Shown: positions 1 to 64,000 of the stretch, piece after piece | Numbering within the stretch: position 1 is the first letter of the stretch | How the letters are laid out: the number at the start of each line of letters is the position of its first letter | Assembly (NCBI GenBank): GCA_050179755.1 | Contig: JBFXEV010000001.1 | Location: 585,994-649,993, forward strand | Length of the DNA stretch: 64,000 nucleotides | Direction of reading: 5' to 3' | Source of the DNA: Candidatus Babeliales bacterium | Lineage (GTDB): Bacteria > Babelota > Babeliae > Babelales > JBFXEV01 | The notes under the pieces: generated by a model | Seen by the model: only the letters and a program-made list of their open reading frames with translations | Databases searched by the model: none | Told to the model about the DNA's origin: nothing | Made by a program: the position numbers and the translations under genes

Positions 1-1128
1 AAGGTCTTCTTCAGAAAGCAATAATTCTTCTTTACGTGTACCAGAAAGCAAGATATCAAATGCTGGGAATATTCTGCGGTTTGATAATTTACGGTTTAAG
101 TGCATTTCCATGTTACCGGTACCCTTAAACTCTTCGTAAATTACTTCATCCATACGAGAGCCGGTATCCACAAGCGCTGTTGCAAGAATAGTGAGTGATC
201 CCGCTTCTTCGGTGTTACGAGCAGCACCAAAGAATCGTTTTGGTCTGTGTAATGCATGTGAGTCAATACCACCGGTTAAGATTTTGCCAGACGCTGGCGC
301 ATTGGTGTTATAAGCACGCGCCAAACGTGTGATGTTATCAAGAAGAATTACCACGTCTTTGCCTGTTTCTACCATGCGGCGTGCTTTCTCAAGCACAATT
401 TCTGCAACTTGCACGTGGCGGTCGGCTGATTCATCAAACGTTGAGGCAATAGTTTCTACATTTTTGCCTTTAACGGTGCGTCTGATATCTGCAACTTCTT
501 CTGGGCGTTCATCAATCAAGAGAATAATCAAATATACGTCAGGATTGTTTGCAATTAAACTGAGTGCGATTTCTTTAAGAAGCACTGTTTTACCAGCTTT
601 AGGAGGAGCTACAATAAGTCCGCGTTGGCCTTTACCAATAGGCGAGAAGATATCCATTAAACGCGTTGAAATAAAATTTGGATTAGCTTCTAATTTGAGC
701 GGTTCTTGTGGGTAAAGTGGTGTAAGCCGTTCAAATAAGTTACGATCGGCAAGTTCTGTAGGATTTACACCGTTTACTTCAGTAATTTTTAAGAGAGCAA
801 AATATTTTTCATTTTCTTTCGGTTTGCGAATAGTACCAAGTACGGTGTCACCCGTGCGTAAACCAAATCGGCGTATTTGTGAGGGTGAAACATAAACGTC
901 TTCAGGGCTTGCAATATAATCGTAGCCTGCGCTGCGTAAAAAGCCAAAACCATCGGGCAATCGTTCAAGAACGCCTTGCACTTCAATTTCTTTATCTGGA
1001 TGTTTTTCCAAATCTTCAATTTGAATGATTAAATCTTTTTTGGTTAAGAGACTTCCTCCTACAACGCCAACAGTACGCGAGTATTGTTGCAGTTCAAGTA
1101 AGGACATCTCTTCAAGTTTTCTTTTCAT
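1..1128 (-). CDS. rho: Transcription termination factor Rho (3' end outside window)
   Basis: Manual minus-strand translation from ATG 1128: [14 protein letters not shown]...[92 protein letters not shown]. Absent from the ORF track because it has no stop in the window. Confidence 0.97.
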
Positions 1129-1344
1129 TATAGAAAGAACCTCATGAAAGTTAAGAGAATGTTAGAAAGATATTATTATTCTATTTGCTTTCTTGTTTAA
1201 GCCTAAGCTAGATCAGAATGCAAACTCAATAGATGTTTTAAAATTGGGTACGAAATTTGCTTGGGGTCCAATGCTCTATGTTTAGTGATAGAGCATTGGA
1301 TTATATAACTTAAAATAATAGAATTGATCTTGAAAAGAGGCGGG

Positions 1345-2292
1345 TTATACCGTTTTCTGGCTATAACGTTGCTGCGGTGCAGAAGACGTTTGTGTTTGCC
1401 CACTCTTTTTGTTCAGTAAAATCATGATGGGGCTTGCAATGTAGATTGAGGAATACGTACCAAAAATGATTCCTACCAACAATGCAATAGATAAATCGCT
1501 GAGCGATTCACCACCAAATAAGATTAATGAAACTACGACCAATGCTGTGGAAAGACTTGTTAAAATTGTACGCGTGAGCGTTTGGTTTAAACTAGCATCA
1601 ACAACAGCTTCTATAGGCTTTCCTGGATTTGCTTTAACATTATCACGAATACGAGAGAAAATAACAATCGTATCGTTAATTGAATAACCCAGAATAAGCA
1701 AGATTGCGCCAATTACGTTAACAGAAATTTCTTTATCAAGGAGTAAAAAGCATACTAAAATTACCATGGCATCATGGAACAAGGCAACAATTGCACCCAC
1801 GCCATAACTGACAGACCAGAATCGCCATGCAATATATGCAAGCATAATAAGCAAGGCAAGGAGTAGTACCTTAATTGATTTCCAACGCAAGTCTTCACTT
1901 GTTCCTGCGCCAACGCTATCTGTTTGTAAAATCGAGATTTTATTTTGTGGTTCAGCAGCTTGAATTGCTGCACGCATACGCTCTGCAGTGCCAGTAACGT
2001 CACCTGCATGCTCTTTAATACGCACCATTGTTTCTTGCTTACTAAATTCTCGTAAAACTGCTCCAGACCATCCTGCTTTATCAAGAATTCCTTTAAGCTG
2101 TTCGCTATTTATCGGTTGATCAAATTTAAATAAAATTTGAGTGCCACCAGTAAAATCCACACTATAGGTAAACGCATAGCCACGCGTTTGCATTCTATAG
2201 ACGTAGACGCCTATAAAAGTAGCAAAAATTGCTACAGAGAATAACAGGCAAATAGTGCGATAACGCAAAAAGTTAAAAGAATACGTTGTCAT
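1345..2292 (-). CDS. secF: Protein translocase subunit SecF
   Basis: VDFTGGT, ALFHDA, GYSINDTIVIFSRIRDN, GIIFGTYSSIYIASP motifs; multiple hydrophobic segments. Confidence 0.96.
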   Translation of the reverse strand: MTTYSFNFLRYRTICLLFSVAIFATFIGVYVYRMQTRGYAFTYSVDFTGGTQILFKFDQPINSEQLKGILDKAGWSGAVLREFSKQETMVRIKEHAGDVTGTAERMRAAIQAAEPQNKISILQTDSVGAGTSEDLRWKSIKVLLLALLIMLAYIAWRFWSVSYGVGAIVALFHDAMVILVCFLLLDKEISVNVIGAILLILGYSINDTIVIFSRIRDNVKANPGKPIEAVVDASLNQTLTRTILTSLSTALVVVSLILFGGESLSDLSIALLVGIIFGTYSSIYIASPIMILLNKKSGQTQTSSAPQQRYSQKTV

Positions 2293-2398
2293 GGCCTCTC
2301 CAGAGATATAACTATGTTCATAGAAATAAGTTAAATAAATGCCCTAGTGGCAGATTCCCTAAGAATAAGGGAAGCCTTAAGGCAAAACAATACTTTTT

Positions 2399-2653
2399 TT
2401 AATCAGCAAGTACAGAAACGTACTTACGGCCTTTGTGGCCAAAGTGGAATTTAATAGAACCAGCGTCGGTTGCATAGATAGTGTGATCTTTGCCCATGCC
2501 AACACCGCTTCCTGGGTGGAACTTAGTTCCGCGTTGACGAATAATAATTTCGCCGCCTGAAACAAGCTGCCCATCAAATAATTTTACGCCAAGTCTTCGG
2601 CCAATACTGTCTCGGCCGTTCTGGGTGGAACCACCCGATTTACTGGTTGCCAT
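2399..2653 (-). CDS. rpmA: 50S ribosomal protein L27
   Basis: [24 protein letters not shown]...[24 protein letters not shown]; start moved from the track's 2743 to ATG 2653. Confidence 0.97.
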
Positions 2654-2733
2654 CTCATATTCCCTTATGCAAACATGTAATTGGATATTTTTATAGAGTG
2701 ATAACACGTGTGAATCACGCTTTATATATCCCA

Positions 2734-2762
2734 AGTATTCCACAGCTATGCTTTGATGTCAA
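2734..2762 (-). promoter_or_regulatory. Putative sigma70 promoter of rpmA
   Basis: Minus strand TTGACA-17nt-AATACT with TG extension, about 80 nt upstream of the rpmA start. Confidence 0.5.
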
Positions 2763-2782
2763 GTCTTCAACCCCGCTTGCTA

Positions 2783-2808
2783 CTGCGCCAAGGCTCCGGC
2801 GCACAGGC
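2783..2808 (+). repeat. Palindromic mini-repeat family B copy
   Basis: ctgcgccaaggctccggcgcacaggc resembles the copies at 16981, 17045, 33009, 34030 and 38242. Confidence 0.6.
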
Positions 2809-2826
2809 ACCCTAATTTTGTAATTC

Positions 2827-2862
2827 CCTTACATCCCGATCCAGCGTAAGCGAGTTGAGGGG
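2827..2862 (+). repeat. Degenerate family A repeat copy
   Basis: catcccga...gagttgagggg resembles the CATCCCGAG...TCGAGGG arms at 33079 and 35268. Confidence 0.4.
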
Positions 2863-3603
2863 TCACTCTGCCTTTTCATGCGGTGTAGAATGCGCCGCCC
2901 ATGCCTTAAGCGCCATTGGAAAGTGAGGCTGTGCAAGCTGGTACATGCCTTGGGCATAGGCACGGATTTCATGCTGAGCGCCTGGGTCAAGGCGAAGAGT
3001 CAAAAAGTGCATGAGGGAGTGCAAGTTGCAGGTGAAAATAAACTCGGTATACACGCATACGGGCAAAACGCCACGGGCAAGCTCACGGCATACGCCCTGC
3101 TCCAGCATAAGCACATAAGCCTCGGTGGCTACCTTAATAGAGTTAATATACTGTTGTTTTAAGTGCTCATCTTCATAAGCGGCGCCTGAGGCTTGTTTAT
3201 TTATTTTATCCTGCGTACGCCATTTTGCAGGGATATAGAATTCTAGCTTGGCTTTGGCATAGCGGTAGCTAATTTCATTATACGAGTTCATGCGGTGGCG
3301 CATCCATTGGCGAGCCACATACATAGGGCATTTTACTCTGAATGAGAGCTGGTTATGCTCAAAGGGGCTTGTGTGCTTATATTGCATTAAAAAGTTGATA
3401 AGTTTTTCATCGCGCTCGGTAACCTCAGTGGATATTTTGCCGTATGAAACACGTGCTGCGTTTACAATATCAAGGTCGCTGCCAGAAACGCGTATAAGCT
3501 CCACGCTACTAATGCCATCACCCAGTGGGTCTATTTTATTTTCATGCTCTTCACGTTCATCGGCATGCAGATTAATTTTTTCTAATAATTGGTCTAAATG
3601 CAT
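2863..3603 (-). CDS. thyX: Flavin-dependent thymidylate synthase
   Basis: AARVSY, HTSPFEH, ARQWMRHR..SYNEISYRY (RHR-x7-SxR signature), RELARGVLP, AQHEIR. Confidence 0.97.
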   Translation of the reverse strand: MHLDQLLEKINLHADEREEHENKIDPLGDGISSVELIRVSGSDLDIVNAARVSYGKISTEVTERDEKLINFLMQYKHTSPFEHNQLSFRVKCPMYVARQWMRHRMNSYNEISYRYAKAKLEFYIPAKWRTQDKINKQASGAAYEDEHLKQQYINSIKVATEAYVLMLEQGVCRELARGVLPVCVYTEFIFTCNLHSLMHFLTLRLDPGAQHEIRAYAQGMYQLAQPHFPMALKAWAAHSTPHEKAE

Positions 3604-3750
3604 GGGTACTCCGTTATCGGGCCATTCTCTTTGTCTGTCCCGAAGTAAAGGTGTTACTGTTATTATCAGTTATTTAATTTAAGATACTGTTTTGAGAAAG
3701 AAGTGTAAAATCAGAGAAAGAAGAGGTCTTCACGTTTAATAGGGGATTTT

Positions 3751-5097
3751 ATGAAAAACGTTTTCACGAGCGCATTAACCGTTTTATGTTGTATTAACAT
3801 TTCTTTAGCGTATGCATATGAAATTAAATTTAAATTACTCCAAGATGCTGATCTTCCATTGATATACAATTGGTTGCATCAACCGTTTGTAAAAAAATGG
3901 TTTTCTCGTGAAGCATTGCCCTGGCAAGAATTCTTAACGTTTAGAGAACAAATTAAAAGTTATCTTGGCACGGGCCATGAATATCTGGCATGCCATAATG
4001 ATCACCCTTTTGGGTATATTCGTTTATATGATGCACATTTATGGCTTGATGGATTGGGCAACGCAGATCCTGAAGGCACGTATGGTATTGATTTATATAT
4101 TGGTGACGCAGGCTATCTTGGCAAAGGATTTGGCAGTGCAATGTTATCTCAATTTATAACCAAAAGTATCAAAGATCAGGTAGAACTTGGTAAGCCTATA
4201 ACGCAAATCATTGTCGATCCTGATAGTGCAAATGTAACAGCAATCAAAACGTATCAACGCCTTGGCTTTACTATAGATTATCAACTTGATGATCCTTTTT
4301 GGGGCAATCAACTTATAATGGTGCTTGATCCCGATCTTTTTGAGTTTCTTAATGACATGCATGGTTTCTATGAGGAAGATATTGTAAAAAATAAATCGCT
4401 AGAACAATTAGATACGTATCTTGATAACTTATTTGATAAAGTTTTGCAGCGCTTGGCATGTATTGGTATCTCGTATCACGATTGTGAGAACTTTTTGGTG
4501 CAATATGGCACTATTTTAAAGAGTCAAATAGAGAGCAAGTATGCTGCTCATGCACAAGGTTTGCCGCTTTTATCGCAAGAAACACTCTGTCTAGTGCACC
4601 AAGTTTTGCTTGATTTTGAAATTGACTCGCGTGATATTGTGCTTATTGCCTATACTGGCAAAGGTTCTCCTGTGGCAGCAGATGATTATACGTTATATAT
4701 CGATGAAAAAGAATTAAGTTGTTATACGCCTGAGGCACAACGTTTTGCTATAGCACACGAACTTATGCATTTTTTACATAAAGATAATAGTTTTGAAAGT
4801 GCCTTAGAAAATTTAATGGGTGAACAAAAATCAAAAGCACAACGTAATGCATTTTATACTTTTGCGCACGCAAATGAATTATGCGCAGATATTGATGCTA
4901 TGCTTAAAAATCAGGTGTACGCAACAAGTGGTGTAGCATTTTTAGAGCAATTAAAAGAACGCTTTGGCAGCGGCGCAAGCTTTACACATCCTAGCGCTGA
5001 CTTACGCCTGAATATTGCACAGCAGATCCAGTATTTACATGAACAGCTGTTAAAGCCAAACCCATCTGCCAGTCAAGCTATTCAGTTAGTTTTTTAG
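3751..5097 (+). CDS. Signal peptide + GNAT acetyltransferase (AAC(6')-like) + M48-like zinc peptidase fusion
   Basis: GIDLYIGDAGYLGKGFG, IIVDPDSANVTAIKTYQRLGF; C-terminal FAIAHELMH..ELCAD..THPSADLR. Confidence 0.75.
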   Translation: MKNVFTSALTVLCCINISLAYAYEIKFKLLQDADLPLIYNWLHQPFVKKWFSREALPWQEFLTFREQIKSYLGTGHEYLACHNDHPFGYIRLYDAHLWLDGLGNADPEGTYGIDLYIGDAGYLGKGFGSAMLSQFITKSIKDQVELGKPITQIIVDPDSANVTAIKTYQRLGFTIDYQLDDPFWGNQLIMVLDPDLFEFLNDMHGFYEEDIVKNKSLEQLDTYLDNLFDKVLQRLACIGISYHDCENFLVQYGTILKSQIESKYAAHAQGLPLLSQETLCLVHQVLLDFEIDSRDIVLIAYTGKGSPVAADDYTLYIDEKELSCYTPEAQRFAIAHELMHFLHKDNSFESALENLMGEQKSKAQRNAFYTFAHANELCADIDAMLKNQVYATSGVAFLEQLKERFGSGASFTHPSADLRLNIAQQIQYLHEQLLKPNPSASQAIQLVF

Positions 5098-5200
5098 TGT
5101 AAAACTATTGAAAAATAGCCTCTAAATATGCTAGTATAGAAGTAGGCAGGTTTAGGTTTTAAACTTGTAGATTTGATTTGATTTACAAAAGGAGAAAATC

Positions 5201-5530
5201 ATGAAAAATATTATATTATCAATAGCTGCGTTATTATTTGTAGCGAATGCGTGTGCAGGTGACCTTTATGTTGGTCAATCAGTAACACGTGAACAGCAAT
5301 TACCTACTGAATTTCAAACTGAACAACGAATTGAAACGCAAGTAGCGCCTACAACAGCGCAACAACCGCAAACAGTAAGCACAACAGTTGCTCGCCAAGC
5401 GTATGTGCGCCCAACACAACAACATGATTTGCTAAAAGGCGAACAAGGTTTTGATGCTCAAGTGACTCGTGAAGTTGAAGTACAAAAAACAACGTTGCCA
5501 GTCCAACGTAGAACTGCTTTTTTTCAATAA
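5201..5530 (+). CDS. Small secreted Gln/Thr/Val-rich hypothetical protein
   Basis: Strong RBS aaggag, signal peptide ending ACA, own downstream terminator. Confidence 0.8.
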   Translation: MKNIILSIAALLFVANACAGDLYVGQSVTREQQLPTEFQTEQRIETQVAPTTAQQPQTVSTTVARQAYVRPTQQHDLLKGEQGFDAQVTREVEVQKTTLPVQRRTAFFQ

Positions 5531-5549
5531 ATAAAAAGTAAGAATTGTT

Positions 5550-5589
5550 ATAAAAAATGGAGGTACTTACAAAGGCCTCCATTTTTTAT
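5550..5589. terminator. Bidirectional intrinsic terminator
   Basis: ataaaaaatggagg...cctccattttttat inverted repeat between convergent genes. Confidence 0.75.
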
Positions 5590-8441
5590 TTGGTGACTTC
5601 TTTCCAATCTTTTCCAGTACTTGTAGTCACTACAAGCGGCACATTCCAAGAGACTACGTTTTCCAATGTTTCACGGATTATTTTTTCTGTTTTTTGCGCT
5701 TGATCTTCTCGCACAGAAATTAATAGTTCGTCATGAATTTGCAAAATCATGTTTGCGTCTAGCTTATGCTCTTTAAAAGCCCGTTCAAGATTGATCATGC
5801 CGATTTTCATCAGTTCGGCTGCCGTGCCTTGTGCAACCGTGTTAATGGCTATGCGCGTAGCTTGTTCATAGAGTGATTTATTTTTTTCATGAATGCCTGA
5901 TACATAGCGGCGTCTGCCAAAGTGCGTGGTAACATACCCTTTTGCTTTTGTTTCTTCAATTATTTTATCCATCCATGCACTCACGCCAGGATATTGAGCA
6001 AAATACTTTTCTATATATATTTTTGCATCTTTAAATGGGATCTTAAGATCTTGAGAAAGTCCAAAAGGTGTTAGGCCATACAGGATACTAAAGTTAATAC
6101 GTTTGCCTATTTGACGTTGCTCGCTCGTTACTTTATCGCTCGTGGTATCAAATAAATTTGCAGCAGTTTTTTTGTGAATATCTTCATCATGCAAAAACGC
6201 ATCAAGTAAACTTTTATCTTGTGATAGATACGCAAGCACGCGCAATTCAATTTGTGAGTAATCGGCTGCAATAAATACGTGCCCAGGTTCTGGTTTGAAC
6301 GCCGAGCGCACTGAGTTTCCTTTGTATTCAAATGAATTTGTTGGCACGTTTTGCAAGTTAGGTTCTTGGCTTGAAAGTCTGCCAGTTGCCACAAGTGTTT
6401 GGCGGAACGTGGTGTGTATTTTGCCCGTTTCGGGATTTACATAAGAAGGCAAAGCTTCAATGTACGTGCTTTTGAGCTTAAATAATTCACGGTGCCGTAA
6501 GATGAGCGCTGGCACCGGGTGTAAATGTGCAAGGGCTTCTAGCACTTCTTGATCAGTTGAATAGCCAGTTTTTTTATCAGTTTGCTTTTGCGGAGGCAAT
6601 CGTAAATGTTCAAACAAGAGTATTGCAAGCTGACGCGGCGAGTTTAAATTAATGTCTTTATGCAAGGGGCCTACCAACGCATTAATTTTTTCTTTAATGA
6701 TTGTAAGCTCTTCATCAATTTTAACGTTTAGAGTTTTTAAAATCTCTGTATCAAGATTAATGCCACGGTACTCCATGTAGGTCAAAATATCAACGAGTGG
6801 AAACTCAATATCTTGGTAGAGTTTTGCCATATCTTGTTTAACGAGCGCGTCTACAAGAATAGGATATAATTGCCATGTTTGGTGCGCATCGCTGGCTGCA
6901 TATTCGGTGGCAAGTTCAAGAGGCACTTGTGCAAAGGTCTTAAAGCCGTTATTGATCACTGCTTCTTGAAAGCTAATCATAGGTTCGTTCAAAAAATATT
7001 CTGAAAGGTATTTAAGGCCATTGCGTTGCCAATCTTCTGTCACCAAGTGCGCTGCTAACAATGTGTCAAACACGAGCCCTTGCGGCATAATGCCGTAGTG
7101 CATAAAGGCGTGTTCGTCAAACTTGGCGTGATGCATGATTTTTTTAATGCTTGGATCTTCTAATATTTTTTTGAATGCAGCAAGCACCACGTCACGCGAG
7201 AGCTGGCGTTCGCCAGTGGTGTGCGCAAAGGGAATATAATAGGCAACTCCTTTTACGGTACATGCAGAAATACCCACCAAATGATTATAGAGCGGGTTTA
7301 GGCCAGTAAGTTCTGTATCAATAGCAACCAGTTTTTTTGTGTTAATTTCATGCACAAGCGCATCAAGCTTTTCTTGCGTATCAATCGTAATAAATTTGTA
7401 TCCCTTTGACTTGGAAAGCCATTCTTCTTTTCGCTCAGTCACCCCGGTAAGGCCTGCAATTTCTTTGACTAGCGAGGCAAATTCAAGTTTTTCAAACAAG
7501 GGGCGCGCTTTTGGCCAATACGTTGCATTAAATGCTAAATTTTCAAGTGTAACGCCGGTATCATATTCACGGAGTAAAAACAAATCACGGCTTAAGAATG
7601 CATTCTCTTTGTTTTCAATAAGAGCATTGCGTGTGCGATTTTTTTCAATTTTATCCAAATTTGCATAGGCATCTTCAAGTGAATCAAATTGTTGCGCAAG
7701 CTCGGTGGCTCCTTTTTCTCCAATACCTTTAACACCAGGAATATTATCTGAAGTATCGCCAAGTAATGCAAAATAAAACGGTAGTTTATGTAAGGCAAAT
7801 CCAAACCGTTCTTCCATTGCTTGGCGGTCATAAAATTTATCTTTAAATGAATCGTAGAGTACCACCTTGTCGCTAATGCATTGGCCCATATCTTTATCGG
7901 CAGTTACTAAAACAACTTGAAATCCTTGTTTTTCATACTCCCGTGCAAGTGAGCACATAAGATCATCTGCTTCTATACCAGGCGTTGCAATTTGATGGAG
8001 ACCAATAAGATCTGCAAATTCAATAATATGTTCTTTTTGGGTAAATAGATCGCTTGGTGGTGCTTGGCGTGTTGCTTTATAGTCCGGGAATATTTCATGG
8101 CGTACCGTTTTGCCTTTGCTATCCCATACCAGGCTCATGTACTGCGGCTGAAATTGCTTCATTAATTTTTGGATCATGCGGCAGAATGAATATACTGCTT
8201 GCACCGGCTCGCCGTGGATAGTATGGAGTGGGCGCATGCCATAGTAAGCGCGGTATAAATATGAGGAGCCATCGATTAAGAATATGGTTTTTTTAGGATC
8301 AAATTTCATGCCGTGTGTCTCGGGTAATTCGATTGAATCGCATAATGCGTCGGTATAAGTATTGTTAATAGGATACCCGCTATTCAGGGCAAAGACAAAT
8401 AAGGCAAGTAATAATGCTGCGAGTTTTTTTAAAATAATCAT
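5586..8441 (-). CDS. polA: DNA polymerase I (start 8441, or 8309 without the N-terminal extension)
   Basis: LIDGSSYLYRAYY, EADD, LLGDTSDNIPGVKGIG, AIDTE, TGRLSSQEPNLQN, ADYSQIELR, ILQIHDEL. Confidence 0.98.
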   Translation of the reverse strand: MIILKKLAALLLALFVFALNSGYPINNTYTDALCDSIELPETHGMKFDPKKTIFLIDGSSYLYRAYYGMRPLHTIHGEPVQAVYSFCRMIQKLMKQFQPQYMSLVWDSKGKTVRHEIFPDYKATRQAPPSDLFTQKEHIIEFADLIGLHQIATPGIEADDLMCSLAREYEKQGFQVVLVTADKDMGQCISDKVVLYDSFKDKFYDRQAMEERFGFALHKLPFYFALLGDTSDNIPGVKGIGEKGATELAQQFDSLEDAYANLDKIEKNRTRNALIENKENAFLSRDLFLLREYDTGVTLENLAFNATYWPKARPLFEKLEFASLVKEIAGLTGVTERKEEWLSKSKGYKFITIDTQEKLDALVHEINTKKLVAIDTELTGLNPLYNHLVGISACTVKGVAYYIPFAHTTGERQLSRDVVLAAFKKILEDPSIKKIMHHAKFDEHAFMHYGIMPQGLVFDTLLAAHLVTEDWQRNGLKYLSEYFLNEPMISFQEAVINNGFKTFAQVPLELATEYAASDAHQTWQLYPILVDALVKQDMAKLYQDIEFPLVDILTYMEYRGINLDTEILKTLNVKIDEELTIIKEKINALVGPLHKDINLNSPRQLAILLFEHLRLPPQKQTDKKTGYSTDQEVLEALAHLHPVPALILRHRELFKLKSTYIEALPSYVNPETGKIHTTFRQTLVATGRLSSQEPNLQNVPTNSFEYKGNSVRSAFKPEPGHVFIAADYSQIELRVLAYLSQDKSLLDAFLHDEDIHKKTAANLFDTTSDKVTSEQRQIGKRINFSILYGLTPFGLSQDLKIPFKDAKIYIEKYFAQYPGVSAWMDKIIEETKAKGYVTTHFGRRRYVSGIHEKNKSLYEQATRIAINTVAQGTAAELMKIGMINLERAFKEHKLDANMILQIHDELLISVREDQAQKTEKIIRETLENVVSWNVPLVVTTSTGKDWKEVTK

Positions 8442-9148
8442 TCAATTTTTGGTCTATTTTGATTGAGATTTGCGTTTATATGTTCTTTGTGATTAGGTAT
8501 GGTTTCGGGTGATAGTAGGGCAATTATGCGAGCGTGTTTTTTCTTAGATATACAATGTGATGTTGAAGCTTGTACTGCATGATCAATTGGACGGGCTTTG
8601 GACCATTCGTTTATTTTGCCACGACATTCTAGCACTTCTTTCGTAAGCACATCTGTTATGAATGCTAGGTGCTTTTCCACAATATCTTCGGGGGGTGTTT
8701 TTGGTAAAGACCGTATCAATGATTGTGGGATGGTCCAGAGCATTCGTTCGACCGCTCCTACATTGTTTTTACTTGCTGCATATTGCAGAGGCGTACCATG
8801 AAACACCAATTGAAGATGCTTTTTGCCCTTATGCATTGAAAATGATGCATCAATTTTAGCCCCCCGTGCTACAAGCTCAGAAATTAAATTTAGTCTATTC
8901 CAGGTAACAGCAGTAACAAGAGGTTGCACGAGTGTTTTTGGATCAAAGCCATCAACTTCTGCTCCTTCATCTATCAGTGTGAGTGCTCGTACAGTATTGC
9001 CATTTCGTATGGACTTTGCAAGTCGTTTGTTAAGTAGCGTTTGCCTTTGCTCTTTTGGTAATAATTGTAGAGGAATGCCATAATACATTGCATTAACGCG
9101 ACATCCACATATGAAGAATAGACTTATTAAAATATATTTGATATTCAT
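8438..9148 (-). CDS. Secreted ankyrin-repeat protein
   Basis: Signal peptide; PLVTAV..LVARGAKID and GTPLQYAASKNN. Confidence 0.8.
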   Translation of the reverse strand: MNIKYILISLFFICGCRVNAMYYGIPLQLLPKEQRQTLLNKRLAKSIRNGNTVRALTLIDEGAEVDGFDPKTLVQPLVTAVTWNRLNLISELVARGAKIDASFSMHKGKKHLQLVFHGTPLQYAASKNNVGAVERMLWTIPQSLIRSLPKTPPEDIVEKHLAFITDVLTKEVLECRGKINEWSKARPIDHAVQASTSHCISKKKHARIIALLSPETIPNHKEHINANLNQNRPKIE

Positions 9149-9176
9149 TTTTGTATTCCCTTGTTACACTTACAAT

Positions 9177-11141
9177 ATGTTTGCAAAAATACGATTATTA
9201 AACGGTTTTCAAGAGCCATTATGGTATACCGTTCCAGAAACTCTTGCTTCAAGGTGTCTTGTGGGGTCACTTGTTGCAGCTCCACTTCAAGGGCGCACTG
9301 TCACGGGCGTGGTGGATGGTCTTTCTCACGCAGCTCCCAATGTGCCCTTTAAACTTAAGCCGATCATTGATCTGGAGCCGTTTCCTATTGACATTCAGTA
9401 TATCAGGTTTATGAAACAATTGGCATATTATTATCAACTTGATTATATGCTGTTGATCAAGCGCGTGCGCTCTTTTATACAGCAACGTGACGTTAAAACG
9501 AGAGTGCCACACAGCAACGATCGAGCGGGGCACGGGCATAAAGTTGTTAGCTTAACTGCCGAACAACAGGTTGTGTGCGATTTCTTAACGCCTGAAATTA
9601 CTCAAAAAAAGTATGCGCCAACGCTTTTGCATGGCGTAACAGGATCGGGAAAAACAGAAGTTTATAAACGGCTTATAGAGCATACAATAGCGCAAGGCGA
9701 TTCAGTTATGCTTTTGCTGCCCGAAGTATCTTTGGCAGTGCAATTTGCGCGGTTGCTGCGCGCGCAGTTACCTAAAGAGATTAAGCTGTATAGTTTTCAT
9801 TCAGCGTCAGGAAGTGCGGAAAAACGGGCACTTTGGCGCAGTTTGGTTCGAGGCGAGCCGGTTCTTATTCTTGGTGTACATTTGCCCGTTTTATTACCGA
9901 TTGCAAATTTAGGCCTTATTATTGTTGATGAAGAGCATGAGGTTGGTTATCAAGAAAAAAAGCATCCCAAAATCAATTCCAAAGAAGCTGCCATCTGGCG
10001 TGCTCATATGAATAACATTCCTATTCTTTTAGGTTCTGCAACACCTTCACTTTCATCGCTTGATAATGTAAAAACCAAGGGCTGGCATTTTTTTGAGCTT
10101 AAAAAACGGTTTGCGGGAATATTTCCTACGGTTAAAACGGTGAGTTTAAAAGACGCTAAAAATAGGCGTAATTTCTGGGTGACCACCGAACTTGAGCGCG
10201 CAATTAAAGCGCGTTTAGAACGAGGTGAGCAAACTATTATTTTCTTGAATCGTCGCGGATATAGCTTTTTTGTGCAGTGCAAAGCATGCAGTTTTATTTT
10301 TATGTGTAATAATTGTTCGGTCAGTTTAACATTGCATGAAGATGGCAGGCTCAGTTGCCATTATTGTGCATTACGCCAAGAATTATTGCCTGAATGCCCA
10401 GGTTGCAAAGCAAGTGCCAAAAATTATCTTAAAAAAGGTGTGGGTACGCAGCAAGTGGTATCTATTTTGGAAACTCTCTTTCCTAGCGCCCGCATTGCTC
10501 GTGCGGATATGGATACCACCGTGAATAAAAAGCAGTGGCAAGCAACGCTTGAACAGTTTGAGCATGGTGTGATTGATATTCTGGTTGGCACGCAAACGAT
10601 CACCAAAGGGTATCATTTTCCTAATGTAACGCTTGTTGGTATTTTGTGGGCGGATCTTAATTTACATTTTCCCATGTATAATGCCGCAGAAACTTGTTTG
10701 CAGCAACTTATTCAAGTGGCAGGCCGTGCAGGCCGAACGGGCAAGCCAAGCCAAGTGATTGTGCAAACGATGGTTGAGCATTCGATATTTAATTATCTTA
10801 ATGAAATTGATTACGTTAAGTTTTATGGCAGTCAAATGGAAAAGCGGCAAGAGAGTGGGTATCCCCCTGCAATGCGTCTTGCAGAGATTGAGCTGAAGTT
10901 TACTGATGAAGGTATTATTGAACAAGAGGCTCAGCAACTTGCAAAAGAATTACGTGCTGTCTGCGGTGAAGTCCTTGTGCTTGGCCCTGCTCGTCCGCCG
11001 GTACATAAAGTGAAGCACATTCACATGCGCAAGATTTACTTAAAATGTAGTTCTGTGTATCCCATGATGGCGCTATTTGGTAAGATTAAACGCAAGAGTT
11101 ATCAAAGTGCGATTTACTTTACGCCAAATCCATTATCTTAA
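9177..11141 (+). CDS. priA: Primosomal protein N' helicase
   Basis: LLHGVTGSGKTEVY, IIVDEEH, LGSATPS, FLNRRGY, four CxxC pairs, QVAGRAGR. Start set at ATG 9177 to avoid overlap with the divergent gene. Confidence 0.96.
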   Translation: MFAKIRLLNGFQEPLWYTVPETLASRCLVGSLVAAPLQGRTVTGVVDGLSHAAPNVPFKLKPIIDLEPFPIDIQYIRFMKQLAYYYQLDYMLLIKRVRSFIQQRDVKTRVPHSNDRAGHGHKVVSLTAEQQVVCDFLTPEITQKKYAPTLLHGVTGSGKTEVYKRLIEHTIAQGDSVMLLLPEVSLAVQFARLLRAQLPKEIKLYSFHSASGSAEKRALWRSLVRGEPVLILGVHLPVLLPIANLGLIIVDEEHEVGYQEKKHPKINSKEAAIWRAHMNNIPILLGSATPSLSSLDNVKTKGWHFFELKKRFAGIFPTVKTVSLKDAKNRRNFWVTTELERAIKARLERGEQTIIFLNRRGYSFFVQCKACSFIFMCNNCSVSLTLHEDGRLSCHYCALRQELLPECPGCKASAKNYLKKGVGTQQVVSILETLFPSARIARADMDTTVNKKQWQATLEQFEHGVIDILVGTQTITKGYHFPNVTLVGILWADLNLHFPMYNAAETCLQQLIQVAGRAGRTGKPSQVIVQTMVEHSIFNYLNEIDYVKFYGSQMEKRQESGYPPAMRLAEIELKFTDEGIIEQEAQQLAKELRAVCGEVLVLGPARPPVHKVKHIHMRKIYLKCSSVYPMMALFGKIKRKSYQSAIYFTPNPLS

Positions 11142-11148
11142 ACTTAAA

Positions 11149-12336
11149 TCATGAAATAATGAGAGATGTTAATTTGGGTAGTGATTGCCAGTCAACAAAT
11201 AAACCTGCAGATCGTTGTTGGTATTGTGTGCCGCCATACACAATTATATTATCTTTTGGGTTTGTGGCTGAAAGTTCATTCCAATAAGTCAATTCTTGGG
11301 TAAATCCTTGATTAATTGTCTTACCAGCTTTGATTTCGATTGGAATTAGCGTGGTTCCTTTTTCAATAATACAATCAATTTCATGTCCGCTCTGGTCTCG
11401 CCAGAAGTACATACGCGGGCGTCGATTGCTGTTATAATTTTGTTTGATGAGCTCAGAGATTACAAAAGATTCAAAGATACCTCCTTTAAGGTAGTGATTT
11501 GCAAGTTGATCTGAGGAGGTAATACCAAGCAATGAACAAGCAAGCCCTGTATCATAAAAATATAATTTTGAAGATTTTATAAGGCGTTTACTAAAGTTAT
11601 TGTGATAAGGTTGTACTTCAAAGCAAATATAACTTTGCTCTAAAATGGAAATCCATGCTTTAACTGTGGGCATAGTAACACCACAATCATTAGCAATTGC
11701 CGAATAATTAAGAATTTGACCTACTCTGCCAGCGCAAAGCCCCATAAATTTTTGAAACAAGCTTAAATCGGTGACATTTTTAATTAAACGTACGTCGCGT
11801 TCAATATAGGTATTTATATAATTGGGATACCAATCGAGCGGATCAAGCTTATCAGCCCAAATACGTGGATAACAGCCTTTAAAAAGCATTTCTTCAAGAG
11901 ATTCAGGCACCAGGTGAGCACCCGCTAATTCTTCCAGAGAGAAGGGAAGGAGTGTAAAAATTGAAACACGGCCAGCAAGTGATTGTGAAACCGCTTCGTT
12001 AAGTAAAATATTTTGAGAGCCAGTGATAACGTAATAACCTTTTTTCCCCGTTAAGTCTACGTCAGTTTGAATATAGCTTAAGAGATCTGGAGCATATTGC
12101 ACTTCATCGATGATGATTCCATTTGGGTTGCGGTGATGATCTAAAAAACCACGAGGGTCTTCTTTGGCAAATGCGCGATTATCAGGATTTTCAAGGGATA
12201 CATATCTATAGTCAGGAAACGCTGCGCGGGAAAGAGTGGTTTTGCCAGATTGTCGGGGACCCAGAATTTCTATTACGGGATATCCAGTTGCGGCTTTGAG
12301 TAAATAAGGTGTAAGGCTTCGCGGTATTATCTTCAT
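11149..12336 (-). CDS. AAA_14 / DUF4143 family ATP-binding protein
   Basis: GPRQSGKTT, IIDEVQ, TGSQ, LAGRV, KLYFYDTGL, FWRDQSGHEID..PIEIK. Confidence 0.92.
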   Translation of the reverse strand: MKIIPRSLTPYLLKAATGYPVIEILGPRQSGKTTLSRAAFPDYRYVSLENPDNRAFAKEDPRGFLDHHRNPNGIIIDEVQYAPDLLSYIQTDVDLTGKKGYYVITGSQNILLNEAVSQSLAGRVSIFTLLPFSLEELAGAHLVPESLEEMLFKGCYPRIWADKLDPLDWYPNYINTYIERDVRLIKNVTDLSLFQKFMGLCAGRVGQILNYSAIANDCGVTMPTVKAWISILEQSYICFEVQPYHNNFSKRLIKSSKLYFYDTGLACSLLGITSSDQLANHYLKGGIFESFVISELIKQNYNSNRRPRMYFWRDQSGHEIDCIIEKGTTLIPIEIKAGKTINQGFTQELTYWNELSATNPKDNIIVYGGTQYQQRSAGLFVDWQSLPKLTSLIIS

Positions 12337-12342
12337 GATTTT

Positions 12343-12418
12343 AGTATACCACTGTCATTTTGAATTTATCAAGGGTTTTCGTGATTTTGTTTGACCGATT
12401 CAAAATCATATTTTGAAT
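12343..12418 (-). promoter_or_regulatory. Promoter and candidate operator boxes of the AAA/DUF4143 gene
   Basis: TTGATA-18-TATACT; ATTTTGAAT box inside the spacer; palindrome ATTCAAAAT-cat-ATTTTGAAT at 12398-12418. Confidence 0.55.
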
Positions 12419-12528
12419 TTGCATAGAACAAACCTGGGTACATCGTTTTTTCAGGGATATATTAAAAATGGCATTCTAGAGCCGTAAATAAGTGCCGCAC
12501 TTTTTGGTGGCGGTTCTAATCTATTTTT

Positions 12529-14019
12529 TTATAAAATTTTTTGTAATTGTTGTAACGCAGTCATAAGATCTGCGACTGCACCCTCTAAAGCCGTTAGAGT
12601 TTGTGGTGGTGTTGGGCTTTTATGACTCATTGGTTGTGGTATTACTAGAGGTGCTGGACTTTCAGGCCTTTCTTGTTGCAATCTAGGTTGTCCCTGCGTT
12701 TGGCCTAATTGTTGTTCTTTCTTGTATAAAGCATTTTCAATTTCAATCAAAGGCAGCTGTTGTTCAAGCGGTAGCGCCACCTTAATTGCTTGTGCCAATT
12801 CTCGAGGAGTTTTATCTGGTGGAGGCACCTGCCCACTTTTTACTTGTGCAATGGTGCGAGGCTGTGTGTATGATCTAATTAATGGATTTGCGCCCTGAGT
12901 AAGTAATAATTTAACTAATTGAGGATTTTGTTGCGCAACCGCTGCATGAAGTGCCGTGAACCCATCTCTGTTTTGTATATTTGGATTTGTTGCAGGGCTT
13001 GTCGTTAGGAGCTCAATTAATGGATTTAGTACATTGTAAATCTCAGGTTCTTTAGTTGCTGATAAAAGTATTAAATGATACAGTGCCGTATTTCCGAAGT
13101 CATCTTGTATATTTTTGTTTTTTGCATGATTCAAAAGACTAAATAGTGCTTGCGCGGCACGCTGAATAATAGTCAATTTTTCATCAAGTATTGCGCGCGC
13201 TTTTTTAGCTTGTGTATATTCTTTAATTAACTCATTTAATGTTTCCAGCATTTTGTGAATTGGCGTATCTCCGTTGTTATTTTGAATATCGGGGCTTGCA
13301 CCATATTCAAGTAACTTATTTATTGTTAAAGGGTTGCCAGTAAAAAACATAGCGGCAGCGTGTAAAGGTGTATTGCCTGCTGCCGTTTGTAAGTTAGGAA
13401 GAGCCCCATGCGTCAGCAATTGATTCAGTAAAGCTGGATACACAAGAGATTCTGCTGCTGCAACATGAAGAGACGTTAATCCGAGATTATTTGGCGTGTT
13501 AGGATCAATTTGTTTCAAAAATTCAATTACGAGTGAACTTTCTTGCACATCTACTGCTCTATGCAGGAGCGTATCACCATTTTGAAAGCGTTGGTGTATA
13601 TCTTTTTGAGCTATAAAACGCAGTATTTGTTGGTATCTGGTGGTAAGCGTATTTTTTCTTTTTTGGTCTTTTTCTTTATCAATAAGTACTTTTAAAATTG
13701 CAAGAAAATCTTGGCCATTATTATTTAATTTAGTAATGTCGGCACCCATGCGCAATAATAAATTGATAGCTTCAGAATTTTCAAGAAAAGTAGCATAATG
13801 CAATCTTGTATTACCCAAGTTATCAGTAGCATTGATATCTTCGCTTTTGGTTATTATATTAACTTTTTCAGCAAGCCATGAAAAACTTGCATTTTTTGCT
13901 TTTTCTTGTGCAAGAAGCTCTAGATTTTGATCAAGGACCTCGAGAGCAATTGACTTGGTACACAGTATTTTTGCGTTAAGGAGTGTGCAGATTATCATGA
14001 GCACAAGTATTTTTCTCAT
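12529..14019 (-). CDS. Secreted ankyrin-repeat protein with Pro/Gln-rich tail
   Basis: Repeated GNTRLHYA, GNTPLHAA, GDTPIH, GFTALHAA; hydrophobic N-terminus. Confidence 0.92.
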   Translation of the reverse strand: MRKILVLMIICTLLNAKILCTKSIALEVLDQNLELLAQEKAKNASFSWLAEKVNIITKSEDINATDNLGNTRLHYATFLENSEAINLLLRMGADITKLNNNGQDFLAILKVLIDKEKDQKRKNTLTTRYQQILRFIAQKDIHQRFQNGDTLLHRAVDVQESSLVIEFLKQIDPNTPNNLGLTSLHVAAAESLVYPALLNQLLTHGALPNLQTAAGNTPLHAAAMFFTGNPLTINKLLEYGASPDIQNNNGDTPIHKMLETLNELIKEYTQAKKARAILDEKLTIIQRAAQALFSLLNHAKNKNIQDDFGNTALYHLILLSATKEPEIYNVLNPLIELLTTSPATNPNIQNRDGFTALHAAVAQQNPQLVKLLLTQGANPLIRSYTQPRTIAQVKSGQVPPPDKTPRELAQAIKVALPLEQQLPLIEIENALYKKEQQLGQTQGQPRLQQERPESPAPLVIPQPMSHKSPTPPQTLTALEGAVADLMTALQQLQKIL

Positions 14020-14050
14020 GGGATCTCTTATATTCTATATAATTTAATTG

Positions 14051-14686
14051 TTATGAGCCGCAACTTGGGTGTTTGTAACGAATGGTAGGATGAGTAATAG
14101 GTTCTTGTGCTGCAAATAAATGTTTATATTTTTTTGCAGCATAATCACGTGGCTTATTCCCGTGCATATCTTCTAATTCAAAATCAGGGTTATAGGGTGC
14201 GATAAAATCAAAAATGGCAATCAATGTTGTTTCATCAAAATGTTTTTCGCTTTGTTGTGCTAGTAAGTGAAGTGGTGATTGGCGTTCACTATCAAGTTCG
14301 TTTATTTTTGCTCCAGCTTCTAGCAATGCTATATAGATAAGTGGATTTGCTTGAACATCTTGTGTTGCAAGTCGTAGTAATGTTTGTCTGGTGTAAGCAT
14401 CTTGTTCTTGAAGCATAGTATAAGCTTCGTGAGACTTGGGATCTGCATTTAATTTATGATAGCATGTATGTTGTGCCCATTTTGGATGTGGTATGCGCGG
14501 CGCAGTACTTAGTGAGCGCATATGCAGCGTTGAAACAAGATTTGAATGAGGAGTTGCTGTTGAACTGTGGCGCGCAAGTGGTTGTGGTCTTAGTAAAGCG
14601 CTGATTCCTGCAAAGCGGCGCATTGCACATATGTTTGTAACGCTCGTGAATAATAATAGCATAATAATAATACGTAGATTCTTCAT
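14051..14686 (-). CDS. Secreted ankyrin-repeat protein
   Basis: LLEAGAKINELDSERQSPLHLLA, DMHGNKPRDYA; start at MKNL after a ggagagg RBS. Confidence 0.8.
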   Translation of the reverse strand: MKNLRIIIMLLLFTSVTNICAMRRFAGISALLRPQPLARHSSTATPHSNLVSTLHMRSLSTAPRIPHPKWAQHTCYHKLNADPKSHEAYTMLQEQDAYTRQTLLRLATQDVQANPLIYIALLEAGAKINELDSERQSPLHLLAQQSEKHFDETTLIAIFDFIAPYNPDFELEDMHGNKPRDYAAKKYKHLFAAQEPITHPTIRYKHPSCGS

Positions 14687-14761
14687 AACCTCTCCCATTT
14701 TGACAAAAAATAACCTTACATAGTTTAAGTGTAATTTTTTGGAGGCGAAATTATCAAGGGT

Positions 14762-15316
14762 TTATATAAAAAAGTGTTTTCTGAGCTGTTTAAGTAGCTC
14801 AATGGATTCACGAATGTCATCAAGTGCTCTATGTGCATCTTTTTTGGTTGTGTTTGCATCGGGGTCATTTGGGTACCAACGAGTAATAAGTTCTTTTACC
14901 GAGGATACGTCAATTTGTTTGTAATAAAGGTATTCAACGATACCTGGCATATATTTACTTAAGAAAATGCGATCTTGCCAAATAGAGCTTCCGGCAAGTA
15001 TGCCAGTATTGCGTGGACAATATAGTTGTATAAACATGAGCGTTTGCTCGGCTGCATCTTCTACCGTAGTGGTAGAATCTTGCGATGCTCTAATAAGCCC
15101 AGTTTTGCCATGTTGCTCCAAGCACCAAGGACTCATATTCATAAGGATGTTGTCTGGTTGATGAATTACCAAATTGGGGCCTTCATCAAGTATATTTAGC
15201 TGATCGTCAGTAATAATGGTGGCAATTTCAAGAATATGCTCTGTTTCAATATTGAGACCTGTCATTTCTAGGTCAATCCAGACAAAGTTTCCTCTTGGAT
15301 ATTCTTTTTTTTGCAT
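14762..15316 (-). CDS. orn: Oligoribonuclease
   Basis: VWIDLEMTGL, ILEIATIITD, IDVSSVKEL, HRALDDIRESIEL; start uncertain (15316 or 15331). Confidence 0.95.
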   Translation of the reverse strand: MQKKEYPRGNFVWIDLEMTGLNIETEHILEIATIITDDQLNILDEGPNLVIHQPDNILMNMSPWCLEQHGKTGLIRASQDSTTTVEDAAEQTLMFIQLYCPRNTGILAGSSIWQDRIFLSKYMPGIVEYLYYKQIDVSSVKELITRWYPNDPDANTTKKDAHRALDDIRESIELLKQLRKHFFI

Positions 15317-15368
15317 CGTAGCTCTTTTCATGGTAAAGGCAAATTGGCATCTATAGTACAAGAATTGT

Positions 15369-17174
15369 TTACTTTTTCAATAATTTTCTTTCATTATCTT
15401 TTTTTAATAAATCTAAAATGGTTTCTATAGTACGGTTTTTTTCACGAGCTTGTGCAAGTCTTAGTTGGTGCGTATTGAAAACGGCATCGCTTGTAGTTGT
15501 TACTCCAGGCATAGGTAGCATTTCTTCAGCTAAATCTAATGGGGTTTTTCCTTTTGCAAGCACGGGTGCATTTTTATATGTTGGTCTATGCTCCAAAGAC
15601 GTATCTGTTGCATTATTAAACACTGATGCAGTACGTGCAAGGAGTACTTTAACCCATTCAAGTTGTTGTAAGCCTACCGCCAGATGCAGAGCACCAAAAC
15701 CTTCTTTGGTTCTTCTATTAGGATTCGCGTCATGATAAAAAAATATTAAAATCGCTATCTTGCGTTTGGCATCGGTACATGTAGATAAGAGTAACTCATA
15801 AAAAGGAGTCACCCCAAGCCTGTTTTGTATATTTGGATCTGCTCCAGCACTAAGCATGTGTTGGACTGCCTCCGAATTTGATTCCTCATATGTTTTTAAA
15901 AGAAAGTGAAAAGAAGTTTCACCTAGCCAATTTTGAGTATTAGGATTTGCTCTATGTTTGAGCAAAGTGAGTAGTAATTTATGGCGGAAGAAACAGAATG
16001 ATTCAAGTTCTGCATGCGGTCTAAACACATAATGTAAAGCAGTTTCTCCGCTCCCATTTTGACTATCTATCGGTACGCCATGTTCTATCAAAAGATCTAT
16101 TAGTTTAGGGCGCGTTTCTTGAAACACTCTATCAGAACTGTGATGTTTTATTGCGTAATGCAAAGCATTTTCTTTTTCTTTATTGCCAAGTAATGGATTG
16201 GCGCCCTGCTTGAGAAATAAAGTAACTTGCTTTAATAATTGGGATGCATCAAATTCATTTATTGGGGTACTTGCAAGTAATAAATGGAGCGGTGTTTCGC
16301 CATTGATATCTTGCGCATTCACCGTAGAGGTTGCCATTGGGTGTTTGAGCAATAATTCTGTGCTGCTGTAATCTCTAATTTGTACCGCATAATGTAATCG
16401 TGTTTTGCCCGTTTGCTTGTCTTGTGCAGTTATTGTTTTATTTTCGCAAAGTTGTTTGATCGCACCTTCAAAAACAGTGTGACTAGCAGCAAGTAATAAT
16501 TTTTTATCAATAATCGCAAGAGCTGGATTGTCCAGCGCCCTACAAAGCATAACATTGTATGGCAATCTTTGGGCATAATCGAGTGTAGTTTGTCCGGCAG
16601 TAGTTTCAATCATTGGATTTGCGTTATAGGTAAGGAGTAGCGTGGCAACCTTAAATTGTTGAGAAGCTTCAAATTCATTTGACGTGGTAAAGCTTACGGC
16701 AAAATGCAGTGCTGTTTCTCCAGTTCCATCTGCAATATCAATTAATCCAGGTGATTCTTGTAATAACTGTTCTATGCAGGTAGTTTCTTGTAGCCATGTT
16801 GCCAAATGGAGACGAGTTCTTCCATGTGGGTCTTGTGCATTTATTGATGTAGTTTGTATCAGATCTGCAACTGCTTGTTGCACGTTACTATCAGCAGCTG
16901 CACGCAGTAATCGAGCGTCAATTTGCGCAAGCATGCTCAATGGTTCCTGTACATCCATCCGCCGTTGCTCCTCCGGAGCTCCCGCTACGCCTAAGCTATA
17001 GCGTGGCCAGATGGCGTGATTGGTATCACGTTCTTCGGCAAGTTCCCAGCCTTCGCGTGAAGCTACGGCGGGCACGGCAGGATGAGCGGACCTTGGCCAA
17101 GTCGGATCCATTGCATATATGTTGTGCGCAAATTGCAGTGATATGCATAAGAAAAAAATATTTTTTAACTTCAT
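15369..17174 (-). CDS. Secreted ankyrin-repeat protein with repeat-derived N-terminal segment
   Basis: Many GETALH/GETPLH repeats; signal peptide; residues about 29-73 encoded by palindromic repeats. Confidence 0.92.
   Translation of the reverse strand: MKLKNIFFLCISLQFAHNIYAMDPTWPRSAHPAVPAVASREGWELAEERDTNHAIWPRYSLGVAGAPEEQRRMDVQEPLSMLAQIDARLLRAAADSNVQQAVADLIQTTSINAQDPHGRTRLHLATWLQETTCIEQLLQESPGLIDIADGTGETALHFAVSFTTSNEFEASQQFKVATLLLTYNANPMIETTAGQTTLDYAQRLPYNVMLCRALDNPALAIIDKKLLLAASHTVFEGAIKQLCENKTITAQDKQTGKTRLHYAVQIRDYSSTELLLKHPMATSTVNAQDINGETPLHLLLASTPINEFDASQLLKQVTLFLKQGANPLLGNKEKENALHYAIKHHSSDRVFQETRPKLIDLLIEHGVPIDSQNGSGETALHYVFRPHAELESFCFFRHKLLLTLLKHRANPNTQNWLGETSFHFLLKTYEESNSEAVQHMLSAGADPNIQNRLGVTPFYELLLSTCTDAKRKIAILIFFYHDANPNRRTKEGFGALHLAVGLQQLEWVKVLLARTASVFNNATDTSLEHRPTYKNAPVLAKGKTPLDLAEEMLPMPGVTTTSDAVFNTHQLRLAQAREKNRTIETILDLLKKDNERKLLKK
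16958..17090. repeat. Nested in-frame repeats: family B inside C, and family B inside A
   Basis: + strand: tccgccgttgctcctccggagct[30 nt B, 16981-17010]atggcg. Minus strand: tccgctcatcctg[33 nt B, 17045-17077]aacttgccgaag. Confidence 0.75.
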
Positions 17175-17261
17175 AATATTCCTTTTATGCTAAGTATATC
17201 TCATGCTTAATGTCAGTCTACTTGAAAATAAATAAAAAATGTAAGCGTTTTAATTGCATTG

Positions 17262-17270
17262 TGGTATAAT
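17262..17270 (+). promoter_or_regulatory. Extended -10 promoter of ddl
   Basis: TGgTATAAT about 30 nt upstream of the ATG, followed by an agagg RBS. Confidence 0.55.
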
Positions 17271-17299
17271 AATGCCACTTATTTTAGAGAGGAAAATCT

Positions 17300-19540
17300 A
17301 TGCAAAAAATTCGTGTTGGTGTGATTATGGGAGGCATGTCAATTGAAGATGAAGTGTCATTTAATTCTGGCAGAACTATTTGTGATCATTTAGATAGTTC
17401 TTGTTACGAAATTATTCCATTATTTCATACGCACGATAATGCTTTATACATTTTACCATGGCGATTTTTGCATCGTGGAAAAATTTCAGATTTTATTGAG
17501 CGATTAGCTTCTGAGGGTAAGCAAGTAACATGGGATCAATTAAAAAACACGATTGATTTCATGTACATTGCAACTCATGGTAGATTCGCAGAAGATGGCA
17601 CGCTCCAAGGCATGCTGGAAGTGCTTGGCATTCCCTACCTTGGTGCAAAGGTATACGCAAGTGCTTTGCGCATGGATAAAATTGTGCAAAAAAGCGTGCT
17701 CCAACGGCATGGAGTTTTGGTTCCACGCTATGCGGTAGTTCGTGCGCATGAAATTGGCCAATTTTCATTAATGAAAGATGATATTTACAAACGCATGGAA
17801 AAAGCAGGCGTTGTGTTCCCCTGCATTGTAAAACCACAAGCAGAAGGTTCTAGCTTGGGCATACGTAAAGTGCATACGCAGGACGATTTGGAAGAAGCAT
17901 GCAAAAAAGCAGCGTGGGTAAATGCTCAATCAGCACAGAATGTGCTGATTGAAGAATGTTTGTTTGGCATGGAATTTACGTGTGTTATATTGACCGATTA
18001 TACAACTGGCCAACCAATATTTTTACCGCCAACAGAAATTGTGATAGAAGATGGTTCTGATATTTTTGACTATGAACAAAAATATATGCCAGGTCGTGCG
18101 CAAAAATTTACACCAGCGCGTTGCAGCCAAGAGCTTACCGAGCGTATTCAACAGACATGCTATACAGCAATGCGCGCGCTTAATATTACTAACATGAGCC
18201 GTATTGATGGGTTTGTAACACCACATGAAGAAATTTATATTATTGATCCTAATTCTCTTTCTGGTATGGGGCCTGCAAGCTTTTTATTTAAGCAAGCTGC
18301 CGAATATGGCATGAATCATACAGACTTGATAAATCATTTGATTAAAACAGAATTAAAATCCTATAGAATAGGAATGGAAATGAATACTCCCGAGACAAAA
18401 GCTGGTGCGGTTAGTGCAACACATAAATTGAAAGTAGCAGTACTTCTTGGCGGTAGATCAAATGAAAAAGAGATTTCACTTGATTCTGGCAGAAACGTCG
18501 TCTATAAATTATCGCCCAATACATACGATGTCACACCACTTTTTGTGAGCAGCAAGCTTGAACTGTATCGCTTGAATGCAAAATTATTAGTATGTAATAA
18601 TACAGGTGAAATTGAGCGCCAACTAACACCAGATTTGTTTGTTGCTTGGAATGATTTGCCTAAGATTGCAGATTTTGTTTTTATTGGATTGCATGGTGGA
18701 GAAGGTGAGAATGGTGCAATACAAGGCACACTAGAACTTCTTAAATTACCATATAATGGCCCTTCGGTACTGACCAGTGCATTATGTATGAATAAATATG
18801 AAACAAATCAATTGCTTAAGGCGCACGGCTTTGCTGTGCCTGAAAGCGTGCTTATAGAAAAAAATGAATGGCAAAGGGCGCAAGATCAGTGCATTCAAAA
18901 AGTAATTACCACACTTCAGTTCCCGCTTATTTTAAAACCACATAATGATGGCTGTAGTGTTGGTGTACAAAAAATTCTAAATGAACAACAATTAAAACCA
19001 ATGCTTGAAGCGTTCTTTGTAGATCGCATGCAAGCTCTTTTAGAAGTTTGCGTTATTGGCATGGAATTAACTGTTGGTGTAATTGGCAATACTACTGCGC
19101 AAGCATTACCGCCAAGTAAAGCAGTAGCAGCTGCTGGTGTTCTTTCTATGACAGAAAAGTTTTTGCCAGGCGCTGGTGAAAATCAAACTCCTGCGCCACT
19201 TTCTGCTCAAGCAACTGAATTGGTGCAACGCACTATTGAGCACGTATATACAACAGTTGGGTGCAAAGGTTACTCACGCATTGACTGCTTTTATCAAACT
19301 CAAGCAGAAAGCCCTACAGGATTTGAACGCGTGGTTATTTTAGAAATTAATACGCTACCAGCACTTACTCCTGCAACGTGCCTTTTTCATCAAGCTGCAG
19401 AGCTTGGCATGAAGCCAATGGATCTCATTGATAAGATTGTGCAACTTGGGTTAGAACAACATAATGGTGAGACTGCAAAGGAAATGAACGTTAATAAAGT
19501 GCGCCACGCATCACAAACAGTTCATCTGGATGTAAAGTAA
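17300..19540 (+). CDS. ddl: Tandem D-Ala-D-Ala ligase fusion (two ATP-grasp Ddl domains)
   Basis: Domain 1: GVIMGGMSIEDEVSFNSG, HGRFAEDG, KPQAEGSSLG, DYEQKY, RIDG. Domain 2: AVLLGGRSNEKEISLDSG, LHGGEGENG, KPHNDGCSVG, RIDC, LEINTLP. Confidence 0.9.
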   Translation: MQKIRVGVIMGGMSIEDEVSFNSGRTICDHLDSSCYEIIPLFHTHDNALYILPWRFLHRGKISDFIERLASEGKQVTWDQLKNTIDFMYIATHGRFAEDGTLQGMLEVLGIPYLGAKVYASALRMDKIVQKSVLQRHGVLVPRYAVVRAHEIGQFSLMKDDIYKRMEKAGVVFPCIVKPQAEGSSLGIRKVHTQDDLEEACKKAAWVNAQSAQNVLIEECLFGMEFTCVILTDYTTGQPIFLPPTEIVIEDGSDIFDYEQKYMPGRAQKFTPARCSQELTERIQQTCYTAMRALNITNMSRIDGFVTPHEEIYIIDPNSLSGMGPASFLFKQAAEYGMNHTDLINHLIKTELKSYRIGMEMNTPETKAGAVSATHKLKVAVLLGGRSNEKEISLDSGRNVVYKLSPNTYDVTPLFVSSKLELYRLNAKLLVCNNTGEIERQLTPDLFVAWNDLPKIADFVFIGLHGGEGENGAIQGTLELLKLPYNGPSVLTSALCMNKYETNQLLKAHGFAVPESVLIEKNEWQRAQDQCIQKVITTLQFPLILKPHNDGCSVGVQKILNEQQLKPMLEAFFVDRMQALLEVCVIGMELTVGVIGNTTAQALPPSKAVAAAGVLSMTEKFLPGAGENQTPAPLSAQATELVQRTIEHVYTTVGCKGYSRIDCFYQTQAESPTGFERVVILEINTLPALTPATCLFHQAAELGMKPMDLIDKIVQLGLEQHNGETAKEMNVNKVRHASQTVHLDVK

Positions 19541-19562
19541 AATTTTTTTAGATCTAAAAAAA

Positions 19563-19590
19563 TGGAGGAAGTGATTTCTCACTTCCTCCA
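19563..19590. terminator. Terminator between convergent ddl and GMC-1
   Basis: Perfect 12-bp stem tggaggaagtga/tcacttcctcca flanked by A-rich tracts. Confidence 0.8.
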
Positions 19591-19630
19591 AAACAAACAA
19601 CTCACGCTGTTCTAATTGTTTATCATATCC

Positions 19631-22357
19631 TTATGAATATGCTGCAAGTATATCTTGAGCGATCTTCTCTGCAATTACATAGCATACACCATTCGGCCAA
19701 CGCGCGCTTACTGGCGTAACGCTCATATCTGCAATATAGAGATCTTGCATACCAAATACCTTGCCATTTTGATCAACAACCGCTAATGGATCGCCTACTA
19801 CACCCATCTTACAGGTTCCCATAGCGTGATGCCCACCGGTATAATTGAGTAAGAAGGTTCGTAATTTCGCTTGATCAACATCAGCTATGCTGTTGAATTC
19901 TACTACACCATCCAATAGAATGTCTTCTGGAGATGGGAATAGGAGCTTTTCAAAGTAAGCAGGAGATGTCGCTTTTAAGGCTGTCCAAACAGGGAATACC
20001 GTATTATTCATCACATCAATCCAAACTTGTAGATCGTGTGGATGTTCAAGATATGGCATATGTATGAACGGTGGCACGGTAGGGTCACTAGATACCAGTT
20101 TTACAAATCCTTCTGATAGGTTGTCTTGTTCTTGTTCTAAGAGCAGACCTAGTATGTTGTTAGGATCTACCATAATAGGCAAGAATGCAGCATCGCCAGT
20201 AATAGTTGTTACACCACCACCAAATACGCCAGGATTAGTTGGATATAATAATGTTATCGTGGTGACACCAGGAACATTATTACGAGTAACTGTAGGAAGC
20301 CCGTTAAATGCTGAAGCAGTAAACTTGCCGTTATAGTTTGGATTGCTATTACCTTCTACCGTAAATCCTCCTGATGACACTATTGATGCTGGTATGGTAA
20401 ATGTTACTGACCATGGACCCGTATCAGGTGGCGTTGGAGCAACTGGTGCTGCAGCAGAAGTAACGGTGATAGGGCCAGGATTTGCCGTTGGATTAGTTGT
20501 ATCAAGTAAAATATTGTGGAATGTGTTTCTGGTATTGGTGCTATAAATTGCAGGAACGTTTCTGAGCCCTGACCAGAACTTTTGCACAAATGGATCTGTA
20601 GATTCACAGTTAATAAAGAATAGGCTGCCAGCAACAAAGAGTAAATCAAAAGCTGGTGGAATACCATTGGCTCTGTCAGTTGGATTTACAAACGTAGAGA
20701 GAGTATTGAATGTTAAGAAAGAGTTAATGGCTCCCTCTGCTTTTTGCCAAACTAAAAACAGTTCGGTAGAGTCAAGCAAATGTTGCCCTACGCCAGGCAA
20801 ATGGAGTTTTGACTCTATGCCCATTGGTTCTAAATCAAATTTATTACCAATTCCTGAAAGGTTGAGAATTTGAGGCGTATTGAAAGAACCCGCACAAAGT
20901 ATTACAGCTTTTTTTGCATATACTTTGCAGGTATCTTTTTTCTTTGCAGCAACGCCATTAAATCGAGCATCACCACGAGTGCCACCATATCCTGCTTGTG
21001 AGGTGTTTGGATTGCGACCAGTTTGGTAAATGTTCCAACCCTCTAGATATTCAACACCTTTTGCCTGGTTATCTTTAAGTATTAGATTTGTTACTAATAC
21101 TTCAGACTTAATAGTTAGATTTGGTCTGTTTTGGGCATCATAAAGATATGTATTTGCAGAAGATACTCGTTGAAGGAGTTGGAGTGCGGCAGGATCTAAT
21201 GTTGGATCATTCAGATCTTGGTATTCTTGAGGCACTTTAAATCCAGTGTCTCCATATTTAGGAAAGTTATATACTGCAAATGGTACGTTATTTGCAAAAT
21301 CTCCTGGCGCAGGAGCATTACCAGGCTCTGTAATGGTGGCATTGAGAACTTGGAAATTTAATGTGGCATTAAGAATACTTAAACCACCAAACATTGCAGT
21401 AGGTGGGTAATCAAGATCTACAAGCGCTGCAACGCCTGGTGCTGCAAGTGGATAATCAAAACTGCTTAACGTAGTACCAACTACCTCTTGAAGAACAGGA
21501 GTAAACTCATCTGGGAATCCATGAACGAGAGGAATTTCGCCATCAAACCCGTACCATGCAGGATCAAACCCTCCAAATTCACCTGCGGCTAAAGCAGGAT
21601 TATAAAGTGGTAAACTGCCTGGAGTGGGTGGTACTGCAATGATTGCTTGTGAACGATTTTCAATTTTTTTATAAATTGGCACAAGCGGGCTTGCTGGTGT
21701 GCTTGCGTCCCAATCGGTTAAACCAAGTGCAACCCATTGGTTCCAGTTATAGGGTGCGTTGCGAACATCAATGTTATTATTATGTGATGAGCATCCACCC
21801 CATTGAGCGCCTCTGGTGTACGTAGTGCTGTTAAAACCGTTGGGGCGATCTGTTTGCTCATAATACCACCAACTGCCAAAGCCTCTGTTGAGCTGTGCCC
21901 CATTAAAAGGAGAACCTCCACGATTATATTTTCCCCAATTGTAATCGCCGGGTTGAGGCACATTAGCTGGAGATGGTTCTGGTAATAATTCTGATTCGCG
22001 AGCATCATCTCTGCCAGCTTCAAGCACGCATACAGTAAATTCGCCGCTTTCACTCAAGCGGTTTGCAAGCACGCAACCGGCTTGACCTGCACCAACGATT
22101 ACAAAATCAAACTTTTCTTTTTTGCAATGATTCTTTTTCTTCTTGCATTTATCTTTTTCCTTTTTGCATGGCTTTGGGCAACAAGGATTGTGCGGGCGAT
22201 TGTGATGCTTTTTGCGCTCACTACGTGTTATGTTTTGATCACACTCTGTGCTTTGCGTGTCTGTTCTTGCCAGTGCCATATAAGGCGTAACTATATTGAG
22301 TAGTAAACTGTAAAAAATAAGCTGTGCAAACATTCGTTTGCCATATTGTTTTTTCAT
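19631..22357 (-). CDS. Secreted GMC oxidoreductase family protein (GMC-1, long type)
   Basis: FDFVIVGAGQAGCVLANRLSE, VLEAG, VILCAG..TPQILNLSGIG, LPGVGQHL, HAMGTCKMG, VVD..GKVFG..DLYIADMS; signal peptide. Confidence 0.93.
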   Translation of the reverse strand: MKKQYGKRMFAQLIFYSLLLNIVTPYMALARTDTQSTECDQNITRSERKKHHNRPHNPCCPKPCKKEKDKCKKKKNHCKKEKFDFVIVGAGQAGCVLANRLSESGEFTVCVLEAGRDDARESELLPEPSPANVPQPGDYNWGKYNRGGSPFNGAQLNRGFGSWWYYEQTDRPNGFNSTTYTRGAQWGGCSSHNNNIDVRNAPYNWNQWVALGLTDWDASTPASPLVPIYKKIENRSQAIIAVPPTPGSLPLYNPALAAGEFGGFDPAWYGFDGEIPLVHGFPDEFTPVLQEVVGTTLSSFDYPLAAPGVAALVDLDYPPTAMFGGLSILNATLNFQVLNATITEPGNAPAPGDFANNVPFAVYNFPKYGDTGFKVPQEYQDLNDPTLDPAALQLLQRVSSANTYLYDAQNRPNLTIKSEVLVTNLILKDNQAKGVEYLEGWNIYQTGRNPNTSQAGYGGTRGDARFNGVAAKKKDTCKVYAKKAVILCAGSFNTPQILNLSGIGNKFDLEPMGIESKLHLPGVGQHLLDSTELFLVWQKAEGAINSFLTFNTLSTFVNPTDRANGIPPAFDLLFVAGSLFFINCESTDPFVQKFWSGLRNVPAIYSTNTRNTFHNILLDTTNPTANPGPITVTSAAAPVAPTPPDTGPWSVTFTIPASIVSSGGFTVEGNSNPNYNGKFTASAFNGLPTVTRNNVPGVTTITLLYPTNPGVFGGGVTTITGDAAFLPIMVDPNNILGLLLEQEQDNLSEGFVKLVSSDPTVPPFIHMPYLEHPHDLQVWIDVMNNTVFPVWTALKATSPAYFEKLLFPSPEDILLDGVVEFNSIADVDQAKLRTFLLNYTGGHHAMGTCKMGVVGDPLAVVDQNGKVFGMQDLYIADMSVTPVSARWPNGVCYVIAEKIAQDILAAYS

Positions 22358-22727
22358 TATGAATCTTTCTAAAACATTATTGAACTACTTTTTTCCTGCT
22401 CGTTTTAAGATGAGTTCGAGCGGCTCTTTTTTTGTTTCCCTCCTCTTTATTTTTTGTTTAACGTTATCTCACGTTTATAATATATGCTTCAATTTTATGA
22501 TTTAATTTTTACAATAGCATTTATTTATAATGTTGCAAATGGGGTGCTTTTTTTACAAAAGCCCGATAATACCTTAAAATCCTATTTATTTATTAAATAA
22601 AAAAGGCCTTATTAAGGTCATGCGGCATTTCCCTTTTTTTAGAGGTTTTTTGATTTCCTCCTAATAGGCAGATGCGGAATAATTAAAATAAGTAAGTGCT
22701 ATAATTTCTATAGTGATCCTAAAAAGA

Positions 22728-22780
22728 GTACTGCCTTGCTGCGTGTTGCTCTTAAAACAATACGTACAACAGGGCAGTAC
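22728..22780 (-). terminator. Intrinsic terminator after GMC-2
   Basis: Long hairpin gtactgcc...ggcagtac followed by a U-tract on the minus strand. Confidence 0.7.
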
Positions 22781-22813
22781 CAAGAAAATTAATTCTCTTT
22801 GTTTACTTATCGT

Positions 22814-25525
22814 TTATGCATATGCTGCAAGAATATCTTGAGCGATCTTCTCTGCAATTACATAGCACGTACTATTAGGCCACCGCACGCTCACAGGTGT
22901 AACGCTCATATCCGCAATGTACAGGTTTTTCATGCCAAATACTTTGCCATCTTGATCAACAACAGCCAAAGGATCTGCCGCTGTGCCCATCTTGCATGTT
23001 CCCATAGCGTGATGCCCCCCAACATAATTGAGTAAGAAAGTTCGTAGTTTTGCTTGATCAACGTCAGCTGCACTGTTGAACTCAACTATACCATCAAGCA
23101 GAATGTCTGCTGGAGATGGGAATAAGAGTTTCTCAAAATAAGCGGGAGTTGTTGTTTTTAATGCCTCCCAAACAGGAAATACCGTGTTATTCATCACATC
23201 TACCCAATTTTGTAAATCTTGCGGATGTTCAAGATATGGCATATGTATAAATGGTGGCACTGTAGGGTCTGTAGATACCAATTTTACGAAACCTTCTGAT
23301 AGATTATCTTGTTCTTGTTCTAACAGTAGTCCGTGCGCGCTAATAGGATCTACCATAATAGGTAAGAATGCAGCATCGCCAGTAATAGTTGTTACACCAC
23401 CACCAAATACGCCAGGATTAGTTGGATATAATAATGTTATCGTGGTGACACCAGGAACATTATTACGAGTAACTGTAGGAAGCCCATTAAATGCTGAAGC
23501 AGTAAACTTACCGTTATAGTTTGGATTGCTATTACCTTCTACCGTAAATCCTCCTGATGACACTATTGATGCTGGTATGGTAAATGTTACTGACCATGGA
23601 CCCGTATCAGGTGGTGTTGGAGCAACTGGCGCTGCAGCAGAAATTACTGTTATAGGCTCAGGATTTGCTGTTGGATTTGTTGTATCCAGTAAAATATTGT
23701 GGAATGTATTTCTGGTATTGGTGCTATAAATTGCAGGCACGTTCCTAAGCCCTGCCCAGAATTTTTGCACAAAGGGATCAGTAGTTTCACAACTAATACT
23801 AAAAATAGTGCCACCAAGAAAGATTAAATCAAAAGCTGGTGGAATACCGTTGGCCTTATCTGTTGGATTTACAAATGTTGAAAGCGTATTGAAGTTTGTT
23901 GGAGTGTTAACTCTTCCTTCAGGCGTTTGCCATAATAAAAATAATTCAGTATCATCAATTAAGTGTTGGCCTACGCCAGGCAAATGGAGTTTTGACTCTA
24001 TGCCCATTGGTTCCAAATCAAACCTATTGCCAATACCTGAAAGGTTTAGAATCTGTGGCGTATTGAAAGCACCTGCACAAAGCACTACAGCTTTCTTTGC
24101 ATAGACCTTGCATGTACTTTCTTTTTTTGCTGCAACGCCATTAAATCGAGCGTCGCCAACAGTGCCACCATAACCGGCTTGTGAGGTATTTGGATTACGA
24201 CCAGCTTGATAAATATTCCAGCCCTTCAAATATTCAACACCTTTGACCTTGTTGCTATCTGATATAATGAGGTTGGTCACTAATACTTCTGATTTTACTG
24301 TCAGATTTCGTCTGTTTTCAGCATCATACAAATATGTATTAGCTGATGAAACTCTTTGGAACGGTTGAAGTGCTGCAGGATCTAGAGTTGGATCATTGAG
24401 ATCTTGAAACTCTTCAGGTACTTTAAATCCAGTGTCTCCATATTTAGGGAAATTGTATACCGCAAATGGCACGTTGTTTGCAAAGTCACCGGGAGCAGGT
24501 GCATCGCCCGGCTCTGTAAGAGTAGCATCCAAAATTTGGAATGTTAACGTGTTATTAAGAATACTGAGTCCGCCTTCTCGTGTCATTGGTGGATAATCAA
24601 GATCTACAAGGTTTGCAACGCCTGGTGCTGCAAGTGGATAATCAAAACTGCTTAACGTAGTACCAACTACCCCTTGAAGAACAGTAGTAAATTCATCTGG
24701 GAATCCATGCAAGATAGGAACTTCGCCATCAAATCCGTACCATGCTGGGTCAAATCCTCCAAAGGCTCCTGGAGTTCCTGGATTATAGAAAGGAACGGCG
24801 GTACCAAAAATTGCTTGAGAACGATTTTCAATTTTTTTGTATATTGAAACAAGTGGACTAACTGGCGTGCTTGCATCCCAATCGGTCAAGCCAAGCGCAA
24901 CCCATTGATCCCAATTATACGGTGCATTTCGAATCCAAAGATTATTGTTATGTGATGAGCATCCACCCCATTTTGCGCCTCTGGTGTACGTAGTGCTATT
25001 AAATCCATTGGGGCGATCTGCCTGCGTATAGTACCACCAACTGCCAAAGCCTCTATTTAAAAGAGGTCCTACAAAAAGAGGGCCGCCACGAGTGTATTTT
25101 CCCCAATGATAATCGCCTGGTTGAGGCACGTTGGCAGGTGACGGCTCAGGTAATAATTCTGAAAGTCGAGCATCATCTCTGCCCACTTCAAGTACACAAA
25201 CAGTAAATTTACCATTTTCACTTAATCGATTGGCAAGCACGCACCCGGCTTGACCTGCGCCTACGATTACAAAGTCAAACTTTTCTTTTTTCCTCTTTTT
25301 CTTCTTGCATTTATCTTTTTCCTTTTTGCATGGTTTTGGGCAACAAGGATTGTGAGGGCGATCGTGATGCTTTTTGCGCTCACCACGTGTTATGTTTTGA
25401 TCACACTCTGTGTTTTGCGTGTCTGTTCTTGCGAGCGCCATATAAGGCGTAACTATATTGAGCAGTAAACTGTAAAAAATAAGCTGCGCAAACATTCGTT
25501 TGCCATACTGTTTTTTCATGTACAA
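22814..25525 (-). CDS. Secreted GMC oxidoreductase family protein (GMC-2, long type)
   Basis: Close paralog of GMC-1 with the same motifs. Confidence 0.93.
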   Translation of the reverse strand: MYMKKQYGKRMFAQLIFYSLLLNIVTPYMALARTDTQNTECDQNITRGERKKHHDRPHNPCCPKPCKKEKDKCKKKKRKKEKFDFVIVGAGQAGCVLANRLSENGKFTVCVLEVGRDDARLSELLPEPSPANVPQPGDYHWGKYTRGGPLFVGPLLNRGFGSWWYYTQADRPNGFNSTTYTRGAKWGGCSSHNNNLWIRNAPYNWDQWVALGLTDWDASTPVSPLVSIYKKIENRSQAIFGTAVPFYNPGTPGAFGGFDPAWYGFDGEVPILHGFPDEFTTVLQGVVGTTLSSFDYPLAAPGVANLVDLDYPPMTREGGLSILNNTLTFQILDATLTEPGDAPAPGDFANNVPFAVYNFPKYGDTGFKVPEEFQDLNDPTLDPAALQPFQRVSSANTYLYDAENRRNLTVKSEVLVTNLIISDSNKVKGVEYLKGWNIYQAGRNPNTSQAGYGGTVGDARFNGVAAKKESTCKVYAKKAVVLCAGAFNTPQILNLSGIGNRFDLEPMGIESKLHLPGVGQHLIDDTELFLLWQTPEGRVNTPTNFNTLSTFVNPTDKANGIPPAFDLIFLGGTIFSISCETTDPFVQKFWAGLRNVPAIYSTNTRNTFHNILLDTTNPTANPEPITVISAAAPVAPTPPDTGPWSVTFTIPASIVSSGGFTVEGNSNPNYNGKFTASAFNGLPTVTRNNVPGVTTITLLYPTNPGVFGGGVTTITGDAAFLPIMVDPISAHGLLLEQEQDNLSEGFVKLVSTDPTVPPFIHMPYLEHPQDLQNWVDVMNNTVFPVWEALKTTTPAYFEKLLFPSPADILLDGIVEFNSAADVDQAKLRTFLLNYVGGHHAMGTCKMGTAADPLAVVDQDGKVFGMKNLYIADMSVTPVSVRWPNSTCYVIAEKIAQDILAAYA

Positions 25526-25680
25526 ATCTTTCTATTAAATTATTAAACTACTTTTTATTTTAAGCTGAAATGTAGTGGTATCCCCTTTCTTTGTGTAGAG
25601 AGCTTACCAAGATGCTGTCTTGAGTAAGCTCTAGATTTGATGATTTAATTAATGTTATCAACAATAAATTCAGAAACTGC
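25440..25680. repeat. Duplicated gene-junction block, copy 1
   Basis: Closely matches 27815-28050: SEFIVDNIN stop region, gagcttac-caagatgct.tcttga-gtaagctc hairpin and MYMKKQYGKRMFAQLIFYSLLLN leader. Confidence 0.85.
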
Positions 25681-27894
25681 TTCTCCTACAACATATCCAG
25701 CACGTGACGTGTTAAATGCGTGTAACCAAGGTGTTACATAGACGCTAGTATCGGCAATTCTGAGGTTATCTACACCAAGTACTCTGCAGCGTGGGTCAAG
25801 TACCGTGTTTTTGTTTTTAGCTTTACCCGTTTTTTTATCTATGGCGCCCATTTGGCATGTACCGCACATTTGGTGACCGTATGCACTCCAATTCTTAATG
25901 TATTGTTTTAATTCTGCAACTGAGCCTGCATTTGGCCCTGGGATAATTTCCCATGGTTGCCCTGGAATGCCGTAAACATCTTTTATTGCAGGGTCTTCCA
26001 TCACGGCGCGTATTTGTTGCACCATGAGTGCTATTTGTTCAATAGCTGTCTCATCTTCATAAAGTTGTTCATGGATAATAGGAGCAATTCTTGGATCATT
26101 GCTTGCAAGTCGAATGGTTCCTGGCGAAACATGGGGTTTTAAGGTTGCAGTAAGCCAGGAGACAAATACACGAGGAAATGGAGCAAATTGAGCAAACCAT
26201 AAATCAGCTTTGATAGGTATGCCTGTTTGATTAATGGGATCATTAAAATCAGGAACCAATAGTTTTCTTGAATAATCAAAATAACTGTCTGGGTACTGTG
26301 GACTTACATACGTTTGGTCAAAATTGAAGAAGAAGACTTGATAAGGAATAGCATTTATATCAGGAAACGGATATTGGCCAGGTTGTGGTGAAGGGGGTTG
26401 ACCCGCACTATACCATTCCCATTGAATTTCTGAGGTGTTGGTATCAAATGTATTAGGGAATGCTTCAACAGAAGCTTTGGCAACAGCATAAATATCAGGG
26501 TTTGTTTCCTGTAAATTTGGATAGAGAGCTAATAATACCGCTGCTTGCCAACTTGGTATGAAGACTAATGGGTTGATCTCAAAGATTATTGCTACTTCAA
26601 CGTGATCTAAAAGGTCACTACCAACGCCAGGAAGATCTACTTTTGGTTTTATACCAACGCTTTGTAAATGTGCTTTTGGACCAATTCCTGAAAGCATAAG
26701 AAGTTGCGGTGTTTGAATTGCACCAGCGCAGACTATTACTTCTTTTCTTGCTAAATAATTCGTTGCTACTCTAGGTAAAGATTGATCAGTGGTAAGAGCA
26801 GTACATGTTTCTGGATTTACACAGTCACTTGGATCTTCACATACAATGTTAAACGCGGCACCAGATTGTACTTCTTGTAAGTATGCTTTATTGTATGCTT
26901 TTACACCACATGCTTTATATTTATTTTTGCCACATTTATTTTCTTTAAGAATAATTTCTGCGGCAAGCGTGTTAAATTCAACATGTATGTTACCGGTTTG
27001 TTCTTTCACGGGAGTTAGTAATGCTTGATATACATATGATCTTGTTCCTTCAGTTGTTATTTGTATGTCAGCATTACCAACGCCATCAGGTTCTTGAGGA
27101 TTGCAGAAATTTTCTCGAAAAGGAACGTTGATAGTATCAACAATTACATTTGAAATAGATTGAAGCAATGGTTCAACTGGAGTATGTTGAATGCTTAGCC
27201 ATCCTTGAGTTCCTGGGCAATCATCACCTGGTTGTGCATATAATACATTTTCCATTTTTTTAAATAAACGGTTTATGTTGCTGCCAAGCCAATAATCGTC
27301 TTCAATAAGTTTGGCAATGTTATCATATACTTGGAGTGATCCAACGCCATCATTTAAAGCTTGTATAGAAACAGATCCGCCAGCGCCTAAGCCGCGAGGG
27401 TATGCATAATAAATGCCATTTTGATCAGTTGAAACAAATCCTGCCAGCGGTTGAGTTGCATTCCAAGTACCGCAATTGGTTGAATTTGGATCCATATTGA
27501 ATCTGTTTCTAAGAGATGCTAAACCAATTGGGGCTTCAATTAAGGTTTTATCAAATTGCACTAATGGATCAGTTGATTGCAAACTTGTATCAGGGCCTGC
27601 TTCCAGCACAATTACTGAAAAACCAGCTTGCGCAAGCCGCGAAGCTACAACACATCCGCCAGCCCCTGCTCCTACTACAATATAATCAGCAGTATAATCG
27701 AATGACCCATTACATTTAAAAGCATTTTTTTGACAATTGTTGGCGCGTGAACCACGTGATATATTTTGATCGTATTTTGTGCTTTGCGCGTTTGTTCTTG
27801 CGAGCGCAATAGAGGGCGTAATTGTGTTGAGCAGTAAACTGTAAAAAATAAGCTGCGCAAACATTCGTTTGCCATACTGTTTCTTCATGTACAA
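25645..27894 (-). CDS. Secreted GMC oxidoreductase family protein (GMC-3, short type)
   Basis: [57 protein letters not shown]. Confidence 0.93.
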   Translation of the reverse strand: MYMKKQYGKRMFAQLIFYSLLLNTITPSIALARTNAQSTKYDQNISRGSRANNCQKNAFKCNGSFDYTADYIVVGAGAGGCVVASRLAQAGFSVIVLEAGPDTSLQSTDPLVQFDKTLIEAPIGLASLRNRFNMDPNSTNCGTWNATQPLAGFVSTDQNGIYYAYPRGLGAGGSVSIQALNDGVGSLQVYDNIAKLIEDDYWLGSNINRLFKKMENVLYAQPGDDCPGTQGWLSIQHTPVEPLLQSISNVIVDTINVPFRENFCNPQEPDGVGNADIQITTEGTRSYVYQALLTPVKEQTGNIHVEFNTLAAEIILKENKCGKNKYKACGVKAYNKAYLQEVQSGAAFNIVCEDPSDCVNPETCTALTTDQSLPRVATNYLARKEVIVCAGAIQTPQLLMLSGIGPKAHLQSVGIKPKVDLPGVGSDLLDHVEVAIIFEINPLVFIPSWQAAVLLALYPNLQETNPDIYAVAKASVEAFPNTFDTNTSEIQWEWYSAGQPPSPQPGQYPFPDINAIPYQVFFFNFDQTYVSPQYPDSYFDYSRKLLVPDFNDPINQTGIPIKADLWFAQFAPFPRVFVSWLTATLKPHVSPGTIRLASNDPRIAPIIHEQLYEDETAIEQIALMVQQIRAVMEDPAIKDVYGIPGQPWEIIPGPNAGSVAELKQYIKNWSAYGHQMCGTCQMGAIDKKTGKAKNKNTVLDPRCRVLGVDNLRIADTSVYVTPWLHAFNTSRAGYVVGEAVSEFIVDNIN

Positions 27895-28050
27895 ACCTTT
27901 CTACTATATTATTAAACTGTTTTTTCATCAATTTTTATGCTGAAATGTAGTGGTGTTTTCTCTTCTTTGTGTAGAGAGCTTACCAAGATGCTATCTTGAG
28001 TAAGCTCCAGATTTGATGACTTAATTAATATTATCAACAATAAATTCAGA
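27815..28050. repeat. Duplicated gene-junction block, copy 2
   Basis: Matches 25440-25680, including the hairpin at 27976-28007. Confidence 0.85.
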
Positions 28051-30234
28051 AACCGCCTCGCCAATTAAATAAGCTGCAATTGCTGTATTACCCGCATGAA
28101 TCCAGGGTTTTACATATACGCTGGTATCTGCAACGCGTAGACTGTCTACGCCAAGTACTCTGCATCGCGAATCAAGGACAGTGTTTGGATTCTTTGCTTT
28201 TCCAGTTTGTTTGTCTACTGCGCCCATTTGGCACGTACCGCTTATGTGATGTCCCCACGAGCTCCAATTTTTTATGTATTGTTTAAGTTCATCAACAGTA
28301 GCAGCATTTGGACCGGGAATAATTTCCCATGGCTGGCCAGGAATGCTGTATTTATCTTTGATGAGTGGGTTATTCATCACGTTACGTACCTCTTGAATCA
28401 TAAGAGCAATTCGTTCTATTGCTATTTCATCTTCAAAAAGTTGTTCGTGCAGTATTGGTGAAATTCTTGGATCTTTGCTTGCCAGGCGAACTGTGCCATT
28501 AGCAACGTGTGGTACTAAGTTTACTAGGTTCCAACTAAGAAACGTTCGTGGACTGGAAGTAAACATTGAAAAAAATGTTGCTCCTTGGAGCGGCACTCCT
28601 GTTTGATCAAGCGGATCATCAATATTTGGTATTAGTTGATTTCTTGGGAAATCAAAATAATTGCCTGGATATTGTGGGCCAAACCATGTTTGATCAAAAT
28701 TAAATATAAAGGCATTAAATGGTATTGCTTGGATTTTAGGGAGCGGGAATTGCCCTGTTTGTTCGCCAGCAAAATTATACCATTGGAGCGAGGATGTATT
28801 ATAAGCCAAAGGGTTTTCTGGAAACGCTGCAAGTGATGCAATGCATACAGCAAATATTTCTGGGTTAATTTGTTCTAAATTTGGGTTAAGAGCCAATATA
28901 AAAGCTGCTTGCCAAGCTGGTATAAAAACTAAAGGATTAGTTTCGTAACTTAGATACGCTTCGCAATGGTCTAGCAGATCAGATCCCACGCCTGGTAGAT
29001 TAATTTTGGTTTTTATACCTACATCTTCTAAGTGTTCTTTTGGCCCAATACCAGAGAGCATAAGCAGTTGCGGTGATTGAAGTGCACCACAGCACACGAT
29101 TACCTCTTTTTTGGCAATATAATTGGTGGTGCGGGCAGGTAAAGATTGATCAGTGTTTATTGCAAGGCAATCAGTAGGGTTTGGACAACTTTCAACGGGG
29201 CATATAACTTCAAATGCGGCGCCAGATTGTACTTCTTGCAAATATGCTTTGTCATAAGCTTTAACGCCAACTGCTTTATATTTATTTTGGTTTTTGCAGC
29301 ATGAACGTTTGTTTTCCTTCAAGATAATTTCTGAAACCAAGGTATTAAAAATAACTCTAATATTTCCTGTGTTGGCCATTTCAGGTACTAATAAATCTTG
29401 GTAGCCATAAGATCGATTCCCTGCAGCAGTAATATCTTGATCATTGTTGCCAATACCAACGATTTCTTGAGGATTACAAAAGTTTTCAAGAAAAGGTTTT
29501 TGAACCATAGCAACAACTACATCGGCGATATCTTGTGATAATTCTTCTATTGGCGTATGTTTAATTGATAACCAACCTTCTGTCGAGCAGCCATCACCTG
29601 GTGTTGCATATAGAATCTTTACTATTTTATTATACAAGCGATGTATGTTATCGCCTCTCCAGTAATCATCTTCAACAACTTCGGCAATATTATTATAGAC
29701 TTGTAATGATCCAAGTATATGTACAAAGCCATGCATATTAGATGAGCCACCTGCTCCAAGTCCACGAGGATATGCATAATATATGCCATTTTGATCAGAA
29801 GAAATAAAGTTTGCAAGATTTTGCGTTGCGTTCCAGTTGCCACAATTAGTTGAATTGGGATCTTGGTTAAATCTGTTTCTTTCAAGAACCAAATTTATAG
29901 GAATACGTATGAGATTTTTATCGAATTGAACGCGTGGGTCAGTAGATTGTAAACTGGTATCGGGGCCCGCTTCAAGAACTATTACTGAATAGCCTGCTTG
30001 TGCAAGGCGTGCTGCTACCACTGAACCAGCAGTTCCTGCCCCTACTATTATATAGTCAGCGCTATAATCAAACGATCCATGGCACGAATATTGTTTTTGG
30101 CAGCATGAGGGCAAACTACCTTTTTGGCTGTGGCCGTCTGTTTGTGCGAACGCCATATAAGGCGTAATTATATTGAGTAGTAAACTAAAAAAAATGAATT
30201 GTGCAAACATTTGTTTGCTGTGTGCTTTGTTCAT
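28021..30234 (-). CDS. Secreted GMC oxidoreductase family protein (GMC-4, short type)
   Basis: [44 protein letters not shown]. Confidence 0.93.
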
Positions 30235-30442
30235 TACAAATCCTTTGCTTGTATTATTAAACTGCTTTTTGTTGGGTTGTTCTAGAGTTAGTTAAGCTGT
30301 TTTGGCGCCTTTCTTTTTAGCAAATTATTCCTAATATTACCTTAGCAGTTATGCTGGAAATTGCAATGCGCTGATTTTTTATTGTCACCTCTTGTGTTGT
30401 TTTGTTGCATTTGGGTACGCTAAAGTTAATAAAGGAGACGAA

Positions 30443-30853
30443 ATGCAAAAAACAATTACGTTGTTTTTGGTGATGTGTGGTCAAATGTATGCAATGGAGA
30501 AAGAACAAACTCAACAACGAATCTCAATAATGGTAGCCGCCTGGGTGGTAACGCCCGACACACCGCTTAATGAAAAAAGTGAATTTCGTTTATTTCAGTT
30601 CCCCAATGGTTCACGCAAAATTACTTATACGTCCAGGCCTCAAGGGATTTTTGAAAAGCCGTGTGATGTAAAAACAGTATTAGAATTGCCTGCATCAAGT
30701 GTGATCGACATACCCATTCATTTACATAGCTGTACAAAAGACTATTTAAAGCTAAGTGCACCACAAGACGTTCATTGGTATAAAAGTTCTATCGTAACTC
30801 ATGGTGCAGCAGTATTGAGTACGATTCTTGTTATGGCTGCACTTTTTCATTAG
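30443..30853 (+). CDS. Secreted hypothetical protein with hydrophobic C-terminus
   Basis: aaaggag RBS before ATG 30443; signal peptide ending MYA-M; C-terminal GAAVLSTILVMAALFH. Confidence 0.7.
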   Translation: MQKTITLFLVMCGQMYAMEKEQTQQRISIMVAAWVVTPDTPLNEKSEFRLFQFPNGSRKITYTSRPQGIFEKPCDVKTVLELPASSVIDIPIHLHSCTKDYLKLSAPQDVHWYKSSIVTHGAAVLSTILVMAALFH

Positions 30854-32150
30854 GGATTTCAAGCACGTGTGCATATTTGTGCGCCAAGTATAAAAGCCCT
30901 AATACGTTTGGCACTGCGACAAGTGGCAAGATAACATCTGCAATTGCCCAGGCAAGAGGCACTGCTATTAATGATCCTACAAAAATGATTAAACAGACAA
31001 AAATTACATATGCATTTACATATTTAAATTGTGTGATCGTTGCAAAGCTTTGACGGCCATTAAAGCTGTTCCCAATTACTGTGCCGATCACAAACATGCA
31101 AATTGCTGCTACAAGTAATGGTCTGCCAAGAACCGGAATATATTGATTAAAGACTTGATACATCATGGTGTTGTCAAGCGTGCCTTTTTGCCAAAGTCCA
31201 GAAATTAACACTAAAAGTCCTGATAATGTGCATAGTAGCATATCCACACAGGCAGATACCATAGCAAGAATCCCTTGATCAGATGGATGTGCAACATCTG
31301 CCATTGCATGCGGAATAGAAGAAGTTCCCATGCCAGACTCGGTAATAAAAGCACCTTTATAGACGCCAGAGCGCACTGCAGAATAAAAAGTTGCTCCTAG
31401 AAATCCGCCAAGCGCAGGCAATGGTGCAAATGAATATTTTAACACGAGGCTCAGCGCATCGAGTGTTGCGCTCCAATTGTTAATTAATATTATTAATGAA
31501 GATGAAACATAAATAAAAAACATTGCTGGTACTAGCTTGCTATTAAACTCACCAATTCGTTTGGCGCCTCCTTGTAAAAGTATGAATACTAAGATAGCAA
31601 GTGTTGCGCCAGTGACCCATGTTGGTATAGATTCTTGCGCAAGTACATCTGCAAGCACGTTTGTTTGAAGCCCTGACCAGCAAGAAAATAAAAATACTGT
31701 TGCAAACGTGTACCACCAACCAAGCCATGGATATACTTTTTGTAAATATTGCATGGGGCCGCCTACAATTTTGCCGTCTGGTTGTTGTGATCTAAAATGA
31801 ACTGCAAAGGTAACTTCTGCAAACTTGGTAACGCTTGCAACAAAAGCATAAAAAACTAACCAAAACAAAGCGCCGGGCCCGCCGACAGCAATAGCGATTG
31901 AAGGCCCCACAATAGTGCCCATGCCAATAGAAGTAGACATGGCATTAAATAATGCATAAAACGGATTAATGCCAGCCCTATCGCTGCGTTCAGTTAAACC
32001 GTTTCTGAGCAAATGCCAAAAGCGAGGCAATCCTCTCAATTGCAAAAAATTGAGTTTTACAGTCAAAAAGAGAGCAGCACCAAGTAATATAAATGCTGCA
32101 GGCACTGCAAGCACGTAGGCAATGTAATCAATTAACGAAAGTAAATTCAT
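30831..32150 (-). CDS. Alanine/glycine:cation symporter (AGCS/AlsT family)
   Basis: IAVGGPGALFW, KFAEVT, VGGPMQYL, ESGMGTSSIPHA, VPNVLGL; many TM segments. Confidence 0.92.
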   Translation of the reverse strand: MNLLSLIDYIAYVLAVPAAFILLGAALFLTVKLNFLQLRGLPRFWHLLRNGLTERSDRAGINPFYALFNAMSTSIGMGTIVGPSIAIAVGGPGALFWLVFYAFVASVTKFAEVTFAVHFRSQQPDGKIVGGPMQYLQKVYPWLGWWYTFATVFLFSCWSGLQTNVLADVLAQESIPTWVTGATLAILVFILLQGGAKRIGEFNSKLVPAMFFIYVSSSLIILINNWSATLDALSLVLKYSFAPLPALGGFLGATFYSAVRSGVYKGAFITESGMGTSSIPHAMADVAHPSDQGILAMVSACVDMLLCTLSGLLVLISGLWQKGTLDNTMMYQVFNQYIPVLGRPLLVAAICMFVIGTVIGNSFNGRQSFATITQFKYVNAYVIFVCLIIFVGSLIAVPLAWAIADVILPLVAVPNVLGLLYLAHKYAHVLEIPNEKVQP

Positions 32151-32162
32151 GTGGTTCTTTCT

Positions 32163-32765
32163 TTATCTTACTTTTGCCAAATATGAAAGCGCGGATCTCA
32201 ATTGATGATCAAAAGGGGCATTGCTCATATCATTAGTTTTAACGTGCTGTAGTGCGCCAGTAATTTCTTGCCGTGAATAATTGAGCGAAGTGAGTACTTG
32301 GGTAATTTGTTGCCATTGCTTTGCGCTGCTATCATCTGCTAAATTTACACCACTCGTAATAAGTTGTGCTACTTTGTCTTTTAAATGTACCACAATTTGC
32401 TCAGCTTTTTTCTTGCCAATACCAGGTACTTTTGAAAGCATGGTGCTATTTTCTTGCCCTATTGCCTCAAGTGTGCCATTGCCACCTAAACATTCAAGCG
32501 TTGCAAGACCAATTTTAGGACCAATACCAGAGCAACTTATCACCAGCAAAAATACGGTGCGGTCAAGTTCTGTTTCAAATCCATAGAGTGTTGGGCCCTG
32601 CTCTTGGTTCCAATGAAGATAGGTCAATAAAGAACTTTCTTTATTAAGAGTATAGGCAGCTTCTTGAGCCACAAGTACCGCAAAACTAATGCCGGAGCCT
32701 GCAGCTTGTATTACTACTGTTTTGGGCCTAATGGAGTGAATGGTGCCTTTAATGCTATCAATCAT
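32163..32765 (-). CDS. ruvA: Holliday junction branch migration protein RuvA
   Basis: MIDSIKG, TLYGF, SGIGPKIG, KVPGIGKKKAEQIVVHLKDK. Confidence 0.95.
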   Translation of the reverse strand: MIDSIKGTIHSIRPKTVVIQAAGSGISFAVLVAQEAAYTLNKESSLLTYLHWNQEQGPTLYGFETELDRTVFLLVISCSGIGPKIGLATLECLGGNGTLEAIGQENSTMLSKVPGIGKKKAEQIVVHLKDKVAQLITSGVNLADDSSAKQWQQITQVLTSLNYSRQEITGALQHVKTNDMSNAPFDHQLRSALSYLAKVR

Positions 32766-32850
32766 GTTTCCTCAATAAATTTTTACCTATTCTTGTTTCA
32801 AGTATACGGTGCAATTAATGCGCACGCAAATGGCCTTTATAGCATTTTTG

Positions 32851-32878
32851 TTGACAAATGAGCTTTGTGTGGTACCTT
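32851..32878 (+). promoter_or_regulatory. Putative tRNA promoter
   Basis: TTGACA-16-TACCTT with TG extension, 22 nt before the tRNA. Confidence 0.6.
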
Positions 32879-32900
32879 TTTAAATGAATTTGAAAGATAT

Positions 32901-32976
32901 GTGGGAATAGCTCAGCTGGTAGAGCGTTGCCTTGCCAAGGCAAAGGTCGCGGGTTCGAATCCCGTTTCCCACTCCA
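32901..32976 (+). tRNA. tRNA-Gly (GCC)
   Basis: 76-nt cloverleaf: acceptor GTGGGAA/TTCCCAC, anticodon arm TTGCC-TTGCCAA-GGCAA, GGTTCGAATCC T-arm, U73, encoded CCA. Confidence 0.97.
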
Positions 32977-32977
32977 C

Positions 32978-33132
32978 TCGCCGCCGCTCCTTTGGAGCTA
33001 AGGCGTAGTGCCACGCATAGCGCTTCGCGTGAAGGTGGGTAGTCTTCGTTCTTGTAGGCTATTTTCTATAGCCTTTATCCGCTCATCCAGAGTGTTCTAT
33101 AAAGCTTTAGCGAAATAGAATGTATCGAGGGG
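32978..33132. repeat. Repeat cluster behind tRNA-Gly: family C (32978-33005), B (33009-33039, reverse), A (33079-33132)
   Basis: tcgccgccgctcctttggagctaaggcg; reverse complement cccaccttcacgcgaagcgctatgcgtggca; ccgctcatccagagtg-ttctat..atagaa-tgtatcgaggg. Confidence 0.8.
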
Positions 33133-33231
33133 CATTCAGGACTATTTCCCAAAGCCGAGTATACTGATACACTTACAAATAGCGTCCTTAAATTATTGTT
33201 TTTATGATTTTTTTCTCAAGGTACCACATAT

Positions 33232-34005
33232 ATGAAATCTATTGTTCAAGAAGGTTCTACTATCTCCAAGGCGGTTGAAAGTGCCTGGCAATCAGCCGGC
33301 AAACCCCACGAGTTTACCGTAAAAATCCTTGAAGAACCACAACACAACTTTATTGGTATGACCACGCGATCCGCAAAAGTCGCTTTATTTTTTAAAGAAC
33401 CAATATCATCTGGTAAGTCACACGATAAAGCAGAACGTTTTGGTCGCCAAGAACGTGCCGAGCGCAGTGAGCGCCCAGAACGCGGCGAACGCTCTGAGCG
33501 TGATAACCGTGGACGCGCTAAAAAGCAAGGTCGCGGGCCTCGCCAAGAAACTAATGGCAAACCATCCTCGTATGCAAAAGATTTTAGAAATGCGCAAGAA
33601 GAACAGCCTTCTTGGCCTAAAGAGCGTGAGCGAGCGCCGCAACGTGCACATAGTAAACCTTCTTTTGAACAAAAAGAGCAAGCTTTAGAGCATGAAGGTT
33701 CAGAAGATATGGCATTTGATGGCGTGTTCTGGACGCCAGAAATGATTATCATGGCAAAAGATTGGTTGCAAGGTTCACTGGCTGCAATGGATTTGCCGCA
33801 TGTGCACTATTCTACTGATGTGAATCGCCTTTATTTTAAAGTTTCATTTGACGAGCCGGTTAATCCTAATATGGCAACCGAACGTCAAATATTCCGTAGC
33901 TTTGCAATGCTTTTAATGCAGCATATGCGCAATAGGCTTAAGCGCCCACTTAAGGGGTTTAAGGTTGTGTTGTCCCGCGGCGGTGTTGACGTTGAAGATG
34001 AATAG
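33232..34005 (+). CDS. jag: Jag/EloR (KhpB)-like protein: Jag N-terminal domain, charged linker, no clear R3H
   Basis: MKSIVQEGSTISKAVESA..VKILEEPQHNFIG..AKV fits Jag_N; lies upstream of mnmE as is typical. Confidence 0.75.
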   Translation: MKSIVQEGSTISKAVESAWQSAGKPHEFTVKILEEPQHNFIGMTTRSAKVALFFKEPISSGKSHDKAERFGRQERAERSERPERGERSERDNRGRAKKQGRGPRQETNGKPSSYAKDFRNAQEEQPSWPKERERAPQRAHSKPSFEQKEQALEHEGSEDMAFDGVFWTPEMIIMAKDWLQGSLAAMDLPHVHYSTDVNRLYFKVSFDEPVNPNMATERQIFRSFAMLLMQHMRNRLKRPLKGFKVVLSRGGVDVEDE

Positions 34006-34029
34006 AAGAGAATTTCTTTCTCGTGAAAT

Positions 34030-34191
34030 GGCCAAGCCAGGCGTAGCTTTTGCGAAGACTGGTGGCGTTGACGTGCACGAAGAATAATCAATCGCTCACC
34101 CTGAGTAGTCCGTCATTTATGTGTTTTGCATTAAGCTTCTAGAGCCATGAGTATGTTGTGGGAATAGGCAAATGACGGATGTATCGAAGGG
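34030..34191. repeat. Family B (34030-34062, reverse) and family A (34092-34191) repeats
   Basis: Reverse complement ccagtcttcgcaaaagctacgcctggc; cgctcaccctgagta-tccgtcattt..aaatgacgga-tgtatcgaaggg. Confidence 0.8.
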
Positions 34192-34217
34192 TTTCGGTTT
34201 CTATCGAGGTTATAAAC

Positions 34218-35651
34218 ATGGCATTATTTCATGCCAAAGATCAAGAAACTATTATAGCGCAATGCACCCCTCAAGGTAGTGGTGCATTGGCGCTTATTCG
34301 CTTATCTGGCAACACTGCATTTGAAGTTGCAGATCAACTTTGTAAGCTTGCAAGTAACATAAAGCTTTCTGAAGTTCCTTCACATACCGTGCATTATGGC
34401 AGCGTGGTAGAGCACACCGGTGCAATAATTGACCGCGTGATGATTATTGCCATGCGTGGCCCCAAAACATTTACTGGCCAAGATACCGTAGAAATTACGT
34501 GTCATAATAATCAATTTGTGATTGAGCAAATTATTGAACGTGCAATTGCGTGTGGTGCTCGTTTGGCTACGGGCGGCGAATTTTCAAAACGGTCAGTATT
34601 AAATAACAAGATGGATTTGGTGCAAGCAGAAGCAGTGCATGAATTGATCCATGCAGCACATCAACAAAGTCTCAAGCAATCGCTGTCTCAGCTTGAAGGC
34701 AGCTTTAGCCGGTGGATTATCACTCTTGAAAAGCGCTTAGTTAAATGCTTGGCACTTTCTGAAGCTAGTTTTGAATTTCTTGATGAAGAAAATATGGCGT
34801 TTGGTGGGCAAATTAGAGAGATGCTTTCCGCAACGCTCCGTGATATTACCACCATTAAAAAAACGTTTGATCAACAACAACAAATTAGAGACGGCATTCG
34901 CATTGCCCTTTTGGGTTCAGTTAACGTAGGCAAATCATCTTTATTTAACGCACTGCTTGAAAAAGAACGCGCAATTGTGACTGATATTGCAGGCACCACG
35001 CGTGATGTTATAGAAGCAAGTATGAGCGTTGATGGTGGGTTTTGGACGTTTGTGGATACAGCAGGATTACGCACAACCAATGACATTGTGGAGCTTAAAG
35101 GCATTGAACGATCTCACGAAGAAGCTGCAAAAGCTGATATTATTTTATTGATCTATGATGGTGCACGCGAACTGCTTGAATCTGAGCGTGTGGTTTATCA
35201 ATCAATTTTACGTGAGTATGGTTCTAAAGTTGTTGTGGTTCAAAATAAGTCTGATCAATTTTTTTCACCGCTCATCCCGAGTGAATCGCGTAGCGATTTG
35301 TATCGAGGGACAGCCGATAAAAAAGATTTTCAAAAGTTGTTAATCCTTAAAACCTCTGTAAATCTTCCAGAAACTATCATTCAACTTCATCAAGTAATCA
35401 AAAATAAAGTGGCAACTCTTTTTGCAAGCAGCGCATCACCCTTTTTGCTTAATAAGCGTCAATTTCAATTGCTTGTGCAACTTGAACAAACAATTAATAC
35501 TATAATGCCAATGCTAGATGGTGCTGTTGAATATGAGCTGCTCTCATGCCATGTGCAAGATGCTTTGAGCAACCTTTCTGAACTTAGCGGTAAATCTATA
35601 AGTGAAGCCGGCATGGATGCAGTATTTAAAGAATTTTGTGTTGGAAAGTAA
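34218..35651 (+). CDS. mnmE: tRNA modification GTPase MnmE
   Basis: TIIAQCTP, IRLSG, PKTFTGQDTVEITCH, GSVNVGKSSL, IAGTTRD, DTAG, NKSD, C-terminal FCVGK. Confidence 0.97.
   Translation: MALFHAKDQETIIAQCTPQGSGALALIRLSGNTAFEVADQLCKLASNIKLSEVPSHTVHYGSVVEHTGAIIDRVMIIAMRGPKTFTGQDTVEITCHNNQFVIEQIIERAIACGARLATGGEFSKRSVLNNKMDLVQAEAVHELIHAAHQQSLKQSLSQLEGSFSRWIITLEKRLVKCLALSEASFEFLDEENMAFGGQIREMLSATLRDITTIKKTFDQQQQIRDGIRIALLGSVNVGKSSLFNALLEKERAIVTDIAGTTRDVIEASMSVDGGFWTFVDTAGLRTTNDIVELKGIERSHEEAAKADIILLIYDGARELLESERVVYQSILREYGSKVVVVQNKSDQFFSPLIPSESRSDLYRGTADKKDFQKLLILKTSVNLPETIIQLHQVIKNKVATLFASSASPFLLNKRQFQLLVQLEQTINTIMPMLDGAVEYELLSCHVQDALSNLSELSGKSISEAGMDAVFKEFCVGK
35268..35310 (+). repeat. Family A repeat embedded in frame in mnmE
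   Basis: ccgctcatcccgagtg-aatcgc-gta-gcgatt-tgtatcgaggga encodes PLIPSESRSDLYRG. Confidence 0.85.
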
Positions 35652-35722
35652 CAATAACGCTGCTTGCCCGAATTTGCTGTAAGCAAAGAAGGGTATTTCG
35701 CGAATTCTGTAGAGGCAAATAG

Positions 35723-36426
35723 CTATTTTAACAATTGCATATATCCGTTAATTATCTTATTTTTATAATAGCCTAGAGCTTTTGGGTTAAGTAATAGTGC
35801 TGCTGCAACGTGTCCGCGCTCTTCTGCCATTTGCATTGGGGTTTGGCTTTTTTCTTTATATCTTACTCTAGCACTCAGTGTATGTTTAAGTTGATTTATA
35901 TGTCTTATTGTAAGCGCAGCAATGATTTGTTCTTTATAGAGAGGAGTCATAACGCATTTATAAGCTGGCAGCTGTCTTAGTGGTAGATGATTAATAAAAT
36001 CTTTTGGCATTGGTAAGCAAAAAGAAAAAATTTTGGTGTATACTTCTGCTGGCCTTGTTAAATTCAGTCGATTTATGCAGCATAAATAAGTGAACCATTT
36101 TTTTTTCATTCTATGCATCCACATATCAGAAAACTCAGGACCGCCCTGTGGACTTATTAACAATGTTTCTATGATCTGCAACCTGTTGTACATTGCAGCT
36201 TGATGAAAAGGAGGTGGATTTTTTAGTTTTTTTTTGATTTTGTTTTGACCTTGGCTCCTTTTAGCAGTAATTGAGCAGCGTCTGCTGAATTATCATTTTC
36301 AATTGTTGTAAATAAAAGACGACGCAGCGGTTGTTTTGATGGGGGTGCGCTCTTTTTCATAGCCATGATAGATGGAGCAAAAATGAGCGAGCAGGCAAGG
36401 AATGAGATAGATTGTCTTGCTGGCAT
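35723..36426 (-). pseudogene. Secreted ankyrin protein split by a frameshift in an A9 tract
   Basis: One extra A at 36227-36235 joins LLLKGAKVKTKSKKK to LKNPPPFHQAAMYNRLQIIETLL, continuing the ankyrin motif. Confidence 0.75.
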
Positions 36427-36519
36427 GTTATTCCTTTTTGAGTTTCATCATATATACTCTTATTTTTAGTATACACAAGCAATTATTGTAACTGCAAGTG
36501 GGTATAGATAGCAGTTTAC

Positions 36520-37500
36520 CTAGTTTATCTTGCACAACTCAAGGTAATGCGGCCAAAGTGATGAATGTGGTAATGTAGCATCTTTTGTGATCAACCACAA
36601 AAGGTGTTGATAAAGATCAAGGCAATGTGGTTTAAGATGCGTAAAAGCAAGTTCATAAAGTCCATTATAAACACATTCTTCAAAAGATCTTAGATCTTTA
36701 TAAAAAAAATCTTCTGGATTTTCAATATTGCGCTGTTCATAATCAAGAAGCACCAGATTATTATCAGGGTCAACATATATCCCATTTTTTACATTCCAAT
36801 AACCGGTGGCGCAAATAATATTAAAGAGTTCAATAATTGCTTCTTTTGAAATATCTTTAATGCAATGCGGCGCATTTTTTAAATGAACAAGATCAGGGAT
36901 ATGTTCTTGCACCACAATGTAATTTTCATCGCTAAGTAGAGTGCTATAATGTGCGATGTGTACTAAATAAGTTGGCGCAATACGTATGTGCGTGCAAGAG
37001 AAATGCTCAAGTGCTTTTTCTAAAAGTAGATAATAGGCATATCTGCTAATAGTTTGATAGGTTGGCACTATTTCAAGTTTATCAATTAACGTGCTATTTC
37101 TAAACTCCCAATGTTTTGCAATTTCTGCATACCAATATGAATTTGCGCGCGTGTTATACGCATATATATTGCGAATTCTATGTTTAGGCCCTGCAATTTG
37201 CACCCAATAGTCATTATGGGGAATTTGAAAGACAAAATTGGTATATGCATGGTTTTTTATACCATGTTTAAAAAGATGCCAATTACCATTAGTGTATTTT
37301 TCTTGCCACGTGGAAAGTGGGTAGGGCGTTCTTGCAAGATAGATTAATAAATCTTGATTTTCCGTAATCCATGCTTGGGCATGAGCATTTGGCACTTTGC
37401 TTATATAAGATCTTAGTGAATCTTGGTTGAGTTGAATGAGTGATGGTGAAAAAGCAAAAGCGCTGTACTGGAAAAAAAGGAATAAACCAGCACAGCGCAT
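36520..37500 (-). CDS. Secreted hypothetical protein, possibly kinase-like fold
   Basis: Signal peptide; IRIAPTY..YIVVQEHI..GYWNVKNGIYVDPDNNLVLLDYE. Confidence 0.65.
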   Translation of the reverse strand: MRCAGLFLFFQYSAFAFSPSLIQLNQDSLRSYISKVPNAHAQAWITENQDLLIYLARTPYPLSTWQEKYTNGNWHLFKHGIKNHAYTNFVFQIPHNDYWVQIAGPKHRIRNIYAYNTRANSYWYAEIAKHWEFRNSTLIDKLEIVPTYQTISRYAYYLLLEKALEHFSCTHIRIAPTYLVHIAHYSTLLSDENYIVVQEHIPDLVHLKNAPHCIKDISKEAIIELFNIICATGYWNVKNGIYVDPDNNLVLLDYEQRNIENPEDFFYKDLRSFEECVYNGLYELAFTHLKPHCLDLYQHLLWLITKDATLPHSSLWPHYLELCKIN

Positions 37501-37532
37501 AAAATAATTCTATAAAAAAATTAGGTAAACAA

Positions 37533-38147
37533 TTAGATACTCAAGGTATAAAGATCAACGCAACGATCTTTTGAATGAGCAGCTTTTGAATTGCCTTCTG
37601 AGTGAGCCTCTTTAGTGCCTACGCCAAATGCCTTAATGTGGTCGCTTGGAACGCCTTGTTTTTTAAGTTCACGAGCAACAGATTGCGCACGTTGGTCAGA
37701 AAGAGCCAAGTTATAAGCTTCTGTTCCGCGATATTTGCAAGCTTTACCTTTGCAAACCACGGTTTTACCCTCTTGAGTAAATTCTTGCGCTTTTGATTTA
37801 TTTGCGCTCATTTTTTCTACTTCTGTTTGTGGAATACGTGAGCTGTCGTAATCAAAATAAACGGTTTTAAAAGACTCTTTGCCTTCTTCATGCGCATTTT
37901 CCCATGTAAATGGTAAACCTTGCCCGTTGCTTGCGAGTGTGGCATTGTCGTTAACGCCGCCAAATAAGTCATCTTGTTCTAAAACAAATGACTCAATGTC
38001 TTCATCAAAGACTGAGGCTTGCGCCGTTTTCATTTCATAATTTTTTGATGCATTGTTTCTTTTATTAGATTTTGTTGAATTACCTCCGCCACAACCACCA
38101 AGGGCAATTACAGCAACAACTAAGGCCAAAAGAAAAGATTTAGTCAT
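37533..38147 (-). CDS. pal: OmpA-family peptidoglycan-associated lipoprotein (Pal-like)
   Basis: Lipobox LGGC; TVYFDYDSS, GTEAYNLALSDQRAQSV, KDRCV. Confidence 0.85.
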   Translation of the reverse strand: MTKSFLLALVVAVIALGGCGGGNSTKSNKRNNASKNYEMKTAQASVFDEDIESFVLEQDDLFGGVNDNATLASNGQGLPFTWENAHEEGKESFKTVYFDYDSSRIPQTEVEKMSANKSKAQEFTQEGKTVVCKGKACKYRGTEAYNLALSDQRAQSVARELKKQGVPSDHIKAFGVGTKEAHSEGNSKAAHSKDRCVDLYTLSI

Positions 38148-38212
38148 GAAAGTCTCTCCGGGAAATTAAAAGGTTTGTAGATTAATCAATTTTGTTTTTA
38201 TATCAGAATTTT

Positions 38213-38241
38213 AGCATAGTTTGTACTCTGCTTAAAGTCAA
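38213..38241 (-). promoter_or_regulatory. Putative sigma70 promoter of pal
   Basis: TTGACT-17-TATGCT on the minus strand. Confidence 0.6.
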
Positions 38242-38294
38242 CCCTCCTACGCTTATCCGGGCCATCAGGCTCGAAAAGCTTCGCAGGGCAGGCC
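38242..38294 (+). repeat. Family B repeat interrupted by a small hairpin
   Basis: ccctcctacgct[tatccgggccatcaggctcga]aaagcttcgcagggcaggcc. Confidence 0.6.
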
Positions 38295-38409
38295 TCTAAT
38301 GTTTGTGCTGGCTTCATTCTTTTTTCCCAGAAAGCATTAAAAAAGATACCTTTTAATAAACAGATGCGCTATACTAAATATGAGTAAAAAATTATAAATC
38401 TCTGAAATT

Positions 38410-38490
38410 CCCTGCATCTTTTGCCTGCCTGAGCCGATAAGGTTTTGGTAAAGGCACTTCGCGCTCATATGGCGCGACTTATAAGCAGGG
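38410..38490 (+). ncRNA. Candidate structured 5' leader of rng/rne
   Basis: GC-rich multibranch: ccctgc/gcaggg, tgcct/aggca, tcgcgc/gcgcga. Confidence 0.45.
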
Positions 38491-38508
38491 GCCGAGGAAA
38501 AAGACTCT

Positions 38509-40014
38509 ATGAAAAAAATATTAATGAACGTCAACCCTTGGCAAATGCGCATTGGGCTGACGCGTGACCATGAACTGCAAAACATCTATTTTGCATCACA
38601 TACTCAAGAACCACTTGAGCGCTCCTTTTTTAAGGGTGTCGTGGTAAAGGTGTTGCCTGGCATACAAACAGCTTTTGTGGAAATCGGCCAAGAACGAGCT
38701 GGTTTTTTGCATATTTCTGAAGTTGACCGAGAGCTTGCGCTTGAGCGTATGTCTAAAACGGTTGAAATTGATGATGAAAAGCCGGTACGCCGTGCTCCAA
38801 AGGCCCCCGATATAGGCAAAATTCTCAAAGAAGGCGAATCTATACTTGTTCAAGTAAGTAAAGAACCTGTCTATGAAAAAGGTGCCAAGCTTACCACCTG
38901 CTTTACGTTGCCGGGTAGATTTTTGGTCTTGCTTCCTAATATACCGCGTTTGGCGATTTCCAAAAAAATTGAAGAACCTGCAGAGCGTTCTCGTTTGCGT
39001 GATATTATGCGTGCACATTTGCCAGAAGGTATGGGTGCTATCATTCGCACTACTGCAGAAGAGCAAACAGAAAAAAATATTGTGCATGATTTAACGTATT
39101 TGCTTGAAGCTTGGCAAACAGTACAAACAAACTTTAAAAATGCAGAAAATAAAGAATGTATTTATAAAGATCTGCCACTTGCATTACAAATTGTGCGTGA
39201 TCATCTTGATGACGATGTGGATTCTATTATTGTTGATGATAATACCGTCTATAAAGAAGTATTTAGCTTTGTTAACAAATTTGCTCCCGATCATCGTCAT
39301 AAGGTAAAGCATTATACTGGCCCTCAGCCGCTTTTTGAAAAATATGAGCTTGAAAAACAAATTGAAGGCGCATTAAAGCACAAAGTTGAACTCAAATCTG
39401 GTGGTTCTATTATTATTGAGCCAACTCAAGCAATGACGGTGGTAGACGTTAATACTGGCCGCTATATTGGCAAAGCTGATATGGAACAAACGCTTTTAAA
39501 AACTAATTTAGAAGCGGCAGATGAAATTGTGCGTCAATTGCGCTTGCGTAATATTGGCGGATTAATTGTGATCGACTTTATTGATATGGCGCATCCATCG
39601 AATCGTCAAAAACTATTCAAGCATCTTGAAAGCACATTAAAAGAGCGTGATAAATTTCAATCTGTGGTGCTCAGGGTTTCTGAGTTTGGTTTAGTGCAAA
39701 TGACGCGTAAACGATCTGGCATGACTTTGCAACAAGAATTGACCAATACGTGTGCATGTTGCCATGGCTTGGGCGTTACTACTTCAATTCGTTCACAAGC
39801 ATACACTATACTTAATCAAGTAAAATCAAAGCTCACTGCAAAGCAAAGCACAGGAGCGCTTAATTTGGTGGTGCACCGAGATATTTTGGATTATATCACC
39901 AATATTGAATATAATGCCGTGCTTATGCTTGAAAGATTGTGTGGGTGTAAGATTACGCTTGAAAGCAATGATAGCTTTAAGATTGATCAATTTGAGCTGA
40001 GATCAGCACGATAA
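38509..40014 (+). CDS. rng: Ribonuclease E/G family (RNase G-sized)
   Basis: KVLPGIQTAFVEIG, LVQVSKEP..KGAKLT, VVDVNTG, QLRLRNIGGLIVIDFIDM, GLVQMTRKR, CxxC. Confidence 0.93.
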   Translation: MKKILMNVNPWQMRIGLTRDHELQNIYFASHTQEPLERSFFKGVVVKVLPGIQTAFVEIGQERAGFLHISEVDRELALERMSKTVEIDDEKPVRRAPKAPDIGKILKEGESILVQVSKEPVYEKGAKLTTCFTLPGRFLVLLPNIPRLAISKKIEEPAERSRLRDIMRAHLPEGMGAIIRTTAEEQTEKNIVHDLTYLLEAWQTVQTNFKNAENKECIYKDLPLALQIVRDHLDDDVDSIIVDDNTVYKEVFSFVNKFAPDHRHKVKHYTGPQPLFEKYELEKQIEGALKHKVELKSGGSIIIEPTQAMTVVDVNTGRYIGKADMEQTLLKTNLEAADEIVRQLRLRNIGGLIVIDFIDMAHPSNRQKLFKHLESTLKERDKFQSVVLRVSEFGLVQMTRKRSGMTLQQELTNTCACCHGLGVTTSIRSQAYTILNQVKSKLTAKQSTGALNLVVHRDILDYITNIEYNAVLMLERLCGCKITLESNDSFKIDQFELRSAR

Positions 40015-42027
40015 TTACATATCAAGCATGCGCCAAACTTTAAGTATGGCTCTGGTGCCATGTTCTTTAGATTTGAGCGTGTTGATACAATGTTCTTTTA
40101 TTGCCGTGTCATCAAATGCATGTGGGGCTGCACTAAATAATGATGGCACTTCCAAATAACTATGTTGTGATGGATCAAGTGCTAGATAATATAAAAGAGC
40201 CTGTCGTGCCTTAACTGGGTCAACTTTTTGTAAATCTCCTAACTTTGATTGCGCATTTTGCCAGCACGTTAATGTATAGGTGCGGTCTCCATTAGGTGTT
40301 TTGGGATTTCGCCAAAGTGCAAAACTATTTTTAGTTTTTCCCCATAATGGATGTTGCATAATCATAAAATCATGTAGCGTATGCGTTTTACCTTGCGTTG
40401 TTAGTCGAAAGGTCTTAATAAAAAAGATAAGTCGATTAAGTGATGAAAGGTTATGCTTATGAAAAAATATTTTGGTCAGAAGGTCTGAAGGTGCTCGGTC
40501 TTGGGGATCTGTACAGTTAAGTTCCTTAATAAAATGTGCGCAGTTGGTGGGAATACATGATCGAATACGTGGTATTATCGCTTGGATAGGTTGTGAAATT
40601 CTGTTATGACCTAAAAAAAGATCGTGCCGTTTCTTTTTGAAAGTAAATTGTTCTTCACGGGTATTGAGGTGGGTTATGGCGCGATGCTGCGGCGTAAGTA
40701 ATGGCACAAATTCAACCGCGCCAGCATCTCTTATGCATACATTGTTTCTTTCTCGTTTGCCAATCATTGCAAGAAATGCAGGTTTTAAGTGATTATTTTC
40801 ACGGGTATCATTTCTGACTTTACACCATGTAACAACTTTTTCAAAAAAACTTTTTGGATCTATCGGGCAGGTGAGCACAATCGGATCTTGCATGGTGGTG
40901 CCAAGATGGAAAAATTCAAGTGCACTAACGCCGCTATCAATACAACGTGATACGGTAGGAAAATTAAGCCTTATAGGCTTATCATCTTCATGCATATAGG
41001 GTAATACTAAGTGTTGACCGCCTGAATGGCAAGAATCATAATGTAAAAAAGCAGTTGAAGCGTCTTTATCTAAACGAAGCAGTAATTTCCGAAACTCTTG
41101 AACGGTAAGGCACGCTATTCTGCCATGAGTATCTTTTTCTTCATCTTTATATTGATCTAGTCTAGGTACTGCTTTTAAAGTACTGGGTTGCATGCGGTCA
41201 GCCACTACGCCAAATTGACTGCGCGTATATTTGCCATGACCAGTGAGCGATATGATTAAAGAACTTTTTTGTTGAGGATCAGAAGTTAATTTTTTTTGGA
41301 GTGCTTTTAACATGCCATGAACCAGCCATGCAGGAATGGGGCCATAATCGGCATGCTGTGTTGCTTGAGATTCATTTAACGCTTGTTGGTGTATATCACT
41401 AAACAGTACTTTACTAAGACGTATGCCTTTCTTTTTTGAATTTTTTTTCTTAGACGGTACAGTATTTGGCGGCAATAGTACATAAAAAGGTTCTATGGTA
41501 ATGGTGCGCGTGTCTGGATTTATTACTTGAAAAATTTGCCAGCGTGAAAGTGGAACTTGCGAAATAAAAAAATAGGTAAGTAAATCTGGGTATTGTCTTA
41601 AAAACCCTCGTATATGGGGTGGAATTAAGCTGGGTGTGCTACCGGATTGTTCATTTGCCTTATACAAGGTAAATGAAATTGATGGCGTAGTGACTGGTGA
41701 TAAGCCTAAAGCTGATTGTAGCGAAGCAAGGGATTTGCAAAAAGCATATAACCGAGTGGAGGTATTCAGTTGATCCTGCGCACTTTGTTCTTGATATCGA
41801 ATTAAGCGGTGCACAAATTGGCGGCTTGTAATAAGTGAGGCGTGCTGTTGCTGCACATTGATAGCAAAATCGGTTAAGATGGGGTCTACGAGTGACGCTT
41901 CACTTTTATAAGGGTTTTCTTCTTGATCGGCAAGATGAATAGCTACTGGCTGATACAGACAGTTGCTTGCTTGTATAGAGAGAAGAAAAATTAGAAATAA
42001 GAGCGTTTGAATGCATGAGTATTGCAT
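40015..42027 (-). CDS. Secreted hypothetical protein with caspase/clostripain-like His-Cys motifs
   Basis: Signal peptide; IISLTGHG and FLHYDSCHSGG. Confidence 0.65.
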   Translation of the reverse strand: MQYSCIQTLLFLIFLLSIQASNCLYQPVAIHLADQEENPYKSEASLVDPILTDFAINVQQQHASLITSRQFVHRLIRYQEQSAQDQLNTSTRLYAFCKSLASLQSALGLSPVTTPSISFTLYKANEQSGSTPSLIPPHIRGFLRQYPDLLTYFFISQVPLSRWQIFQVINPDTRTITIEPFYVLLPPNTVPSKKKNSKKKGIRLSKVLFSDIHQQALNESQATQHADYGPIPAWLVHGMLKALQKKLTSDPQQKSSLIISLTGHGKYTRSQFGVVADRMQPSTLKAVPRLDQYKDEEKDTHGRIACLTVQEFRKLLLRLDKDASTAFLHYDSCHSGGQHLVLPYMHEDDKPIRLNFPTVSRCIDSGVSALEFFHLGTTMQDPIVLTCPIDPKSFFEKVVTWCKVRNDTRENNHLKPAFLAMIGKRERNNVCIRDAGAVEFVPLLTPQHRAITHLNTREEQFTFKKKRHDLFLGHNRISQPIQAIIPRIRSCIPTNCAHFIKELNCTDPQDRAPSDLLTKIFFHKHNLSSLNRLIFFIKTFRLTTQGKTHTLHDFMIMQHPLWGKTKNSFALWRNPKTPNGDRTYTLTCWQNAQSKLGDLQKVDPVKARQALLYYLALDPSQHSYLEVPSLFSAAPHAFDDTAIKEHCINTLKSKEHGTRAILKVWRMLDM

Positions 42028-42176
42028 TATACTTTTCCGGGTTCAGCACTTGAAGTAACTAGTACTAGTATAGCAGGAAGGCCTTTTTATATGCTAGGTT
42101 AGGTTAAACTTTGCCCAGAGTACGCTTTTTTGGTACACTTTTCCTACGTTATTAAATTACCCTGAGGATATTTTTC

Positions 42177-43637
42177 ATGGCCAAGACGCCTTCTATTTTA
42201 GATCATTATCCAGAGTATGAATTAAATATTGGTATAGAAGTTCATGTGCAGCTTACCACCAAAACTAAGATTTTTTGTTCGTGCTCCAATGCGGTAGCCA
42301 AAGAGCCTAATAGTACTGTTTGCCCTGTGTGTGCAGGATTTCCTGGCGTGCTTCCGGTGCTTAATAAACAAGCGGTAGAATATGGTATCATGGCGGGCCT
42401 TGCAACCAATTGCACAATAGCTCCCGTTTCTGAATTTGCTCGTAAACATTATTTTTACCCTGATTTGCCAAAAGGCTACCAAACCACGCAGCATACAGAC
42501 CCAATTTGTACTGAAGGATATGTACATATTCGCCTTGAAGATGGCAGCAAGAAAAAAATTCGATTGATTCGCATTCATATGGAAGAAGATGCGGGTAAAA
42601 ATATACATGCTGAGCACACTAATGAAAGCTTTGTTGATTTAAGCCGCGCAGGAACGCCGCTCCTTGAAGTGGTGACGTATCCTGATATTTCAAGCACGTA
42701 TGAGGCAAAAGCTTATCTTAAGGCATTGCGCTCTATTGTGACCTATCTTGGTATATGTTCTGGCAATATGGAAGAAGGTGCTTTTAGAGCGGATACTAAC
42801 GTATCGGTGCGTAAAAAAGGCGCCAAAGAACTAGGCACCCGTGCAGAACTTAAAAACATTAATTCGTTTAAATTTATTGGCGATGCGGTTGAATATGAAA
42901 TTGAGCGCCAAATAGAACTTATTGAATCTGGTGGTACCGTTAAGCAAGAAACGCGGCTTTGGAACACGCAAGAGCATAAATCATACCCAATGCGCTCTAA
43001 AGAAGAAGCTGCCGATTATCGCTATTTTCCTGATCCTGACTTGCCCTTAGTGGTGATATCGCCTGAATGGATTGCGCGTGTTAAAGAAACAATGCCAGAA
43101 CTTCCAGAACAAAAATTTGAGCGTTATGTGAATAAACTAGGCTTGTCTGAATATGAAGCTACTATTTTGGTAGAAGATAGCGAGCTTGCACAGTATTTTG
43201 AACAAGCGCATGCAGTTAATCCAAGTCGCCAAGTGGTCAACTGGATTTTGCGTGATGTATTAAAGTTAGTAAAAGATGGCAACGTTTCTTTGTCTGAAAT
43301 TAAAGTAACGCCAGAAAAAATAGCAAAACTTGCAAAGCTGCTTGATGATGGCGTGATTAATAATCATGCAGCGCTTACCGTGTTTGAAGAAGTTGCCCAA
43401 ACAGGCAAAAACCCAGAAGATGTGGTAAAAGAAAAAGGCTTGCAGCAAATTGGTTCGGTGGAAGAATTAGAAGCCATTATTAAAGAAATTATTATGGCAA
43501 ATCAAAATCAAGTGCAAGCGTATAAAGCGGGGACTACCAAATTATTTGGATTCTTTGTGGGCCAGGCTATGGCCAAAACGCAAGGCAAGGGTAACCCGCA
43601 AATTATACAGCAACTTCTTAAAAAGTATTTGGATTAG
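42177..43637 (+). CDS. gatB: Asp/Glu-tRNA amidotransferase subunit B
   Basis: IGIEVHVQL, FARKHYFYPDLPKGYQ, HMEEDAGK, ELKNINSF, ADYRYFPDPDLP. Confidence 0.98.
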   Translation: MAKTPSILDHYPEYELNIGIEVHVQLTTKTKIFCSCSNAVAKEPNSTVCPVCAGFPGVLPVLNKQAVEYGIMAGLATNCTIAPVSEFARKHYFYPDLPKGYQTTQHTDPICTEGYVHIRLEDGSKKKIRLIRIHMEEDAGKNIHAEHTNESFVDLSRAGTPLLEVVTYPDISSTYEAKAYLKALRSIVTYLGICSGNMEEGAFRADTNVSVRKKGAKELGTRAELKNINSFKFIGDAVEYEIERQIELIESGGTVKQETRLWNTQEHKSYPMRSKEEAADYRYFPDPDLPLVVISPEWIARVKETMPELPEQKFERYVNKLGLSEYEATILVEDSELAQYFEQAHAVNPSRQVVNWILRDVLKLVKDGNVSLSEIKVTPEKIAKLAKLLDDGVINNHAALTVFEEVAQTGKNPEDVVKEKGLQQIGSVEELEAIIKEIIMANQNQVQAYKAGTTKLFGFFVGQAMAKTQGKGNPQIIQQLLKKYLD

Positions 43638-43643
43638 CTTTAT

Positions 43644-44139
43644 TTACTTAAACTCATCCATACTTTTTTGCATTGGTCTTTTAAGTAAAGATCGTGCTGA
43701 GCCTTCTAACTCTGGTGTGATATTGGCATTTGGTTGAGCCTCGGGCTTATCTATAACAGGCTGAGTTGTCAACTTGAGTTGAGCAAATAGTTTTAGTTGT
43801 CTTTTTGCATAATCTTGCACTACGGTATTGGGCGTGGCGTGCTGTTCTACAAAATTAAAATAGTAATAGGCAACATCAAGTTCGTTAACGTTGCCATATG
43901 CCACACCAAGTATTACTGCAGCTTGAACTTTAGTAGCATTGTCTTTAGCAAATTGAAAAACAGGGTCTGTTTTCTGTATTGTAGTCCAATAATCTTTTTT
44001 TCATGAGCGCTTGCTGGCCAGCATGTAAAGCATTGATAAGAGATGAAGAAGGTTGTTGTTGCTTCATGCACAAAAGTGTTTGTATCGGCCAAAGTAGGCT
44101 TAAGATAATCAGAGATTTTTTTTGTTTATTTAGTATCAA
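43644..44139 (-). pseudogene. Secreted TPR-like protein frameshifted at an A7 tract
   Basis: Removing one A at 43995-44001 gives ALMKKDYWTTIQKTDPVFQFAKDNATKVQAAVILGVAYGN, a single ORF of about 164 aa. Confidence 0.75.
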
Positions 44140-44169
44140 TTGGTATTCCCGTATTAATGCTGTTTTACA

Positions 44170-44340
44170 TTGGTTTATCGCCCTGGTGTCTTATTTGTAA
44201 CATAGATTCTAGAGTAGTAAGTTCTTCTATACCCTTTTTGTAGTTTTATTTCTGCAGAGACTAAGTAGTTTTACTCACTGCATGCTATATGCGTTTGTAA
44301 TGGTTGTGAAGGCGATTAAAATAATATATAACTTTTTCAT
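44170..44340 (-). pseudogene. Relic of a TPR-array paralog
   Basis: ATG overlaps the upstream TGA: MKKLYIILIAFTTITNAYSMQ-stop (44340-44275), then out-of-frame SAEIKLQKG resembling RANLQKG of 48460..49080. Confidence 0.6.
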
Positions 44341-44792
44341 GGGAGTTCCGTCGTCTGTTTTTTTATACTTGTTTCAGGCAGGCGTTGCTCTTTGCCTGTT
44401 TTTTCTAAATTTCCCCGTGCTGTAAATAATTTAGCTAGTTGTAAACGGGTATTTGCTACAATAAACGGGTCATTTGAGATAAATAATGCTTTTTCAAAAG
44501 CTTCTTGAGCTTTATCAATCATACTATGATTTCGATATAAAATACCAAGATGCACCCAAATGTCTGCGTGGGCAGTAGCGTCATTACTTAAATTGAGCGA
44601 CTCTAAAAAACCTTTCTCAGCTTGTGCAAAAAGAGTTGGATTTTTTGCATCCTCAACTGCTTGTATATATAAAAGACGACCTTGAGTTATTTGTTCTGGC
44701 GTACGCGTTCTTGGATAAATGCCCATGCCCTGCACAGATTTAATTTGAAAAATAGTAAATGTTAAAACTAATATTTTTTTTATTGTATTCAT
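44337..44792 (-). CDS. Secreted TPR protein
   Basis: ADIWVHLGILY..DKAQEAFEKAL; signal peptide. Confidence 0.8.
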   Translation of the reverse strand: MNTIKKILVLTFTIFQIKSVQGMGIYPRTRTPEQITQGRLLYIQAVEDAKNPTLFAQAEKGFLESLNLSNDATAHADIWVHLGILYRNHSMIDKAQEAFEKALFISNDPFIVANTRLQLAKLFTARGNLEKTGKEQRLPETSIKKQTTELP

Positions 44793-44814
44793 GTGCTTGC
44801 TTTTTTAATTTTCA

Positions 44815-46734
44815 TTAAAGATCAGTGCCGACTTCGGCCCTTTCTTTTTTAAGTAATAAATCTTTGCGAGCTTCTGATTCCGCGCTATCGCTATCACTAT
44901 CAGGTCTTTCCCTCTTGGTTCCTTGCTCATGAGGTTGCGCGGCTTGAACTGGTGGTAATTGAGCTTGAGCCGCTTCTAATTTATCAAGCTCTGCTTGTGC
45001 TTCTTCGCCAAAAAATGCATTTTGTTGCTGCAAGATGAGATTAAAGTAATGCCGTGCTTGATCCACTTGTCCAAGAGCGCGATATGATAAACCGAGGGCA
45101 AATAAGGTCCTATGTTTAAGGAAGCTGGATGCTTGTAGGCTTTGAGCTAAAAATTGTTTAAAATAAGGAATTGCTTTTTCATATTCGTGTAGATCCAAAT
45201 AAATTTCTCCTAAGTTTCGGATGCCTTCAAGTTGCCTGTTTTTATTAATATGTTGGTTGGCCAATTGTTCAAAATAGGCAATTGCCTTGAGAGGTTGATT
45301 TAAGTTATGACGATAAATAAAGCCTAAATCGTAAAGAGCGCTTAATTTGGCTCCTAAATTAATGCTTTGTTGCGCAGTTTCTTCTAAATATGGTATCGCC
45401 AGTTCAGATTGGTTAAGTGATGAGTATAGGTATTCTATTTGCTCGCGAGCTTTTATTTTGGTGTTGAGGGGGACACTCTCGTTTTGGGCAATAGTGATAA
45501 TTGTATTTAGTAGTAAAGAGAGCAGGTCTTGAGTTAAAACTTGCGGTTCAACTTTACCCAAATAAACTAAAGCTTGCGTGTGTTCTTGTTTAGCGACATA
45601 TATTTGACCTAATCTAATAAATGCTACTGCTCTCACATTGCGACTATTGTTTTGCGCCGTAGCTTGTTCAAAATATAGAGTAGCTTTTGGGTATTCTTTT
45701 TGATCAAAATAAAGTTCACCTAGGTTCAACAACGCCTTTGCTTTTGTAACGAGGTATGTATTTTGCGCTGCAGCTTGCTGTAGATAGAGGGTGGCTTTTT
45801 GGTAATCTTTTTGCTCGTAATATAGTTTACCGAGCATGAACAAACTACGTACTTTTTCGAAGAAATTGTCATTTTGCTGAATGGCTTGTTCAAGATACGG
45901 AATGGCTTTTAGTGGTTGCTTTAGATTTGAATATAGCAAACCTAACTGGCCCAGCGCATGTGCTTTTTGAGCAAGGTTTACATTTTGTTGAGCCACAAGT
46001 GTGTAATAAGGCATCGCTTGCAGCTCGGTTTTTTGTTCGTGAGCATATAAATCGCCAAGAAGATTTAAGAACTGAAATAATAAGGGTAATTTAGTTGGAT
46101 CATTGGGCAATTCGGATATAAGAGTATCGATCTGGGTATGCAGAAGAAATAAATTAGTTAAAGTTAAAACAGATTGCTGAGCTTCGACAGGGAATAAATC
46201 AACATCAGAGCCGATATGGGTCATTTCATGGCCTTCTGGATCTATGGTAAAGTAATTAATGCTTTGTATTCTTTGCTTAGTAAAGGGATCACGGAATGCG
46301 TCGGGTTCATGAAGGCGGCGATTGAAGGAGTATTTAGCTTTTTTTGTTGCCATATTATGTAATATTTGACCAAATAAAAACTTATTAAGGCCTGTTGCTT
46401 CATAATAGCTGTGAGAGATTGTAGTAATGTTTGTATTAGGATCTGTATATTCAGTAGTGACGACCGCTAAGATTAAGGGTACGCTATAGCGTGCTTTATC
46501 TTGTATTAACTCGCCAAATGGGATAAAGCGCACTGGCTCATCTTGCAATGTATTAAGATATTCAACGCCATTCTCTATTTTACCAGCATCGGCAGTGGTA
46601 ATGTTGGCTCCCTCAGGTAAATCTTGGATTTTAATGAATTGAGGAACGGCCTGCGGAGCATCCATGCCAAACAGTATTGACGCGGTGCCAAAAAAAATGA
46701 AAGTATTTACGTATTTTTGTATTTTAATCAACAT
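44815..46734 (-). CDS. Secreted multi-TPR protein
   Basis: Many repeats of type ALxxLGxLY..KAIPYLEQA; start uncertain. Confidence 0.9.
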   Translation of the reverse strand: MLIKIQKYVNTFIFFGTASILFGMDAPQAVPQFIKIQDLPEGANITTADAGKIENGVEYLNTLQDEPVRFIPFGELIQDKARYSVPLILAVVTTEYTDPNTNITTISHSYYEATGLNKFLFGQILHNMATKKAKYSFNRRLHEPDAFRDPFTKQRIQSINYFTIDPEGHEMTHIGSDVDLFPVEAQQSVLTLTNLFLLHTQIDTLISELPNDPTKLPLLFQFLNLLGDLYAHEQKTELQAMPYYTLVAQQNVNLAQKAHALGQLGLLYSNLKQPLKAIPYLEQAIQQNDNFFEKVRSLFMLGKLYYEQKDYQKATLYLQQAAAQNTYLVTKAKALLNLGELYFDQKEYPKATLYFEQATAQNNSRNVRAVAFIRLGQIYVAKQEHTQALVYLGKVEPQVLTQDLLSLLLNTIITIAQNESVPLNTKIKAREQIEYLYSSLNQSELAIPYLEETAQQSINLGAKLSALYDLGFIYRHNLNQPLKAIAYFEQLANQHINKNRQLEGIRNLGEIYLDLHEYEKAIPYFKQFLAQSLQASSFLKHRTLFALGLSYRALGQVDQARHYFNLILQQQNAFFGEEAQAELDKLEAAQAQLPPVQAAQPHEQGTKRERPDSDSDSAESEARKDLLLKKERAEVGTDL

Positions 46735-47440
46735 CGGCTTCACTTGCAGTCCTATCTTTTTTTATGATTAATTCTGAGCTACTTTCTTTATCAGTGCCAT
46801 CGCTATCAGTGCGTTCTCTTTTACTACCTTGTGCTTGTTGCGTGTCAAGCTGCGCTAATTCCATGAGCGCATTAAATCTTACTTTAAAATCACCTGTTTG
46901 TTCTAATGCACGCTTAAAATATTTCCGTGCTTTTTTTATTTTTCCTTGCGTTTTATATATTCTTGCAATGCTTAAGAGAGCATCAGCCTTTAGTGGCAAA
47001 TGAATATCTTGATCTATGATTTGTTTGTAATACTGTTTTGCATCTTGATAATTATTCATTGAAGCATAGATGGCGGCCAACTGATCAAGTGCCATAACTC
47101 TAATTAATGGTTCATCGTGTTGTAAAGCTGCCTGCCTAAAGTAGAATAGCGCGTTGGCTTGCTCACGTAAGATAAGGAATGATAACCCTAAGTTATAAGC
47201 TGCTATTGCGCTGGCATGAGGATCAACGCGTTGCGCAAACACTTGTTTAAAATATGGTATGGCTTCGTTATATTCTTTTTTATCGGCATGGCTTTTACCC
47301 GTATCGAGCAATGTGGCCACGTAAAGGATATCGAGCTTAGATTGTCCCTGGGATTTAGATTTCAGGGAGCTTTCCATGCTATAAAGCGGCACGAGCACGC
47401 TCATGCAAATCAGGGTAGATACTAGCTTCTTCATTGTCAC
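46724..47440 (-). CDS. Secreted TPR protein
   Basis: AAYNLG, ALDQLAAIY..AKQYY, ALLSIARIY..KARKYFKRAL. Confidence 0.88.
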   Translation of the reverse strand: MTMKKLVSTLICMSVLVPLYSMESSLKSKSQGQSKLDILYVATLLDTGKSHADKKEYNEAIPYFKQVFAQRVDPHASAIAAYNLGLSFLILREQANALFYFRQAALQHDEPLIRVMALDQLAAIYASMNNYQDAKQYYKQIIDQDIHLPLKADALLSIARIYKTQGKIKKARKYFKRALEQTGDFKVRFNALMELAQLDTQQAQGSKRERTDSDGTDKESSSELIIKKDRTASEADVD

Positions 47441-47463
47441 TCCTTTTAACTTAACGCTACTTC

Positions 47464-47590
47464 TTAAATTTTATTCTCATCTACGCCAAGAGCTTGCAAG
47501 CCTTCCAGAGCATCAAGTTGACTTAACACTGCAATACCCAATATTTCTGGCATCGTGATTCACCTTCTGAACACTGGCAAAAAGAGCATA
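47464..47590 (-). pseudogene. C-terminal relic of a small TPR-array paralog
   Basis: Reads IAVLSQLDALEGLQAL, matching RLDAAQGIQLL and RLDAAQALQSL of neighbouring genes. Confidence 0.55.
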
Positions 47591-48025
47591 TTATTGAGAT
47601 TTATCTTTTACGTATGGGCTATTTTTTATATGCATTAAATTTTGGGCACCCTGAATTTTTGCTAATTCTGCGCGCGCACGGCGGCTTGCATAGGGAAAAT
47701 CATTCTGATTTGCTGCATAGTTTAAAAACGAGCGTGCTTTATCAAGTTTCTCTAAATTTACGTAAGCAATACCAAGTTCTATTGCAGCTTCAATTTTTAA
47801 GCGTAAATGGCCAGATTTTTGTGCGGCTTCTAAAAAAGGTATGGCTCCCAAGTAATCTTTTTCTCTTAATCGTAATTGACCTTCAATCGCATTTTGTGTA
47901 GAAACAGAGTAATCATTCTTTGCAAAATCATCTGCATCGTGAAAAGTAAGCGGTTTGTTTAATCTCATGCCATAAGTTGAGCAAACTCCAAATAATATTA
48001 AAAATGTTATACAAAATTTTTTCAA
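47591..48025 (-). CDS. Small secreted TPR protein
   Basis: GAIPFLEAA..AAIELGIAY..KARSFL; TTG start. Confidence 0.82.
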   Translation of the reverse strand: MKKFCITFLILFGVCSTYGMRLNKPLTFHDADDFAKNDYSVSTQNAIEGQLRLREKDYLGAIPFLEAAQKSGHLRLKIEAAIELGIAYVNLEKLDKARSFLNYAANQNDFPYASRRARAELAKIQGAQNLMHIKNSPYVKDKSQ

Positions 48026-48034
48026 GATCGTTCC

Positions 48035-48448
48035 TTATTGCTTTGGCGGTATTGGCTGCAAGAGCTGTATGCCTTGGGCTGCATCAAGTCGCGTTAATTG
48101 TTTTTGTGCAGCATCTTTTATATCTAAAAAGAAATTTTGCTCTGCAGCAGTAGTTAAATAGTCTCGAGCTAACATATCGTTACCTAATTTCGCATATATC
48201 AGGCCTAAATGTAATGCTGCAGCAAAATGTATCACCGCAAATTGAGGGTTGTTATATGCTGCCAATAAATAGGGAATAGCTTCTTGTTTCTTTTGTTGTA
48301 GTACAAGTTCGAGGCCTCTTGAAAGGTTTGATTGTGCTGCGTGCAACGTGTTGCTGGTTTGCACCTGAGATACTGGCTGTGGCCTATCCATACAGTACCC
48401 ATACGGTAGTGCAGAGAGTGTAATAAGAATTATTAATAGTTTTTTCAT
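48035..48448 (-). CDS. Small secreted TPR protein
   Basis: EAIPYL..AALHLGLIY..ARDYL. Confidence 0.82.
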   Translation of the reverse strand: MKKLLIILITLSALPYGYCMDRPQPVSQVQTSNTLHAAQSNLSRGLELVLQQKKQEAIPYLLAAYNNPQFAVIHFAAALHLGLIYAKLGNDMLARDYLTTAAEQNFFLDIKDAAQKQLTRLDAAQGIQLLQPIPPKQ

Positions 48449-48459
48449 AACATATGTCC

Positions 48460-49080
48460 TTATTGTGTTTGTTTGCCAATGTTCAGGCTTTGTAAAGCTT
48501 GTGCAGCATCAAGTCTATCCAATTCTTTTTGCGCAGCTAATTTTATGTCAGCAGGAGCAGATTTACTAGTTGCCCTTGTTAAGTAACCACGAGCTATTTC
48601 AATCTCACCCAATTTAAGATAAGCTCTACCTAAAAGGAAGGTCGCAGCAAAAAAAATGGGGGGATAAGGAATTTGAAAGCGGTGACCGTGATAAAGATCT
48701 TTCAGGAGTTCTATTGCTTTCTCAATATTTTGTTGTTCTAAATAGAATAGGGCTTGTTGTAATCTTTCTTCAGCAGCAGCAGCATTTTTACGATTTTCCT
48801 CGTTTCTTAACTGCAGCTCGATTGATTTATATTTCTTTGACTGTTCTACGTTATTTAATGAAGCGTACGCTCCGGCTAGATAGTGAGCAGCTACTTGTTT
48901 CATAATTGGGTCTGTTGATTCAAAAGCTTTTTCAAAAAAGCTTATTGCAAGGACCTTATTGTTTTGATCATATGCACTGATCCCTTTTTGTAGATTAGCA
49001 CGAGGGCTATCTGGCTTTCCTTGCATACCATATGCTGAATAAATGCTAAAGCATATTAAGAATAGTATTAATTTTTTCAT
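48460..49080 (-). CDS. Secreted TPR protein
   Basis: LAISFFEKAF, ATFLLGRAY..ARGYL; start MKKL after an aagga RBS. Confidence 0.82.
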   Translation of the reverse strand: MKKLILFLICFSIYSAYGMQGKPDSPRANLQKGISAYDQNNKVLAISFFEKAFESTDPIMKQVAAHYLAGAYASLNNVEQSKKYKSIELQLRNEENRKNAAAAEERLQQALFYLEQQNIEKAIELLKDLYHGHRFQIPYPPIFFAATFLLGRAYLKLGEIEIARGYLTRATSKSAPADIKLAAQKELDRLDAAQALQSLNIGKQTQ

Positions 49081-49127
49081 GAAGATCCTTTTTTTAAGCC
49101 TATTTAAAGGCATTCTTATCTACTTTT

Positions 49128-49157
49128 ATTCTACCTGAAAAGTTTTCTATTTGTCAA
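49128..49157 (-). promoter_or_regulatory. Putative promoter of the TPR array
   Basis: TTGACA-18-TAGAAT on the minus strand. Confidence 0.55.
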
Positions 49158-49232
49158 TAAACCATTGCTTTTGCAGCATTGGATCAGGTATGCTAAAGAT
49201 AAGAAGAATACAGGTTCTTTAAAGGAGAAACT

Positions 49233-49472
49233 ATGAAAAAGATTAGACATCTTCTGTTTGGTTCAAAACAGAGTAAACAGAATCAGCAGGTTAAAGCTGA
49301 TGCAGAGAATAGAATTTCTCAGATTGGCAGAAATATGTCTCGTGGGGCATCAAACATCTTTAAATCGCTTAGAGTTCATAATGCTATTGGCATGTTAAAA
49401 GGTCGTGGCAAAAATTATAAAAGTCATAGTAAACTTGGGCAGCACACGCCAAGCAAGAAATTTGGTAAGTAA
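49233..49472 (+). CDS. Small highly basic hypothetical protein
   Basis: aaaggag RBS, TATGCT -10; 79 aa, Lys/Arg/Ser/Gly-rich. Confidence 0.7.
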   Translation: MKKIRHLLFGSKQSKQNQQVKADAENRISQIGRNMSRGASNIFKSLRVHNAIGMLKGRGKNYKSHSKLGQHTPSKKFGK

Positions 49473-49492
49473 AGCACTGTTTACGAGCTATT

Positions 49493-50392
49493 TTATGGGT
49501 GTTTAGCAAGCCATGCTTTGGCTGCGTTATACGCCCTTTCATTTACACTTTTGACATGCTCTTCTGCTGCGCATTCAAAATTAGCGCGTGCCAATAACTT
49601 CTTACCATCTCTTTGATACAATAAGCCCATTTGCACCCAAATATCTGCTTTATCACCCATTGCTTGTAGGAACCTCATGCCCTTTTTATAGTTTACTTCT
49701 GCTTCTTTAAATTGTTTTTGCGTGAATAAGGTATTGCCAAGTTCTTTATGCAATTGGCCGTAAAGTTGGGCAGCTTCTGGCGTTGCCTCTAATATTTGTT
49801 CTTTGTTGTTTACTGCTTGCAATAGTGCATTAACGCCACGCTCTAAATAGAGCTTAGATTGTGCCGCGTCAGTTGATCTGGTGCTTACACCTATCATATG
49901 GCATAATGGGGCAATAATTATAGGATGGCTTTCAATTGCAAGAGATTGTGTGCCGTAACTAATTGCTTGGGCTAGTTTACCTGATTCAAAGCATATTTTG
50001 GTCAGATTACGCAAAAGGGCTGCACGATGAGGCAAGCACACTTCTTTAGTGTTGATTTGTTCGAGTGCTTCTAAAACTTTTAGTGCATTTATATAATAAT
50101 TGAACGCCATTTCAACATTTTCTGGTGCTTTTGGTAAGCGATGCGCATGCAGATCGGCCAATGCTTGGTTGGCTTTATAGAGCTCATTTGTTGTAGTAGC
50201 TCTTTCAAGCACTATTTCAAATACTTCTTTAGCTTGCGCGTAACGACCCGCCGTATAATGTTCATCTGCCAAGGCAAGTGTTGCTGATTCTGTTCCGGCT
50301 TTCTTTAAGTTCGCGTGATTGTTAGGACCTTGATTCATGGCGCACAGATGTGCTCCTAAAGAAAATATAAGTGCATAAAGTAACGATTTCAT
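49493..50392 (-). CDS. Secreted TPR protein
   Basis: YAQAKEVFE, ELGNTLFTQKQFKEAE, ADIWVQMGLLY. Confidence 0.85.
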   Translation of the reverse strand: MKSLLYALIFSLGAHLCAMNQGPNNHANLKKAGTESATLALADEHYTAGRYAQAKEVFEIVLERATTTNELYKANQALADLHAHRLPKAPENVEMAFNYYINALKVLEALEQINTKEVCLPHRAALLRNLTKICFESGKLAQAISYGTQSLAIESHPIIIAPLCHMIGVSTRSTDAAQSKLYLERGVNALLQAVNNKEQILEATPEAAQLYGQLHKELGNTLFTQKQFKEAEVNYKKGMRFLQAMGDKADIWVQMGLLYQRDGKKLLARANFECAAEEHVKSVNERAYNAAKAWLAKHP

Positions 50393-50460
50393 TATAGATT
50401 TACCCTCATGGTGTTTAAGCGTGGAAAGTCTCTTGTTTATAGAAAGAGGTAGTAATATAA

Positions 50461-50489
50461 ATTTTAACCAATTTTTTTATATTTGTCAA
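50461..50489 (-). promoter_or_regulatory. Putative sigma70 promoter
   Basis: TTGACA-17-TAAAAT upstream of 49493..50392. Confidence 0.6.
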
Positions 50490-50638
50490 TTGCGCAGGGT
50501 TTATCAAGGCAAAAGGGCCTTGCTCCATAAATTTTTGGGTGCATGTTGAAACGTGGGTAGTAAATCTAAGCCCTTGCTCAAGGAGTAGCTATCTGGCAGA
50601 CTAAAAGTAAGAACTGTTAGTCTTAAAAGAAAGATGCT

Positions 50639-52021
50639 ATGAAGCCATATCAAAAATCTTTGTTTATTTTTCGTAGAGACTTACGGCTATTCGATAATAC
50701 AGCCCTTATCAAAGCGCTTGAGGAAAGCGCGCTGGTGATTCCATGTTTTATATTTGATCCACGGCAAGTAACTGATGCCAATGCATTTAAAAGCACTAAC
50801 GCATTAGAATTTATGATTGAATCTCTTAAGGATTTGCACGACCAGCTTACAAAGCATGGTGGCAAGTTATATCTTTTTTATGGTGATCCGGCAGAGCTTA
50901 TAAAAAAACTAATTACGCAAGAAGAAATAGATGCCGTTTATGTAAATAAAGATTACACGCCATTTAGTATAGGTCGTGATGACAGTATTAAAAAGGTGTG
51001 TACGCATTATGATGTTGCCTTTGATTCATGCAAGGATGCTTTGCTTACTGAACCTTATGAAGTATTAACGCTTGGCAACGTGCCCTATTCCGTTTTTACA
51101 CCTTTTTTTAAAACCGCTTCAAAGATAACGGTAGCACATCCAAAAACCTTTCCCAAAATAAGTTCATTTTATAAGAAGCCTATCAAGTTTGCACAGTCAT
51201 CAACTATTTTTAAAAAAATAGTACCTCAAAAAAATCAGAATTTGTGGGTGCAAGGCGGCACGAGCAACGGCAAAAAAATTTTGCGCAATTTAAAAAAATT
51301 TAAGAATTATGCCAAAGAGCGCGACTACCCAGCTCTTGATGCCACAACGCATCTTTCTGCGCATAATAAATTTGGTACCATCTCAATTAGGCAAGTATAT
51401 CATGCTATTGCCGATCAACTTGGGAAAAATCACCCATTGATTACGCAACTCTATTGGCGCGATTTTTTTACACATGTGGGTTATCATTCACCATTTGTAT
51501 TTGGTGCGCCGTTTAAGCAAAAATATGAAAAATTAACGTGGAATACTAATAAAACAATTTTTGAGCGCTGGTGCACGGGAACTACTGGGTTTCCTATTGT
51601 GGATGCTGGCATGCGGCAGCTGAATGCAACGGGCTTTATGCACAATCGCGTGCGCATGATTGTGGGGTCATTTTTGGTTAAAGATCTGTTTATTAATTGG
51701 TTATGGGGAGAAAAATATTTTGCACAACAGTTAGTTGATTATGATCCTGCGGTTAATAATGGTAATTGGCAATGGGTGGCATCTACCGGGTGCGATTCAC
51801 AACCATATTTTAGAATTTTTAATCCATGGTTACAGCAAAAAAAGTTTGATGCTGATTGCATCTATATTAAACAATGGATTCCTGAACTTAATAAAATATC
51901 TTCCCAAGCTATTCATCGCTGGTATTCTAAGCATCAAGAGTATGACACTGAATATCCAAAACCAATGGTGGACCATGCAGCGCAGAGTACGATGGTTAAA
52001 GCGTTTTATAAAAAATTGTAG
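50639..52021 (+). CDS. phrB: Deoxyribodipyrimidine photolyase / cryptochrome family protein
   Basis: FRRDLRLFDNTAL, QLYWRDFF, GTTGFPIVDAGMRQL..TGFMHNRVRM, LVDYDPAVNNGNWQW, FRIFNP. Confidence 0.95.
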   Translation: MKPYQKSLFIFRRDLRLFDNTALIKALEESALVIPCFIFDPRQVTDANAFKSTNALEFMIESLKDLHDQLTKHGGKLYLFYGDPAELIKKLITQEEIDAVYVNKDYTPFSIGRDDSIKKVCTHYDVAFDSCKDALLTEPYEVLTLGNVPYSVFTPFFKTASKITVAHPKTFPKISSFYKKPIKFAQSSTIFKKIVPQKNQNLWVQGGTSNGKKILRNLKKFKNYAKERDYPALDATTHLSAHNKFGTISIRQVYHAIADQLGKNHPLITQLYWRDFFTHVGYHSPFVFGAPFKQKYEKLTWNTNKTIFERWCTGTTGFPIVDAGMRQLNATGFMHNRVRMIVGSFLVKDLFINWLWGEKYFAQQLVDYDPAVNNGNWQWVASTGCDSQPYFRIFNPWLQQKKFDADCIYIKQWIPELNKISSQAIHRWYSKHQEYDTEYPKPMVDHAAQSTMVKAFYKKL

Positions 52022-52976
52022 CACGGTTCTCTTTCTATTGTTTTATGGAATGACGTGCAGTGCCATGGAAGAGCACATTGCACCAGAGCCTAACTTTTGT
52101 GATATAGCTTTAATGGAATATATAACACAACAAGATCGCGCAAACGTGCGTGCTGTACTTCAGTGCCCAGTACATATCAATTTGGCGCATCCACACTATA
52201 ATGGCCACACGCCGCTGGCTGAAGCAGTTGCAACCGATAATGCTTCAATTGTTGATTTATTATTGGCACATCCTGAAATAGATCTAGATGCAGATGCTGG
52301 GCAAGGTTACCGGGCGCTACATATTGCCACAATGCAAGGGCAGGATAGTATGGTAAGAAAATTATGCGCGGCAGGTGCTTCGCTTGAAACGTTAAATGAA
52401 GATGGCGATACGCCATTACATATTGGATTTAGATATAGAAAACCAAAGACAGTGCGTATGCTTATAAGCACGGTTGCTACTAAAAAAATCGCAGCAGCTG
52501 CCAAAGGCATTGAAAAATTAATAATTCCTTTTTTACGTTGTTGCAAGAGGCATACACAAGAGGAGCCAAGAGGCGTGCTTGGCATGTTGCCAAGAGATAT
52601 ACGACTAATGTTATGTGGGTATTATGAACGAGCAATTATGGCTTTTGAAGCAGAGCAGCTTAGAGCTGGTTCAACCGCCCCTAGTGGCATATTTATTCCC
52701 ATAATTGAAAATCAACTTGTTCGTGTTACATCAGCGCTTGCGATGAAAAATGAACACGATTGGGTTCCCGAGCAATTATTATGGCATAATGATTCTGAAA
52801 CACCGTTGCTTTTAAATGCTGCCGACAAAGCTTGCATGCGTAATGCGATCATGCAGTATGTGCAAATAAAATATCAAGAAGTCAGTTTAGAGTCCAGACT
52901 CCATAATTCAAGACGATTGCAAAGCCCACCCATAGTAAATACGGTAGAAGAAGTAACGCAGCCCGCCAAGATGTAG
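51975..52976 (+). CDS. Secreted ankyrin-repeat protein with F-box-like segment
   Basis: GHTPLAEA, ALHIA, DGDTPLH; LGMLPRDIRLML; start uncertain. Confidence 0.82.
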   Translation: MQRRVRWLKRFIKNCSTVLFLLFYGMTCSAMEEHIAPEPNFCDIALMEYITQQDRANVRAVLQCPVHINLAHPHYNGHTPLAEAVATDNASIVDLLLAHPEIDLDADAGQGYRALHIATMQGQDSMVRKLCAAGASLETLNEDGDTPLHIGFRYRKPKTVRMLISTVATKKIAAAAKGIEKLIIPFLRCCKRHTQEEPRGVLGMLPRDIRLMLCGYYERAIMAFEAEQLRAGSTAPSGIFIPIIENQLVRVTSALAMKNEHDWVPEQLLWHNDSETPLLLNAADKACMRNAIMQYVQIKYQEVSLESRLHNSRRLQSPPIVNTVEEVTQPAKM

Positions 52977-53343
52977 GCCACATAAGAAGCATCATGAGCA
53001 CGATAGTGCATTCAAGCAGTACTGCAATTGCAAGGCTTGCACCAAGCATGTGCATATAAAAGAATAAATAAGTCCAGAGAACATTTAAGAATGTGTTCAT
53101 CGCAAATAATATTTTTACTTCTTTATCATTTTTGGCAACATCCCAAAACATGATGGCAGAAATTATGGTCAAAAAGTATATTATATTCCATACTATAGGG
53201 AACGCCCACGCCGGTGGCGTATACCACGGTAACGCAAGGGTGTGATACCATATCATACCCTGAGCTGAAAGCAAGGAACTAATGAGTAACGTTATGAGGG
53301 CAATTGCCGGAATATAGAGGTGATGATCTTTAAATTGATACAT
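52882..53343 (-). CDS. tspO: TspO/MBR tryptophan-rich sensory protein
   Basis: WYHTLALPWYTPPAWAFPIVW, LNVLWTYLFF, LLLPYLLWVGFA..LN. Confidence 0.93.
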   Translation of the reverse strand: MYQFKDHHLYIPAIALITLLISSLLSAQGMIWYHTLALPWYTPPAWAFPIVWNIIYFLTIISAIMFWDVAKNDKEVKILFAMNTFLNVLWTYLFFYMHMLGASLAIAVLLECTIVLMMLLMWPTSWRAALLLLPYLLWVGFAIVLNYGVWTLN

Positions 53344-53497
53344 TTTTTCTCCTAAATTAAAGCAGCGCAATCTGCTTTAATGTAAACATATTTTGCTTTC
53401 ATTTGGCAACAGTTCTTGTAAGTATAGTATCTTTAGTAGTAGTCTTGACGCGCGATAGATATAAAGACCTAACACTTATATGGTAAGGTGAATAAAG

Positions 53498-54481
53498 ATG
53501 AAAGATTTTTGCAAATTGTTACTGGTTTTTTGGTTTCAGCTTGGTTCATTATGTGGAATGGAGGTTGAACAACCTGCAGCATTTCAACCAGATAGTTGGA
53601 TAACAGATCTTTTATCGCACCAAGTTCCTCCAGCATCTACTATTACTCCAAAAGAAGAACCTAAATTTCATGCATTATCTGTTTTTATGCAACAACTTAC
53701 CTATCACGATAGGTTGTTGTTTAAAAAGATACCTTGCAGCGCTGTGCATGAAATAGATAAACAAGTTGCTGCAGTAACTGCTCTTGCAGAAAAGAAAGTG
53801 TGCCAAGCAAAGCCTACGCATCAAATAATACTTGTGGGCGATGATGCTATGGACGGTACAACTCAGTTACTTTTTGTGAGTGCTGTTGAAGCATTGTTAA
53901 CTGTTGCTACAAAAAAAGGTTCAGCAGCGCAAAGATCTGGCTGGGTTTTTAAAGGTGAGTATGGTTTTTATATTTTGCATCCTTTGCATCTTGCGCTAAA
54001 GCATAATTTAATTGAATGTGCAGAAATATTAATAAAGAATGGTGTTGATTCTAATGCGCAAGATCATTTGGGCAGAGGGCCATTGCACGTAGTATCATTT
54101 CTTAAAGATGAAGATGCGCAAACTAAACTTGCAAAGCTTCTATGTTTTAAAGGCGGTGATTTAAATGGTGCAACTAAGCAAGGAATTACACCAATGGCTT
54201 CTGCCGTAGAAAGAAAAGCGCATAAGTTATTGGATTTTTTATTAGACCTAGGAGCAAACCCTAATAGTAATGTGGAAGCTGAGGCGGCTGGTAAAAAAAG
54301 TTTGCATGCAGTGGGTGTTTCTCCACTTTGGCTTGCATTATCACAAAGAGACATTATATCAGTTGGGTTGCTTTTAAAAAGAAGAGCAAAATTAAAAGCT
54401 GCAGAGCAAGTGGCCGCGCAGCTTATGCATGATAACGAACAAGATCAAAATTATAAAGTACTTCTTAAGAAGGCTCTATAA
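53498..54481 (+). CDS. Secreted ankyrin-repeat protein
   Basis: HPLHLAL, GRGPLH, GITPM, LLDLGANPN, VSPLWLA. Confidence 0.88.
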   Translation: MKDFCKLLLVFWFQLGSLCGMEVEQPAAFQPDSWITDLLSHQVPPASTITPKEEPKFHALSVFMQQLTYHDRLLFKKIPCSAVHEIDKQVAAVTALAEKKVCQAKPTHQIILVGDDAMDGTTQLLFVSAVEALLTVATKKGSAAQRSGWVFKGEYGFYILHPLHLALKHNLIECAEILIKNGVDSNAQDHLGRGPLHVVSFLKDEDAQTKLAKLLCFKGGDLNGATKQGITPMASAVERKAHKLLDFLLDLGANPNSNVEAEAAGKKSLHAVGVSPLWLALSQRDIISVGLLLKRRAKLKAAEQVAAQLMHDNEQDQNYKVLLKKAL

Positions 54482-54484
54482 AGA

Positions 54485-55111
54485 TTATTTCTCTTTTTTC
54501 GTTTCTATTGTCTCAAGACTCATATCCACGAATTTATGTAAATCATTATAATCTTCATCGTCAGAAAGTTGCGATTTAGGAAGATATTGTTTACGCAATT
54601 CGTGTTTCTTTTTTTCTTCCGTTAATCGTTGTTCAAGTAATTCCAGAGTTTCTTGTTTTTCCGCTAGTCTAAGTGCACCTAATCGTTGCTCTATAATTGA
54701 TTTACTTGCAGCATCGGGTTGTATTTTAAGATGTTGCATGCCGAGCAATAAAGAAATAAATCGATTTGAGGATGATTCTTTAGCTGCTCTAGAAATTGCA
54801 TCTTCAAGAGTTCCTTGTAAAAGTGCCTTGCGCACAACGCCTGCATGTAACTCCATTGCATCTTGGTGCGCTTGACGCTCAGCCGCTCCTGCACCAAATT
54901 CTTGGTCAAGTCGGTTTAGCACAGTTGTTACAACGCCCGGCATTGAAGGTAGTAGATCACTTAATTGCCAATTATCATCTGCGCTGTTGCTTGCAGCTTC
55001 CGCTGCAGGGCTTACTGCGCGTGGTGATCCTGCGGCAGGCGGCCAGCATTGCATTGCACACGCGTTATTAATAGTGCTTGTGAGAATAACTAAATAGAGT
55101 ATTTTTTTCAT
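54485..55111 (-). CDS. Secreted hypothetical protein
   Basis: Signal peptide ending ACA-M; helical charged C-terminus. Confidence 0.75.
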   Translation of the reverse strand: MKKILYLVILTSTINNACAMQCWPPAAGSPRAVSPAAEAASNSADDNWQLSDLLPSMPGVVTTVLNRLDQEFGAGAAERQAHQDAMELHAGVVRKALLQGTLEDAISRAAKESSSNRFISLLLGMQHLKIQPDAASKSIIEQRLGALRLAEKQETLELLEQRLTEEKKKHELRKQYLPKSQLSDDEDYNDLHKFVDMSLETIETKKEK

Positions 55112-55125
55112 ATTTTTAACCTTTT

Positions 55126-56376
55126 TTATTTCTTGTTGCCGGTAGGAGCATTATTACTATTAGCTACTGTAGCAGTAGGTTGTTTATTTGTTGTAGGTGA
55201 GCGCCCCGCTTGTTGTTGTTGCGCTGCGGCCGCAGGTTGCGCAAGCCTTGCTGCAGCGGGTGATGCTTGAGCAGGTAATGCAGCAGCTTGCATGTGCGCT
55301 TGTTGAGCTTGTTGCGATTCAGCAATTAATTGAGCAGCAGCAGCTTTAGCAATTCCGGCAGCTTCAAGTTCTTGCACAAGAATTTGTTCTTGTTTTGCAT
55401 TGTATGCTTGTACTACATTAAGTTCACGTTGCATACGCTCTAATTCTTGATTCTTGAGCGCTAATTCATGTTGTTCTGCTTGCAATGCTAATGCAGCACG
55501 TTCTTGCTCTGCTTTTTGTGCTGCAAGTTGGGCGCTTCGTAGTGCCAACTCGTCTAATTGTGGCTGCAATGTTTGCTCGTCTTTGGTGATAGCTTCTAGC
55601 GCAGCTTGCGCGCGGGTTGTTTTTAGTTTTATTCTTGCTTTGGCATCTGCTACTTTTTTGCTATCTTCGCTTTTAGCATTGCCAAGCCTTTCAATATAAT
55701 CACAACTTTCTGCGCTACTAAGCATTGCTTGTTCTAAAAATTTAAATAATAGTTTTTGAGCAGTTGTTCCGAAAGTAACTTCGTCTGGTTGTTCTCGTAA
55801 TGCTGATACAAGGTCATTTGCTTCAGTTATTTTGCCGGAGAGCACTATTATTTCAGCAATTGTGTTTACTACCTCTTCTCGTAGATTAGCGTTACTAAGA
55901 TAATTTAAGAAGGTGCGGTTGGTAATATCTGGTGCTAATTGGCTAGGGTAAATCCGATACATTGATTTAAGTGCTCTAAAAAATAAAACAGAGCGTGCAT
56001 CAAGGGTGGATAGCCTTGTTTTTATGTGCTTATGAATTCTTTCAAGAACTAAAGTAGAAATAGGATATTGTGGTATAACGTCGTCAACAGCATCAAGTAT
56101 ATTGCTTGTTAACTGATTTTCTTTTAAATATCCTTTAGTAAATCCTCTATGCATCCTATGGAGTAACGTTTGTTTTCCGTTCTCACTAGCTTTATTCCAA
56201 TCCCCTCTTCTTATTTCATCAAATATAGAAGTTGGATTCAATTTATCAGCCGCTGAGTTATAGACGTTGCCTGCTGTACTCACCGCTAACTTTACAGTTC
56301 CAGTTACATAATCCATGGAAATAGCATTATGGAAAACGCCACACAACAAGGCACATGTTGCTATTTTTTTAAACAT
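55126..56376 (-). CDS. Secreted coiled-coil Ala/Gln-rich hypothetical protein
   Basis: Signal peptide; long A/Q/E/L heptad-like stretch; low-complexity tail. Confidence 0.78.
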   Translation of the reverse strand: MFKKIATCALLCGVFHNAISMDYVTGTVKLAVSTAGNVYNSAADKLNPTSIFDEIRRGDWNKASENGKQTLLHRMHRGFTKGYLKENQLTSNILDAVDDVIPQYPISTLVLERIHKHIKTRLSTLDARSVLFFRALKSMYRIYPSQLAPDITNRTFLNYLSNANLREEVVNTIAEIIVLSGKITEANDLVSALREQPDEVTFGTTAQKLLFKFLEQAMLSSAESCDYIERLGNAKSEDSKKVADAKARIKLKTTRAQAALEAITKDEQTLQPQLDELALRSAQLAAQKAEQERAALALQAEQHELALKNQELERMQRELNVVQAYNAKQEQILVQELEAAGIAKAAAAQLIAESQQAQQAHMQAAALPAQASPAAARLAQPAAAAQQQQAGRSPTTNKQPTATVANSNNAPTGNKK

Positions 56377-56422
56377 AATAATTCCCCCTTTTTTACTTGC
56401 TATAATATTCTTTTTTTATACT

Positions 56423-57370
56423 TTATTGCGCCATTTTAGATTTTTGATACACATTCTCTTGATATAACCAACGTGCAAGGTTATCAAGAAACACGTCCAC
56501 ATTGATCACCGTTGTTTTTGGTCCAACTGTTTCAATTTTTAATTCTTTTGGCACAGCTGTTTTGATAACTGCATGTTGATATCCTACATAAGGTTGGTTA
56601 GAAATTGCAAGGATTGTGCCTTGTGGATTCATTTCTTTAAGCCAAAGCTTAATAGTATCACCAGTATTTGGGCGACGTGTGTTGCCATCGGCAGCTTGCT
56701 GCATTGGTGTATCGATAAAAAACATTTGTACCGATTCTTTAAATTCTTTTGGCAAATTTGCTTGATCAACAATCATTTTTGCAGCTTCTGTCTCAGTGGT
56801 GGGTGCAACGCTTGGTTCTTGCCAATCATTTCTTATAGGCAGTTGTGTATTTGATCTATCAAATAGTTCTACGAGTGATTCTTTTTGAGCATCTAACGGT
56901 CGCTGTCCTACCAAGAAAATGAGTTGTTTAAAGCGGATGCCTTTATTCCACAGATCAAGTGCATATTGTAAGCGTGTACGCATGCTAGAAAGTGTTGCGC
57001 CAAGAATAATAACATCATTATATTCTTTTTGCGTCGGTTTTATCTCGTCAAATATATGCAATTCTTTAAAGTAAGGTTCTAATTGAGGTTTGAGCTCATC
57101 AAATTTTTGCTCTATTTGCCAACGTTCAACACCGGGTTTGCGTAACCATGCTTGCTGCGTTGCTTGCACAACAGAATCTAAAGTTCCATCATGTTGCACA
57201 TTAGTTATTTTGAGAATTTCATTAAGTGCTGGCGAAATCATAGTATGTTGCAGTACATAATTTGTTAGATCAACGTAATGCTCTTTGGTATCGGATTTAA
57301 AGCAGCCTGATGAGCATGAAAGTATTGCGCAAGATAAAAATAATAAGTGAGAGAATTTAGATCTATGCAT
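56423..57370 (-). CDS. Putative lipoprotein, possibly distant YdcF/DUF218-like
   Basis: Lipobox-like ILSC/SSGC; DVIILGA..RTRL, VGQRPL, TETE, RPNTGDT, ISNQPY. Confidence 0.65.
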   Translation of the reverse strand: MHRSKFSHLLFLSCAILSCSSGCFKSDTKEHYVDLTNYVLQHTMISPALNEILKITNVQHDGTLDSVVQATQQAWLRKPGVERWQIEQKFDELKPQLEPYFKELHIFDEIKPTQKEYNDVIILGATLSSMRTRLQYALDLWNKGIRFKQLIFLVGQRPLDAQKESLVELFDRSNTQLPIRNDWQEPSVAPTTETEAAKMIVDQANLPKEFKESVQMFFIDTPMQQAADGNTRRPNTGDTIKLWLKEMNPQGTILAISNQPYVGYQHAVIKTAVPKELKIETVGPKTTVINVDVFLDNLARWLYQENVYQKSKMAQ

Positions 57371-57383
57371 AGTTGTTTTTTCG

Positions 57384-58199
57384 CTAATGTGGTAATCGAA
57401 ATATATTGCTCTGCTTTATTATCATCTCTTCTTTACATAATTGATACAAGATCTTTTTTACTCGTTCTTCTTCTTTATTAATGTTCATAATAATAGTTTC
57501 ATATGATATTGCAACAGACTCTGTCAGTAGTCTTATTATAGCACCGCGTATTTGCCTATCTGAGCCTTCAAACTTTGATTGCACTGCGTGATGTTTGCTT
57601 TTGCGGCTTGGATTAATCATGTGCGATTTAAGCAATACGCCATAATCCATTAATGCATAGTACCATTCACGAGGGTTTGAAGAATCTAAAGCTTCTTTAA
57701 TAAAGGGCATTAGTTCTTTATCTGAAATCTTATCTTTTTTCTGAAAGAAAAAATGAATAAACACGGTGCGAATATTGGTTTCTATAAAAACGTGGGGCTT
57801 GTTAAATGCAAACGTGCAAACTGCATGTGCGGTGTATGGCCCTATGCCAGGCAGCGCAATAAGCTCTTCTGGCTCGTGAGGGAATATGCCGTTATATTTG
57901 GTTACAATTTCTTTGCAGGCATTATGCAATGATTTTGCACGACGATTATACCCTAAGCCTTGCCACATACAAAGAACATCAGCAAGTGGTGCCTGTGCCA
58001 AATTACTAAAGTTAGGAAATCTTTTTAAAAAAGCATCATACTTTGGTGCCACTCTATGAGTCTGGGTTTGTTGCAGCATGATTTCTGAAACTAGAATATG
58101 ATAGGGGTCACTAGTTGTGCGCCAAGCAAATTCACGTTTGCTTGCGTTATAATGATCCCAGATGATCGTGCGAAATTGTTTGATGCTTAACTTTGTCAT
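57384..58199 (-). CDS. mutY: A/G-specific adenine glycosylase, short form without the Fe-S cysteine motif
   Basis: WR..DPYHILVSEIMLQQTQ, WQGLGYNRRA, HhH LPGIGPYTA, ETNIRTV, ALMDYG. Confidence 0.88.
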   Translation of the reverse strand: MTKLSIKQFRTIIWDHYNASKREFAWRTTSDPYHILVSEIMLQQTQTHRVAPKYDAFLKRFPNFSNLAQAPLADVLCMWQGLGYNRRAKSLHNACKEIVTKYNGIFPHEPEELIALPGIGPYTAHAVCTFAFNKPHVFIETNIRTVFIHFFFQKKDKISDKELMPFIKEALDSSNPREWYYALMDYGVLLKSHMINPSRKSKHHAVQSKFEGSDRQIRGAIIRLLTESVAISYETIIMNINKEEERVKKILYQLCKEEMIIKQSNIFRLPH

Positions 58200-58239
58200 G
58201 CACAAAAGTGTACTGCAAAGGAAAAATTGAGCAACTAGA

Positions 58240-60903
58240 TTAAACCGGCCCTACTTTGAATATGCTGAGGTTATCTCTGTTAAGCACTCGCTTAACGGCA
58301 TCACGCACTTCTTGAACCGTAATTTTTTTGATTTCTTCTATGCGCGTTACTAAATAATCGTGCGGATATTTCCTTGCATTTAAATACAAGAAAGTACTTA
58401 CAATGGATCCATTTGTTGAATATTGATCATTAAGGTCATTTGCCATAGTTTGCTGCGCAAGCACTAAATCATCTTGAGTAAATTCATTTGCTAGTGTATC
58501 GATTGTATTAAGAATTAATTCTTGTGCTTCTTGAACCCGTGTTTGGGAAACTTGGGTTTTAATAAAGACTTCGCCAGGTTCTTGATTTGCCCCTTGTACA
58601 ACTGAGCCACCAATCCAGTAAAATGCATTTGTTTTTTCTCGTAAAGCAAATAATTTATTGTTAAACACAACATCAAATAAAAGTAATGGGATATAATCTT
58701 TATGTTTGCTATTGACTGAAAGTCCAATAAAACCAAGCATGATTTGCTCACGTTCAATGTTATAGGTGATTTCTGTTTCAGTTTTTTTAACTTGGCCATT
58801 GAATAGCTTGCGGTCTTCAACTTTTGGCCCGTGCCATTTACCCAGAGTCTTTTCTAATACTTCAATTATATTGATACCAGATAAATCTCCTGCAATAGCA
58901 ATAGTTGCACCGTTAGGACTACAATAATTGGTGTGGAACGCTTTAATATCGTCAAGAGTAATACTTGCAATCGACTCGGGCGTTCCAATAGGATCTTGGA
59001 AGAATCCTGCTTCTTCATACAGATGTTTGCCCATCAAATAACACATAATTGATTGTGGATCATCCCAGTAGTTTACATAATCGGTGAGCGCAAGTTGTTT
59101 TTGCTTTTCTAATTTTTCTTGTTCAAATAAGGGGTTGCAAATAATATCAGTTAAAAGTTCAAATGCTTTTTGAGCTTCTTTGTTTAGCGTACTCATTCGA
59201 TATGTTCCTGGAGAGATTGCAATACCTATGCCTCTTTTTTCAACCTCATTCCAGAGTAGTTCTTTTGGCCAATTTTTTGTACCTTCAAATAACATGGCAA
59301 CATATAGTGCGTTCAAAGGTGATTTGTCTTTTGGTTGATAACCGCTATCGAATTTTAGGTCCAACTGTACTTCAATCTGTGGTAAATTATCATTGTGATA
59401 GTAGAGTACCTTAAGGCCATTTGAAAGGGTGTGCACTCCAGGTTTTGGAATGGCAATGGCAATAGGTTCTTGTGCGATTACTGTGTGCACGTACTTACCT
59501 TGCTCTACAGGAGACTGGCGCATTTTATTTTGCGAGAGCAAAAGATCTTCTTGATTTACTTTCTCTTGTAGTTCTTTCCAAATGGGTCGTTCCTCTTCCG
59601 GAAGAGGTAGCAGTGTGCCCATGTGCCTTACTGAGCTGCGCAAGTATTTTTTAATAAAGGTTTGTATTTCTTGTTTAATGTGCGCATAATCGTGTCTTAA
59701 ATATTCAAATACGCCATCTTCTTTTTTGGTTGTAAGATAATGTGAAGCAATAGAAGATGCTTGAGCATGATTATTTTCCAGCATTACATAAAAGCTTGCT
59801 TCAAACATGGTGATTACTTTTGAAATTTCTTCAATTGTAGGCCCTTCAGTTTGCAGTAGAGAAAGTTCTTGCTGAATACAAGCTATTATTTTTTCTACAT
59901 CTTCTTGTTGGTTTGGTTCAAATCCTATAAGCAGTATATCATGATCATGAAGTCTCCATGTGTTTGCACTGATTGAATGTATCAACTTTTGGTTCTCTAC
60001 TAATTTTTTATATAATCGAGAATTTTGCCCGCTACATAAGATATTTAAAAAGACATCAAGCGCAATGCTAGAGTATTTTTTTGAACCCGGAACTTCATAT
60101 GCTATAGCTACAACTGGCTTTTGCACATTTCGGTAGAGAGTTACTGATTTTGAGCAAATATCTTCTTGGTGAGTACATTGTTTTTGTTTATATGAAAAAT
60201 TCGGTTTTTTGTCGCCAAAGTGCTTAGTAACTTGTTTAAGAGCCTCTTTAGGGTCAATATTACCTACAATTACCAAAACGGCATTGTTGGGAATATAATG
60301 CTTTTTATAGAATGCTACCAGTTTTTCACGAGATAACGATTCTAAGTCTGATTGATAACCAATTATAGGATAATGATACGGGTGATCAGGGAAAACAGAA
60401 GCCATCAATGTTTGGCTTACTTGGATGCCATAATCGTCACGGCAATTTTTCATTTCTTGAATGACCACTTGAAGCTCAGCGTTAAGTAAGTCTTGCTTAA
60501 AGGTGCAATTGGTCATAATATCAGAAAGAATAGGGAGTGCCTCAAACCAATGTTGGGTCGGTAAGTCTAAATAAAAACGTGTGCGATCATAGCTTGTATC
60601 CGCATTAAAAGAACCTGAAAGCTTGTTAACCGTTAGGCGAATATCAGTTTCGGACATTTTCTGAGTACCCTTAAAGCACATGTGCTCAAGCCAATGAGCA
60701 AGGCCCTTTTCATCGTCAGCTTCATGCTTTGAACCTACATTTACCCAAAGTTGAGTGCTCACGTTTTGTGTAGTTTTTACCGGCCGAATTAAGACGGTCA
60801 GACCATTTTCAAGCACATGTTTTTGCACGTGCGTGCTCGCATTAATGAATGTAATGCAGAGTAAAAGGTTCAATGAGACTAGGTTAATAAGTAGTTTTTG
60901 CAT
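58240..60903 (-). CDS. M16 (insulinase-family) zinc peptidase, fused two-half form, secreted
   Basis: LENGLTV, GLAHWLEHMCFKGT (HxxEH), HPYHYPIIG, YIPNNA; second half begins LSNGLKV. Confidence 0.93.
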   Translation of the reverse strand: MQKLLINLVSLNLLLCITFINASTHVQKHVLENGLTVLIRPVKTTQNVSTQLWVNVGSKHEADDEKGLAHWLEHMCFKGTQKMSETDIRLTVNKLSGSFNADTSYDRTRFYLDLPTQHWFEALPILSDIMTNCTFKQDLLNAELQVVIQEMKNCRDDYGIQVSQTLMASVFPDHPYHYPIIGYQSDLESLSREKLVAFYKKHYIPNNAVLVIVGNIDPKEALKQVTKHFGDKKPNFSYKQKQCTHQEDICSKSVTLYRNVQKPVVAIAYEVPGSKKYSSIALDVFLNILCSGQNSRLYKKLVENQKLIHSISANTWRLHDHDILLIGFEPNQQEDVEKIIACIQQELSLLQTEGPTIEEISKVITMFEASFYVMLENNHAQASSIASHYLTTKKEDGVFEYLRHDYAHIKQEIQTFIKKYLRSSVRHMGTLLPLPEEERPIWKELQEKVNQEDLLLSQNKMRQSPVEQGKYVHTVIAQEPIAIAIPKPGVHTLSNGLKVLYYHNDNLPQIEVQLDLKFDSGYQPKDKSPLNALYVAMLFEGTKNWPKELLWNEVEKRGIGIAISPGTYRMSTLNKEAQKAFELLTDIICNPLFEQEKLEKQKQLALTDYVNYWDDPQSIMCYLMGKHLYEEAGFFQDPIGTPESIASITLDDIKAFHTNYCSPNGATIAIAGDLSGINIIEVLEKTLGKWHGPKVEDRKLFNGQVKKTETEITYNIEREQIMLGFIGLSVNSKHKDYIPLLLFDVVFNNKLFALREKTNAFYWIGGSVVQGANQEPGEVFIKTQVSQTRVQEAQELILNTIDTLANEFTQDDLVLAQQTMANDLNDQYSTNGSIVSTFLYLNARKYPHDYLVTRIEEIKKITVQEVRDAVKRVLNRDNLSIFKVGPV

Positions 60904-61142
60904 AAATAGAATCGCTTTTAGTATTAACTCAAAAAGTAGCTTTTGTCATAAAGTAAGCATAGCAGGATGGCGAGCTTTTTCAATTATTTTCCATATAATC
61001 ACAAATTGAAATAATTCGCGCAAGGCCGCCTGGCGCTTCAATCCTTGCCATTATTTTTACAAATTGTATAATAAGTAATAATAATATAATGTATTATGGT
61101 TAAATGGTGGATATTCTTCTTTTCTTATTAGTAAGGCAAAAA

Positions 61143-62207
61143 ATGGCCCAATCATTCAAAATGCTCACAATCCTTTGTTTGACTATCTCTGTAAGCAGTA
61201 AGGCTACGTTTGTAAAGATGGAGGAGTTATTTCACCCTCATCTTAAGCAGACAATTATTTTGGGTGCCGATATATATAGTAATGATATTTCTCAACAAGA
61301 TGATGTATTGGCTGCGATACAAAATAACAAAGCATATACAATTTTAGAGGTTTTCAATGATGACAAGCCAATAAGTGAGCCTACATTACTTTTACATGCG
61401 CTAGAGGCAGAATTAACCCTTCAAAGATTGCCAGGCTATAAATGTGATTTCGGAAAAGGCTTACGGCAACTTATTGATGCGAAATATTCCTTTAGAGAAT
61501 ACTATACTGAATGTATGAAAAAATTAGGGCAAGATGAAGATGCTAAAGCAGCAATTTTCATTTCTACTATTCGTGCATTTAACCAGGCACTTGCTGACGG
61601 CTTTGCTATACTCAAAGAAATTTCACAAGACATTGCACTTTTAAAAAATGATAATTTTTACTCAGCAGACCAGATAGAAATCCTTGCTATTGAATTGGAC
61701 AAAATCGGTATTTTATGTAATGAAATAAATACTATTATTGCCACGGCGTTTCCAAAAGAAGTTGGTGATGATGAAACTGATACAATTACTTTTGTAGATT
61801 TGGTTTCGAGCGATACATTTATAGAAAGTATAAACGATTTGTTCCATGGCGAGAGTAGTCTATTTTCAAACTTGTTTGATATGAGTAATTTATTATTTGA
61901 GATGCGAGTAATAGTTCATATTTTAAAAAATAAACGAGAGCCAGTTATTTTTGTGTGTGCATATGAATCGCGTATTGATAATATATCAAGGATTTTAAAA
62001 GATTTATCATATATTGTTCAGACATCAAAAGAAAGAGATTTAAGCAATCTACCAACTAGTCCTAATATTTATATTGGGGTGGACGCTATTTCTATTTCAC
62101 CGTATTTTATATTGGCTGCAATTCCAGAGTTTAATGTTCAAGAATTTATAGCTGCGTGCAAAACATTAAAAAACAACCCGCCTGCAGATGTTGCCGCGGC
62201 GGGTTAA
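61143..62207 (+). CDS. Secreted acidic hypothetical protein
   Basis: Long open frame with signal-like MLTILCLTISVSSKA; start uncertain. Confidence 0.72.
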   Translation: MAQSFKMLTILCLTISVSSKATFVKMEELFHPHLKQTIILGADIYSNDISQQDDVLAAIQNNKAYTILEVFNDDKPISEPTLLLHALEAELTLQRLPGYKCDFGKGLRQLIDAKYSFREYYTECMKKLGQDEDAKAAIFISTIRAFNQALADGFAILKEISQDIALLKNDNFYSADQIEILAIELDKIGILCNEINTIIATAFPKEVGDDETDTITFVDLVSSDTFIESINDLFHGESSLFSNLFDMSNLLFEMRVIVHILKNKREPVIFVCAYESRIDNISRILKDLSYIVQTSKERDLSNLPTSPNIYIGVDAISISPYFILAAIPEFNVQEFIAACKTLKNNPPADVAAAG

Positions 62208-62220
62208 TGTTTCTTGGTGC

Positions 62221-64000
62221 TCAATTAACAGAACCTACTTTAAATACGCTCATGTTCTTGGAATTAAATACCTTTTTTACCGCATCACGCACTTCTTGCA
62301 CCGTGATCTTTTTAAGCTCATCAATACGCGTTACATAATAGTCATACGGCAGTTCATAATCATGCAAAAAAGCAAACGAGCTTGCAATAGAATTATTGGT
62401 AGAATATTGATCATTAATAGTATTAATTAGGGCGTTTTGCGCATCATAAAGATCATGCTCAGTAAACGAATCTGCCGCATGATCAATAAAATGTAAAATC
62501 ATGTCTTGTGCTTCTTGTGCTCGCGTTTGAGAAACTTGCGTTTTAATGACTGCATAACCAGGGCGTTTGGAAACGTTACTAATTACGGATCCTGCAATGC
62601 CATAAAAGGCATTACTTTGCTCGCGCAAGGTAAATAACTTTTTATTGAGCACTTGGTTAAACAGCGCCAGTGCGTGAAAATCTTTATGACGGCGATCAAT
62701 TGATGGACCACATACTGCAAGCATTATTTGCTCACGTTCAATAGGGTGTAGTATTGTTTCTGGTTTATGTTTAGGTAACGTTTGATATGTGATATCTTTA
62801 ACTCTTAGTCCCTGCCATTTGCCAAACGTATGCTCGACAATTTTTCGTAGGTTTAATCCATTCAAATCACCAACAATCACTAGTGTTGCACCTTGCGGGC
62901 TGTAATATTTGGCATGAAAATCATGGAGCATGTTGGGTGTTATGGCCGCAATGCTTTCTGGCGTGCCTAATGTGTTAGGGCATTGACCTTGCCACATATG
63001 CTTATCAATTAAATAATCTAAAATAGAATCTGGGTTATCCCAGAACTTTTTATAGTAAGCAAGCACGTGCTGTTTAATTTTTTCTAAATTGTTAGTATCA
63101 AAACGGGGATTTGCAATAATATCTGTTGCCAGTTCCATGCTCATTGCAGCATTTTGTGTAAGCACGTTCATGGTAAATGAACCAATACCAGTGGTAACCC
63201 CTGCACCATAGCGCTCAAGTTCTTCCATGAGGTTTTTCTTGGAGCGTGTTTTGGTTCCTTCAAGAAGCATTGCATTAAGAATTGAGCAGAGACCGGGTGC
63301 TTTCTTGGGTTCATACCAACTATCAAATTTAAATTGTAAATTAATAGTTACTTTCGGGATATTATCATTATGATAATAGAGCACTTTAAGGCCATTGTCG
63401 AGCATAAATTCTTGCGGCACTGCAATATCATGCACGTTTGGTTCACGCGCAATAACCTTATGCATATAGACCGGCGCTTCAACTGGTGATATCCGCTTTT
63501 TATCTTGCAATAATTGGGCATCTTCTTGGTTTGATTGTGTTTGCAATTGCTTCCAAGTCTCATGCTCTTCAGGTGGTAACGGCATTAGCAAGCCGGTGTG
63601 CATTATTGAAGGCCGCAAATAATTGCATACCAGTTGTTGTATGTCATGCATAATTGATGTTATAGTGCTCGTAAAATAATTAAAGAGCGCATCGTCATGC
63701 CCTGTTGCAAGATACAGGCGGCCAATAGTTTCTGCTTGACTGTGATTTGATTCAAGCATATCAAAAAAACTTGATTGGATTTTTTGCACCGTCCATGCAA
63801 CTTCATTTTGTGTTGGTCCATATATTTTTAAACGTTCAAGTTCATTCCAAATAATAGCATGAATTGTAGGTATTGTTGCCGCATCATGTGGTTCAAATAT
63901 AATCCACAACGTATCAGCATCAAATAAGCCAAAAGAATGTACGCTTATACTGGTAACAAGTTGTTCTTCATCAACTAATCTTTTGTATAAACGTGAATCT
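62221..64000 (-). CDS. M16 peptidase paralog (5' end outside window)
   Basis: Colinear with 58240..60903: LDNGLKVLYYHNDN, GTPESIA, IEREQIML, KKITVQEVRDAVK; frame open to the window edge (SRLYKRLV). Confidence 0.92.
   Translation of the reverse strand, partial: DSRLYKRLVDEEQLVTSISVHSFGLFDADTLWIIFEPHDAATIPTIHAIIWNELERLKIYGPTQNEVAWTVQKIQSSFFDMLESNHSQAETIGRLYLATGHDDALFNYFTSTITSIMHDIQQLVCNYLRPSIMHTGLLMPLPPEEHETWKQLQTQSNQEDAQLLQDKKRISPVEAPVYMHKVIAREPNVHDIAVPQEFMLDNGLKVLYYHNDNIPKVTINLQFKFDSWYEPKKAPGLCSILNAMLLEGTKTRSKKNLMEELERYGAGVTTGIGSFTMNVLTQNAAMSMELATDIIANPRFDTNNLEKIKQHVLAYYKKFWDNPDSILDYLIDKHMWQGQCPNTLGTPESIAAITPNMLHDFHAKYYSPQGATLVIVGDLNGLNLRKIVEHTFGKWQGLRVKDITYQTLPKHKPETILHPIEREQIMLAVCGPSIDRRHKDFHALALFNQVLNKKLFTLREQSNAFYGIAGSVISNVSKRPGYAVIKTQVSQTRAQEAQDMILHFIDHAADSFTEHDLYDAQNALINTINDQYSTNNSIASSFAFLHDYELPYDYYVTRIDELKKITVQEVRDAVKKVFNSKNMSVFKVGSVN

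Follow-up and report, generated by a model that had tools for sequence, protein, structure and literature searches.

The missing partner of the mini-palindromes of this Candidatus Babeliales bacterium is probably a pair of small GIY-YIG genes, located in its genome or in those of its relatives. In the reading that is favoured here, and that has a good though far from certain claim, family A is the end-repeat of a selfish cassette in which two inward-facing copies enclose a 94-aa GIY-YIG gene (A -> GIY-2 <- A), and the repeats of families B and C have the same role for a second gene, GIY-1. The proposal builds on the repeats and the covariation of their stems, on their gain and loss between congeners, and on their linkage to the nuclease genes and co-occurrence with these across genomes; we infer, in addition, that single-stranded DNA is cleaved and that the nuclease is the mover of the elements. 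The window, i.e. the whole stretch of 64,000 nucleotides that was analysed, belongs to the 1.5 Mb genome under study (G000), and a genome of the same genus (G017) served for comparison. A sequence-only reading of the window had described three families of elements with no visible transposase. The window indeed holds none, and the partner genes GIY-1 and GIY-2 were found outside it; the three families reduce to two, as B and C belong, as variants, to a single superfamily at tRNA CCA ends and A is separate.

Table 1. Elements located in the window (positions counted from its first letter)
Positions	Strand	Feature	Basis
2780..2812	+	Solo decayed tRNA-end-type element (like ACCTGCGCCAAGGCTCCGG...) in the thyX/rpmA gap, no adjoining tRNA	
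2826..2863	+	Possible decayed family A relic	By eye only; model without match at E<=1
16958..17112	-	Composite of C/B element and family A 5'-arm fragment	
32901..32973	+	tRNA-Gly(GCC), docking point of the element behind it	Rfam tRNA, 74 bits
32974..33045	+	One ~72-nt element (formerly families C + B), directly after the tRNA-Gly CCA	
33076..33134	+	Intergenic family A copy ~100 nt behind tRNA-Gly, inner hairpin in two tiers	Model, 56.8 bits
34030..34062	-	tRNA-end-type element, just after the stop of a Jag-like gene	
34089..34194	+	Family A copy immediately ahead of mnmE; inner hairpin long, stem TCCGTCATTT/AAATGACGGA	Model, 40 bits
35265..35312	+	Family A copy, in frame inside mnmE	Model, 64.7 bits
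35659..35692	-	Copy of the family trailing tRNA-Tyr, tRNA-Leu(aag) and tRNA-Ser(gga), close behind the mnmE stop codon	
38242..38294	+	Family B copy, inner hairpin CCGGGCC/GGCTCG	

The family A arms and the inner stems TTCTAT/ATAGAA (33079), TCCGTCATTT/AAATGACGGA (34092) and AATCGC/GCGATT (35268) read exactly as the sequence-only reading had given them. Its three degenerate copies fared unevenly: the one at 2827 has the eye for it and the model against it (Table 1), the one placed at 17029 is a 5'-arm fragment whose true position is ~17078-17093 on the minus strand, and the one at 35662 belongs to another, tRNA-trailing family. Family C is present at both sites assigned to it (matches at 16960 and 32979), with four strand-matches, i.e. 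two palindromic sites, against none expected. For family B the consensus did not hold, with no gapless match in the window at up to three mismatches; its core AAGCTNCGGCGGGCA does occur there, at 17060 (no mismatches) and 38276 (two mismatches), and the sites 2783, 33009 and 34030 carry related variants within the tRNA-end superfamily. The whole genome contains 32 occurrences of this core, compared to 3-13 in shuffles, and some B-type copies contain CGTAG. The nesting of one element within another was confirmed.

Some of these elements are part of proteins. The composite at 16958..17112 is translated in frame as approximately residues 22-77 of a 601-aa protein, behind the signal peptide and ahead of the ankyrin repeats, and the copy inside mnmE adds ~17 residues (SPLIPSESRSDLYRGTA) to its protein. 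The reverse complement of 34030..34062 is CCAGTCTTCGC-AAAA-GCTACGCCTGGCTTGGCC, and the family B copy at 38242..38294, of the type that precedes GIY-1 genes, has a pal-like OmpA gene on one side and an RNase E/G-family gene on the other. A search of the window against Rfam at gathering score gave no match besides the tRNA.

Family A repeats around the GIY-2 gene

GIY-2 is a 94-aa GIY-YIG protein (PF01541, E 3.9e-19, residues 4-75) which is well conserved, GIY and YIG motifs included; two other domain matches are weak and overlapping, T5orf172 just over the cut-off and RTBV_P46 below it. The nearest solved chains are the UPF0213 proteins 1YWL and 1ZG2 (E ~2e-17), which would fit a subfamily neighbouring Ssn. 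A GIY-YIG gene flanked by the repeats had been named as a possible partner, and the GIY-2 loci correspond to this description: among 20 loci from 20 genomes, scored for an A or A' copy within 120 nt, 17 have a copy on at least one side (both sides 12, one side 5, neither 3). The upstream copy is sense and the downstream copy antisense at 10 of the 12 two-sided loci. Left and right copies match each other, including the apical hairpin P3, and the matched ends include a fully compensated TGG/CCA variant of helix P2. The control set of 14 GIY-1 loci (42.5 kb) holds a single family A match.

The association extends to the level of genomes, with family A in 25 of 32 GIY-2-positive and 25 of 89 GIY-2-negative genomes (GIY-2 called at E<=1e-20; odds ratio 9.1, uncorrected for phylogeny). 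At the same threshold GIY-2 is missing from 25 of the 50 A-positive genomes, among them G000 and genomes with at least 40 copies. The family A copies of G000 are thus orphans, and the nuclease is not needed for keeping the repeats. G017 has a GIY-2 cassette where the matching site of G000 has none.

According to the favoured explanation, G000 would have lost the nuclease gene and been left with ~55-60 orphan family A copies. By analogy to SsnA, GIY-2 would recognise the invariant non-Watson-Crick core in single-stranded DNA and make a nick next to it, in the manner of SsnA at NTS hairpins, whereupon nicking and host repair may spread both the cassette and its solo ends. The B/C elements and the 80-aa GIY-1 would form a second cassette, docking directly after the CCA of tRNA and tmRNA genes. 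Counting against the explanation, GIY-YIG nucleases have, to our knowledge, no strand-joining activity.

A gammaproteobacterial homolog (58% identity) carries the short form of A on its flanks, and among 138 matches of the short core, spread over many phyla, 32 have the CCGTTCGC flank. It is conceivable, if doubtful, that the arrangement hairpin -> UPF0213-like GIY-YIG <- hairpin, with the core CCYGAG...TCGARGG, constitutes an undescribed, bacteria-wide class of nuclease-only mobile elements apart from Ssn/SRM. If so, the ends of such elements would consist of single-stranded DNA folded into hairpins, with a fixed core of purine mismatches and an apical stem that evolves freely, their relatives would home to tRNA CCA ends, and they could settle in essential genes of reduced intracellular genomes, within the reading frame. 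A single family of elements would then have passed through most of the bacterial domain.

Repeats at tRNA ends and the GIY-1 gene

Elements of the B/C superfamily directly follow the CCA of 23 of the 35 tRNA/tmRNA genes of G000, and the type found at 32974..33045 also lies behind tRNA-Arg(acg), tRNA-Thr(tgt) and tRNA-Phe. GIY-1, an 80-aa GIY-YIG protein (PF01541, 53.6 bits), is encoded once in this genome (G000:562283-562522). Among the 14 GIY-1 loci compared, a B-type repeat lies directly upstream of the gene in 13-14, as read by eye; a called tRNA or tmRNA stands just before the repeat at 11, and at a twelfth its place is taken by an uncalled partial tRNA-Asp copy. In one genome (G098) cassettes stand in tandem, together with a partial duplicate of tRNA-Asp, an arrangement suggestive of integration.

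The frequency of elements after the CCA also suits another account, by which host use, whether as tRNA terminators, 3'-processing signals or gene-end hairpins, is what mainly keeps the elements, above all B/C, and the link to a nuclease is secondary. Several tRNA-end elements close with a GC hairpin and a T-run behind it, and a perfect 6-nt fold-back (CCA+3 / 3+TGG) exists at 7 of the 35 tRNA/tmRNA genes, compared to 34 of 2000 random CCA sites. This account is nevertheless improbable: the types of element behind one and the same tRNA differ between the congeners, such that tRNA-Gly of G017 is followed by a different member of the superfamily, copies are found in ORFs and far from tRNAs as well, the tandem cassettes of G098 argue against it, and family A is left unexplained.

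Fold and spread of family A

The expectation that family A extends beyond the window is borne out by a covariance model, which finds 59 copies in G000 (E<=1) and matches in 50 of the 121 related genomes surveyed. At up to two mismatches the 5' arm occurs 37 times in G000, compared to 0-2 in five shuffles, and the 3' arm 33 times, compared to 5-12. The consensus, ACCGCTCAYCCYGAGTG, folds on one strand into P1 (CCGCTCA/TGAGCGG), P2 (YCCY/RGGR plus the invariant pairs G.A, A.G, G-C, T.T and G.A and a 3-nt bulge) and the apical hairpin P3, whose pairing is kept while its sequence is free. The notion of fixed arms around an inner hairpin that is kept for pairing is upheld by covariation: 90.9% of the stem cells are paired, versus 66.5% in shuffles, changes on both sides occur in 10 of 11 stem pairs, and a further pair covaries (TA 12, CG 13, TG 3). 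The non-Watson-Crick core G.A, A.G, T.T, G.A hardly varies, if at all (26-28 of 28). Against the nuclease explanation, the window copies do no better than shuffles in nearest-neighbour folding (z 0.28 to -1.98); only a full copy with P1 folds better (z -4.07 sense, -3.22 antisense). Relative to replication, family A exhibits no orientation bias (18/37), an observation that also counts against this explanation in that a strictly lagging-strand single-stranded DNA mechanism might give one.

Conserved unpaired and non-canonical nucleotides between covarying helices could be expected of a structured RNA (a ribozyme, regulatory RNA or protein-binding motif) selected in transcripts and not as mobile DNA, as could the conservation of the arm sequences in 16 of 20 other families of the order and the small excess of G.T (G.U) over A.C mismatches (7 vs 2). 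Such an RNA is very unlikely, given that Rfam returned nothing meaningful for 13 family A copies at E<=5, in addition to the result at gathering score, and that the copies have no preferred orientation with respect to flanking genes (14 sense, 16 antisense) or within ORFs (6 vs 7). Furthermore, they differ between congeners at orthologous sites, matched inverted copies surround a nuclease gene, and the P3 loops are often C-GNA-G, which is typical of stable DNA hairpins.

The stem covariation is also REP-like, and the inverted doublets of family A are REPIN-like, as in a system moved by a RAYT, i.e. an IS200-like Y1 (HUH) transposase acting on single-stranded hairpins. This partner had likewise been named in the sequence-only reading, and a single Y1_Tnp gene (62.9 bits) does exist in G000, preceded within 200 nt by two short A-type copies. 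It is largely refuted, and its chances are slender: aligned to the TnpA of ISDra2 and IS608, the protein has Leu in place of the first His of HUH (motif LVH), its catalytic Tyr appears to be Phe (C-terminus read by eye, beyond the aligned part), and the repeats lie on one side of the gene only. Among the A-positive genomes 15 of 50 have a Y1 homolog, and among the A-negative ones 16 of 71 (odds ratio 1.5, p 0.4); no genome with at least 40 family A copies has one, and family A is devoid of the GTAG 5' tag.

The claim of non-autonomous mobility is supported by the comparison of filled and empty orthologous sites. Two of the three window copies, the one in mnmE and the one upstream of it, have empty sites in G017, and the copy at 33076..33134 has a decayed ortholog there. 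The mnmE copy corresponds to a clean 49-nt gap in the G017 DNA and is missing from nine other aligned Babeliales MnmE proteins. G000 gained family A copies after its split from G017. The two filled/empty sites exhibit no target-site duplication, and their flanks have diverged. A MITE of a DDE transposon was considered and rejected on the lack of target-site duplication, at these diverged flanks, and on the parent cassette encoding a nuclease only. That the elements are not mobile, and owe their spread solely to ordinary recombination or to segmental duplication of the sequence around them, as the mutually similar doublets 169156/169220 and 1450375/1450438 might suggest, is scarcely credible in view of the clean insertions of 49 nt and ~115 nt with unrelated flanks, the lack of any relation among the flanks of separate copies, and a burst in another genome (G023) of ~20 copies, 88-100% identical, P3 included, over many contigs.

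Implications and relation to known systems

The present work assigns likely partner genes to seemingly orphaned repeats, and provides features that can be tested, namely the G.A, A.G, T.T mismatch core, the free apical hairpin, the matched cassette ends, the docking at tRNA CCA ends and the in-frame colonisation of essential and secreted proteins. In terms of annotation, translated repeats offer a reading of many short, GC-rich ORFs labelled "hypothetical" and of odd insertions in proteins, in the Babeliales genomes studied here and possibly in many phyla. Should the nucleases indeed cut the hairpins, a new kind of single-stranded DNA nuclease, specific for both sequence and structure, would have come to light.

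Integron attC sites, which are recognised as folded single-stranded DNA, likewise combine conserved outer boxes with a central hairpin whose structure is kept while its sequence varies, yet here there is no integron integrase and no cassette array, and the copies are dispersed. Rickettsia palindromic elements are GC-rich palindromes in frame in essential genes of AT-rich intracellular bacteria. They resemble the present elements in the AT-rich intracellular host, the lack of a transposase within the element and the in-frame position in coding genes (here mnmE and the ankyrin protein); family A is shorter (45-60 nt) and has a nuclease partner in relatives, the likeness being one of description only. 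REP/REPIN sequences with RAYT transposases (Nunvar 2010; Ton-Hoang 2012) offer a further comparison. REP palindromes have a conserved GTAG tag at the 5' end. Dispersed short palindromes, compensatory stem changes, inverted doublets and a single partner gene flanked by repeats are common to both, whereas the partner here is a GIY-YIG nuclease and not an HUH Y1 transposase, GTAG is absent from family A, and the sole Y1-like gene of G000 seems to encode an inactive enzyme and shows no association with A.

In the parts of the Ssn study on which this comparison draws (Chenal et al. 2025, Nat Commun, PMC11893778), Ssn nucleases pair with NTS/SRM hairpin repeats and are characterised by site-specific cleavage, beside the hairpin, of DNA that is single-stranded only, Nm SsnA has 94 aa and was mutated at Y17A and E64A, and Ca. 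Babela massiliensis, the only Dependentiae genome in 12 of the 14 supplement files, has 0 motifs and no ssnA in Supplementary data 4. Relative to these parts, GIY-2 is also a single-domain GIY-YIG protein of 94 aa, with Tyr17 and Glu64 (by count on P0002) at the mutated numbers. In both systems hairpin repeats stand on either side of the nuclease gene (here at 12 of 20 GIY-2 loci), orphan copies are scattered by the tens through the rest of the genome, host-associated bacteria have more than their share of the elements, and a conserved non-palindromic part orients the repeat. The differences are that the SRM search motif HGTCWY...RNCYNB occurs once in G000, versus a mean of 1.7 in 10 shuffles, that the family A sequence is unrelated to NTS, and that the nearest solved proteins of GIY-2 are UPF0213, which would fit a place next to the Ssn family (cd10448). 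New here, as far as the same parts of that study go, are the variable apical hairpin, the in-frame gene insertion and the second nuclease/repeat pair at tRNA CCA ends. By this analogy the hairpins and their GIY-YIG genes have an Ssn-like layout, which extends hairpin-plus-nuclease systems and carries a one-year-old idea to the Dependentiae, a phylum whose only genome in those 12 supplement files scored zero.

Structure and distribution of the hairpin repeats

The source genome (G000) consists of one contig of 1,525,295 bases with a G+C content of 39%. The sequence-only reading had distinguished three interacting families of GC-rich palindromic elements, A, B and C, and the three A copies of the window read precisely as it gave them. 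Further A copies exist genome-wide: the 5' arm, allowing 2 mismatches, was counted 37 times versus 0-2 times in five shuffles, and the 3' arm 33 times versus 5-12. The C core yields 30 strand-matches, equivalent to 15 palindromic sites (0-2 in the shuffles), and the C consensus matches the window at 16960 and 32979. The B core is likewise enriched (32 occurrences versus 3-13). A gapless search of the window for the full consensus proposed for B, with as many as 3 mismatches allowed, yielded nothing. Two presumed degenerate A copies were reassigned, the one at 35662 to a different family and the one at 17029 to a minus-strand arm fragment at ~17078-17093. A paired-arm regular expression produced 35 matches in the genome, at least 3 of them plainly false positives.

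An alignment of 28 copies defines the full family A element as ACCGCTCA-Y-CCY-GA-G-TG-[P3]-NGT-A-T-C-GA-RGG-R-(N3-5)-TGAGCGGT, comprising an outer stem (P1), a core stem (P2) and a variable apical hairpin (P3). Paired stem cells amount to 90.9%, versus 66.5% in shuffles, two-sided changes occur in 10 of the 11 stem pairs, and pairing falls to 37-57% when partner columns are slid out of register. Stem mismatches are seven G.T and two A.C, and columns 9-61 form an additional pair (TA 12, CG 13, TG 3). The non-canonical core, G.A, A.G, T.T and G.A, is invariant or nearly so (26, 27, 28 and 28 of the 28 copies). P3 varies in sequence and in length, from ~15 to ~70 nt, frequently with C-GNA-G at its tip. 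The proposal of fixed arms around an inner hairpin kept for its pairing is borne out by the highly paired stems and the variable P3 sequence. A short form, A' (CCGCTCATCCTGAGCTTGTCGAAGGAC), has the same P2 core without P3. A full copy with P1 folds as DNA at -14.7 kcal/mol (z of -4.07 on the sense and -3.22 on the antisense strand); nearest-neighbour DNA folding of the window copies alone was no better than for shuffles. Rfam matched nothing in the window but tRNA at the gathering score, and nothing meaningful in 13 copies at E<=5. By eye, the core was judged not to be a hammerhead or twister, whose consensus sequences differ from it in which nucleotides are conserved and how these are ordered.

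The covariance model of family A (R1) gave 59 matches in G000 at E<=1, ~37 with P3 and ~17-20 short ones. The copies are mostly intergenic according to a crude ORF-based gene call, with some located within ORFs. Their orientation shows no bias: 18/37 with respect to replication, 14 sense versus 16 antisense where the flanking genes are co-directional, and 6 versus 7 within large ORFs. Among 121 genomes sampled from the order, 50 carry matches at E<=1e-3, distributed over 16 of the 20 other families in addition to that of G000; the 46 candidates scored in each genome set an upper limit on its copy count. A sample intended to be phylum-wide, all members of which proved to belong to the same order, was positive in 61 of 151 genomes (E<=1e-4). 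A scan of IMG/VR for A with its inner hairpin contained no true copies among the 119 matches listed, and a full-text literature search found no description of these repeats.

Gain and loss of family A and its linkage to a nuclease gene

The hairpin repeats are genuine elements, mobile and non-autonomous, as the sequence-only reading had inferred: they are gained and lost at orthologous sites between G000 and G017, a genome of the same genus, where two of the three window A copies are missing (see the table). The copy within mnmE is absent from G017 (77% identity) and from 8 other Babeliales MnmE proteins aligned (the alignment comprises 10 of the 24 loci returned), and appears against G017 as a clean 49-nt gap in the DNA alignment. 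No target-site duplication was seen at the filled and empty sites of the two genomes. In another relative, G023, ~20 copies of a single P3 subtype are 88-100% identical, which points to a recent burst, with P3 and the arms inherited together.

Positions of features in the window and in the source genome
Feature	Position	Strand	Remark
Window	G000:C1:585994-649993		
Composite element	window 16958-17112		translated between signal peptide and ankyrin repeats
tRNA-end element	window 32974-33045		one element, formerly read as C+B; common to tRNA-Arg(acg), tRNA-Thr(tgt) and tRNA-Phe
A copy	window 33076		decayed orthologue in G017
A copy	window 34089-34194		missing in G017
A copy in mnmE	window 35265-35312		in frame, adds ~17 residues
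IS200-like Y1_Tnp gene, single	G000:C1:216899-217327 (L001 1426-1857)	minus	outside window; short A copies upstream

A GIY-YIG nuclease gene flanked by the repeats, one of the partners suggested for them, is present in relatives, outside the window. This gene, GIY-2, codes for 94 aa and was found between A copies in an A cluster of the related genome G109. Its homologs (E<=1e-20) occur in 32 of the 121 genomes of the order, and their proteins are well conserved. Family A is found in 25 of the 32 genomes with GIY-2 versus 25 of the 89 without it (odds ratio 9.1 and Fisher p 1.7e-6 before any correction for relatedness). At 20 loci, one per genome, an R1 match lies within 120 nt of the gene on both sides in 12, on one side in 5 (at least one of these being cut off by the contig start) and on neither side in 3; as a control, the 14 loci of the other GIY-YIG gene, GIY-1, contained one A match in all. 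In 10 of the 12 two-sided loci a sense copy lies 25-67 nt before the start and an antisense copy 7-53 nt past the stop. The left and right copies agree with each other in sequence as well as length; the agreement extends to P3 and to a compensated TGG/CCA variant of P2.

GIY-2 was not found in G000, where tblastn at E<=50 for a remnant returned only a GIY-1 cross-match and noise, and the site of the G017 cassette is occupied by an unrelated short spacer. Family A probably constitutes the two ends of a cassette, lost from G000, that carries a GIY-YIG nuclease. The nuclease may cleave single-stranded DNA and would be the agent moving the repeats.

A RAYT or Y1 transposase, the other mover suggested, was rejected: the sole Y1-like gene of G000 has LVH as its HUH motif, and its homologs do not track A (15/50 A-positive versus 16/71 A-negative genomes). 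The protein, 74% identical in G017, apparently has Phe at the catalytic Tyr position and is possibly a transposase that was domesticated and has lost its catalytic activity.

The G017 cassette (L240, G017:C1:1034040-1037312) lies within tandemly arrayed units of ~53 nt (CCGCTCNCCCTGATAGTTCGACAGGCTCACTATGAAAG...) that resemble a variant short-form A. Some GIY-2 reading frames (L252 in G122:C164, L234, L236, L244) extend into the downstream hairpin repeat, so that their C-terminal tails, for example ...IRPELVEG... and ...AQDER..., consist of translated repeat sequence.

The 17-nt short core occurs in at least 125 stretches of species-representative genomes, where some tens would be expected by chance for a 17-mer in 596 Gb by our estimate. 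Among the 138 matches listed, however, CCGTTC[AG]N stands in front of 32, in the exact form CCGTTCGC for 23 of those, and 23 matches lie no more than 45 nt from an inverted partner; many phyla are represented. GIY-2 was sought in five such genomes outside the order. The one recorded as Ca. Methylumidiphilus encodes a homolog with 58% identity and flanking short-core copies; of the other four, three genomes gave only weak matches with no adjoining core copy and one had no match.

Repeats at tRNA ends and an adjoining nuclease gene

Of the three families originally distinguished, A remains separate, but B and C belong together: they are probably part of another nuclease cassette, one docking at the ends of tRNA genes. 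By our reading, a GC-rich element of one of about six types directly follows CCA in 23 of the 35 tRNA/tmRNA genes of G000. A perfect 6-nt fold-back including CCA is present in 7 of the 35, versus 34 of 2000 random CCA sites. G000 codes for one GIY-1 protein of 80 aa, adjoining tmRNA, and homologs occur in 84 of the 121 genomes, often in multiple copies. The layout at 14 GIY-1 loci is tRNA or tmRNA, CCA, repeat X1, AT-rich spacer, repeat X2 and ORF, X2 being the B consensus in reverse complement. ARAGORN called a tRNA or tmRNA at 11 of these loci; at a twelfth, a first cassette is followed by a partial tRNA-Asp copy that went uncalled, and the remaining 2 have none.

At L211 (G098:C72:1356-4592) two tandem GIY-1 cassettes follow tRNA-Asp, and the 3' part of tRNA-Asp is partially repeated in front of the second, the arrangement expected if integration duplicates the tRNA end. 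The spacer between X1 and X2 (e.g. G000:562600-562680, L210-L221) has at its start, in many genomes, a conserved word resembling (T)CTTTAA(T/G)GGA, which could be a promoter of the nuclease gene or part of a recognition site.

The elements are nested in one another, as the sequence-only reading had noticed: an A' copy lies within the P3 loop of the A copy at G000:1340582, the element after tRNA-Leu(caa) is split by B plus A, and in G111 an A copy lies inside an X1. The composite element of the window follows the signal peptide of its ankyrin protein and recurs near the apparent start of 3.6-kb repeated units at G000:C1:403956-412719 (405-412 kb); either an N-terminal module common to these or repeated insertion at one position could account for this. 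A separate genome-wide family of 200-450 bp (e.g. 740706-741152, 1360300-1360747 and 1468451-1468896), with ends like TGTAGAAGTTCCACTG, GC-rich inner palindromes and self-BLAST depth up to 18, looks like a MITE. Four adjacent large minus-strand ORFs at window 19631-30234 (908, 903, 749 and 737 aa), which share repeated ~135-175 nt segments at their starts (22259, 25421, 27751 and 30136), are a paralogous gene array.

Comparison with known systems

The Ssn nucleases and their SRM hairpins (PMC11893778) offer the closest comparison drawn here. The published SRM motif is not enriched in G000, and the sole Dependentiae genome in 12 of the 14 supplement files is listed there with neither motifs nor ssnA. 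GIY-2 has its closest solved proteins in UPF0213; in layout, protein size and the presence of dispersed orphan repeat copies, the cassettes resemble the Ssn systems described.

Follow-up and report, generated by a model that had tools for sequence, protein, structure and literature searches.

Methionine directly after predicted signal-peptide cut sites is frequent, conserved and associated with eukaryote-like repeat proteins in a Candidatus Babeliales genome

Classical Sec signal peptides consist of a charged n-region and a hydrophobic core followed by small residues at -3 and -1, and the residue at +1 is normally unconstrained. Sorting after the cut has precedents in the lipoprotein +2 rule, the Bacteroidota lipoprotein export signal and Plasmodium PEXEL. 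In the two lipoprotein systems, one or two post-cleavage residues, including an acidic +2, decide the compartment, and they follow a lipidated Cys at +1 that is left by signal peptidase II. The PEXEL and RxLR motifs, common to hundreds of otherwise unrelated effectors, lie downstream of a signal peptide in the eukaryotic secretory pathway; a dedicated protease and N-acetylation are involved, and a new N-terminus of the form x-E/Q/D marks host delivery. In eukaryotes, Met followed by D/E/N/Q is the NatB substrate pattern, and Met followed by a large non-hydrophobic residue resists methionine aminopeptidase and forms neither a known Arg/N-degron nor a Met-hydrophobic degron. For cultured Dependentiae, two main texts report that 79 of 126 ankyrin proteins in one species have predicted signal peptides and that 44% of the coding sequences of another carry a putative signal peptide (PMC4378268, PMC6561590). 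Methionine goes unmentioned in these main texts, which contain neither a +1 rule nor its class specificity, and a full-text literature search found no published description of a Met+1 rule.

Here we analysed the genome of a Candidatus Babeliales bacterium (Dependentiae; GCA_050179755.1), an amoeba/protist parasite, together with a 64,000-nucleotide stretch of it (JBFXEV010000001.1:585994-649993), hereafter the window. A preliminary description of the window had listed 18 hydrophobic leaders ending in a small residue directly before a Met, with Met-D/E/N/Q in 12 of them. All 18 were recovered at the ORFs named, each with a hydrophobic leader, A/G/S/C at -1 and then ATG, and the count of 12 was correct (Table 1). 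The proteins described as lacking the Met do so: 5201 reads ACA/GD, the GMCs ALA/RT and AFA/QT, the M16 peptidase INA/ST, and Pal has the lipobox-like ALGGC (slashes mark predicted cuts).

Table 1. The 18 leader-Met junctions of the window (G001, a relative of the same genus)
Feature	Position	Strand	Leader end	Met codon	After the cut	Remarks
weak-ankyrin protein	8438..9148	-	...CRVNA	9086-9088 (residue 21)	MY	
orphan	14051..14698	-	...TNICA	14621-14623	MR	
ankyrin protein, 601 aa	15369..17174	-	...HNIYA	17109-17111	MD	public collection holds the long form, not the short form
orphan	30443..30853	+	...GQMYA	30494-30496	ME	
orphan, 67 aa	36223..36426	-	...PSIMA	36358-36360	MK	
TTG-started ORF, 64 aa	43945..44139	-	...QTLLC	44065-44067	MK	possibly a decayed gene
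21-codon relic	44275..44340	-	...TNAYS (19 residues)		MQ, then stop	
weak-TPR protein	44337..44792	-	...KSVQG	44724-44726	MG	
TPR + DUF5092 protein, 642 aa	44815..46743	-	...SILFG	46663-46665	MD	
TPR protein	46724..47440	-	...VPLYS	47375-47377	ME	
weak-TPR protein	47591..48025	-	...CSTYG	47966-47968	MR	
orphan within TPR array	48035..48448	-	...PYGYC	48389-48391	MD	public collection holds the long form, not the short form
TPR protein	48460..49113	-	...YSAYG	49024-49026	MQ	
TPR protein	49493..50392	-	...AHLCA	50336-50338	MN	best G001 match reads ...ELSG/MQ
protein, mature part ankyrin-like by eye	51975..52976	+	...MTCSA	52065-52067	ME	start internal to a longer ORF in the gene list used
ankyrin protein	53498..54481	+	...GSLCG	53558-53560	ME	
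orphan	54485..55111	-	...NNACA	55052-55054	MQ	G001 orthologue reads ...SMLA/MD
orphan, 416 aa	55126..56376	-	...HNAIS	56314-56316	MD	

The Met+1 pattern is genome-wide and far beyond chance. Cut sites were predicted for 1507 ORFs with a simple heuristic of our own, not SignalP, in which the +1 residue was ignored in scoring. By this heuristic, 641 ORFs (about 43%, close to the 44% of the cultured species) have a predicted signal peptide, and 146 of these (23%), roughly one in ten of all proteins, carry Met at +1, against a whole-genome Met frequency of 2.1%. The preliminary description had placed the cut just before the Met, and the peak at this offset is sharp: neighbouring offsets hold 10-40 Met residues, with 13 at -2 and 10 at +2. 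The same heuristic and ORF rule applied to 78 non-Dependentiae loci from other phyla returned Met+1 in 2 of 141 signal peptides, and in 0 of 56 at loci with GC below 0.45, so that the enrichment over background amounts to about 16-fold versus these outside controls. A context-only test, which searched for Met at the hydrophobic-to-polar boundary and imposed no cut-site rule, found 126 cases, 92 of them with A/G/C/T/S at -1. Likewise, the density of [AGSC]M[DEQN] is 4.75 per 1000 residues at positions 15-45 versus 0.82 further in. The earlier statement that the signature spans unrelated families also stands: the 146 proteins form 96 BLAST clusters without mutual relation, and only 8 of 10585 pairs show similarity in their leader DNA. 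The raw count is inflated by arrays of Ank, WD40 and TPR paralogues (single clusters hold 34 Ank and 9 WD40 proteins), and Met+1 counts are therefore not independent events.

By their sequence features, the Met+1 leaders are ordinary Sec-type signal peptides with a predicted signal peptidase I cut just before the Met. Their length (mean 21.7), charge (mean 1.53 versus 1.52 K/R in the first 8 residues) and hydrophobicity (best 8-residue hydropathy 2.92 versus 3.00) are those of non-Met signal peptides. Before the boundary Met of the context-only test, -1 is A in 44, G in 16, C in 14, T in 9 and S in 9 of 126 cases, with Ala encoded by GCA, GCT, GCC and GCG and other codons used too; -2 is Y/Q/H/F, and -3 is A/L/T/V/I/S in 100 of 126, a rule that was not imposed. 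Met+1 sites are richer than non-Met sites in Tyr at -2 (18% versus 8%) and Cys at -1 (11% versus 4%). The genome has two PF10502 (signal peptidase I) matches over the cut-off. Thus, these leaders share the n-region, core, -3/-1 residues and peptidase genes of classical Sec signal peptides and differ in a +1 Met that is frequent, conserved and tied to one protein class. They resemble the lipoprotein sorting signals in their acidic +2 residues, but have Met+1 at a signal peptidase I-type site instead of a lipidated Cys. Unlike in PEXEL and RxLR proteins, the motif here is the predicted cut site itself, in a bacterium.

Comparison of protein classes revealed that Met+1 marks eukaryote-like repeat proteins rather than periplasmic or envelope enzymes. 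Ank, WD40, TPR and LRR proteins account for 31 of 82 Met+1 proteins versus 3 of 57 non-Met signal-peptide proteins, and enzymes and envelope domains for 5 of 82 versus 21 of 57 (Fisher p about 6e-6 and 1e-5, respectively). The suggested enrichment in ankyrin, TPR and orphan proteins over envelope proteins was thus borne out for the repeat proteins and failed for the orphans, whose share hardly differs between the two sets (46 of 82 versus 33 of 57). Most Met+1 proteins are putatively host-directed repeat proteins or orphans, so that the residue has the look of a hitherto undescribed effector mark.

The Met appears to be kept by purifying selection. In 26 reciprocal best-hit pairs between this genome (G000) and G001, Met+1 is identical in 15, flanking positions are identical in 4-10, and other Met residues of the same proteins are kept in 33 of 172 (Fisher p 8e-5 versus Met+1). 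In the family of the orphan at 55126, five full-length homologues (30-44% identity) from a library of 1.8 billion proteins all keep a small residue followed by M-[D/E/K]; one further sequence, the sixth, begins within the leader. In the PAF-AH-like and Macro families, Met+1 is confined to this genus, and homologues elsewhere bear a signal peptide or anchor whose +1 residue is G/S/I/K/P/L. In both families Met+1 was thus gained on pre-existing signal peptides, and the 96 BLAST clusters likewise speak for repeated, independent origins. Across Babeliales, Met+1 is strong in the genus (42 of 173 predicted signal peptides in G001), intermediate in some families (G019, 20/165; G016, 5/31; G033, 5/35) and near background in others (G011, 1/32; G013, 1/39; G007, 0/34; G004, 0/15). 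It is not a general requirement for ankyrin proteins, because all seven signal-peptide ankyrin proteins from G050, G006, G007, G002 and G015 lack it and have G/V/Q/A/E/G/K at +1.

The residues that follow Met+1 differ from those that follow a true initiator Met. D/E/N/Q are found in 98 of 146 cases versus 127 of 581, small residues in 8 of 146 versus 192 of 581, and L/I/F/W/Y in 12 of 146 versus 133 of 581. As a sequence pattern, these N-termini match the NatB substrates and degron-free sequences of eukaryotes, and the profile fits a stable Met N-terminus. By the eukaryotic degron classes, the +1 residue of non-Met signal-peptide proteins would be destabilising in a eukaryotic cytosol in 149 of 233. 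Therefore, we tentatively hypothesize, as the most likely single role, that Met+1 serves host-side N-terminal mimicry, although the odds fall somewhat short of even. Export and cleavage would yield a mature protein starting with Met and a large, non-hydrophobic residue; the selected trait would be the behaviour of this new N-terminus outside the bacterium, where delivered effectors would resemble an unprocessed eukaryotic cytosolic protein and might consequently persist longer in the host. An N-terminal residue has been reported to alter the potency of an exported bacterial toxin in host cells (PMC2518864).

Mimicry leaves several observations in tension. Met+1 is patchy within the order, and a benefit on the host side, if universal, ought to give it a wider spread. 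The Met itself is not explained, as Ala, Ser, Thr or Gly at the N-terminus would likewise be non-destabilising. Acidic residues are in any case favoured directly behind a Sec cut site. Orphans are no commoner among Met+1 than among other signal-peptide proteins, and the paralogue arrays make the counts non-independent. Moreover, NatB acts on nascent chains, and acetylation of a delivered protein is therefore doubtful.

Several alternatives would make the Met a start codon, present or past. Our data demonstrate that it is an internal residue of a translated leader protein, as the preliminary description had assumed. Shine-Dalgarno motifs of at least four nucleotides, matching the canonical 16S tail CCTCCTTT, lie upstream of the start in 67% of the 146 leaders, whereas only 6.8% of the internal ATGs have one, compared with 53-64% of other gene starts and 17% of Met codons deep in genes; 124 of the 146 leaders start with ATG; and public gene calls for five proteins give the long form in 5/5 and the short form in 0/5. 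An annotation artefact would mean that translation really begins at the Met and that the leader is T-rich sequence upstream of it, included by a longest-ORF rule. Such a case does occur at PriA (9111-11141), where a hydrophobic extension ...TYN precedes MFAKIRL, and single Met+1 instances can therefore be artefacts. As an account of the pattern, an artefact is already contradicted by the tests above and is next to impossible: besides the start-site data, the -3/-1 grammar is written in varied synonymous codons, the leaders stay in frame across orthologues and distant homologues, and controls under the identical ORF rule gave only the background frequency. It also seems quite unlikely that translation initiates a second time at the internal ATG and yields a leaderless cytoplasmic form beside the secreted one. 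An exactly conserved ATG is expected of a start codon, and the residues after the Met are untypical of a cut-site +1; however, Shine-Dalgarno motifs are rarer there than at deep Met codons, the upstream base profile has no -10-like signal of a leaderless transcript, D/E follow the Met in 77 of 146 cases whereas the initiator context of the genome is led by K, N, S, I, A and L, and an internal start would not need placement exactly after a -3/-1 site. Less probable still is a functionless fossil, an old initiator Met left in place when a cytoplasmic gene gained a signal peptide in front of it. Eukaryote-like repeat proteins, which may have entered the genome with no signal peptide, are numerous among the Met+1 proteins, and the large share of signal-peptide-bearing ORFs suggests frequent gain. 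Yet in both families examined the Met-less homologues already have signal peptides or anchors, Met+1 is retained three times as often as other Met residues, and neither its exact placement at the -3/-1 site nor the residue after it resembles a former initiator.

The remaining alternatives accept cleavage before the Met and place its role in the bacterium. The new Met-[Asp/Glu] N-terminus, perhaps with the Pro-rich stretch behind it, may be a sorting mark that a lineage-specific periplasmic factor recognises, passing the marked proteins on for export across the outer membrane through a type II-like secretin or vesicles, with unmarked proteins staying in the envelope. We consider this possible but improbable, and slightly favour host-side mimicry over it. 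What points to post-cleavage sorting is the class association, which it would predict equally well; a patchy, lineage-restricted distribution is easier to reconcile with machinery of the bacterium than with a host pathway that is universal, and D/E/N/Q at +2 with Pro at +3 to +7 resemble a short linear motif. Against this, we know of no linear N-terminal signal in type II substrates, no candidate reader was found, and neither of two candidate partner genes (LepB copy number, exported GNAT) co-varies with Met+1; the last 20 residues of the Met+1 and non-Met proteins do not differ in composition. As possible machinery, the genome does have two secretin genes (G000:C1:499870 and 504582), and PMC4776705 reports type II components from every TM6 genome it studied, but secretins reported across the phylum do not track the signature. 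Alternatively, Met at P1' could be favoured by one duplicated signal peptidase I or tune the rate or timing of cleavage, with the aromatic -2 and Cys/Gly/Ala -1 as parts of the favoured site and no role after cleavage, a reading we regard as distinctly unlikely. It is consistent with the two PF10502 genes, with the Tyr and Cys enrichment, and with a 17-sequence LepB clade in which G000/G001, G019, G016 and G002, each with its own duplication, have at least 12% Met+1 and seven single-copy lineages have 0-9%. However, this clade-restricted correlation is post hoc, and a blind prediction from LepB copy number failed, as G004 (0/15), G007 (0/34) and G018 (2/44) have two copies each. In addition, the duplications are lineage-specific, leaving no shared specialised clade; the same cell evidently processes non-Met sites with varied +1 residues; and the scarcity of small and of hydrophobic residues at +2 is left unexplained.

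Other leader types were also considered for the window. A type IV prepilin leader does not match, since the hydrophobic segment lies before the Met and polar sequence follows it. The Tat motif S/T-R-R-x-F-L-K occurs in 0 of 18 leaders; the leader at 51975 is the only one with RR (MQRRVRW), and the rest of the motif is missing. A lipoprotein (signal peptidase II) leader is likewise rejected, with Met at +1 in 18 of 18 and no invariant Cys. Genome-wide, Cys is enriched at -1 (16 of 146 Met+1 sites) without a lipobox frame [LVI][ASTVI][GAS]C, and a single GH3 enzyme (...VTAC/M) is probably a lipoprotein with Met at +2.

Methionine directly after the predicted signal peptidase I cleavage site (Met+1; the cut, between -1 and +1, was placed by our own heuristic) is a real, strong and lineage-specific signal-peptide cut-site variant that marks effector-like proteins, and it is apparently unpublished. 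At the level of sequence, the analysis demonstrates Sec-type leaders whose Met immediately follows the predicted cut, is selected, class-specific, repeatedly gained and not a start; by every such criterion tested, the feature is of the Sec/signal peptidase I class. The subject genome, G000, is a 1.525-Mb single contig of 39% GC, in which the window spans C1:585994-649993, and the two named loci closest to its GatB belong to TM6/Dependentiae MAGs (60-66% identity). All 18 leader-then-Met N-termini listed for the window in the preliminary description were recovered as written, with the Met encoded by ATG 18-31 codons into the ORF, and its count of 12 with Met-Asp/Glu/Asn/Gln was correct. Its comparators, protein 5201, the GMC oxidoreductases, the M16 peptidase and Pal, indeed have signal peptides without Met+1. 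Within the 18, item 44275 is a relic of 21 codons, item 43945 is an ORF of 64 aa with a TTG start, and item 51975 starts inside a longer ORF of our own gene list.

Gene calling by longest ORF (greedy) gave 1507 ORFs in G000, and a heuristic blind to the +1 residue predicted 641 signal peptides; looser heuristics (862 and 710 positives) were superseded. Met occupies +1 in 146 of the 641 (23%), against a genome-wide Met frequency of 2.1%. At nearby offsets it occurs 13 times (-2), 10 times (+2) or 19-40 times (others), and the excess at +3 (40) and +4 (34) mostly reflects cut sites predicted a few residues too early. A hydrophobic-to-polar boundary test alone located 126 such Met residues. A loose boundary-Met definition returned 355 proteins, and in 244 of these the -1 residue is small; it over-calls (for example, Met within GMC leaders) and served only to clean the comparison set. 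With 146 proteins, or 244 by the loose definition with small -1, the signature thus covers approximately 10-16% of the proteome. Moreover, the [AGSC]M[DEQN] motif is 5.8 times as dense in residues 15-45 as in more internal residues. The same pipeline applied to 78 loci centred on gatB in other phyla (1.15 Mb with 1071 ORFs) found Met+1 in 2/141 signal peptides, and in 0/56 of the low-GC subset, confirming the expected enrichment over background. The heuristic assigns signal peptides to 43% of ORFs in G000 (641/1507) and 13% in the control loci (141/1071); the former agrees with the 44% given for another Dependentiae species in the accessible text of PMC6561590.

The Met is not the real start codon. 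The 16S tail of G000 is canonical, and Shine-Dalgarno-like 4-mers or longer precede 67% of Met-set leader starts but only 6.8% of their internal ATGs, which answers the question of a ribosome-binding motif raised in the preliminary description; the rates are 64% for other signal-peptide genes, 53% for non-signal-peptide genes and 17% for Met codons deep in genes. The base profile upstream of the internal ATGs contains no -10-like element indicative of leaderless transcripts. Leaders start with ATG in 124/146, most commonly followed by Lys. At the boundary Met, -1 is A, G, C, T or S in 92/126, with A, L, T, V, I or S at -3 and Y, Q, H or F at -2. This signal peptidase I grammar, together with varied synonymous codons at -1, points to constraint at the protein level. 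For five window proteins, the public protein collection holds the long form, and the Met-started form is absent. Leader length, charge and hydrophobicity do not differ between Met and non-Met sets; modest differences concern Tyr at -2 (18% vs 8%), Cys at -1 (11% vs 4%) and Pro in +2 to +12. Most positions from -8 to -1 of the 146 leaders show a 4-7-fold enrichment in Cys, and 16 of the leaders have Cys at -1 itself, an uncommon choice at signal peptidase I sites. In the DNA polymerase I gene, the longest ORF opens with the signal-peptide-like MIILKKLAALLLALFVFA..., and the 5'-3' exonuclease domain begins at residue 53; that of PriA opens with a hydrophobic stretch (...FPCYTYN) followed by MFAKIRL. 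Both openings probably arise where the ORF reads through T-rich DNA upstream, and single "leader + Met" cases can therefore be artefacts.

Protein classes were compared in 400 kb of G000 (20 tiles) plus the window, comprising 95 Met-set and 133 non-Met signal-peptide proteins. For the 82 members of the Met set that lie outside the window, Pfam searches (E at most 1e-4) yielded Ank in 18, WD40 in 11, TPR in 1, LRR in 1, other domains in 5 (Macro, DUF6624, Peptidase_M15_4, PAF-AH_p_II and a GH3, probably a Cys+1 lipoprotein) and no family in 46; within the window, a further 13 members have Ank (2), TPR (4) or no family (7). The non-Met set was reduced to 57 by removing 42 proteins with a loose boundary Met, scores below 9 and window members scanned before. 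It contains Ank in 3, no other repeats, enzyme or envelope domains in 21 (including thioredoxins, FKBP, an ABC substrate-binding protein, an outer-membrane beta-barrel, SPOR, FtsW, H+-PPase, and M23, M48, M49 and C11 peptidases) and no family in 33. The class contrast proposed in the preliminary description thus stands for repeat proteins (31/82 vs 3/57, p 6e-6) and non-repeat domains (5/82 vs 21/57, p 1e-5), but not for orphans, whose share is the same in the 82 and the 57.

The residue after Met+1 is D/E/N/Q in 98/146, small in 8 and L/I/F/W/Y in 12. The corresponding counts are 127, 192 and 133 after the true initiator Met of 581 non-signal-peptide proteins, and 65, 94 and 50 for position +2 in a cleaned set of 233 non-Met signal peptides. 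In 149 of these 233, the +1 residue is one that we take to be destabilising in eukaryotes by N-degron rules. Pro is 2-3.5-fold enriched at +3 to +7 after Met+1. The last 20 residues show no marked compositional difference between sets that would indicate a C-terminal co-signal.

By BLAST, the 146 mature sequences sort into 96 clusters, namely 85 singletons, nine pairs, a WD40 cluster of 9 and an ankyrin cluster of 34, which upholds the claim of unrelated families. Tandem paralogue arrays exist, the window's run of seven TPR-type genes being one, and the counts are therefore not independent events. A mobile leader cassette was rejected, as leader and upstream DNA are alike in just 8/10585 gene pairs. 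By these comparisons, inheritance from a few expansions or a cassette would account for the Met+1 set partly, and mostly not. The leaders of five WD40 genes in tandem (545-607 aa) barely differ from one another, reading MLKKNILILLLGAVCGASSAFG followed by M and D or E, and further WD40 pairs and triplets occur elsewhere. A leader-only relic and two leader-bearing ORFs (the second of 67 aa) adjoin the TPR array, which suggests rapid birth and decay of such genes. The four tandem GMC paralogues (737-908 aa) are exported flavoenzymes with a long, nearly identical leader ending ...TPYMALA/RTD or ...YMAFA/QTD (slash, predicted cut).

Comparison with a 400-kb sample of the congeneric genome G001 gave 204 reciprocal best hits (median identity 61%), 26 involving G000 Met+1 proteins. 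Conservation was counted on alignments, strict anchored orthologue pairs being circular for Met itself. Met+1 is identical in 15/26 pairs, versus 4-10/26 at flanking positions, 33/172 for other Met residues of the same proteins (Fisher p 8e-5) and 38% for all residues. By eye, the boundary Met is kept in 17/26, and losses lead to H, V, S or L; one of these affects an M15 peptidase, the sole clear cell-wall enzyme in the set. The orphan at 55126 has 8 relatives among 1.84 billion representative proteins. Of the six compared, five (30-44% identity) carry a full leader and then a small residue and M-[D/E/K], and the sixth begins inside the leader (...S/ME); the other two match from query residues 114 and 129. 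In the PAF-AH-like esterase family, Met+1 occurs in G000 alone among the genomes compared; the homologues in seven others (G001, G002, G005, G009, G010, G012, G017) have a signal peptide or anchor before a conserved FPKPTG.YAVG, with G, S or I at +1. In the Macro-domain family, the G000/G001 orthologue pair has Met+1, but behind the signal peptides of paralogues, and of relatives in G014, G019 and G016, the first residue is S, L, P, K or I. Such Met-less homologues indicate that Met was gained on a pre-existing signal peptide in both families.

Forty other genomes drawn from the phylum all fall in the same order as G000, and Met+1 was counted in small, local samples of 20-400 kb per genome.

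Met+1 among predicted signal peptides in samples of other Babeliales genomes
Genome	Met+1/signal peptides
G001 (same genus)	42/173
G019	20/165
G033	5/35
G016	5/31
G049	3/20
G002	3/26
G015	1/10
G003	3/32
G010	3/57
G006	2/39
G050	2/36
G018	2/44
G009	1/25
G011	1/32
G013	1/39
G004	0/15
G007	0/34
G005	0/17
G031	0/16
G008	0/5

Signal-peptide ankyrin proteins from G050, G006, G007, G002 and G015 lack Met at +1 in 7/7 cases. Repeat proteins of G001 and G033 scored as "other" mostly have Met a few residues past the predicted site. The patchy counts and Met-less ankyrin proteins argue for a lineage-restricted innovation rather than a property of all Dependentiae.

Coordinates of the features (window positions, or contig positions of G000 where C1 is given)
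Feature	Position	Strand
GNAT-M78/IrrE-like fusion	window 3751-5097	+
DNA polymerase I	window 5586-8441	-
PriA	window 9111-11141	+
Four GMC oxidoreductases	window 19631-30234	-
Leader-bearing ORF by TPR array	window 36223-36426	-
Relic and ORF by TPR array	window 43945-44340	-
Orphan	window 55126-56376	
WD40 pairs and triplets	C1:223509-226392; C1:467253-473281	
Five tandem WD40 genes	C1:403832-412712	
Paralogues sharing a signal peptide	C1:432017-433888; C1:434865-436946	
Signal peptidase I	C1:1044179-1044904	+
Signal peptidase I	C1:1506819-1507550	-

The selected property would be that of the mature N-terminus. We rank first, at somewhat less than even probability, host-side N-terminal mimicry: the Met would be retained, small or hydrophobic residues seldom come after it and the pattern is of the NatB type, whereas destabilising residues occur freely at +1 of periplasmic proteins. 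Ranked second, and rather improbable, is a mark read in the periplasm that would sort proteins to a second export step; the patchy distribution and the coupled +2/+3 preferences speak for it. G000 has two secretins, and type II components are reported phylum-wide in the accessible text of PMC4776705, but no reader emerged, two candidates having been compared with the signature. Bolder still, and in our judgment unlikely, small residue-Met-[Asp/Glu] may be a two-residue host-targeting code exposed by signal peptidase I and read by machinery of a Babeliales subset, taking some 150-240 unrelated proteins from periplasm to host as a prokaryotic PEXEL counterpart.

The remaining explanations rank lower. 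The idea that a duplicated signal peptidase favours Met+1 sites in processing drew on the number of LepB (PF10502) copies, which tracked the signature in the first samples, but a blind copy-number prediction failed in G004, G007 and G018, and the second LepB paralogue was rejected as a reader; the correlation left is post hoc and confined to one clade. In the LepB tree, duplications are lineage-specific and independent (the G000 genus, G019, G016, G018); within one clade, at least 12% Met+1 occurs only in duplicated lineages, whereas genomes of the other clade lack the signature despite carrying two copies. Dual initiation at the internal ATG conflicts with the missing ribosome-binding signal there, and a fossil start codon is contradicted in 2/2 families (PAF-AH-like and Macro). 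Annotation artefact, finally, is contradicted by cut-site grammar, Shine-Dalgarno placement, outside controls and the public long forms.

The lipoprotein +2 rule and PEXEL are post-cleavage sorting codes; Met+1 would work like them, yet is a member of neither. To our knowledge, none of the cultured Dependentiae species is genetically tractable. A mark separating host-directed from envelope proteins would give cheap effector prediction, including about 85 singleton orphans here, and a concrete, mutable two-residue handle on effector stability in the host or on a second secretion step. It would also caution annotators and users of signal-peptide predictors whose training data come from other phyla. 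Should the Met prove to act in sorting or mimicry, bacterial protein secretion would have gained a new rule. For cultured Dependentiae, the accessible text of PMC4378268 and PMC6561590 reports ankyrin proteins with signal peptides and predicted secretomes of very large size; the main texts do not mention methionine. No account of a +1 Met rule turned up in the openly available full-text literature, supplements aside, including the accessible part of PMC4776705.

The window also encodes a signal peptide followed by a GNAT acetyltransferase (Acetyltransf_8) fused to an M78/IrrE-like peptidase domain, and in both G000 and G001 each half also has several paralogues that stand alone. This exported GNAT was rejected as an N-terminal modifier, since its distribution over 21 genomes does not track the signature. 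Elsewhere in G000, two neighbouring paralogues share an identical signal peptide, MKIKHLALLWLFVFG followed after the cut by QTQ, and one of them has a Pfam Ntox35 (bacterial toxin 35) domain at its C-terminal end.

What the first reader, a model, noticed from the sequence alone, without database searches (positions are those of the whole stretch)
16958..17090. About 45 residues of an ankyrin protein built from four nested repeat insertions
Seen: just after the signal peptide, a family A element is split by a 33-nt family B element and a family C element is split by a 30-nt family B element. Removing the B inserts restores tccgctcatcctg|aacttgccgaag and ggagct|atggcg, the latter matching ggagct|aaggcg at 32994. 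Both inserts are multiples of three and the frame stays open (SAHPAVPAVASREGWELAEE..WPRYSLGVAGAPEEQRRMD). Inference: new protein sequence created by serial insertion, with B preferring other palindromes as targets.
Basis: partly seen in the sequence, partly recalled or inferred. Interest (0 to 1): 0.8.

Follow-up and report, generated by a model that had tools for sequence, protein, structure and literature searches.

The report
Nested hairpin repeats in ankyrin gene
A 51-codon stretch right after the export signal of a secreted ankyrin protein is a Russian-doll stack of small selfish hairpin DNA repeats that is read through as protein, much like the palindromic elements inside Rickettsia genes.

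Summary
In ORF 15369..17174 (-), a 153-nt GC-rich block (17111..16959, codons 22-72) follows the signal peptide. It consists of a 69-nt carrier element (C) holding a 30-nt hairpin unit (B30) and a 27-nt unit (A), and A is itself split by a 33-nt hairpin (B33). All four recur elsewhere in the genome, with zero hits for reversed-pattern controls.

The syntenic orthologue in the only same-genus genome lacks the block. A five-gene paralogue array shows C as a clean 69-nt insertion bounded by a 5-bp ATGGA repeat.

Differences among copies fall evenly over codon positions, so this is a DNA element and not a conserved peptide. All 11 complete composites keep the reading frame, so it is translated.

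"Serial insertion in this gene" is not shown. C+B30 and A[B33] exist as ready-made composites elsewhere, so the block probably arrived pre-assembled.

B does sit preferentially inside A, and A sits inside B-type hairpins. C is confined to this genus and lies almost always at the signal-peptide/Met junction, which is unexplained. No mobilising enzyme was identified.

This scan had already found the A27/B33 nest and in-frame hairpin repeats in other genomes. I class it as an RPE-like variant.

The parts
17112..17174 (-). Codons 1-21, a Sec-type signal peptide (MKLKNIFFLCISLQFAHNIYA)
   Evidence: ORF. It has a basic n-region, a hydrophobic core and a small residue at -1 (judged by eye; no signal-peptide predictor was on hand). 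The homologous leader is kept in the G001 orthologue.
16959..17111 (-). The whole inserted block: 153 nt, 51 codons (residues 22-72). It is bounded by the direct repeat ATGGA(T) at 17111-17106 and 16958-16953.
   Evidence: The alignment with the syntenic G001 orthologue has one copy of the repeat and nothing in between. Coordinates are from the ruler.
17091..17111 (-). Carrier element C, 5' arm
   Evidence: One mismatch to the copy at G000 337575. There are 13 hits in G000 and 17 in G001 at <=5 mismatches.
17078..17090 (-). Family A, 5' half
   Evidence: The 12-mer inside it occurs 13 times in the genome, and the other 12 occurrences lead into A-type units.
17045..17077 (-). B33, a 33-nt hairpin unit nested in A
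   Evidence: Best hit of the B profile in G000. Relatives occur in 49 of 151 genomes of the order. The stem is supported by covariation.
17031..17044 (-). Family A, 3' half (3 mismatches in 14 to the consensus, and 3 nt shorter at its end than the copy at G000 1094786)
17010..17030 (-). Carrier element C, middle hairpin
   Evidence: Identical 21-mer at G000 337602 and 409071.
16980..17009 (-). B30, a 30-nt hairpin unit nested in C
   Evidence: Copies at G000 337623 (2 mismatches) and 1094732 (4 mismatches), and one inside the tRNA-adjacent relative near G000 836890. Five copies in G001 at <=7 mismatches.
16953..16979 (-). Carrier element C, 3' arm, with a small inner hairpin, a purine-rich run that looks like a Shine-Dalgarno site, and the second ATGGAT
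15369..16952 (-). Rest of the ankyrin-repeat ORF (residues 75-601 and the stop codon)
   Evidence: Pfam Ank_2, Ank_4, Ank, Ank_5 and Ank_3. It is 38% identical over 432 aligned positions to the G001 orthologue, E 1e-90.
32977..33046 (+). tRNA-adjacent relative of C, starting at the base after the CCA end of tRNA-Gly (32901-32976).

Best explanation
The patch is a composite of non-autonomous, GC-rich hairpin repeat elements that landed in frame in the linker just behind the signal-peptide cleavage site of a secreted ankyrin protein. It is now translated as a 51-residue N-terminal extension of the mature protein.

Shown:
- A 69-nt carrier (C), known only from this genus, is inserted at an ATGGA site that is also the Met-Asp/Glu codon pair following the signal peptide.
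- C carries a 30-nt hairpin unit (B30) and a 27-nt unit (A). A carries the 33-nt hairpin B33.
- Every layer has a length that keeps the frame, and the used frame has no stop.
- The copies evolve as DNA, not as a peptide.
- B sits at one fixed site in A-type units. A sits at one fixed 3-nt site in B-type hairpins, including the B-like 5' hairpin of C.

Inferred:
- The nest was assembled in the element lineage and entered this gene as one or two pre-built composites, after or around the split from the sister species.
- The elements spread by site-specific insertion at hairpin-associated sites, driven by an enzyme acting in trans that I could not identify. They may be fossils in this genome today.
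- The extension is tolerated because that part of the protein is a free N-terminal tail.
For: Repeat status: family A gives 21 hits against 0 for the reversed control, and the other units also give 0 control hits. The B profile gives 9 hits at E<0.01 in G000 and 7 in G001. BLAST with the window composite hits 49 of 151 genomes of the order, nearly all on the B33 plus A-arm part.

Hairpin: 95.2% of 189 cells are paired, 5 of 9 pairs change on both sides, and 0 of 500 shuffles reach this.

Insertion: the syntenic orthologue next to the same divergent ddl-ddl gene has the empty site. In a five-gene paralogue array with near-identical leaders, 2 genes carry the 69-nt C and 3 do not. The junctions are clean and bounded by the 5-bp repeat.

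DNA-level rather than protein-level: differences from consensus fall 38/41/39 on codon positions 1/2/3, with 20 synonymous against 82 non-synonymous codon changes.

Translated: 11 of 11 complete composites have lengths that keep the frame. That covers 8 different non-basal gap lengths, all multiples of 3. The other two sense frames of the window block contain stops.

Pre-assembly: the core is 96% identical to the G000 337575 copy. A[B] composites occur in other families, for example L021.

Nesting rules: B lies between the same two bases of A in the window, in L021-L027 and at G001 825000. An inverted A lies inside B, which lies inside A, at G000 286324 and at 1488551-1488642. The latter is also in frame, 4 residues after a signal peptide.

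Not an assembly artefact: one 19.7-kb contig in each of three runs spans the stretch with 0 differences. These may be the source samples.
Against: - No enzyme that could move the elements was tied to them. The only IS200-like gene lacks the first His of HUH in both genomes of the genus, and the catalytic Tyr as well in G000.
- None of 6 small GIY-YIG loci has A or B core motifs within 350 nt.
- The empty-site inference at this very gene rests on one congener. About 170 well-aligned bases lie upstream but only about a dozen lie downstream, because the orthologue also lacks residues 74-208.
- Precise loss in the sister lineage is not excluded.
- There is no transcript or peptide evidence.
- No empty allele appears in the contigs laid, though contigs drop rare variants.
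- A purely selfish, merely tolerated element does not by itself explain why C is almost always at the signal-peptide junction.
- Signal peptides were judged by eye and by a crude rule.
Confidence: 0.75

Rival explanations
1. The C cassette is kept at the signal-peptide/mature junction because it does something there. It could be an mRNA hairpin plus a Shine-Dalgarno-like run that slows the ribosome as the signal peptide emerges. It could be an internal restart site giving a form without the signal. Or it could be a spacer or pro-region for exported effectors. Under this reading the nested A and B units are passengers.
For: By eye, 22 of 30 C 5'-arm hits in the two genomes lie directly after a signal-peptide-like leader. 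Five of 6 independent C sites in G000 are at such junctions, although at most 114 of 2801 ATGGA sites are. That gives P about 6e-7 against all sites, and 0.01 against junction plus non-ORF sites only. The 3' arm ends with a purine-rich run about 9 nt before an in-frame ATG. At G000 487769 the same arm lies just upstream of the start codon of a signal-peptide gene.
Against: C is present in one species and absent from the other at the same gene, and varies among tandem paralogues, so it is dispensable. There is no protein-level constraint. The composite folds no better than shuffles: z -1.7, with 15 of 200 shuffles as good. Position relative to the start varies from about 40 to over 80 codons as inserts pile up. 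Relatives sit after tRNA genes, where none of these roles applies.
Confidence: 0.15
2. The block is not translated. The gene really starts at Met73 (ATG at 16958), and the leader plus GC-rich patch is 5' untranslated sequence that happens to be open.
For: A purine-rich, Shine-Dalgarno-like run lies about 9 nt before that ATG. The ankyrin repeats all lie downstream.
Against: The signal-peptide ORF, its upstream ribosome-binding region and the promoter-like stretch are conserved in the G001 orthologue. All 11 complete composites keep the frame and are stop-free, while other frames have stops. The same layout, leader then cassette then domain, recurs in at least 20 genes.
Confidence: 0.06
3. Residues 22-72 are an old, functional peptide motif, such as a sorting or pro-peptide signal of exported effectors. 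On this view they are inherited by paralogues and lost in some, and are not inserted DNA.
For: Many exported proteins of both genomes begin their mature part with a similar peptide.
Against: Changes among copies are 82 non-synonymous to 20 synonymous and even over codon positions. The DNA is 90-96% alike between genes whose leaders and domains are unrelated. The same DNA units occur outside genes and in both orientations. The insertion edges are clean in otherwise near-identical paralogues.
Confidence: 0.03
4. The block is skipped by the ribosome or removed from the RNA, as with programmed bypassing of GC-rich inserts or an intron-like element.
For: It consists of GC-rich hairpin inserts in an AT-rich gene.
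Against: All inserts are multiples of 3 and open in the used frame, so skipping is not needed. There is no Rfam match at E below 0.08 in 16700-17400.
Confidence: 0.01

Closest known systems
Rickettsia palindromic elements (RPE). I read passages of the review PMC10969869; the primary papers were not read.
   Same: Dispersed palindromic repeat DNA that sits in frame inside unrelated protein genes, adds residues without breaking the protein, and also occurs between genes. Both are found in a reduced, AT-rich intracellular bacterium.
   Different: The review gives RPEs as about 150 bp, and its passages do not describe nesting. Here the units are 27-69 nt and stacked three levels deep by fixed-site mutual nesting. 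One family (C) is almost confined to the signal-peptide junction. The phylum is different. Sequence relatedness to RPEs was not tested.
REP/BIME repeats and their RAYT (Y1 HUH) transposases
   Same: Imperfect hairpins of 20-40 nt with a bulged base and short non-palindromic flanks, many copies per genome, and mosaic arrangements.
   Different: REPs are extragenic and flank their RAYT gene. Here the only Y1 gene is degenerate and is not bracketed by the repeats. Copies sit inside genes.
Ssn single-strand nucleases with NTS/SRM hairpin repeats (Chenal et al. 2025, PMC11893778). I read the abstract and sections 6, 7, 10 and 17.
   Same: A hairpin with oriented non-palindromic flanks in many copies. 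The genome has an 80-aa GIY-YIG protein, and relatives occur in 106 of 151 genomes of the order.
   Different: A, B and C do not match the published SRM search motif, which has 1 match in the whole genome against 1-5 in shuffles. None of 6 GIY-YIG loci in the genus is flanked by A or B cores. The paper's sections that I read show cleavage and an effect on transformation, not insertion.
MITEs with target-site duplication, such as Correia elements (listed in PMC10969869; details recalled)
   Same: C is a discrete 69-nt unit bounded by a 5-bp direct repeat that is present once at empty sites.
   Different: The terminal inverted repeats are weak (by eye). No parent insertion sequence was found or searched for. 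The same 5-bp word at the flank and at the element's end would equally fit an IS200/IS605-type insertion without duplication.
Mobile GC clusters and bypassed 'byp' inserts in yeast mitochondrial genes (recalled; no paper read)
   Same: GC-rich palindromic inserts within coding sequence of an AT-rich genome.
   Different: Here all inserts keep the frame and are stop-free, so read-through suffices and bypassing is not needed.

Membership tests
In-frame palindromic repeat elements of the RPE kind (functional class) | Dispersed repeat copies beyond chance | tested here: met
In-frame palindromic repeat elements of the RPE kind (functional class) | Hairpin or palindromic architecture | tested here: met
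   The B stem is supported by covariation. The composite as a whole folds no better than shuffles.
In-frame palindromic repeat elements of the RPE kind (functional class) | Sits inside ORFs, keeps the frame, has no stop | tested here: met
   11 of 11 composites; ORF.
In-frame palindromic repeat elements of the RPE kind (functional class) | Absent from the same site in an orthologue or paralogue | tested here: met
Rickettsia RPE families proper | Sequence similarity to RPE consensus sequences | not tested
   No RPE sequence was on hand from a tool. The different phylum and unit size make membership unlikely.
REP/BIME with RAYT | Y1 HUH transposase gene with intact HUH and Tyr, flanked by the repeats | tested here: not met
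   There is one Y1_Tnp gene per genome of the genus. The first His is lost in both, and the Tyr is lost in G000. One A copy lies about 155 nt upstream in G000 and none within 600 nt in G001.
REP/BIME with RAYT | Extragenic location | tested here: not met
   This copy and at least 20 others are in ORFs. Most A copies do lie outside long ORFs.
Ssn / SRM system | Repeat matches the published degenerate SRM motif, and the motif is enriched in the genome | tested here: not met
Ssn / SRM system | Repeats flank the small GIY-YIG gene | tested here: not met
   0 of 6 loci for A or B cores within 350 nt; other hairpin repeats lie there.
Ssn / SRM system | Single-domain GIY-YIG protein of the cd10448 type in the genome | tested here: inconclusive
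   An 80-aa protein matches Pfam GIY-YIG at 54.6 bits. A CDD assignment was not available.
MITE with TIR and TSD | Target-site duplication | tested here: inconclusive
   The 5-bp ATGGA repeat occurs once at two empty sites. It cannot be told apart from an element end that repeats its target word.
MITE with TIR and TSD | Parent insertion sequence with the same ends | not tested
   No search for DDE transposases was run.

The most novel reading that the evidence does not exclude
A genus-specific 69-nt mobile cassette homes to, or is selectively kept at, the exact codon pair (Met-Asp/Glu, ATGGA) that follows the signal peptide of exported effector-type proteins. There it acts as a landing pad for further hairpin units. 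The N-terminal regions of a whole secretome would then be built and diversified by recursive nesting of selfish DNA, possibly with an effect on export or on use of the internal start.
Probability: 0.2. Interest if true: 0.75.

Novelty: new variant of a known kind. Interest (0 to 1): 0.5.

Why it matters
This is a clear, dated example of protein sequence made from selfish hairpin DNA. The block is present in one species and absent at the same site in its sister. It is stacked three layers deep by fixed-site mutual nesting.

It extends the Rickettsia RPE idea to Dependentiae-type intracellular bacteria. My library searches found no paper on such elements in that group.

Two points could open questions. 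The first is why one family sits almost only at the signal-peptide junction of exported proteins. The second is which enzyme moves units as small as 27-33 nt, one of which shares an exact 23-mer with bacteria of several phyla.

For annotation, such patches should not be read as conserved motifs of effector proteins.

Tried and rejected
- **Structure prediction of residues 1-230 without an alignment.** Mean pLDDT was 30.9 throughout. This says nothing about disorder of the insert.
- **Rfam on 16700-17400.** Only a chance miRNA-model match at E 0.08, outside the block.
- **Fold of the 159-nt composite as RNA.** z -1.7, so not distinctive.
- **Sequencing runs.** No RNA holder is listed. The contigs laid show no joint that skips the block. 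Contigs drop rare variants, and three of the four runs may be the source.
- **GIY-YIG (Ssn-like) as mover.** The SRM motif is not matched and the gene flanks are without A or B. Across the order, 42 of 49 genomes with B/A BLAST hits have the protein, against 64 of 102 without such hits. This is my tally. The genomes are related and so are not independent, and the association is weak.
- **IS200-like Y1 transposase as mover.** It is degenerate here. Across the order the figures are 23 of 49 against 31 of 102 (my tally), which is also weak.
- **Protein-motif reading.** Rejected on codon-position evidence.
- **Strand orientation of A and B against replication direction.** I stopped the step.
- **The repeat finder on the whole window.** It did not surface these short families; k-mer and mismatch scans did.
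- It timed out and was redone.
Full report
**The gene and the patch.** ORF 15369..17174 on the minus strand encodes 601 residues with ankyrin-repeat Pfam matches from residue 91 onward. Residues 1-21 look like a Sec signal peptide; I judged this by eye. Directly behind them the GC content rises to 56-62%, against 39.1% for the 1,525,295-bp genome. Earlier notes of this scan call the organism an uncultured Babeliales (Dependentiae) bacterium. I did not check the name.

**Anatomy, in gene orientation (ruler).**
- C 5' arm: 17111-17091.
- A 5' half: 17090-17078.
- B33: 17077-17045.
- A 3' half: 17044-17031.
- C middle hairpin: 17030-17010.
- B30: 17009-16980.
- C 3' arm: 16979-16953.

**Are these repeats real?**
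- Mismatch scans of both strands of the genome, with the reversed pattern as control, give the following.
  - The 27-nt A unit: 21 hits at <=3 mismatches, control 0.
  - B33: 5 hits at <=9 mismatches, control 0.
  - B30: 3 hits at <=5 mismatches, control 0.
  - The C arms: 5 to 8 hits at <=5 mismatches, control 0.
- A profile of 15 B copies finds the window copy as its best hit in G000 (E 5e-8). It finds 8 more at E<0.01 in G000 and 7 in the same-genus genome G001.
- A BLAST of 16946-17112 over 151 genomes of the order hits 49 of them. Nearly all hits fall on the part holding B33 and the A 5' arm.
- On 21 B copies the proposed stem, which has a bulged base, is paired in 95.2% of 189 cells. Five of 9 pairs change on both sides, and 0 of 500 shuffles reach these values.
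- B30 is only weakly B-like. Its alignment score is 9 against 3.2 +/- 1.4 for shuffles, and the B profile does not find it. However, in G001 the same site of C holds a longer unit whose arms look B-type by eye.

**It is an insertion.** G001 keeps the synteny: the fused ddl-ddl gene lies divergent from an ankyrin gene.
- The proteins are 38% identical over 432 aligned positions, E 1e-90.
- The DNA alignment runs through the promoter-like region, the start and the leader. G001 then has a single ATGGA where the window has ATGGA, 153 nt, and ATGGA again.
- Caveat: downstream similarity is short, because G001 also lacks the equivalent of residues 74-208.
- A cleaner case lies at G000 405-412 kb. 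Five tandem paralogues have near-identical upstream regions and leaders. Two carry the basal 69-nt C and three do not, and the edges are exact and bounded by the same 5-bp repeat.

**It is a DNA element, but it is translated.**
- Among 22, 13 and 16 copies of the three C segments from both genomes, differences from the consensus fall 38, 41 and 39 times on codon positions 1, 2 and 3. Changed codons are 82 non-synonymous to 20 synonymous. That is not how a selected peptide evolves.
- All 11 complete composites (6 in G000, 5 in G001; 75 to 198 nt) keep the frame. Their 8 different non-basal gap lengths are all multiples of three.
- The other two sense frames of the window block contain stops.
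- Units of the same families lie outside long ORFs in most cases, in both orientations, and behind tRNA genes.

**Nesting rules, and the question of serial insertion.**
- A scan for A arms finds 23 basal units and about 21 with a self-pairing centre of 20-35 nt.
- The scan also finds nests. One is A within A. Two are an inverted A inside a B inside an A, at G000 286324 and at 1488551-1488642. The latter is in frame, 4 residues behind the signal peptide of an 1837-residue ORF.
- B lies between the same two bases of A in the window, in loci L021-L027 from other families, and at G001 825000. The loci were fetched with a query that included the A arm, so they are biased toward that context.
- A lies at one 3-nt site of the 5' hairpin of C in the window, at G000 1094786 and in at least 4 G001 copies. 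It lies inverted at what looks like the matching site of B (by eye).
- The order of events in this gene is not shown. The window's C+B30 core is 96% identical to the copy at G000 337575, which lacks A. C+B30+A composites sit in other genes of both genomes. An A[B33] composite about 90% identical over some 60 nt exists in a genome of another family.
- The economical reading is entry of one or two pre-built composites.

**Range of the layers.**
- The full 75-nt C is found only in G000 and G001 among 151 genomes. Eight others match part of the 3' arm only.
- B is found across the order.
By record titles these are Alphaproteobacteria, Dehalococcoidia/SAR202, Acidobacteriota, Elusimicrobia and Dependentiae genomes. 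There it is often in inverted pairs or closed by a short stem.

**The signal-peptide junction.**
- By eye, 22 of 30 hits of the C 5' arm (<=5 mismatches; 13 in G000, 17 in G001) lie directly behind a signal-peptide-like leader. Two more are second copies a little further into the same protein.
- G000 has 2801 ATGGA sites. At most 114 are at such junctions and 272 lie outside ORFs of 100 residues or more.
- Five of 6 independent C sites are at junctions. That gives P about 6e-7 against all sites and 0.01 against the tolerant set.
- The junction codon pair is common in this genome: 124 of 518 leader-bearing ORFs have a small residue, then Met, then Asp/Glu/Asn/Gln at positions 15-36, against 29 of 626 other ORFs (crude rule).
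- I cannot tell targeting from selective retention. This is the basis of the novel reading.

**Who moves them?** This is unresolved.
- The one IS200-like gene (NCBIfam IS200 equivalog at 62 bits) aligns to solved ISDra2 and IS608 transposases with Leu in place of the first His of HUH and Phe in place of the catalytic Tyr.
- Its syntenic G001 orthologue keeps the Tyr but not the His, and has no A copy within 600 nt.
- An 80-residue GIY-YIG protein exists, and relatives are in 106 of 151 genomes.
- However, A, B and C do not match the SRM motif of Chenal et al., which is not enriched here. None of 6 GIY-YIG loci in the genus has A or B cores within 350 nt; other hairpin repeats lie there.
- Co-occurrence across the order is weak for both enzymes (my tallies).

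**What is known.**
- The review PMC10969869 (passages read) describes RPEs as about 150-bp elements that often make in-frame fusions in Rickettsia genes.
- Chenal et al. 2025 (abstract and four sections read) tie oriented hairpin repeats to Ssn nucleases.
- Library searches found nothing on these elements. I searched for Dependentiae with 'palindromic' or 'MITE', for Babela with repeat terms, and for the A motif letters or peptides.
- Within this scan the same A27/B33 nest was reported in another genome (e1-2079630), nested in-frame hairpins were reported in the gnd gene of another Babeliales genome (e1-2322523), and several similar cases were reported in other phyla. The general finding is therefore not new to the scan.
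- The genus-specific carrier at the signal-peptide junction, and the two empty-site comparisons, are what this window adds.

**Verdict.** The element is an RPE-like variant and the mechanism is open.

Noticed in passing
whole genome G000 (for example window ORF 15369-17174) and G001: Met directly after the predicted signal-peptide cleavage site is very common. In G000, 124 of 518 leader-bearing ORFs have a small residue, then Met, then Asp/Glu/Asn/Gln at positions 15-36, against 29 of 626 other ORFs (crude rule). This could mark leaders added in front of old start codons, or dual start sites.
   Followed up: partly
L133-L212 (genome contigs) and G000 copies such as 254063-254089: An exact 23-mer of the 27-nt A unit occurs in at least 124 stretches from several phyla by record title, often as inverted pairs. 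It is a very widely shared tiny repeat with no paper found for it.
   Followed up: partly
window 32901-33046; G000 836846-837010 and 910552-910623: Relatives of the C carrier start at the base after the CCA end of tRNA genes (tRNA-Gly in the window). One of them carries the same B30 insert at the same site.
   Followed up: partly
G000 405350-412750 (outside the window): A tandem array of five paralogous exported proteins with near-identical leaders. Two carry the 69-nt C and three do not.
   Followed up: yes
G000 216899-217375 (L003) and G001 1128857-1129189: A single-copy, syntenic IS200-like gene kept in both species although the first His of its HUH motif is lost. It is possibly domesticated.
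   Followed up: partly
G000, for example 700165-700338, 784819-785018, 1140227-1140422, 1381569-1767 region: A repeat family of about 160-200 nt with up to 13-14 matching loci and several inner hairpins. It was not examined.
   Followed up: no
G001 723850-724200: Three tandem hairpin repeats of about 75 nt lie directly upstream of a small GIY-YIG gene. They are unlike A, B or C.
   Followed up: no
window 17300-19540 (+): A 746-residue ORF that looks like two D-Ala-D-Ala ligase units fused in one protein (by eye). It is conserved next to the ankyrin gene in G001.
   Followed up: no
window 19631-30270: Four tandem paralogous gene units of about 2.3-3.2 kb, 70-96% alike.
   Followed up: no
G001 866933, 584084, 1243144, 1810623: A further nested unit, translated as a peptide of the LHQDSGGQG type, occupies the A site of C in several G001 genes. 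It was not seen in the G000 C copies listed.
   Followed up: no
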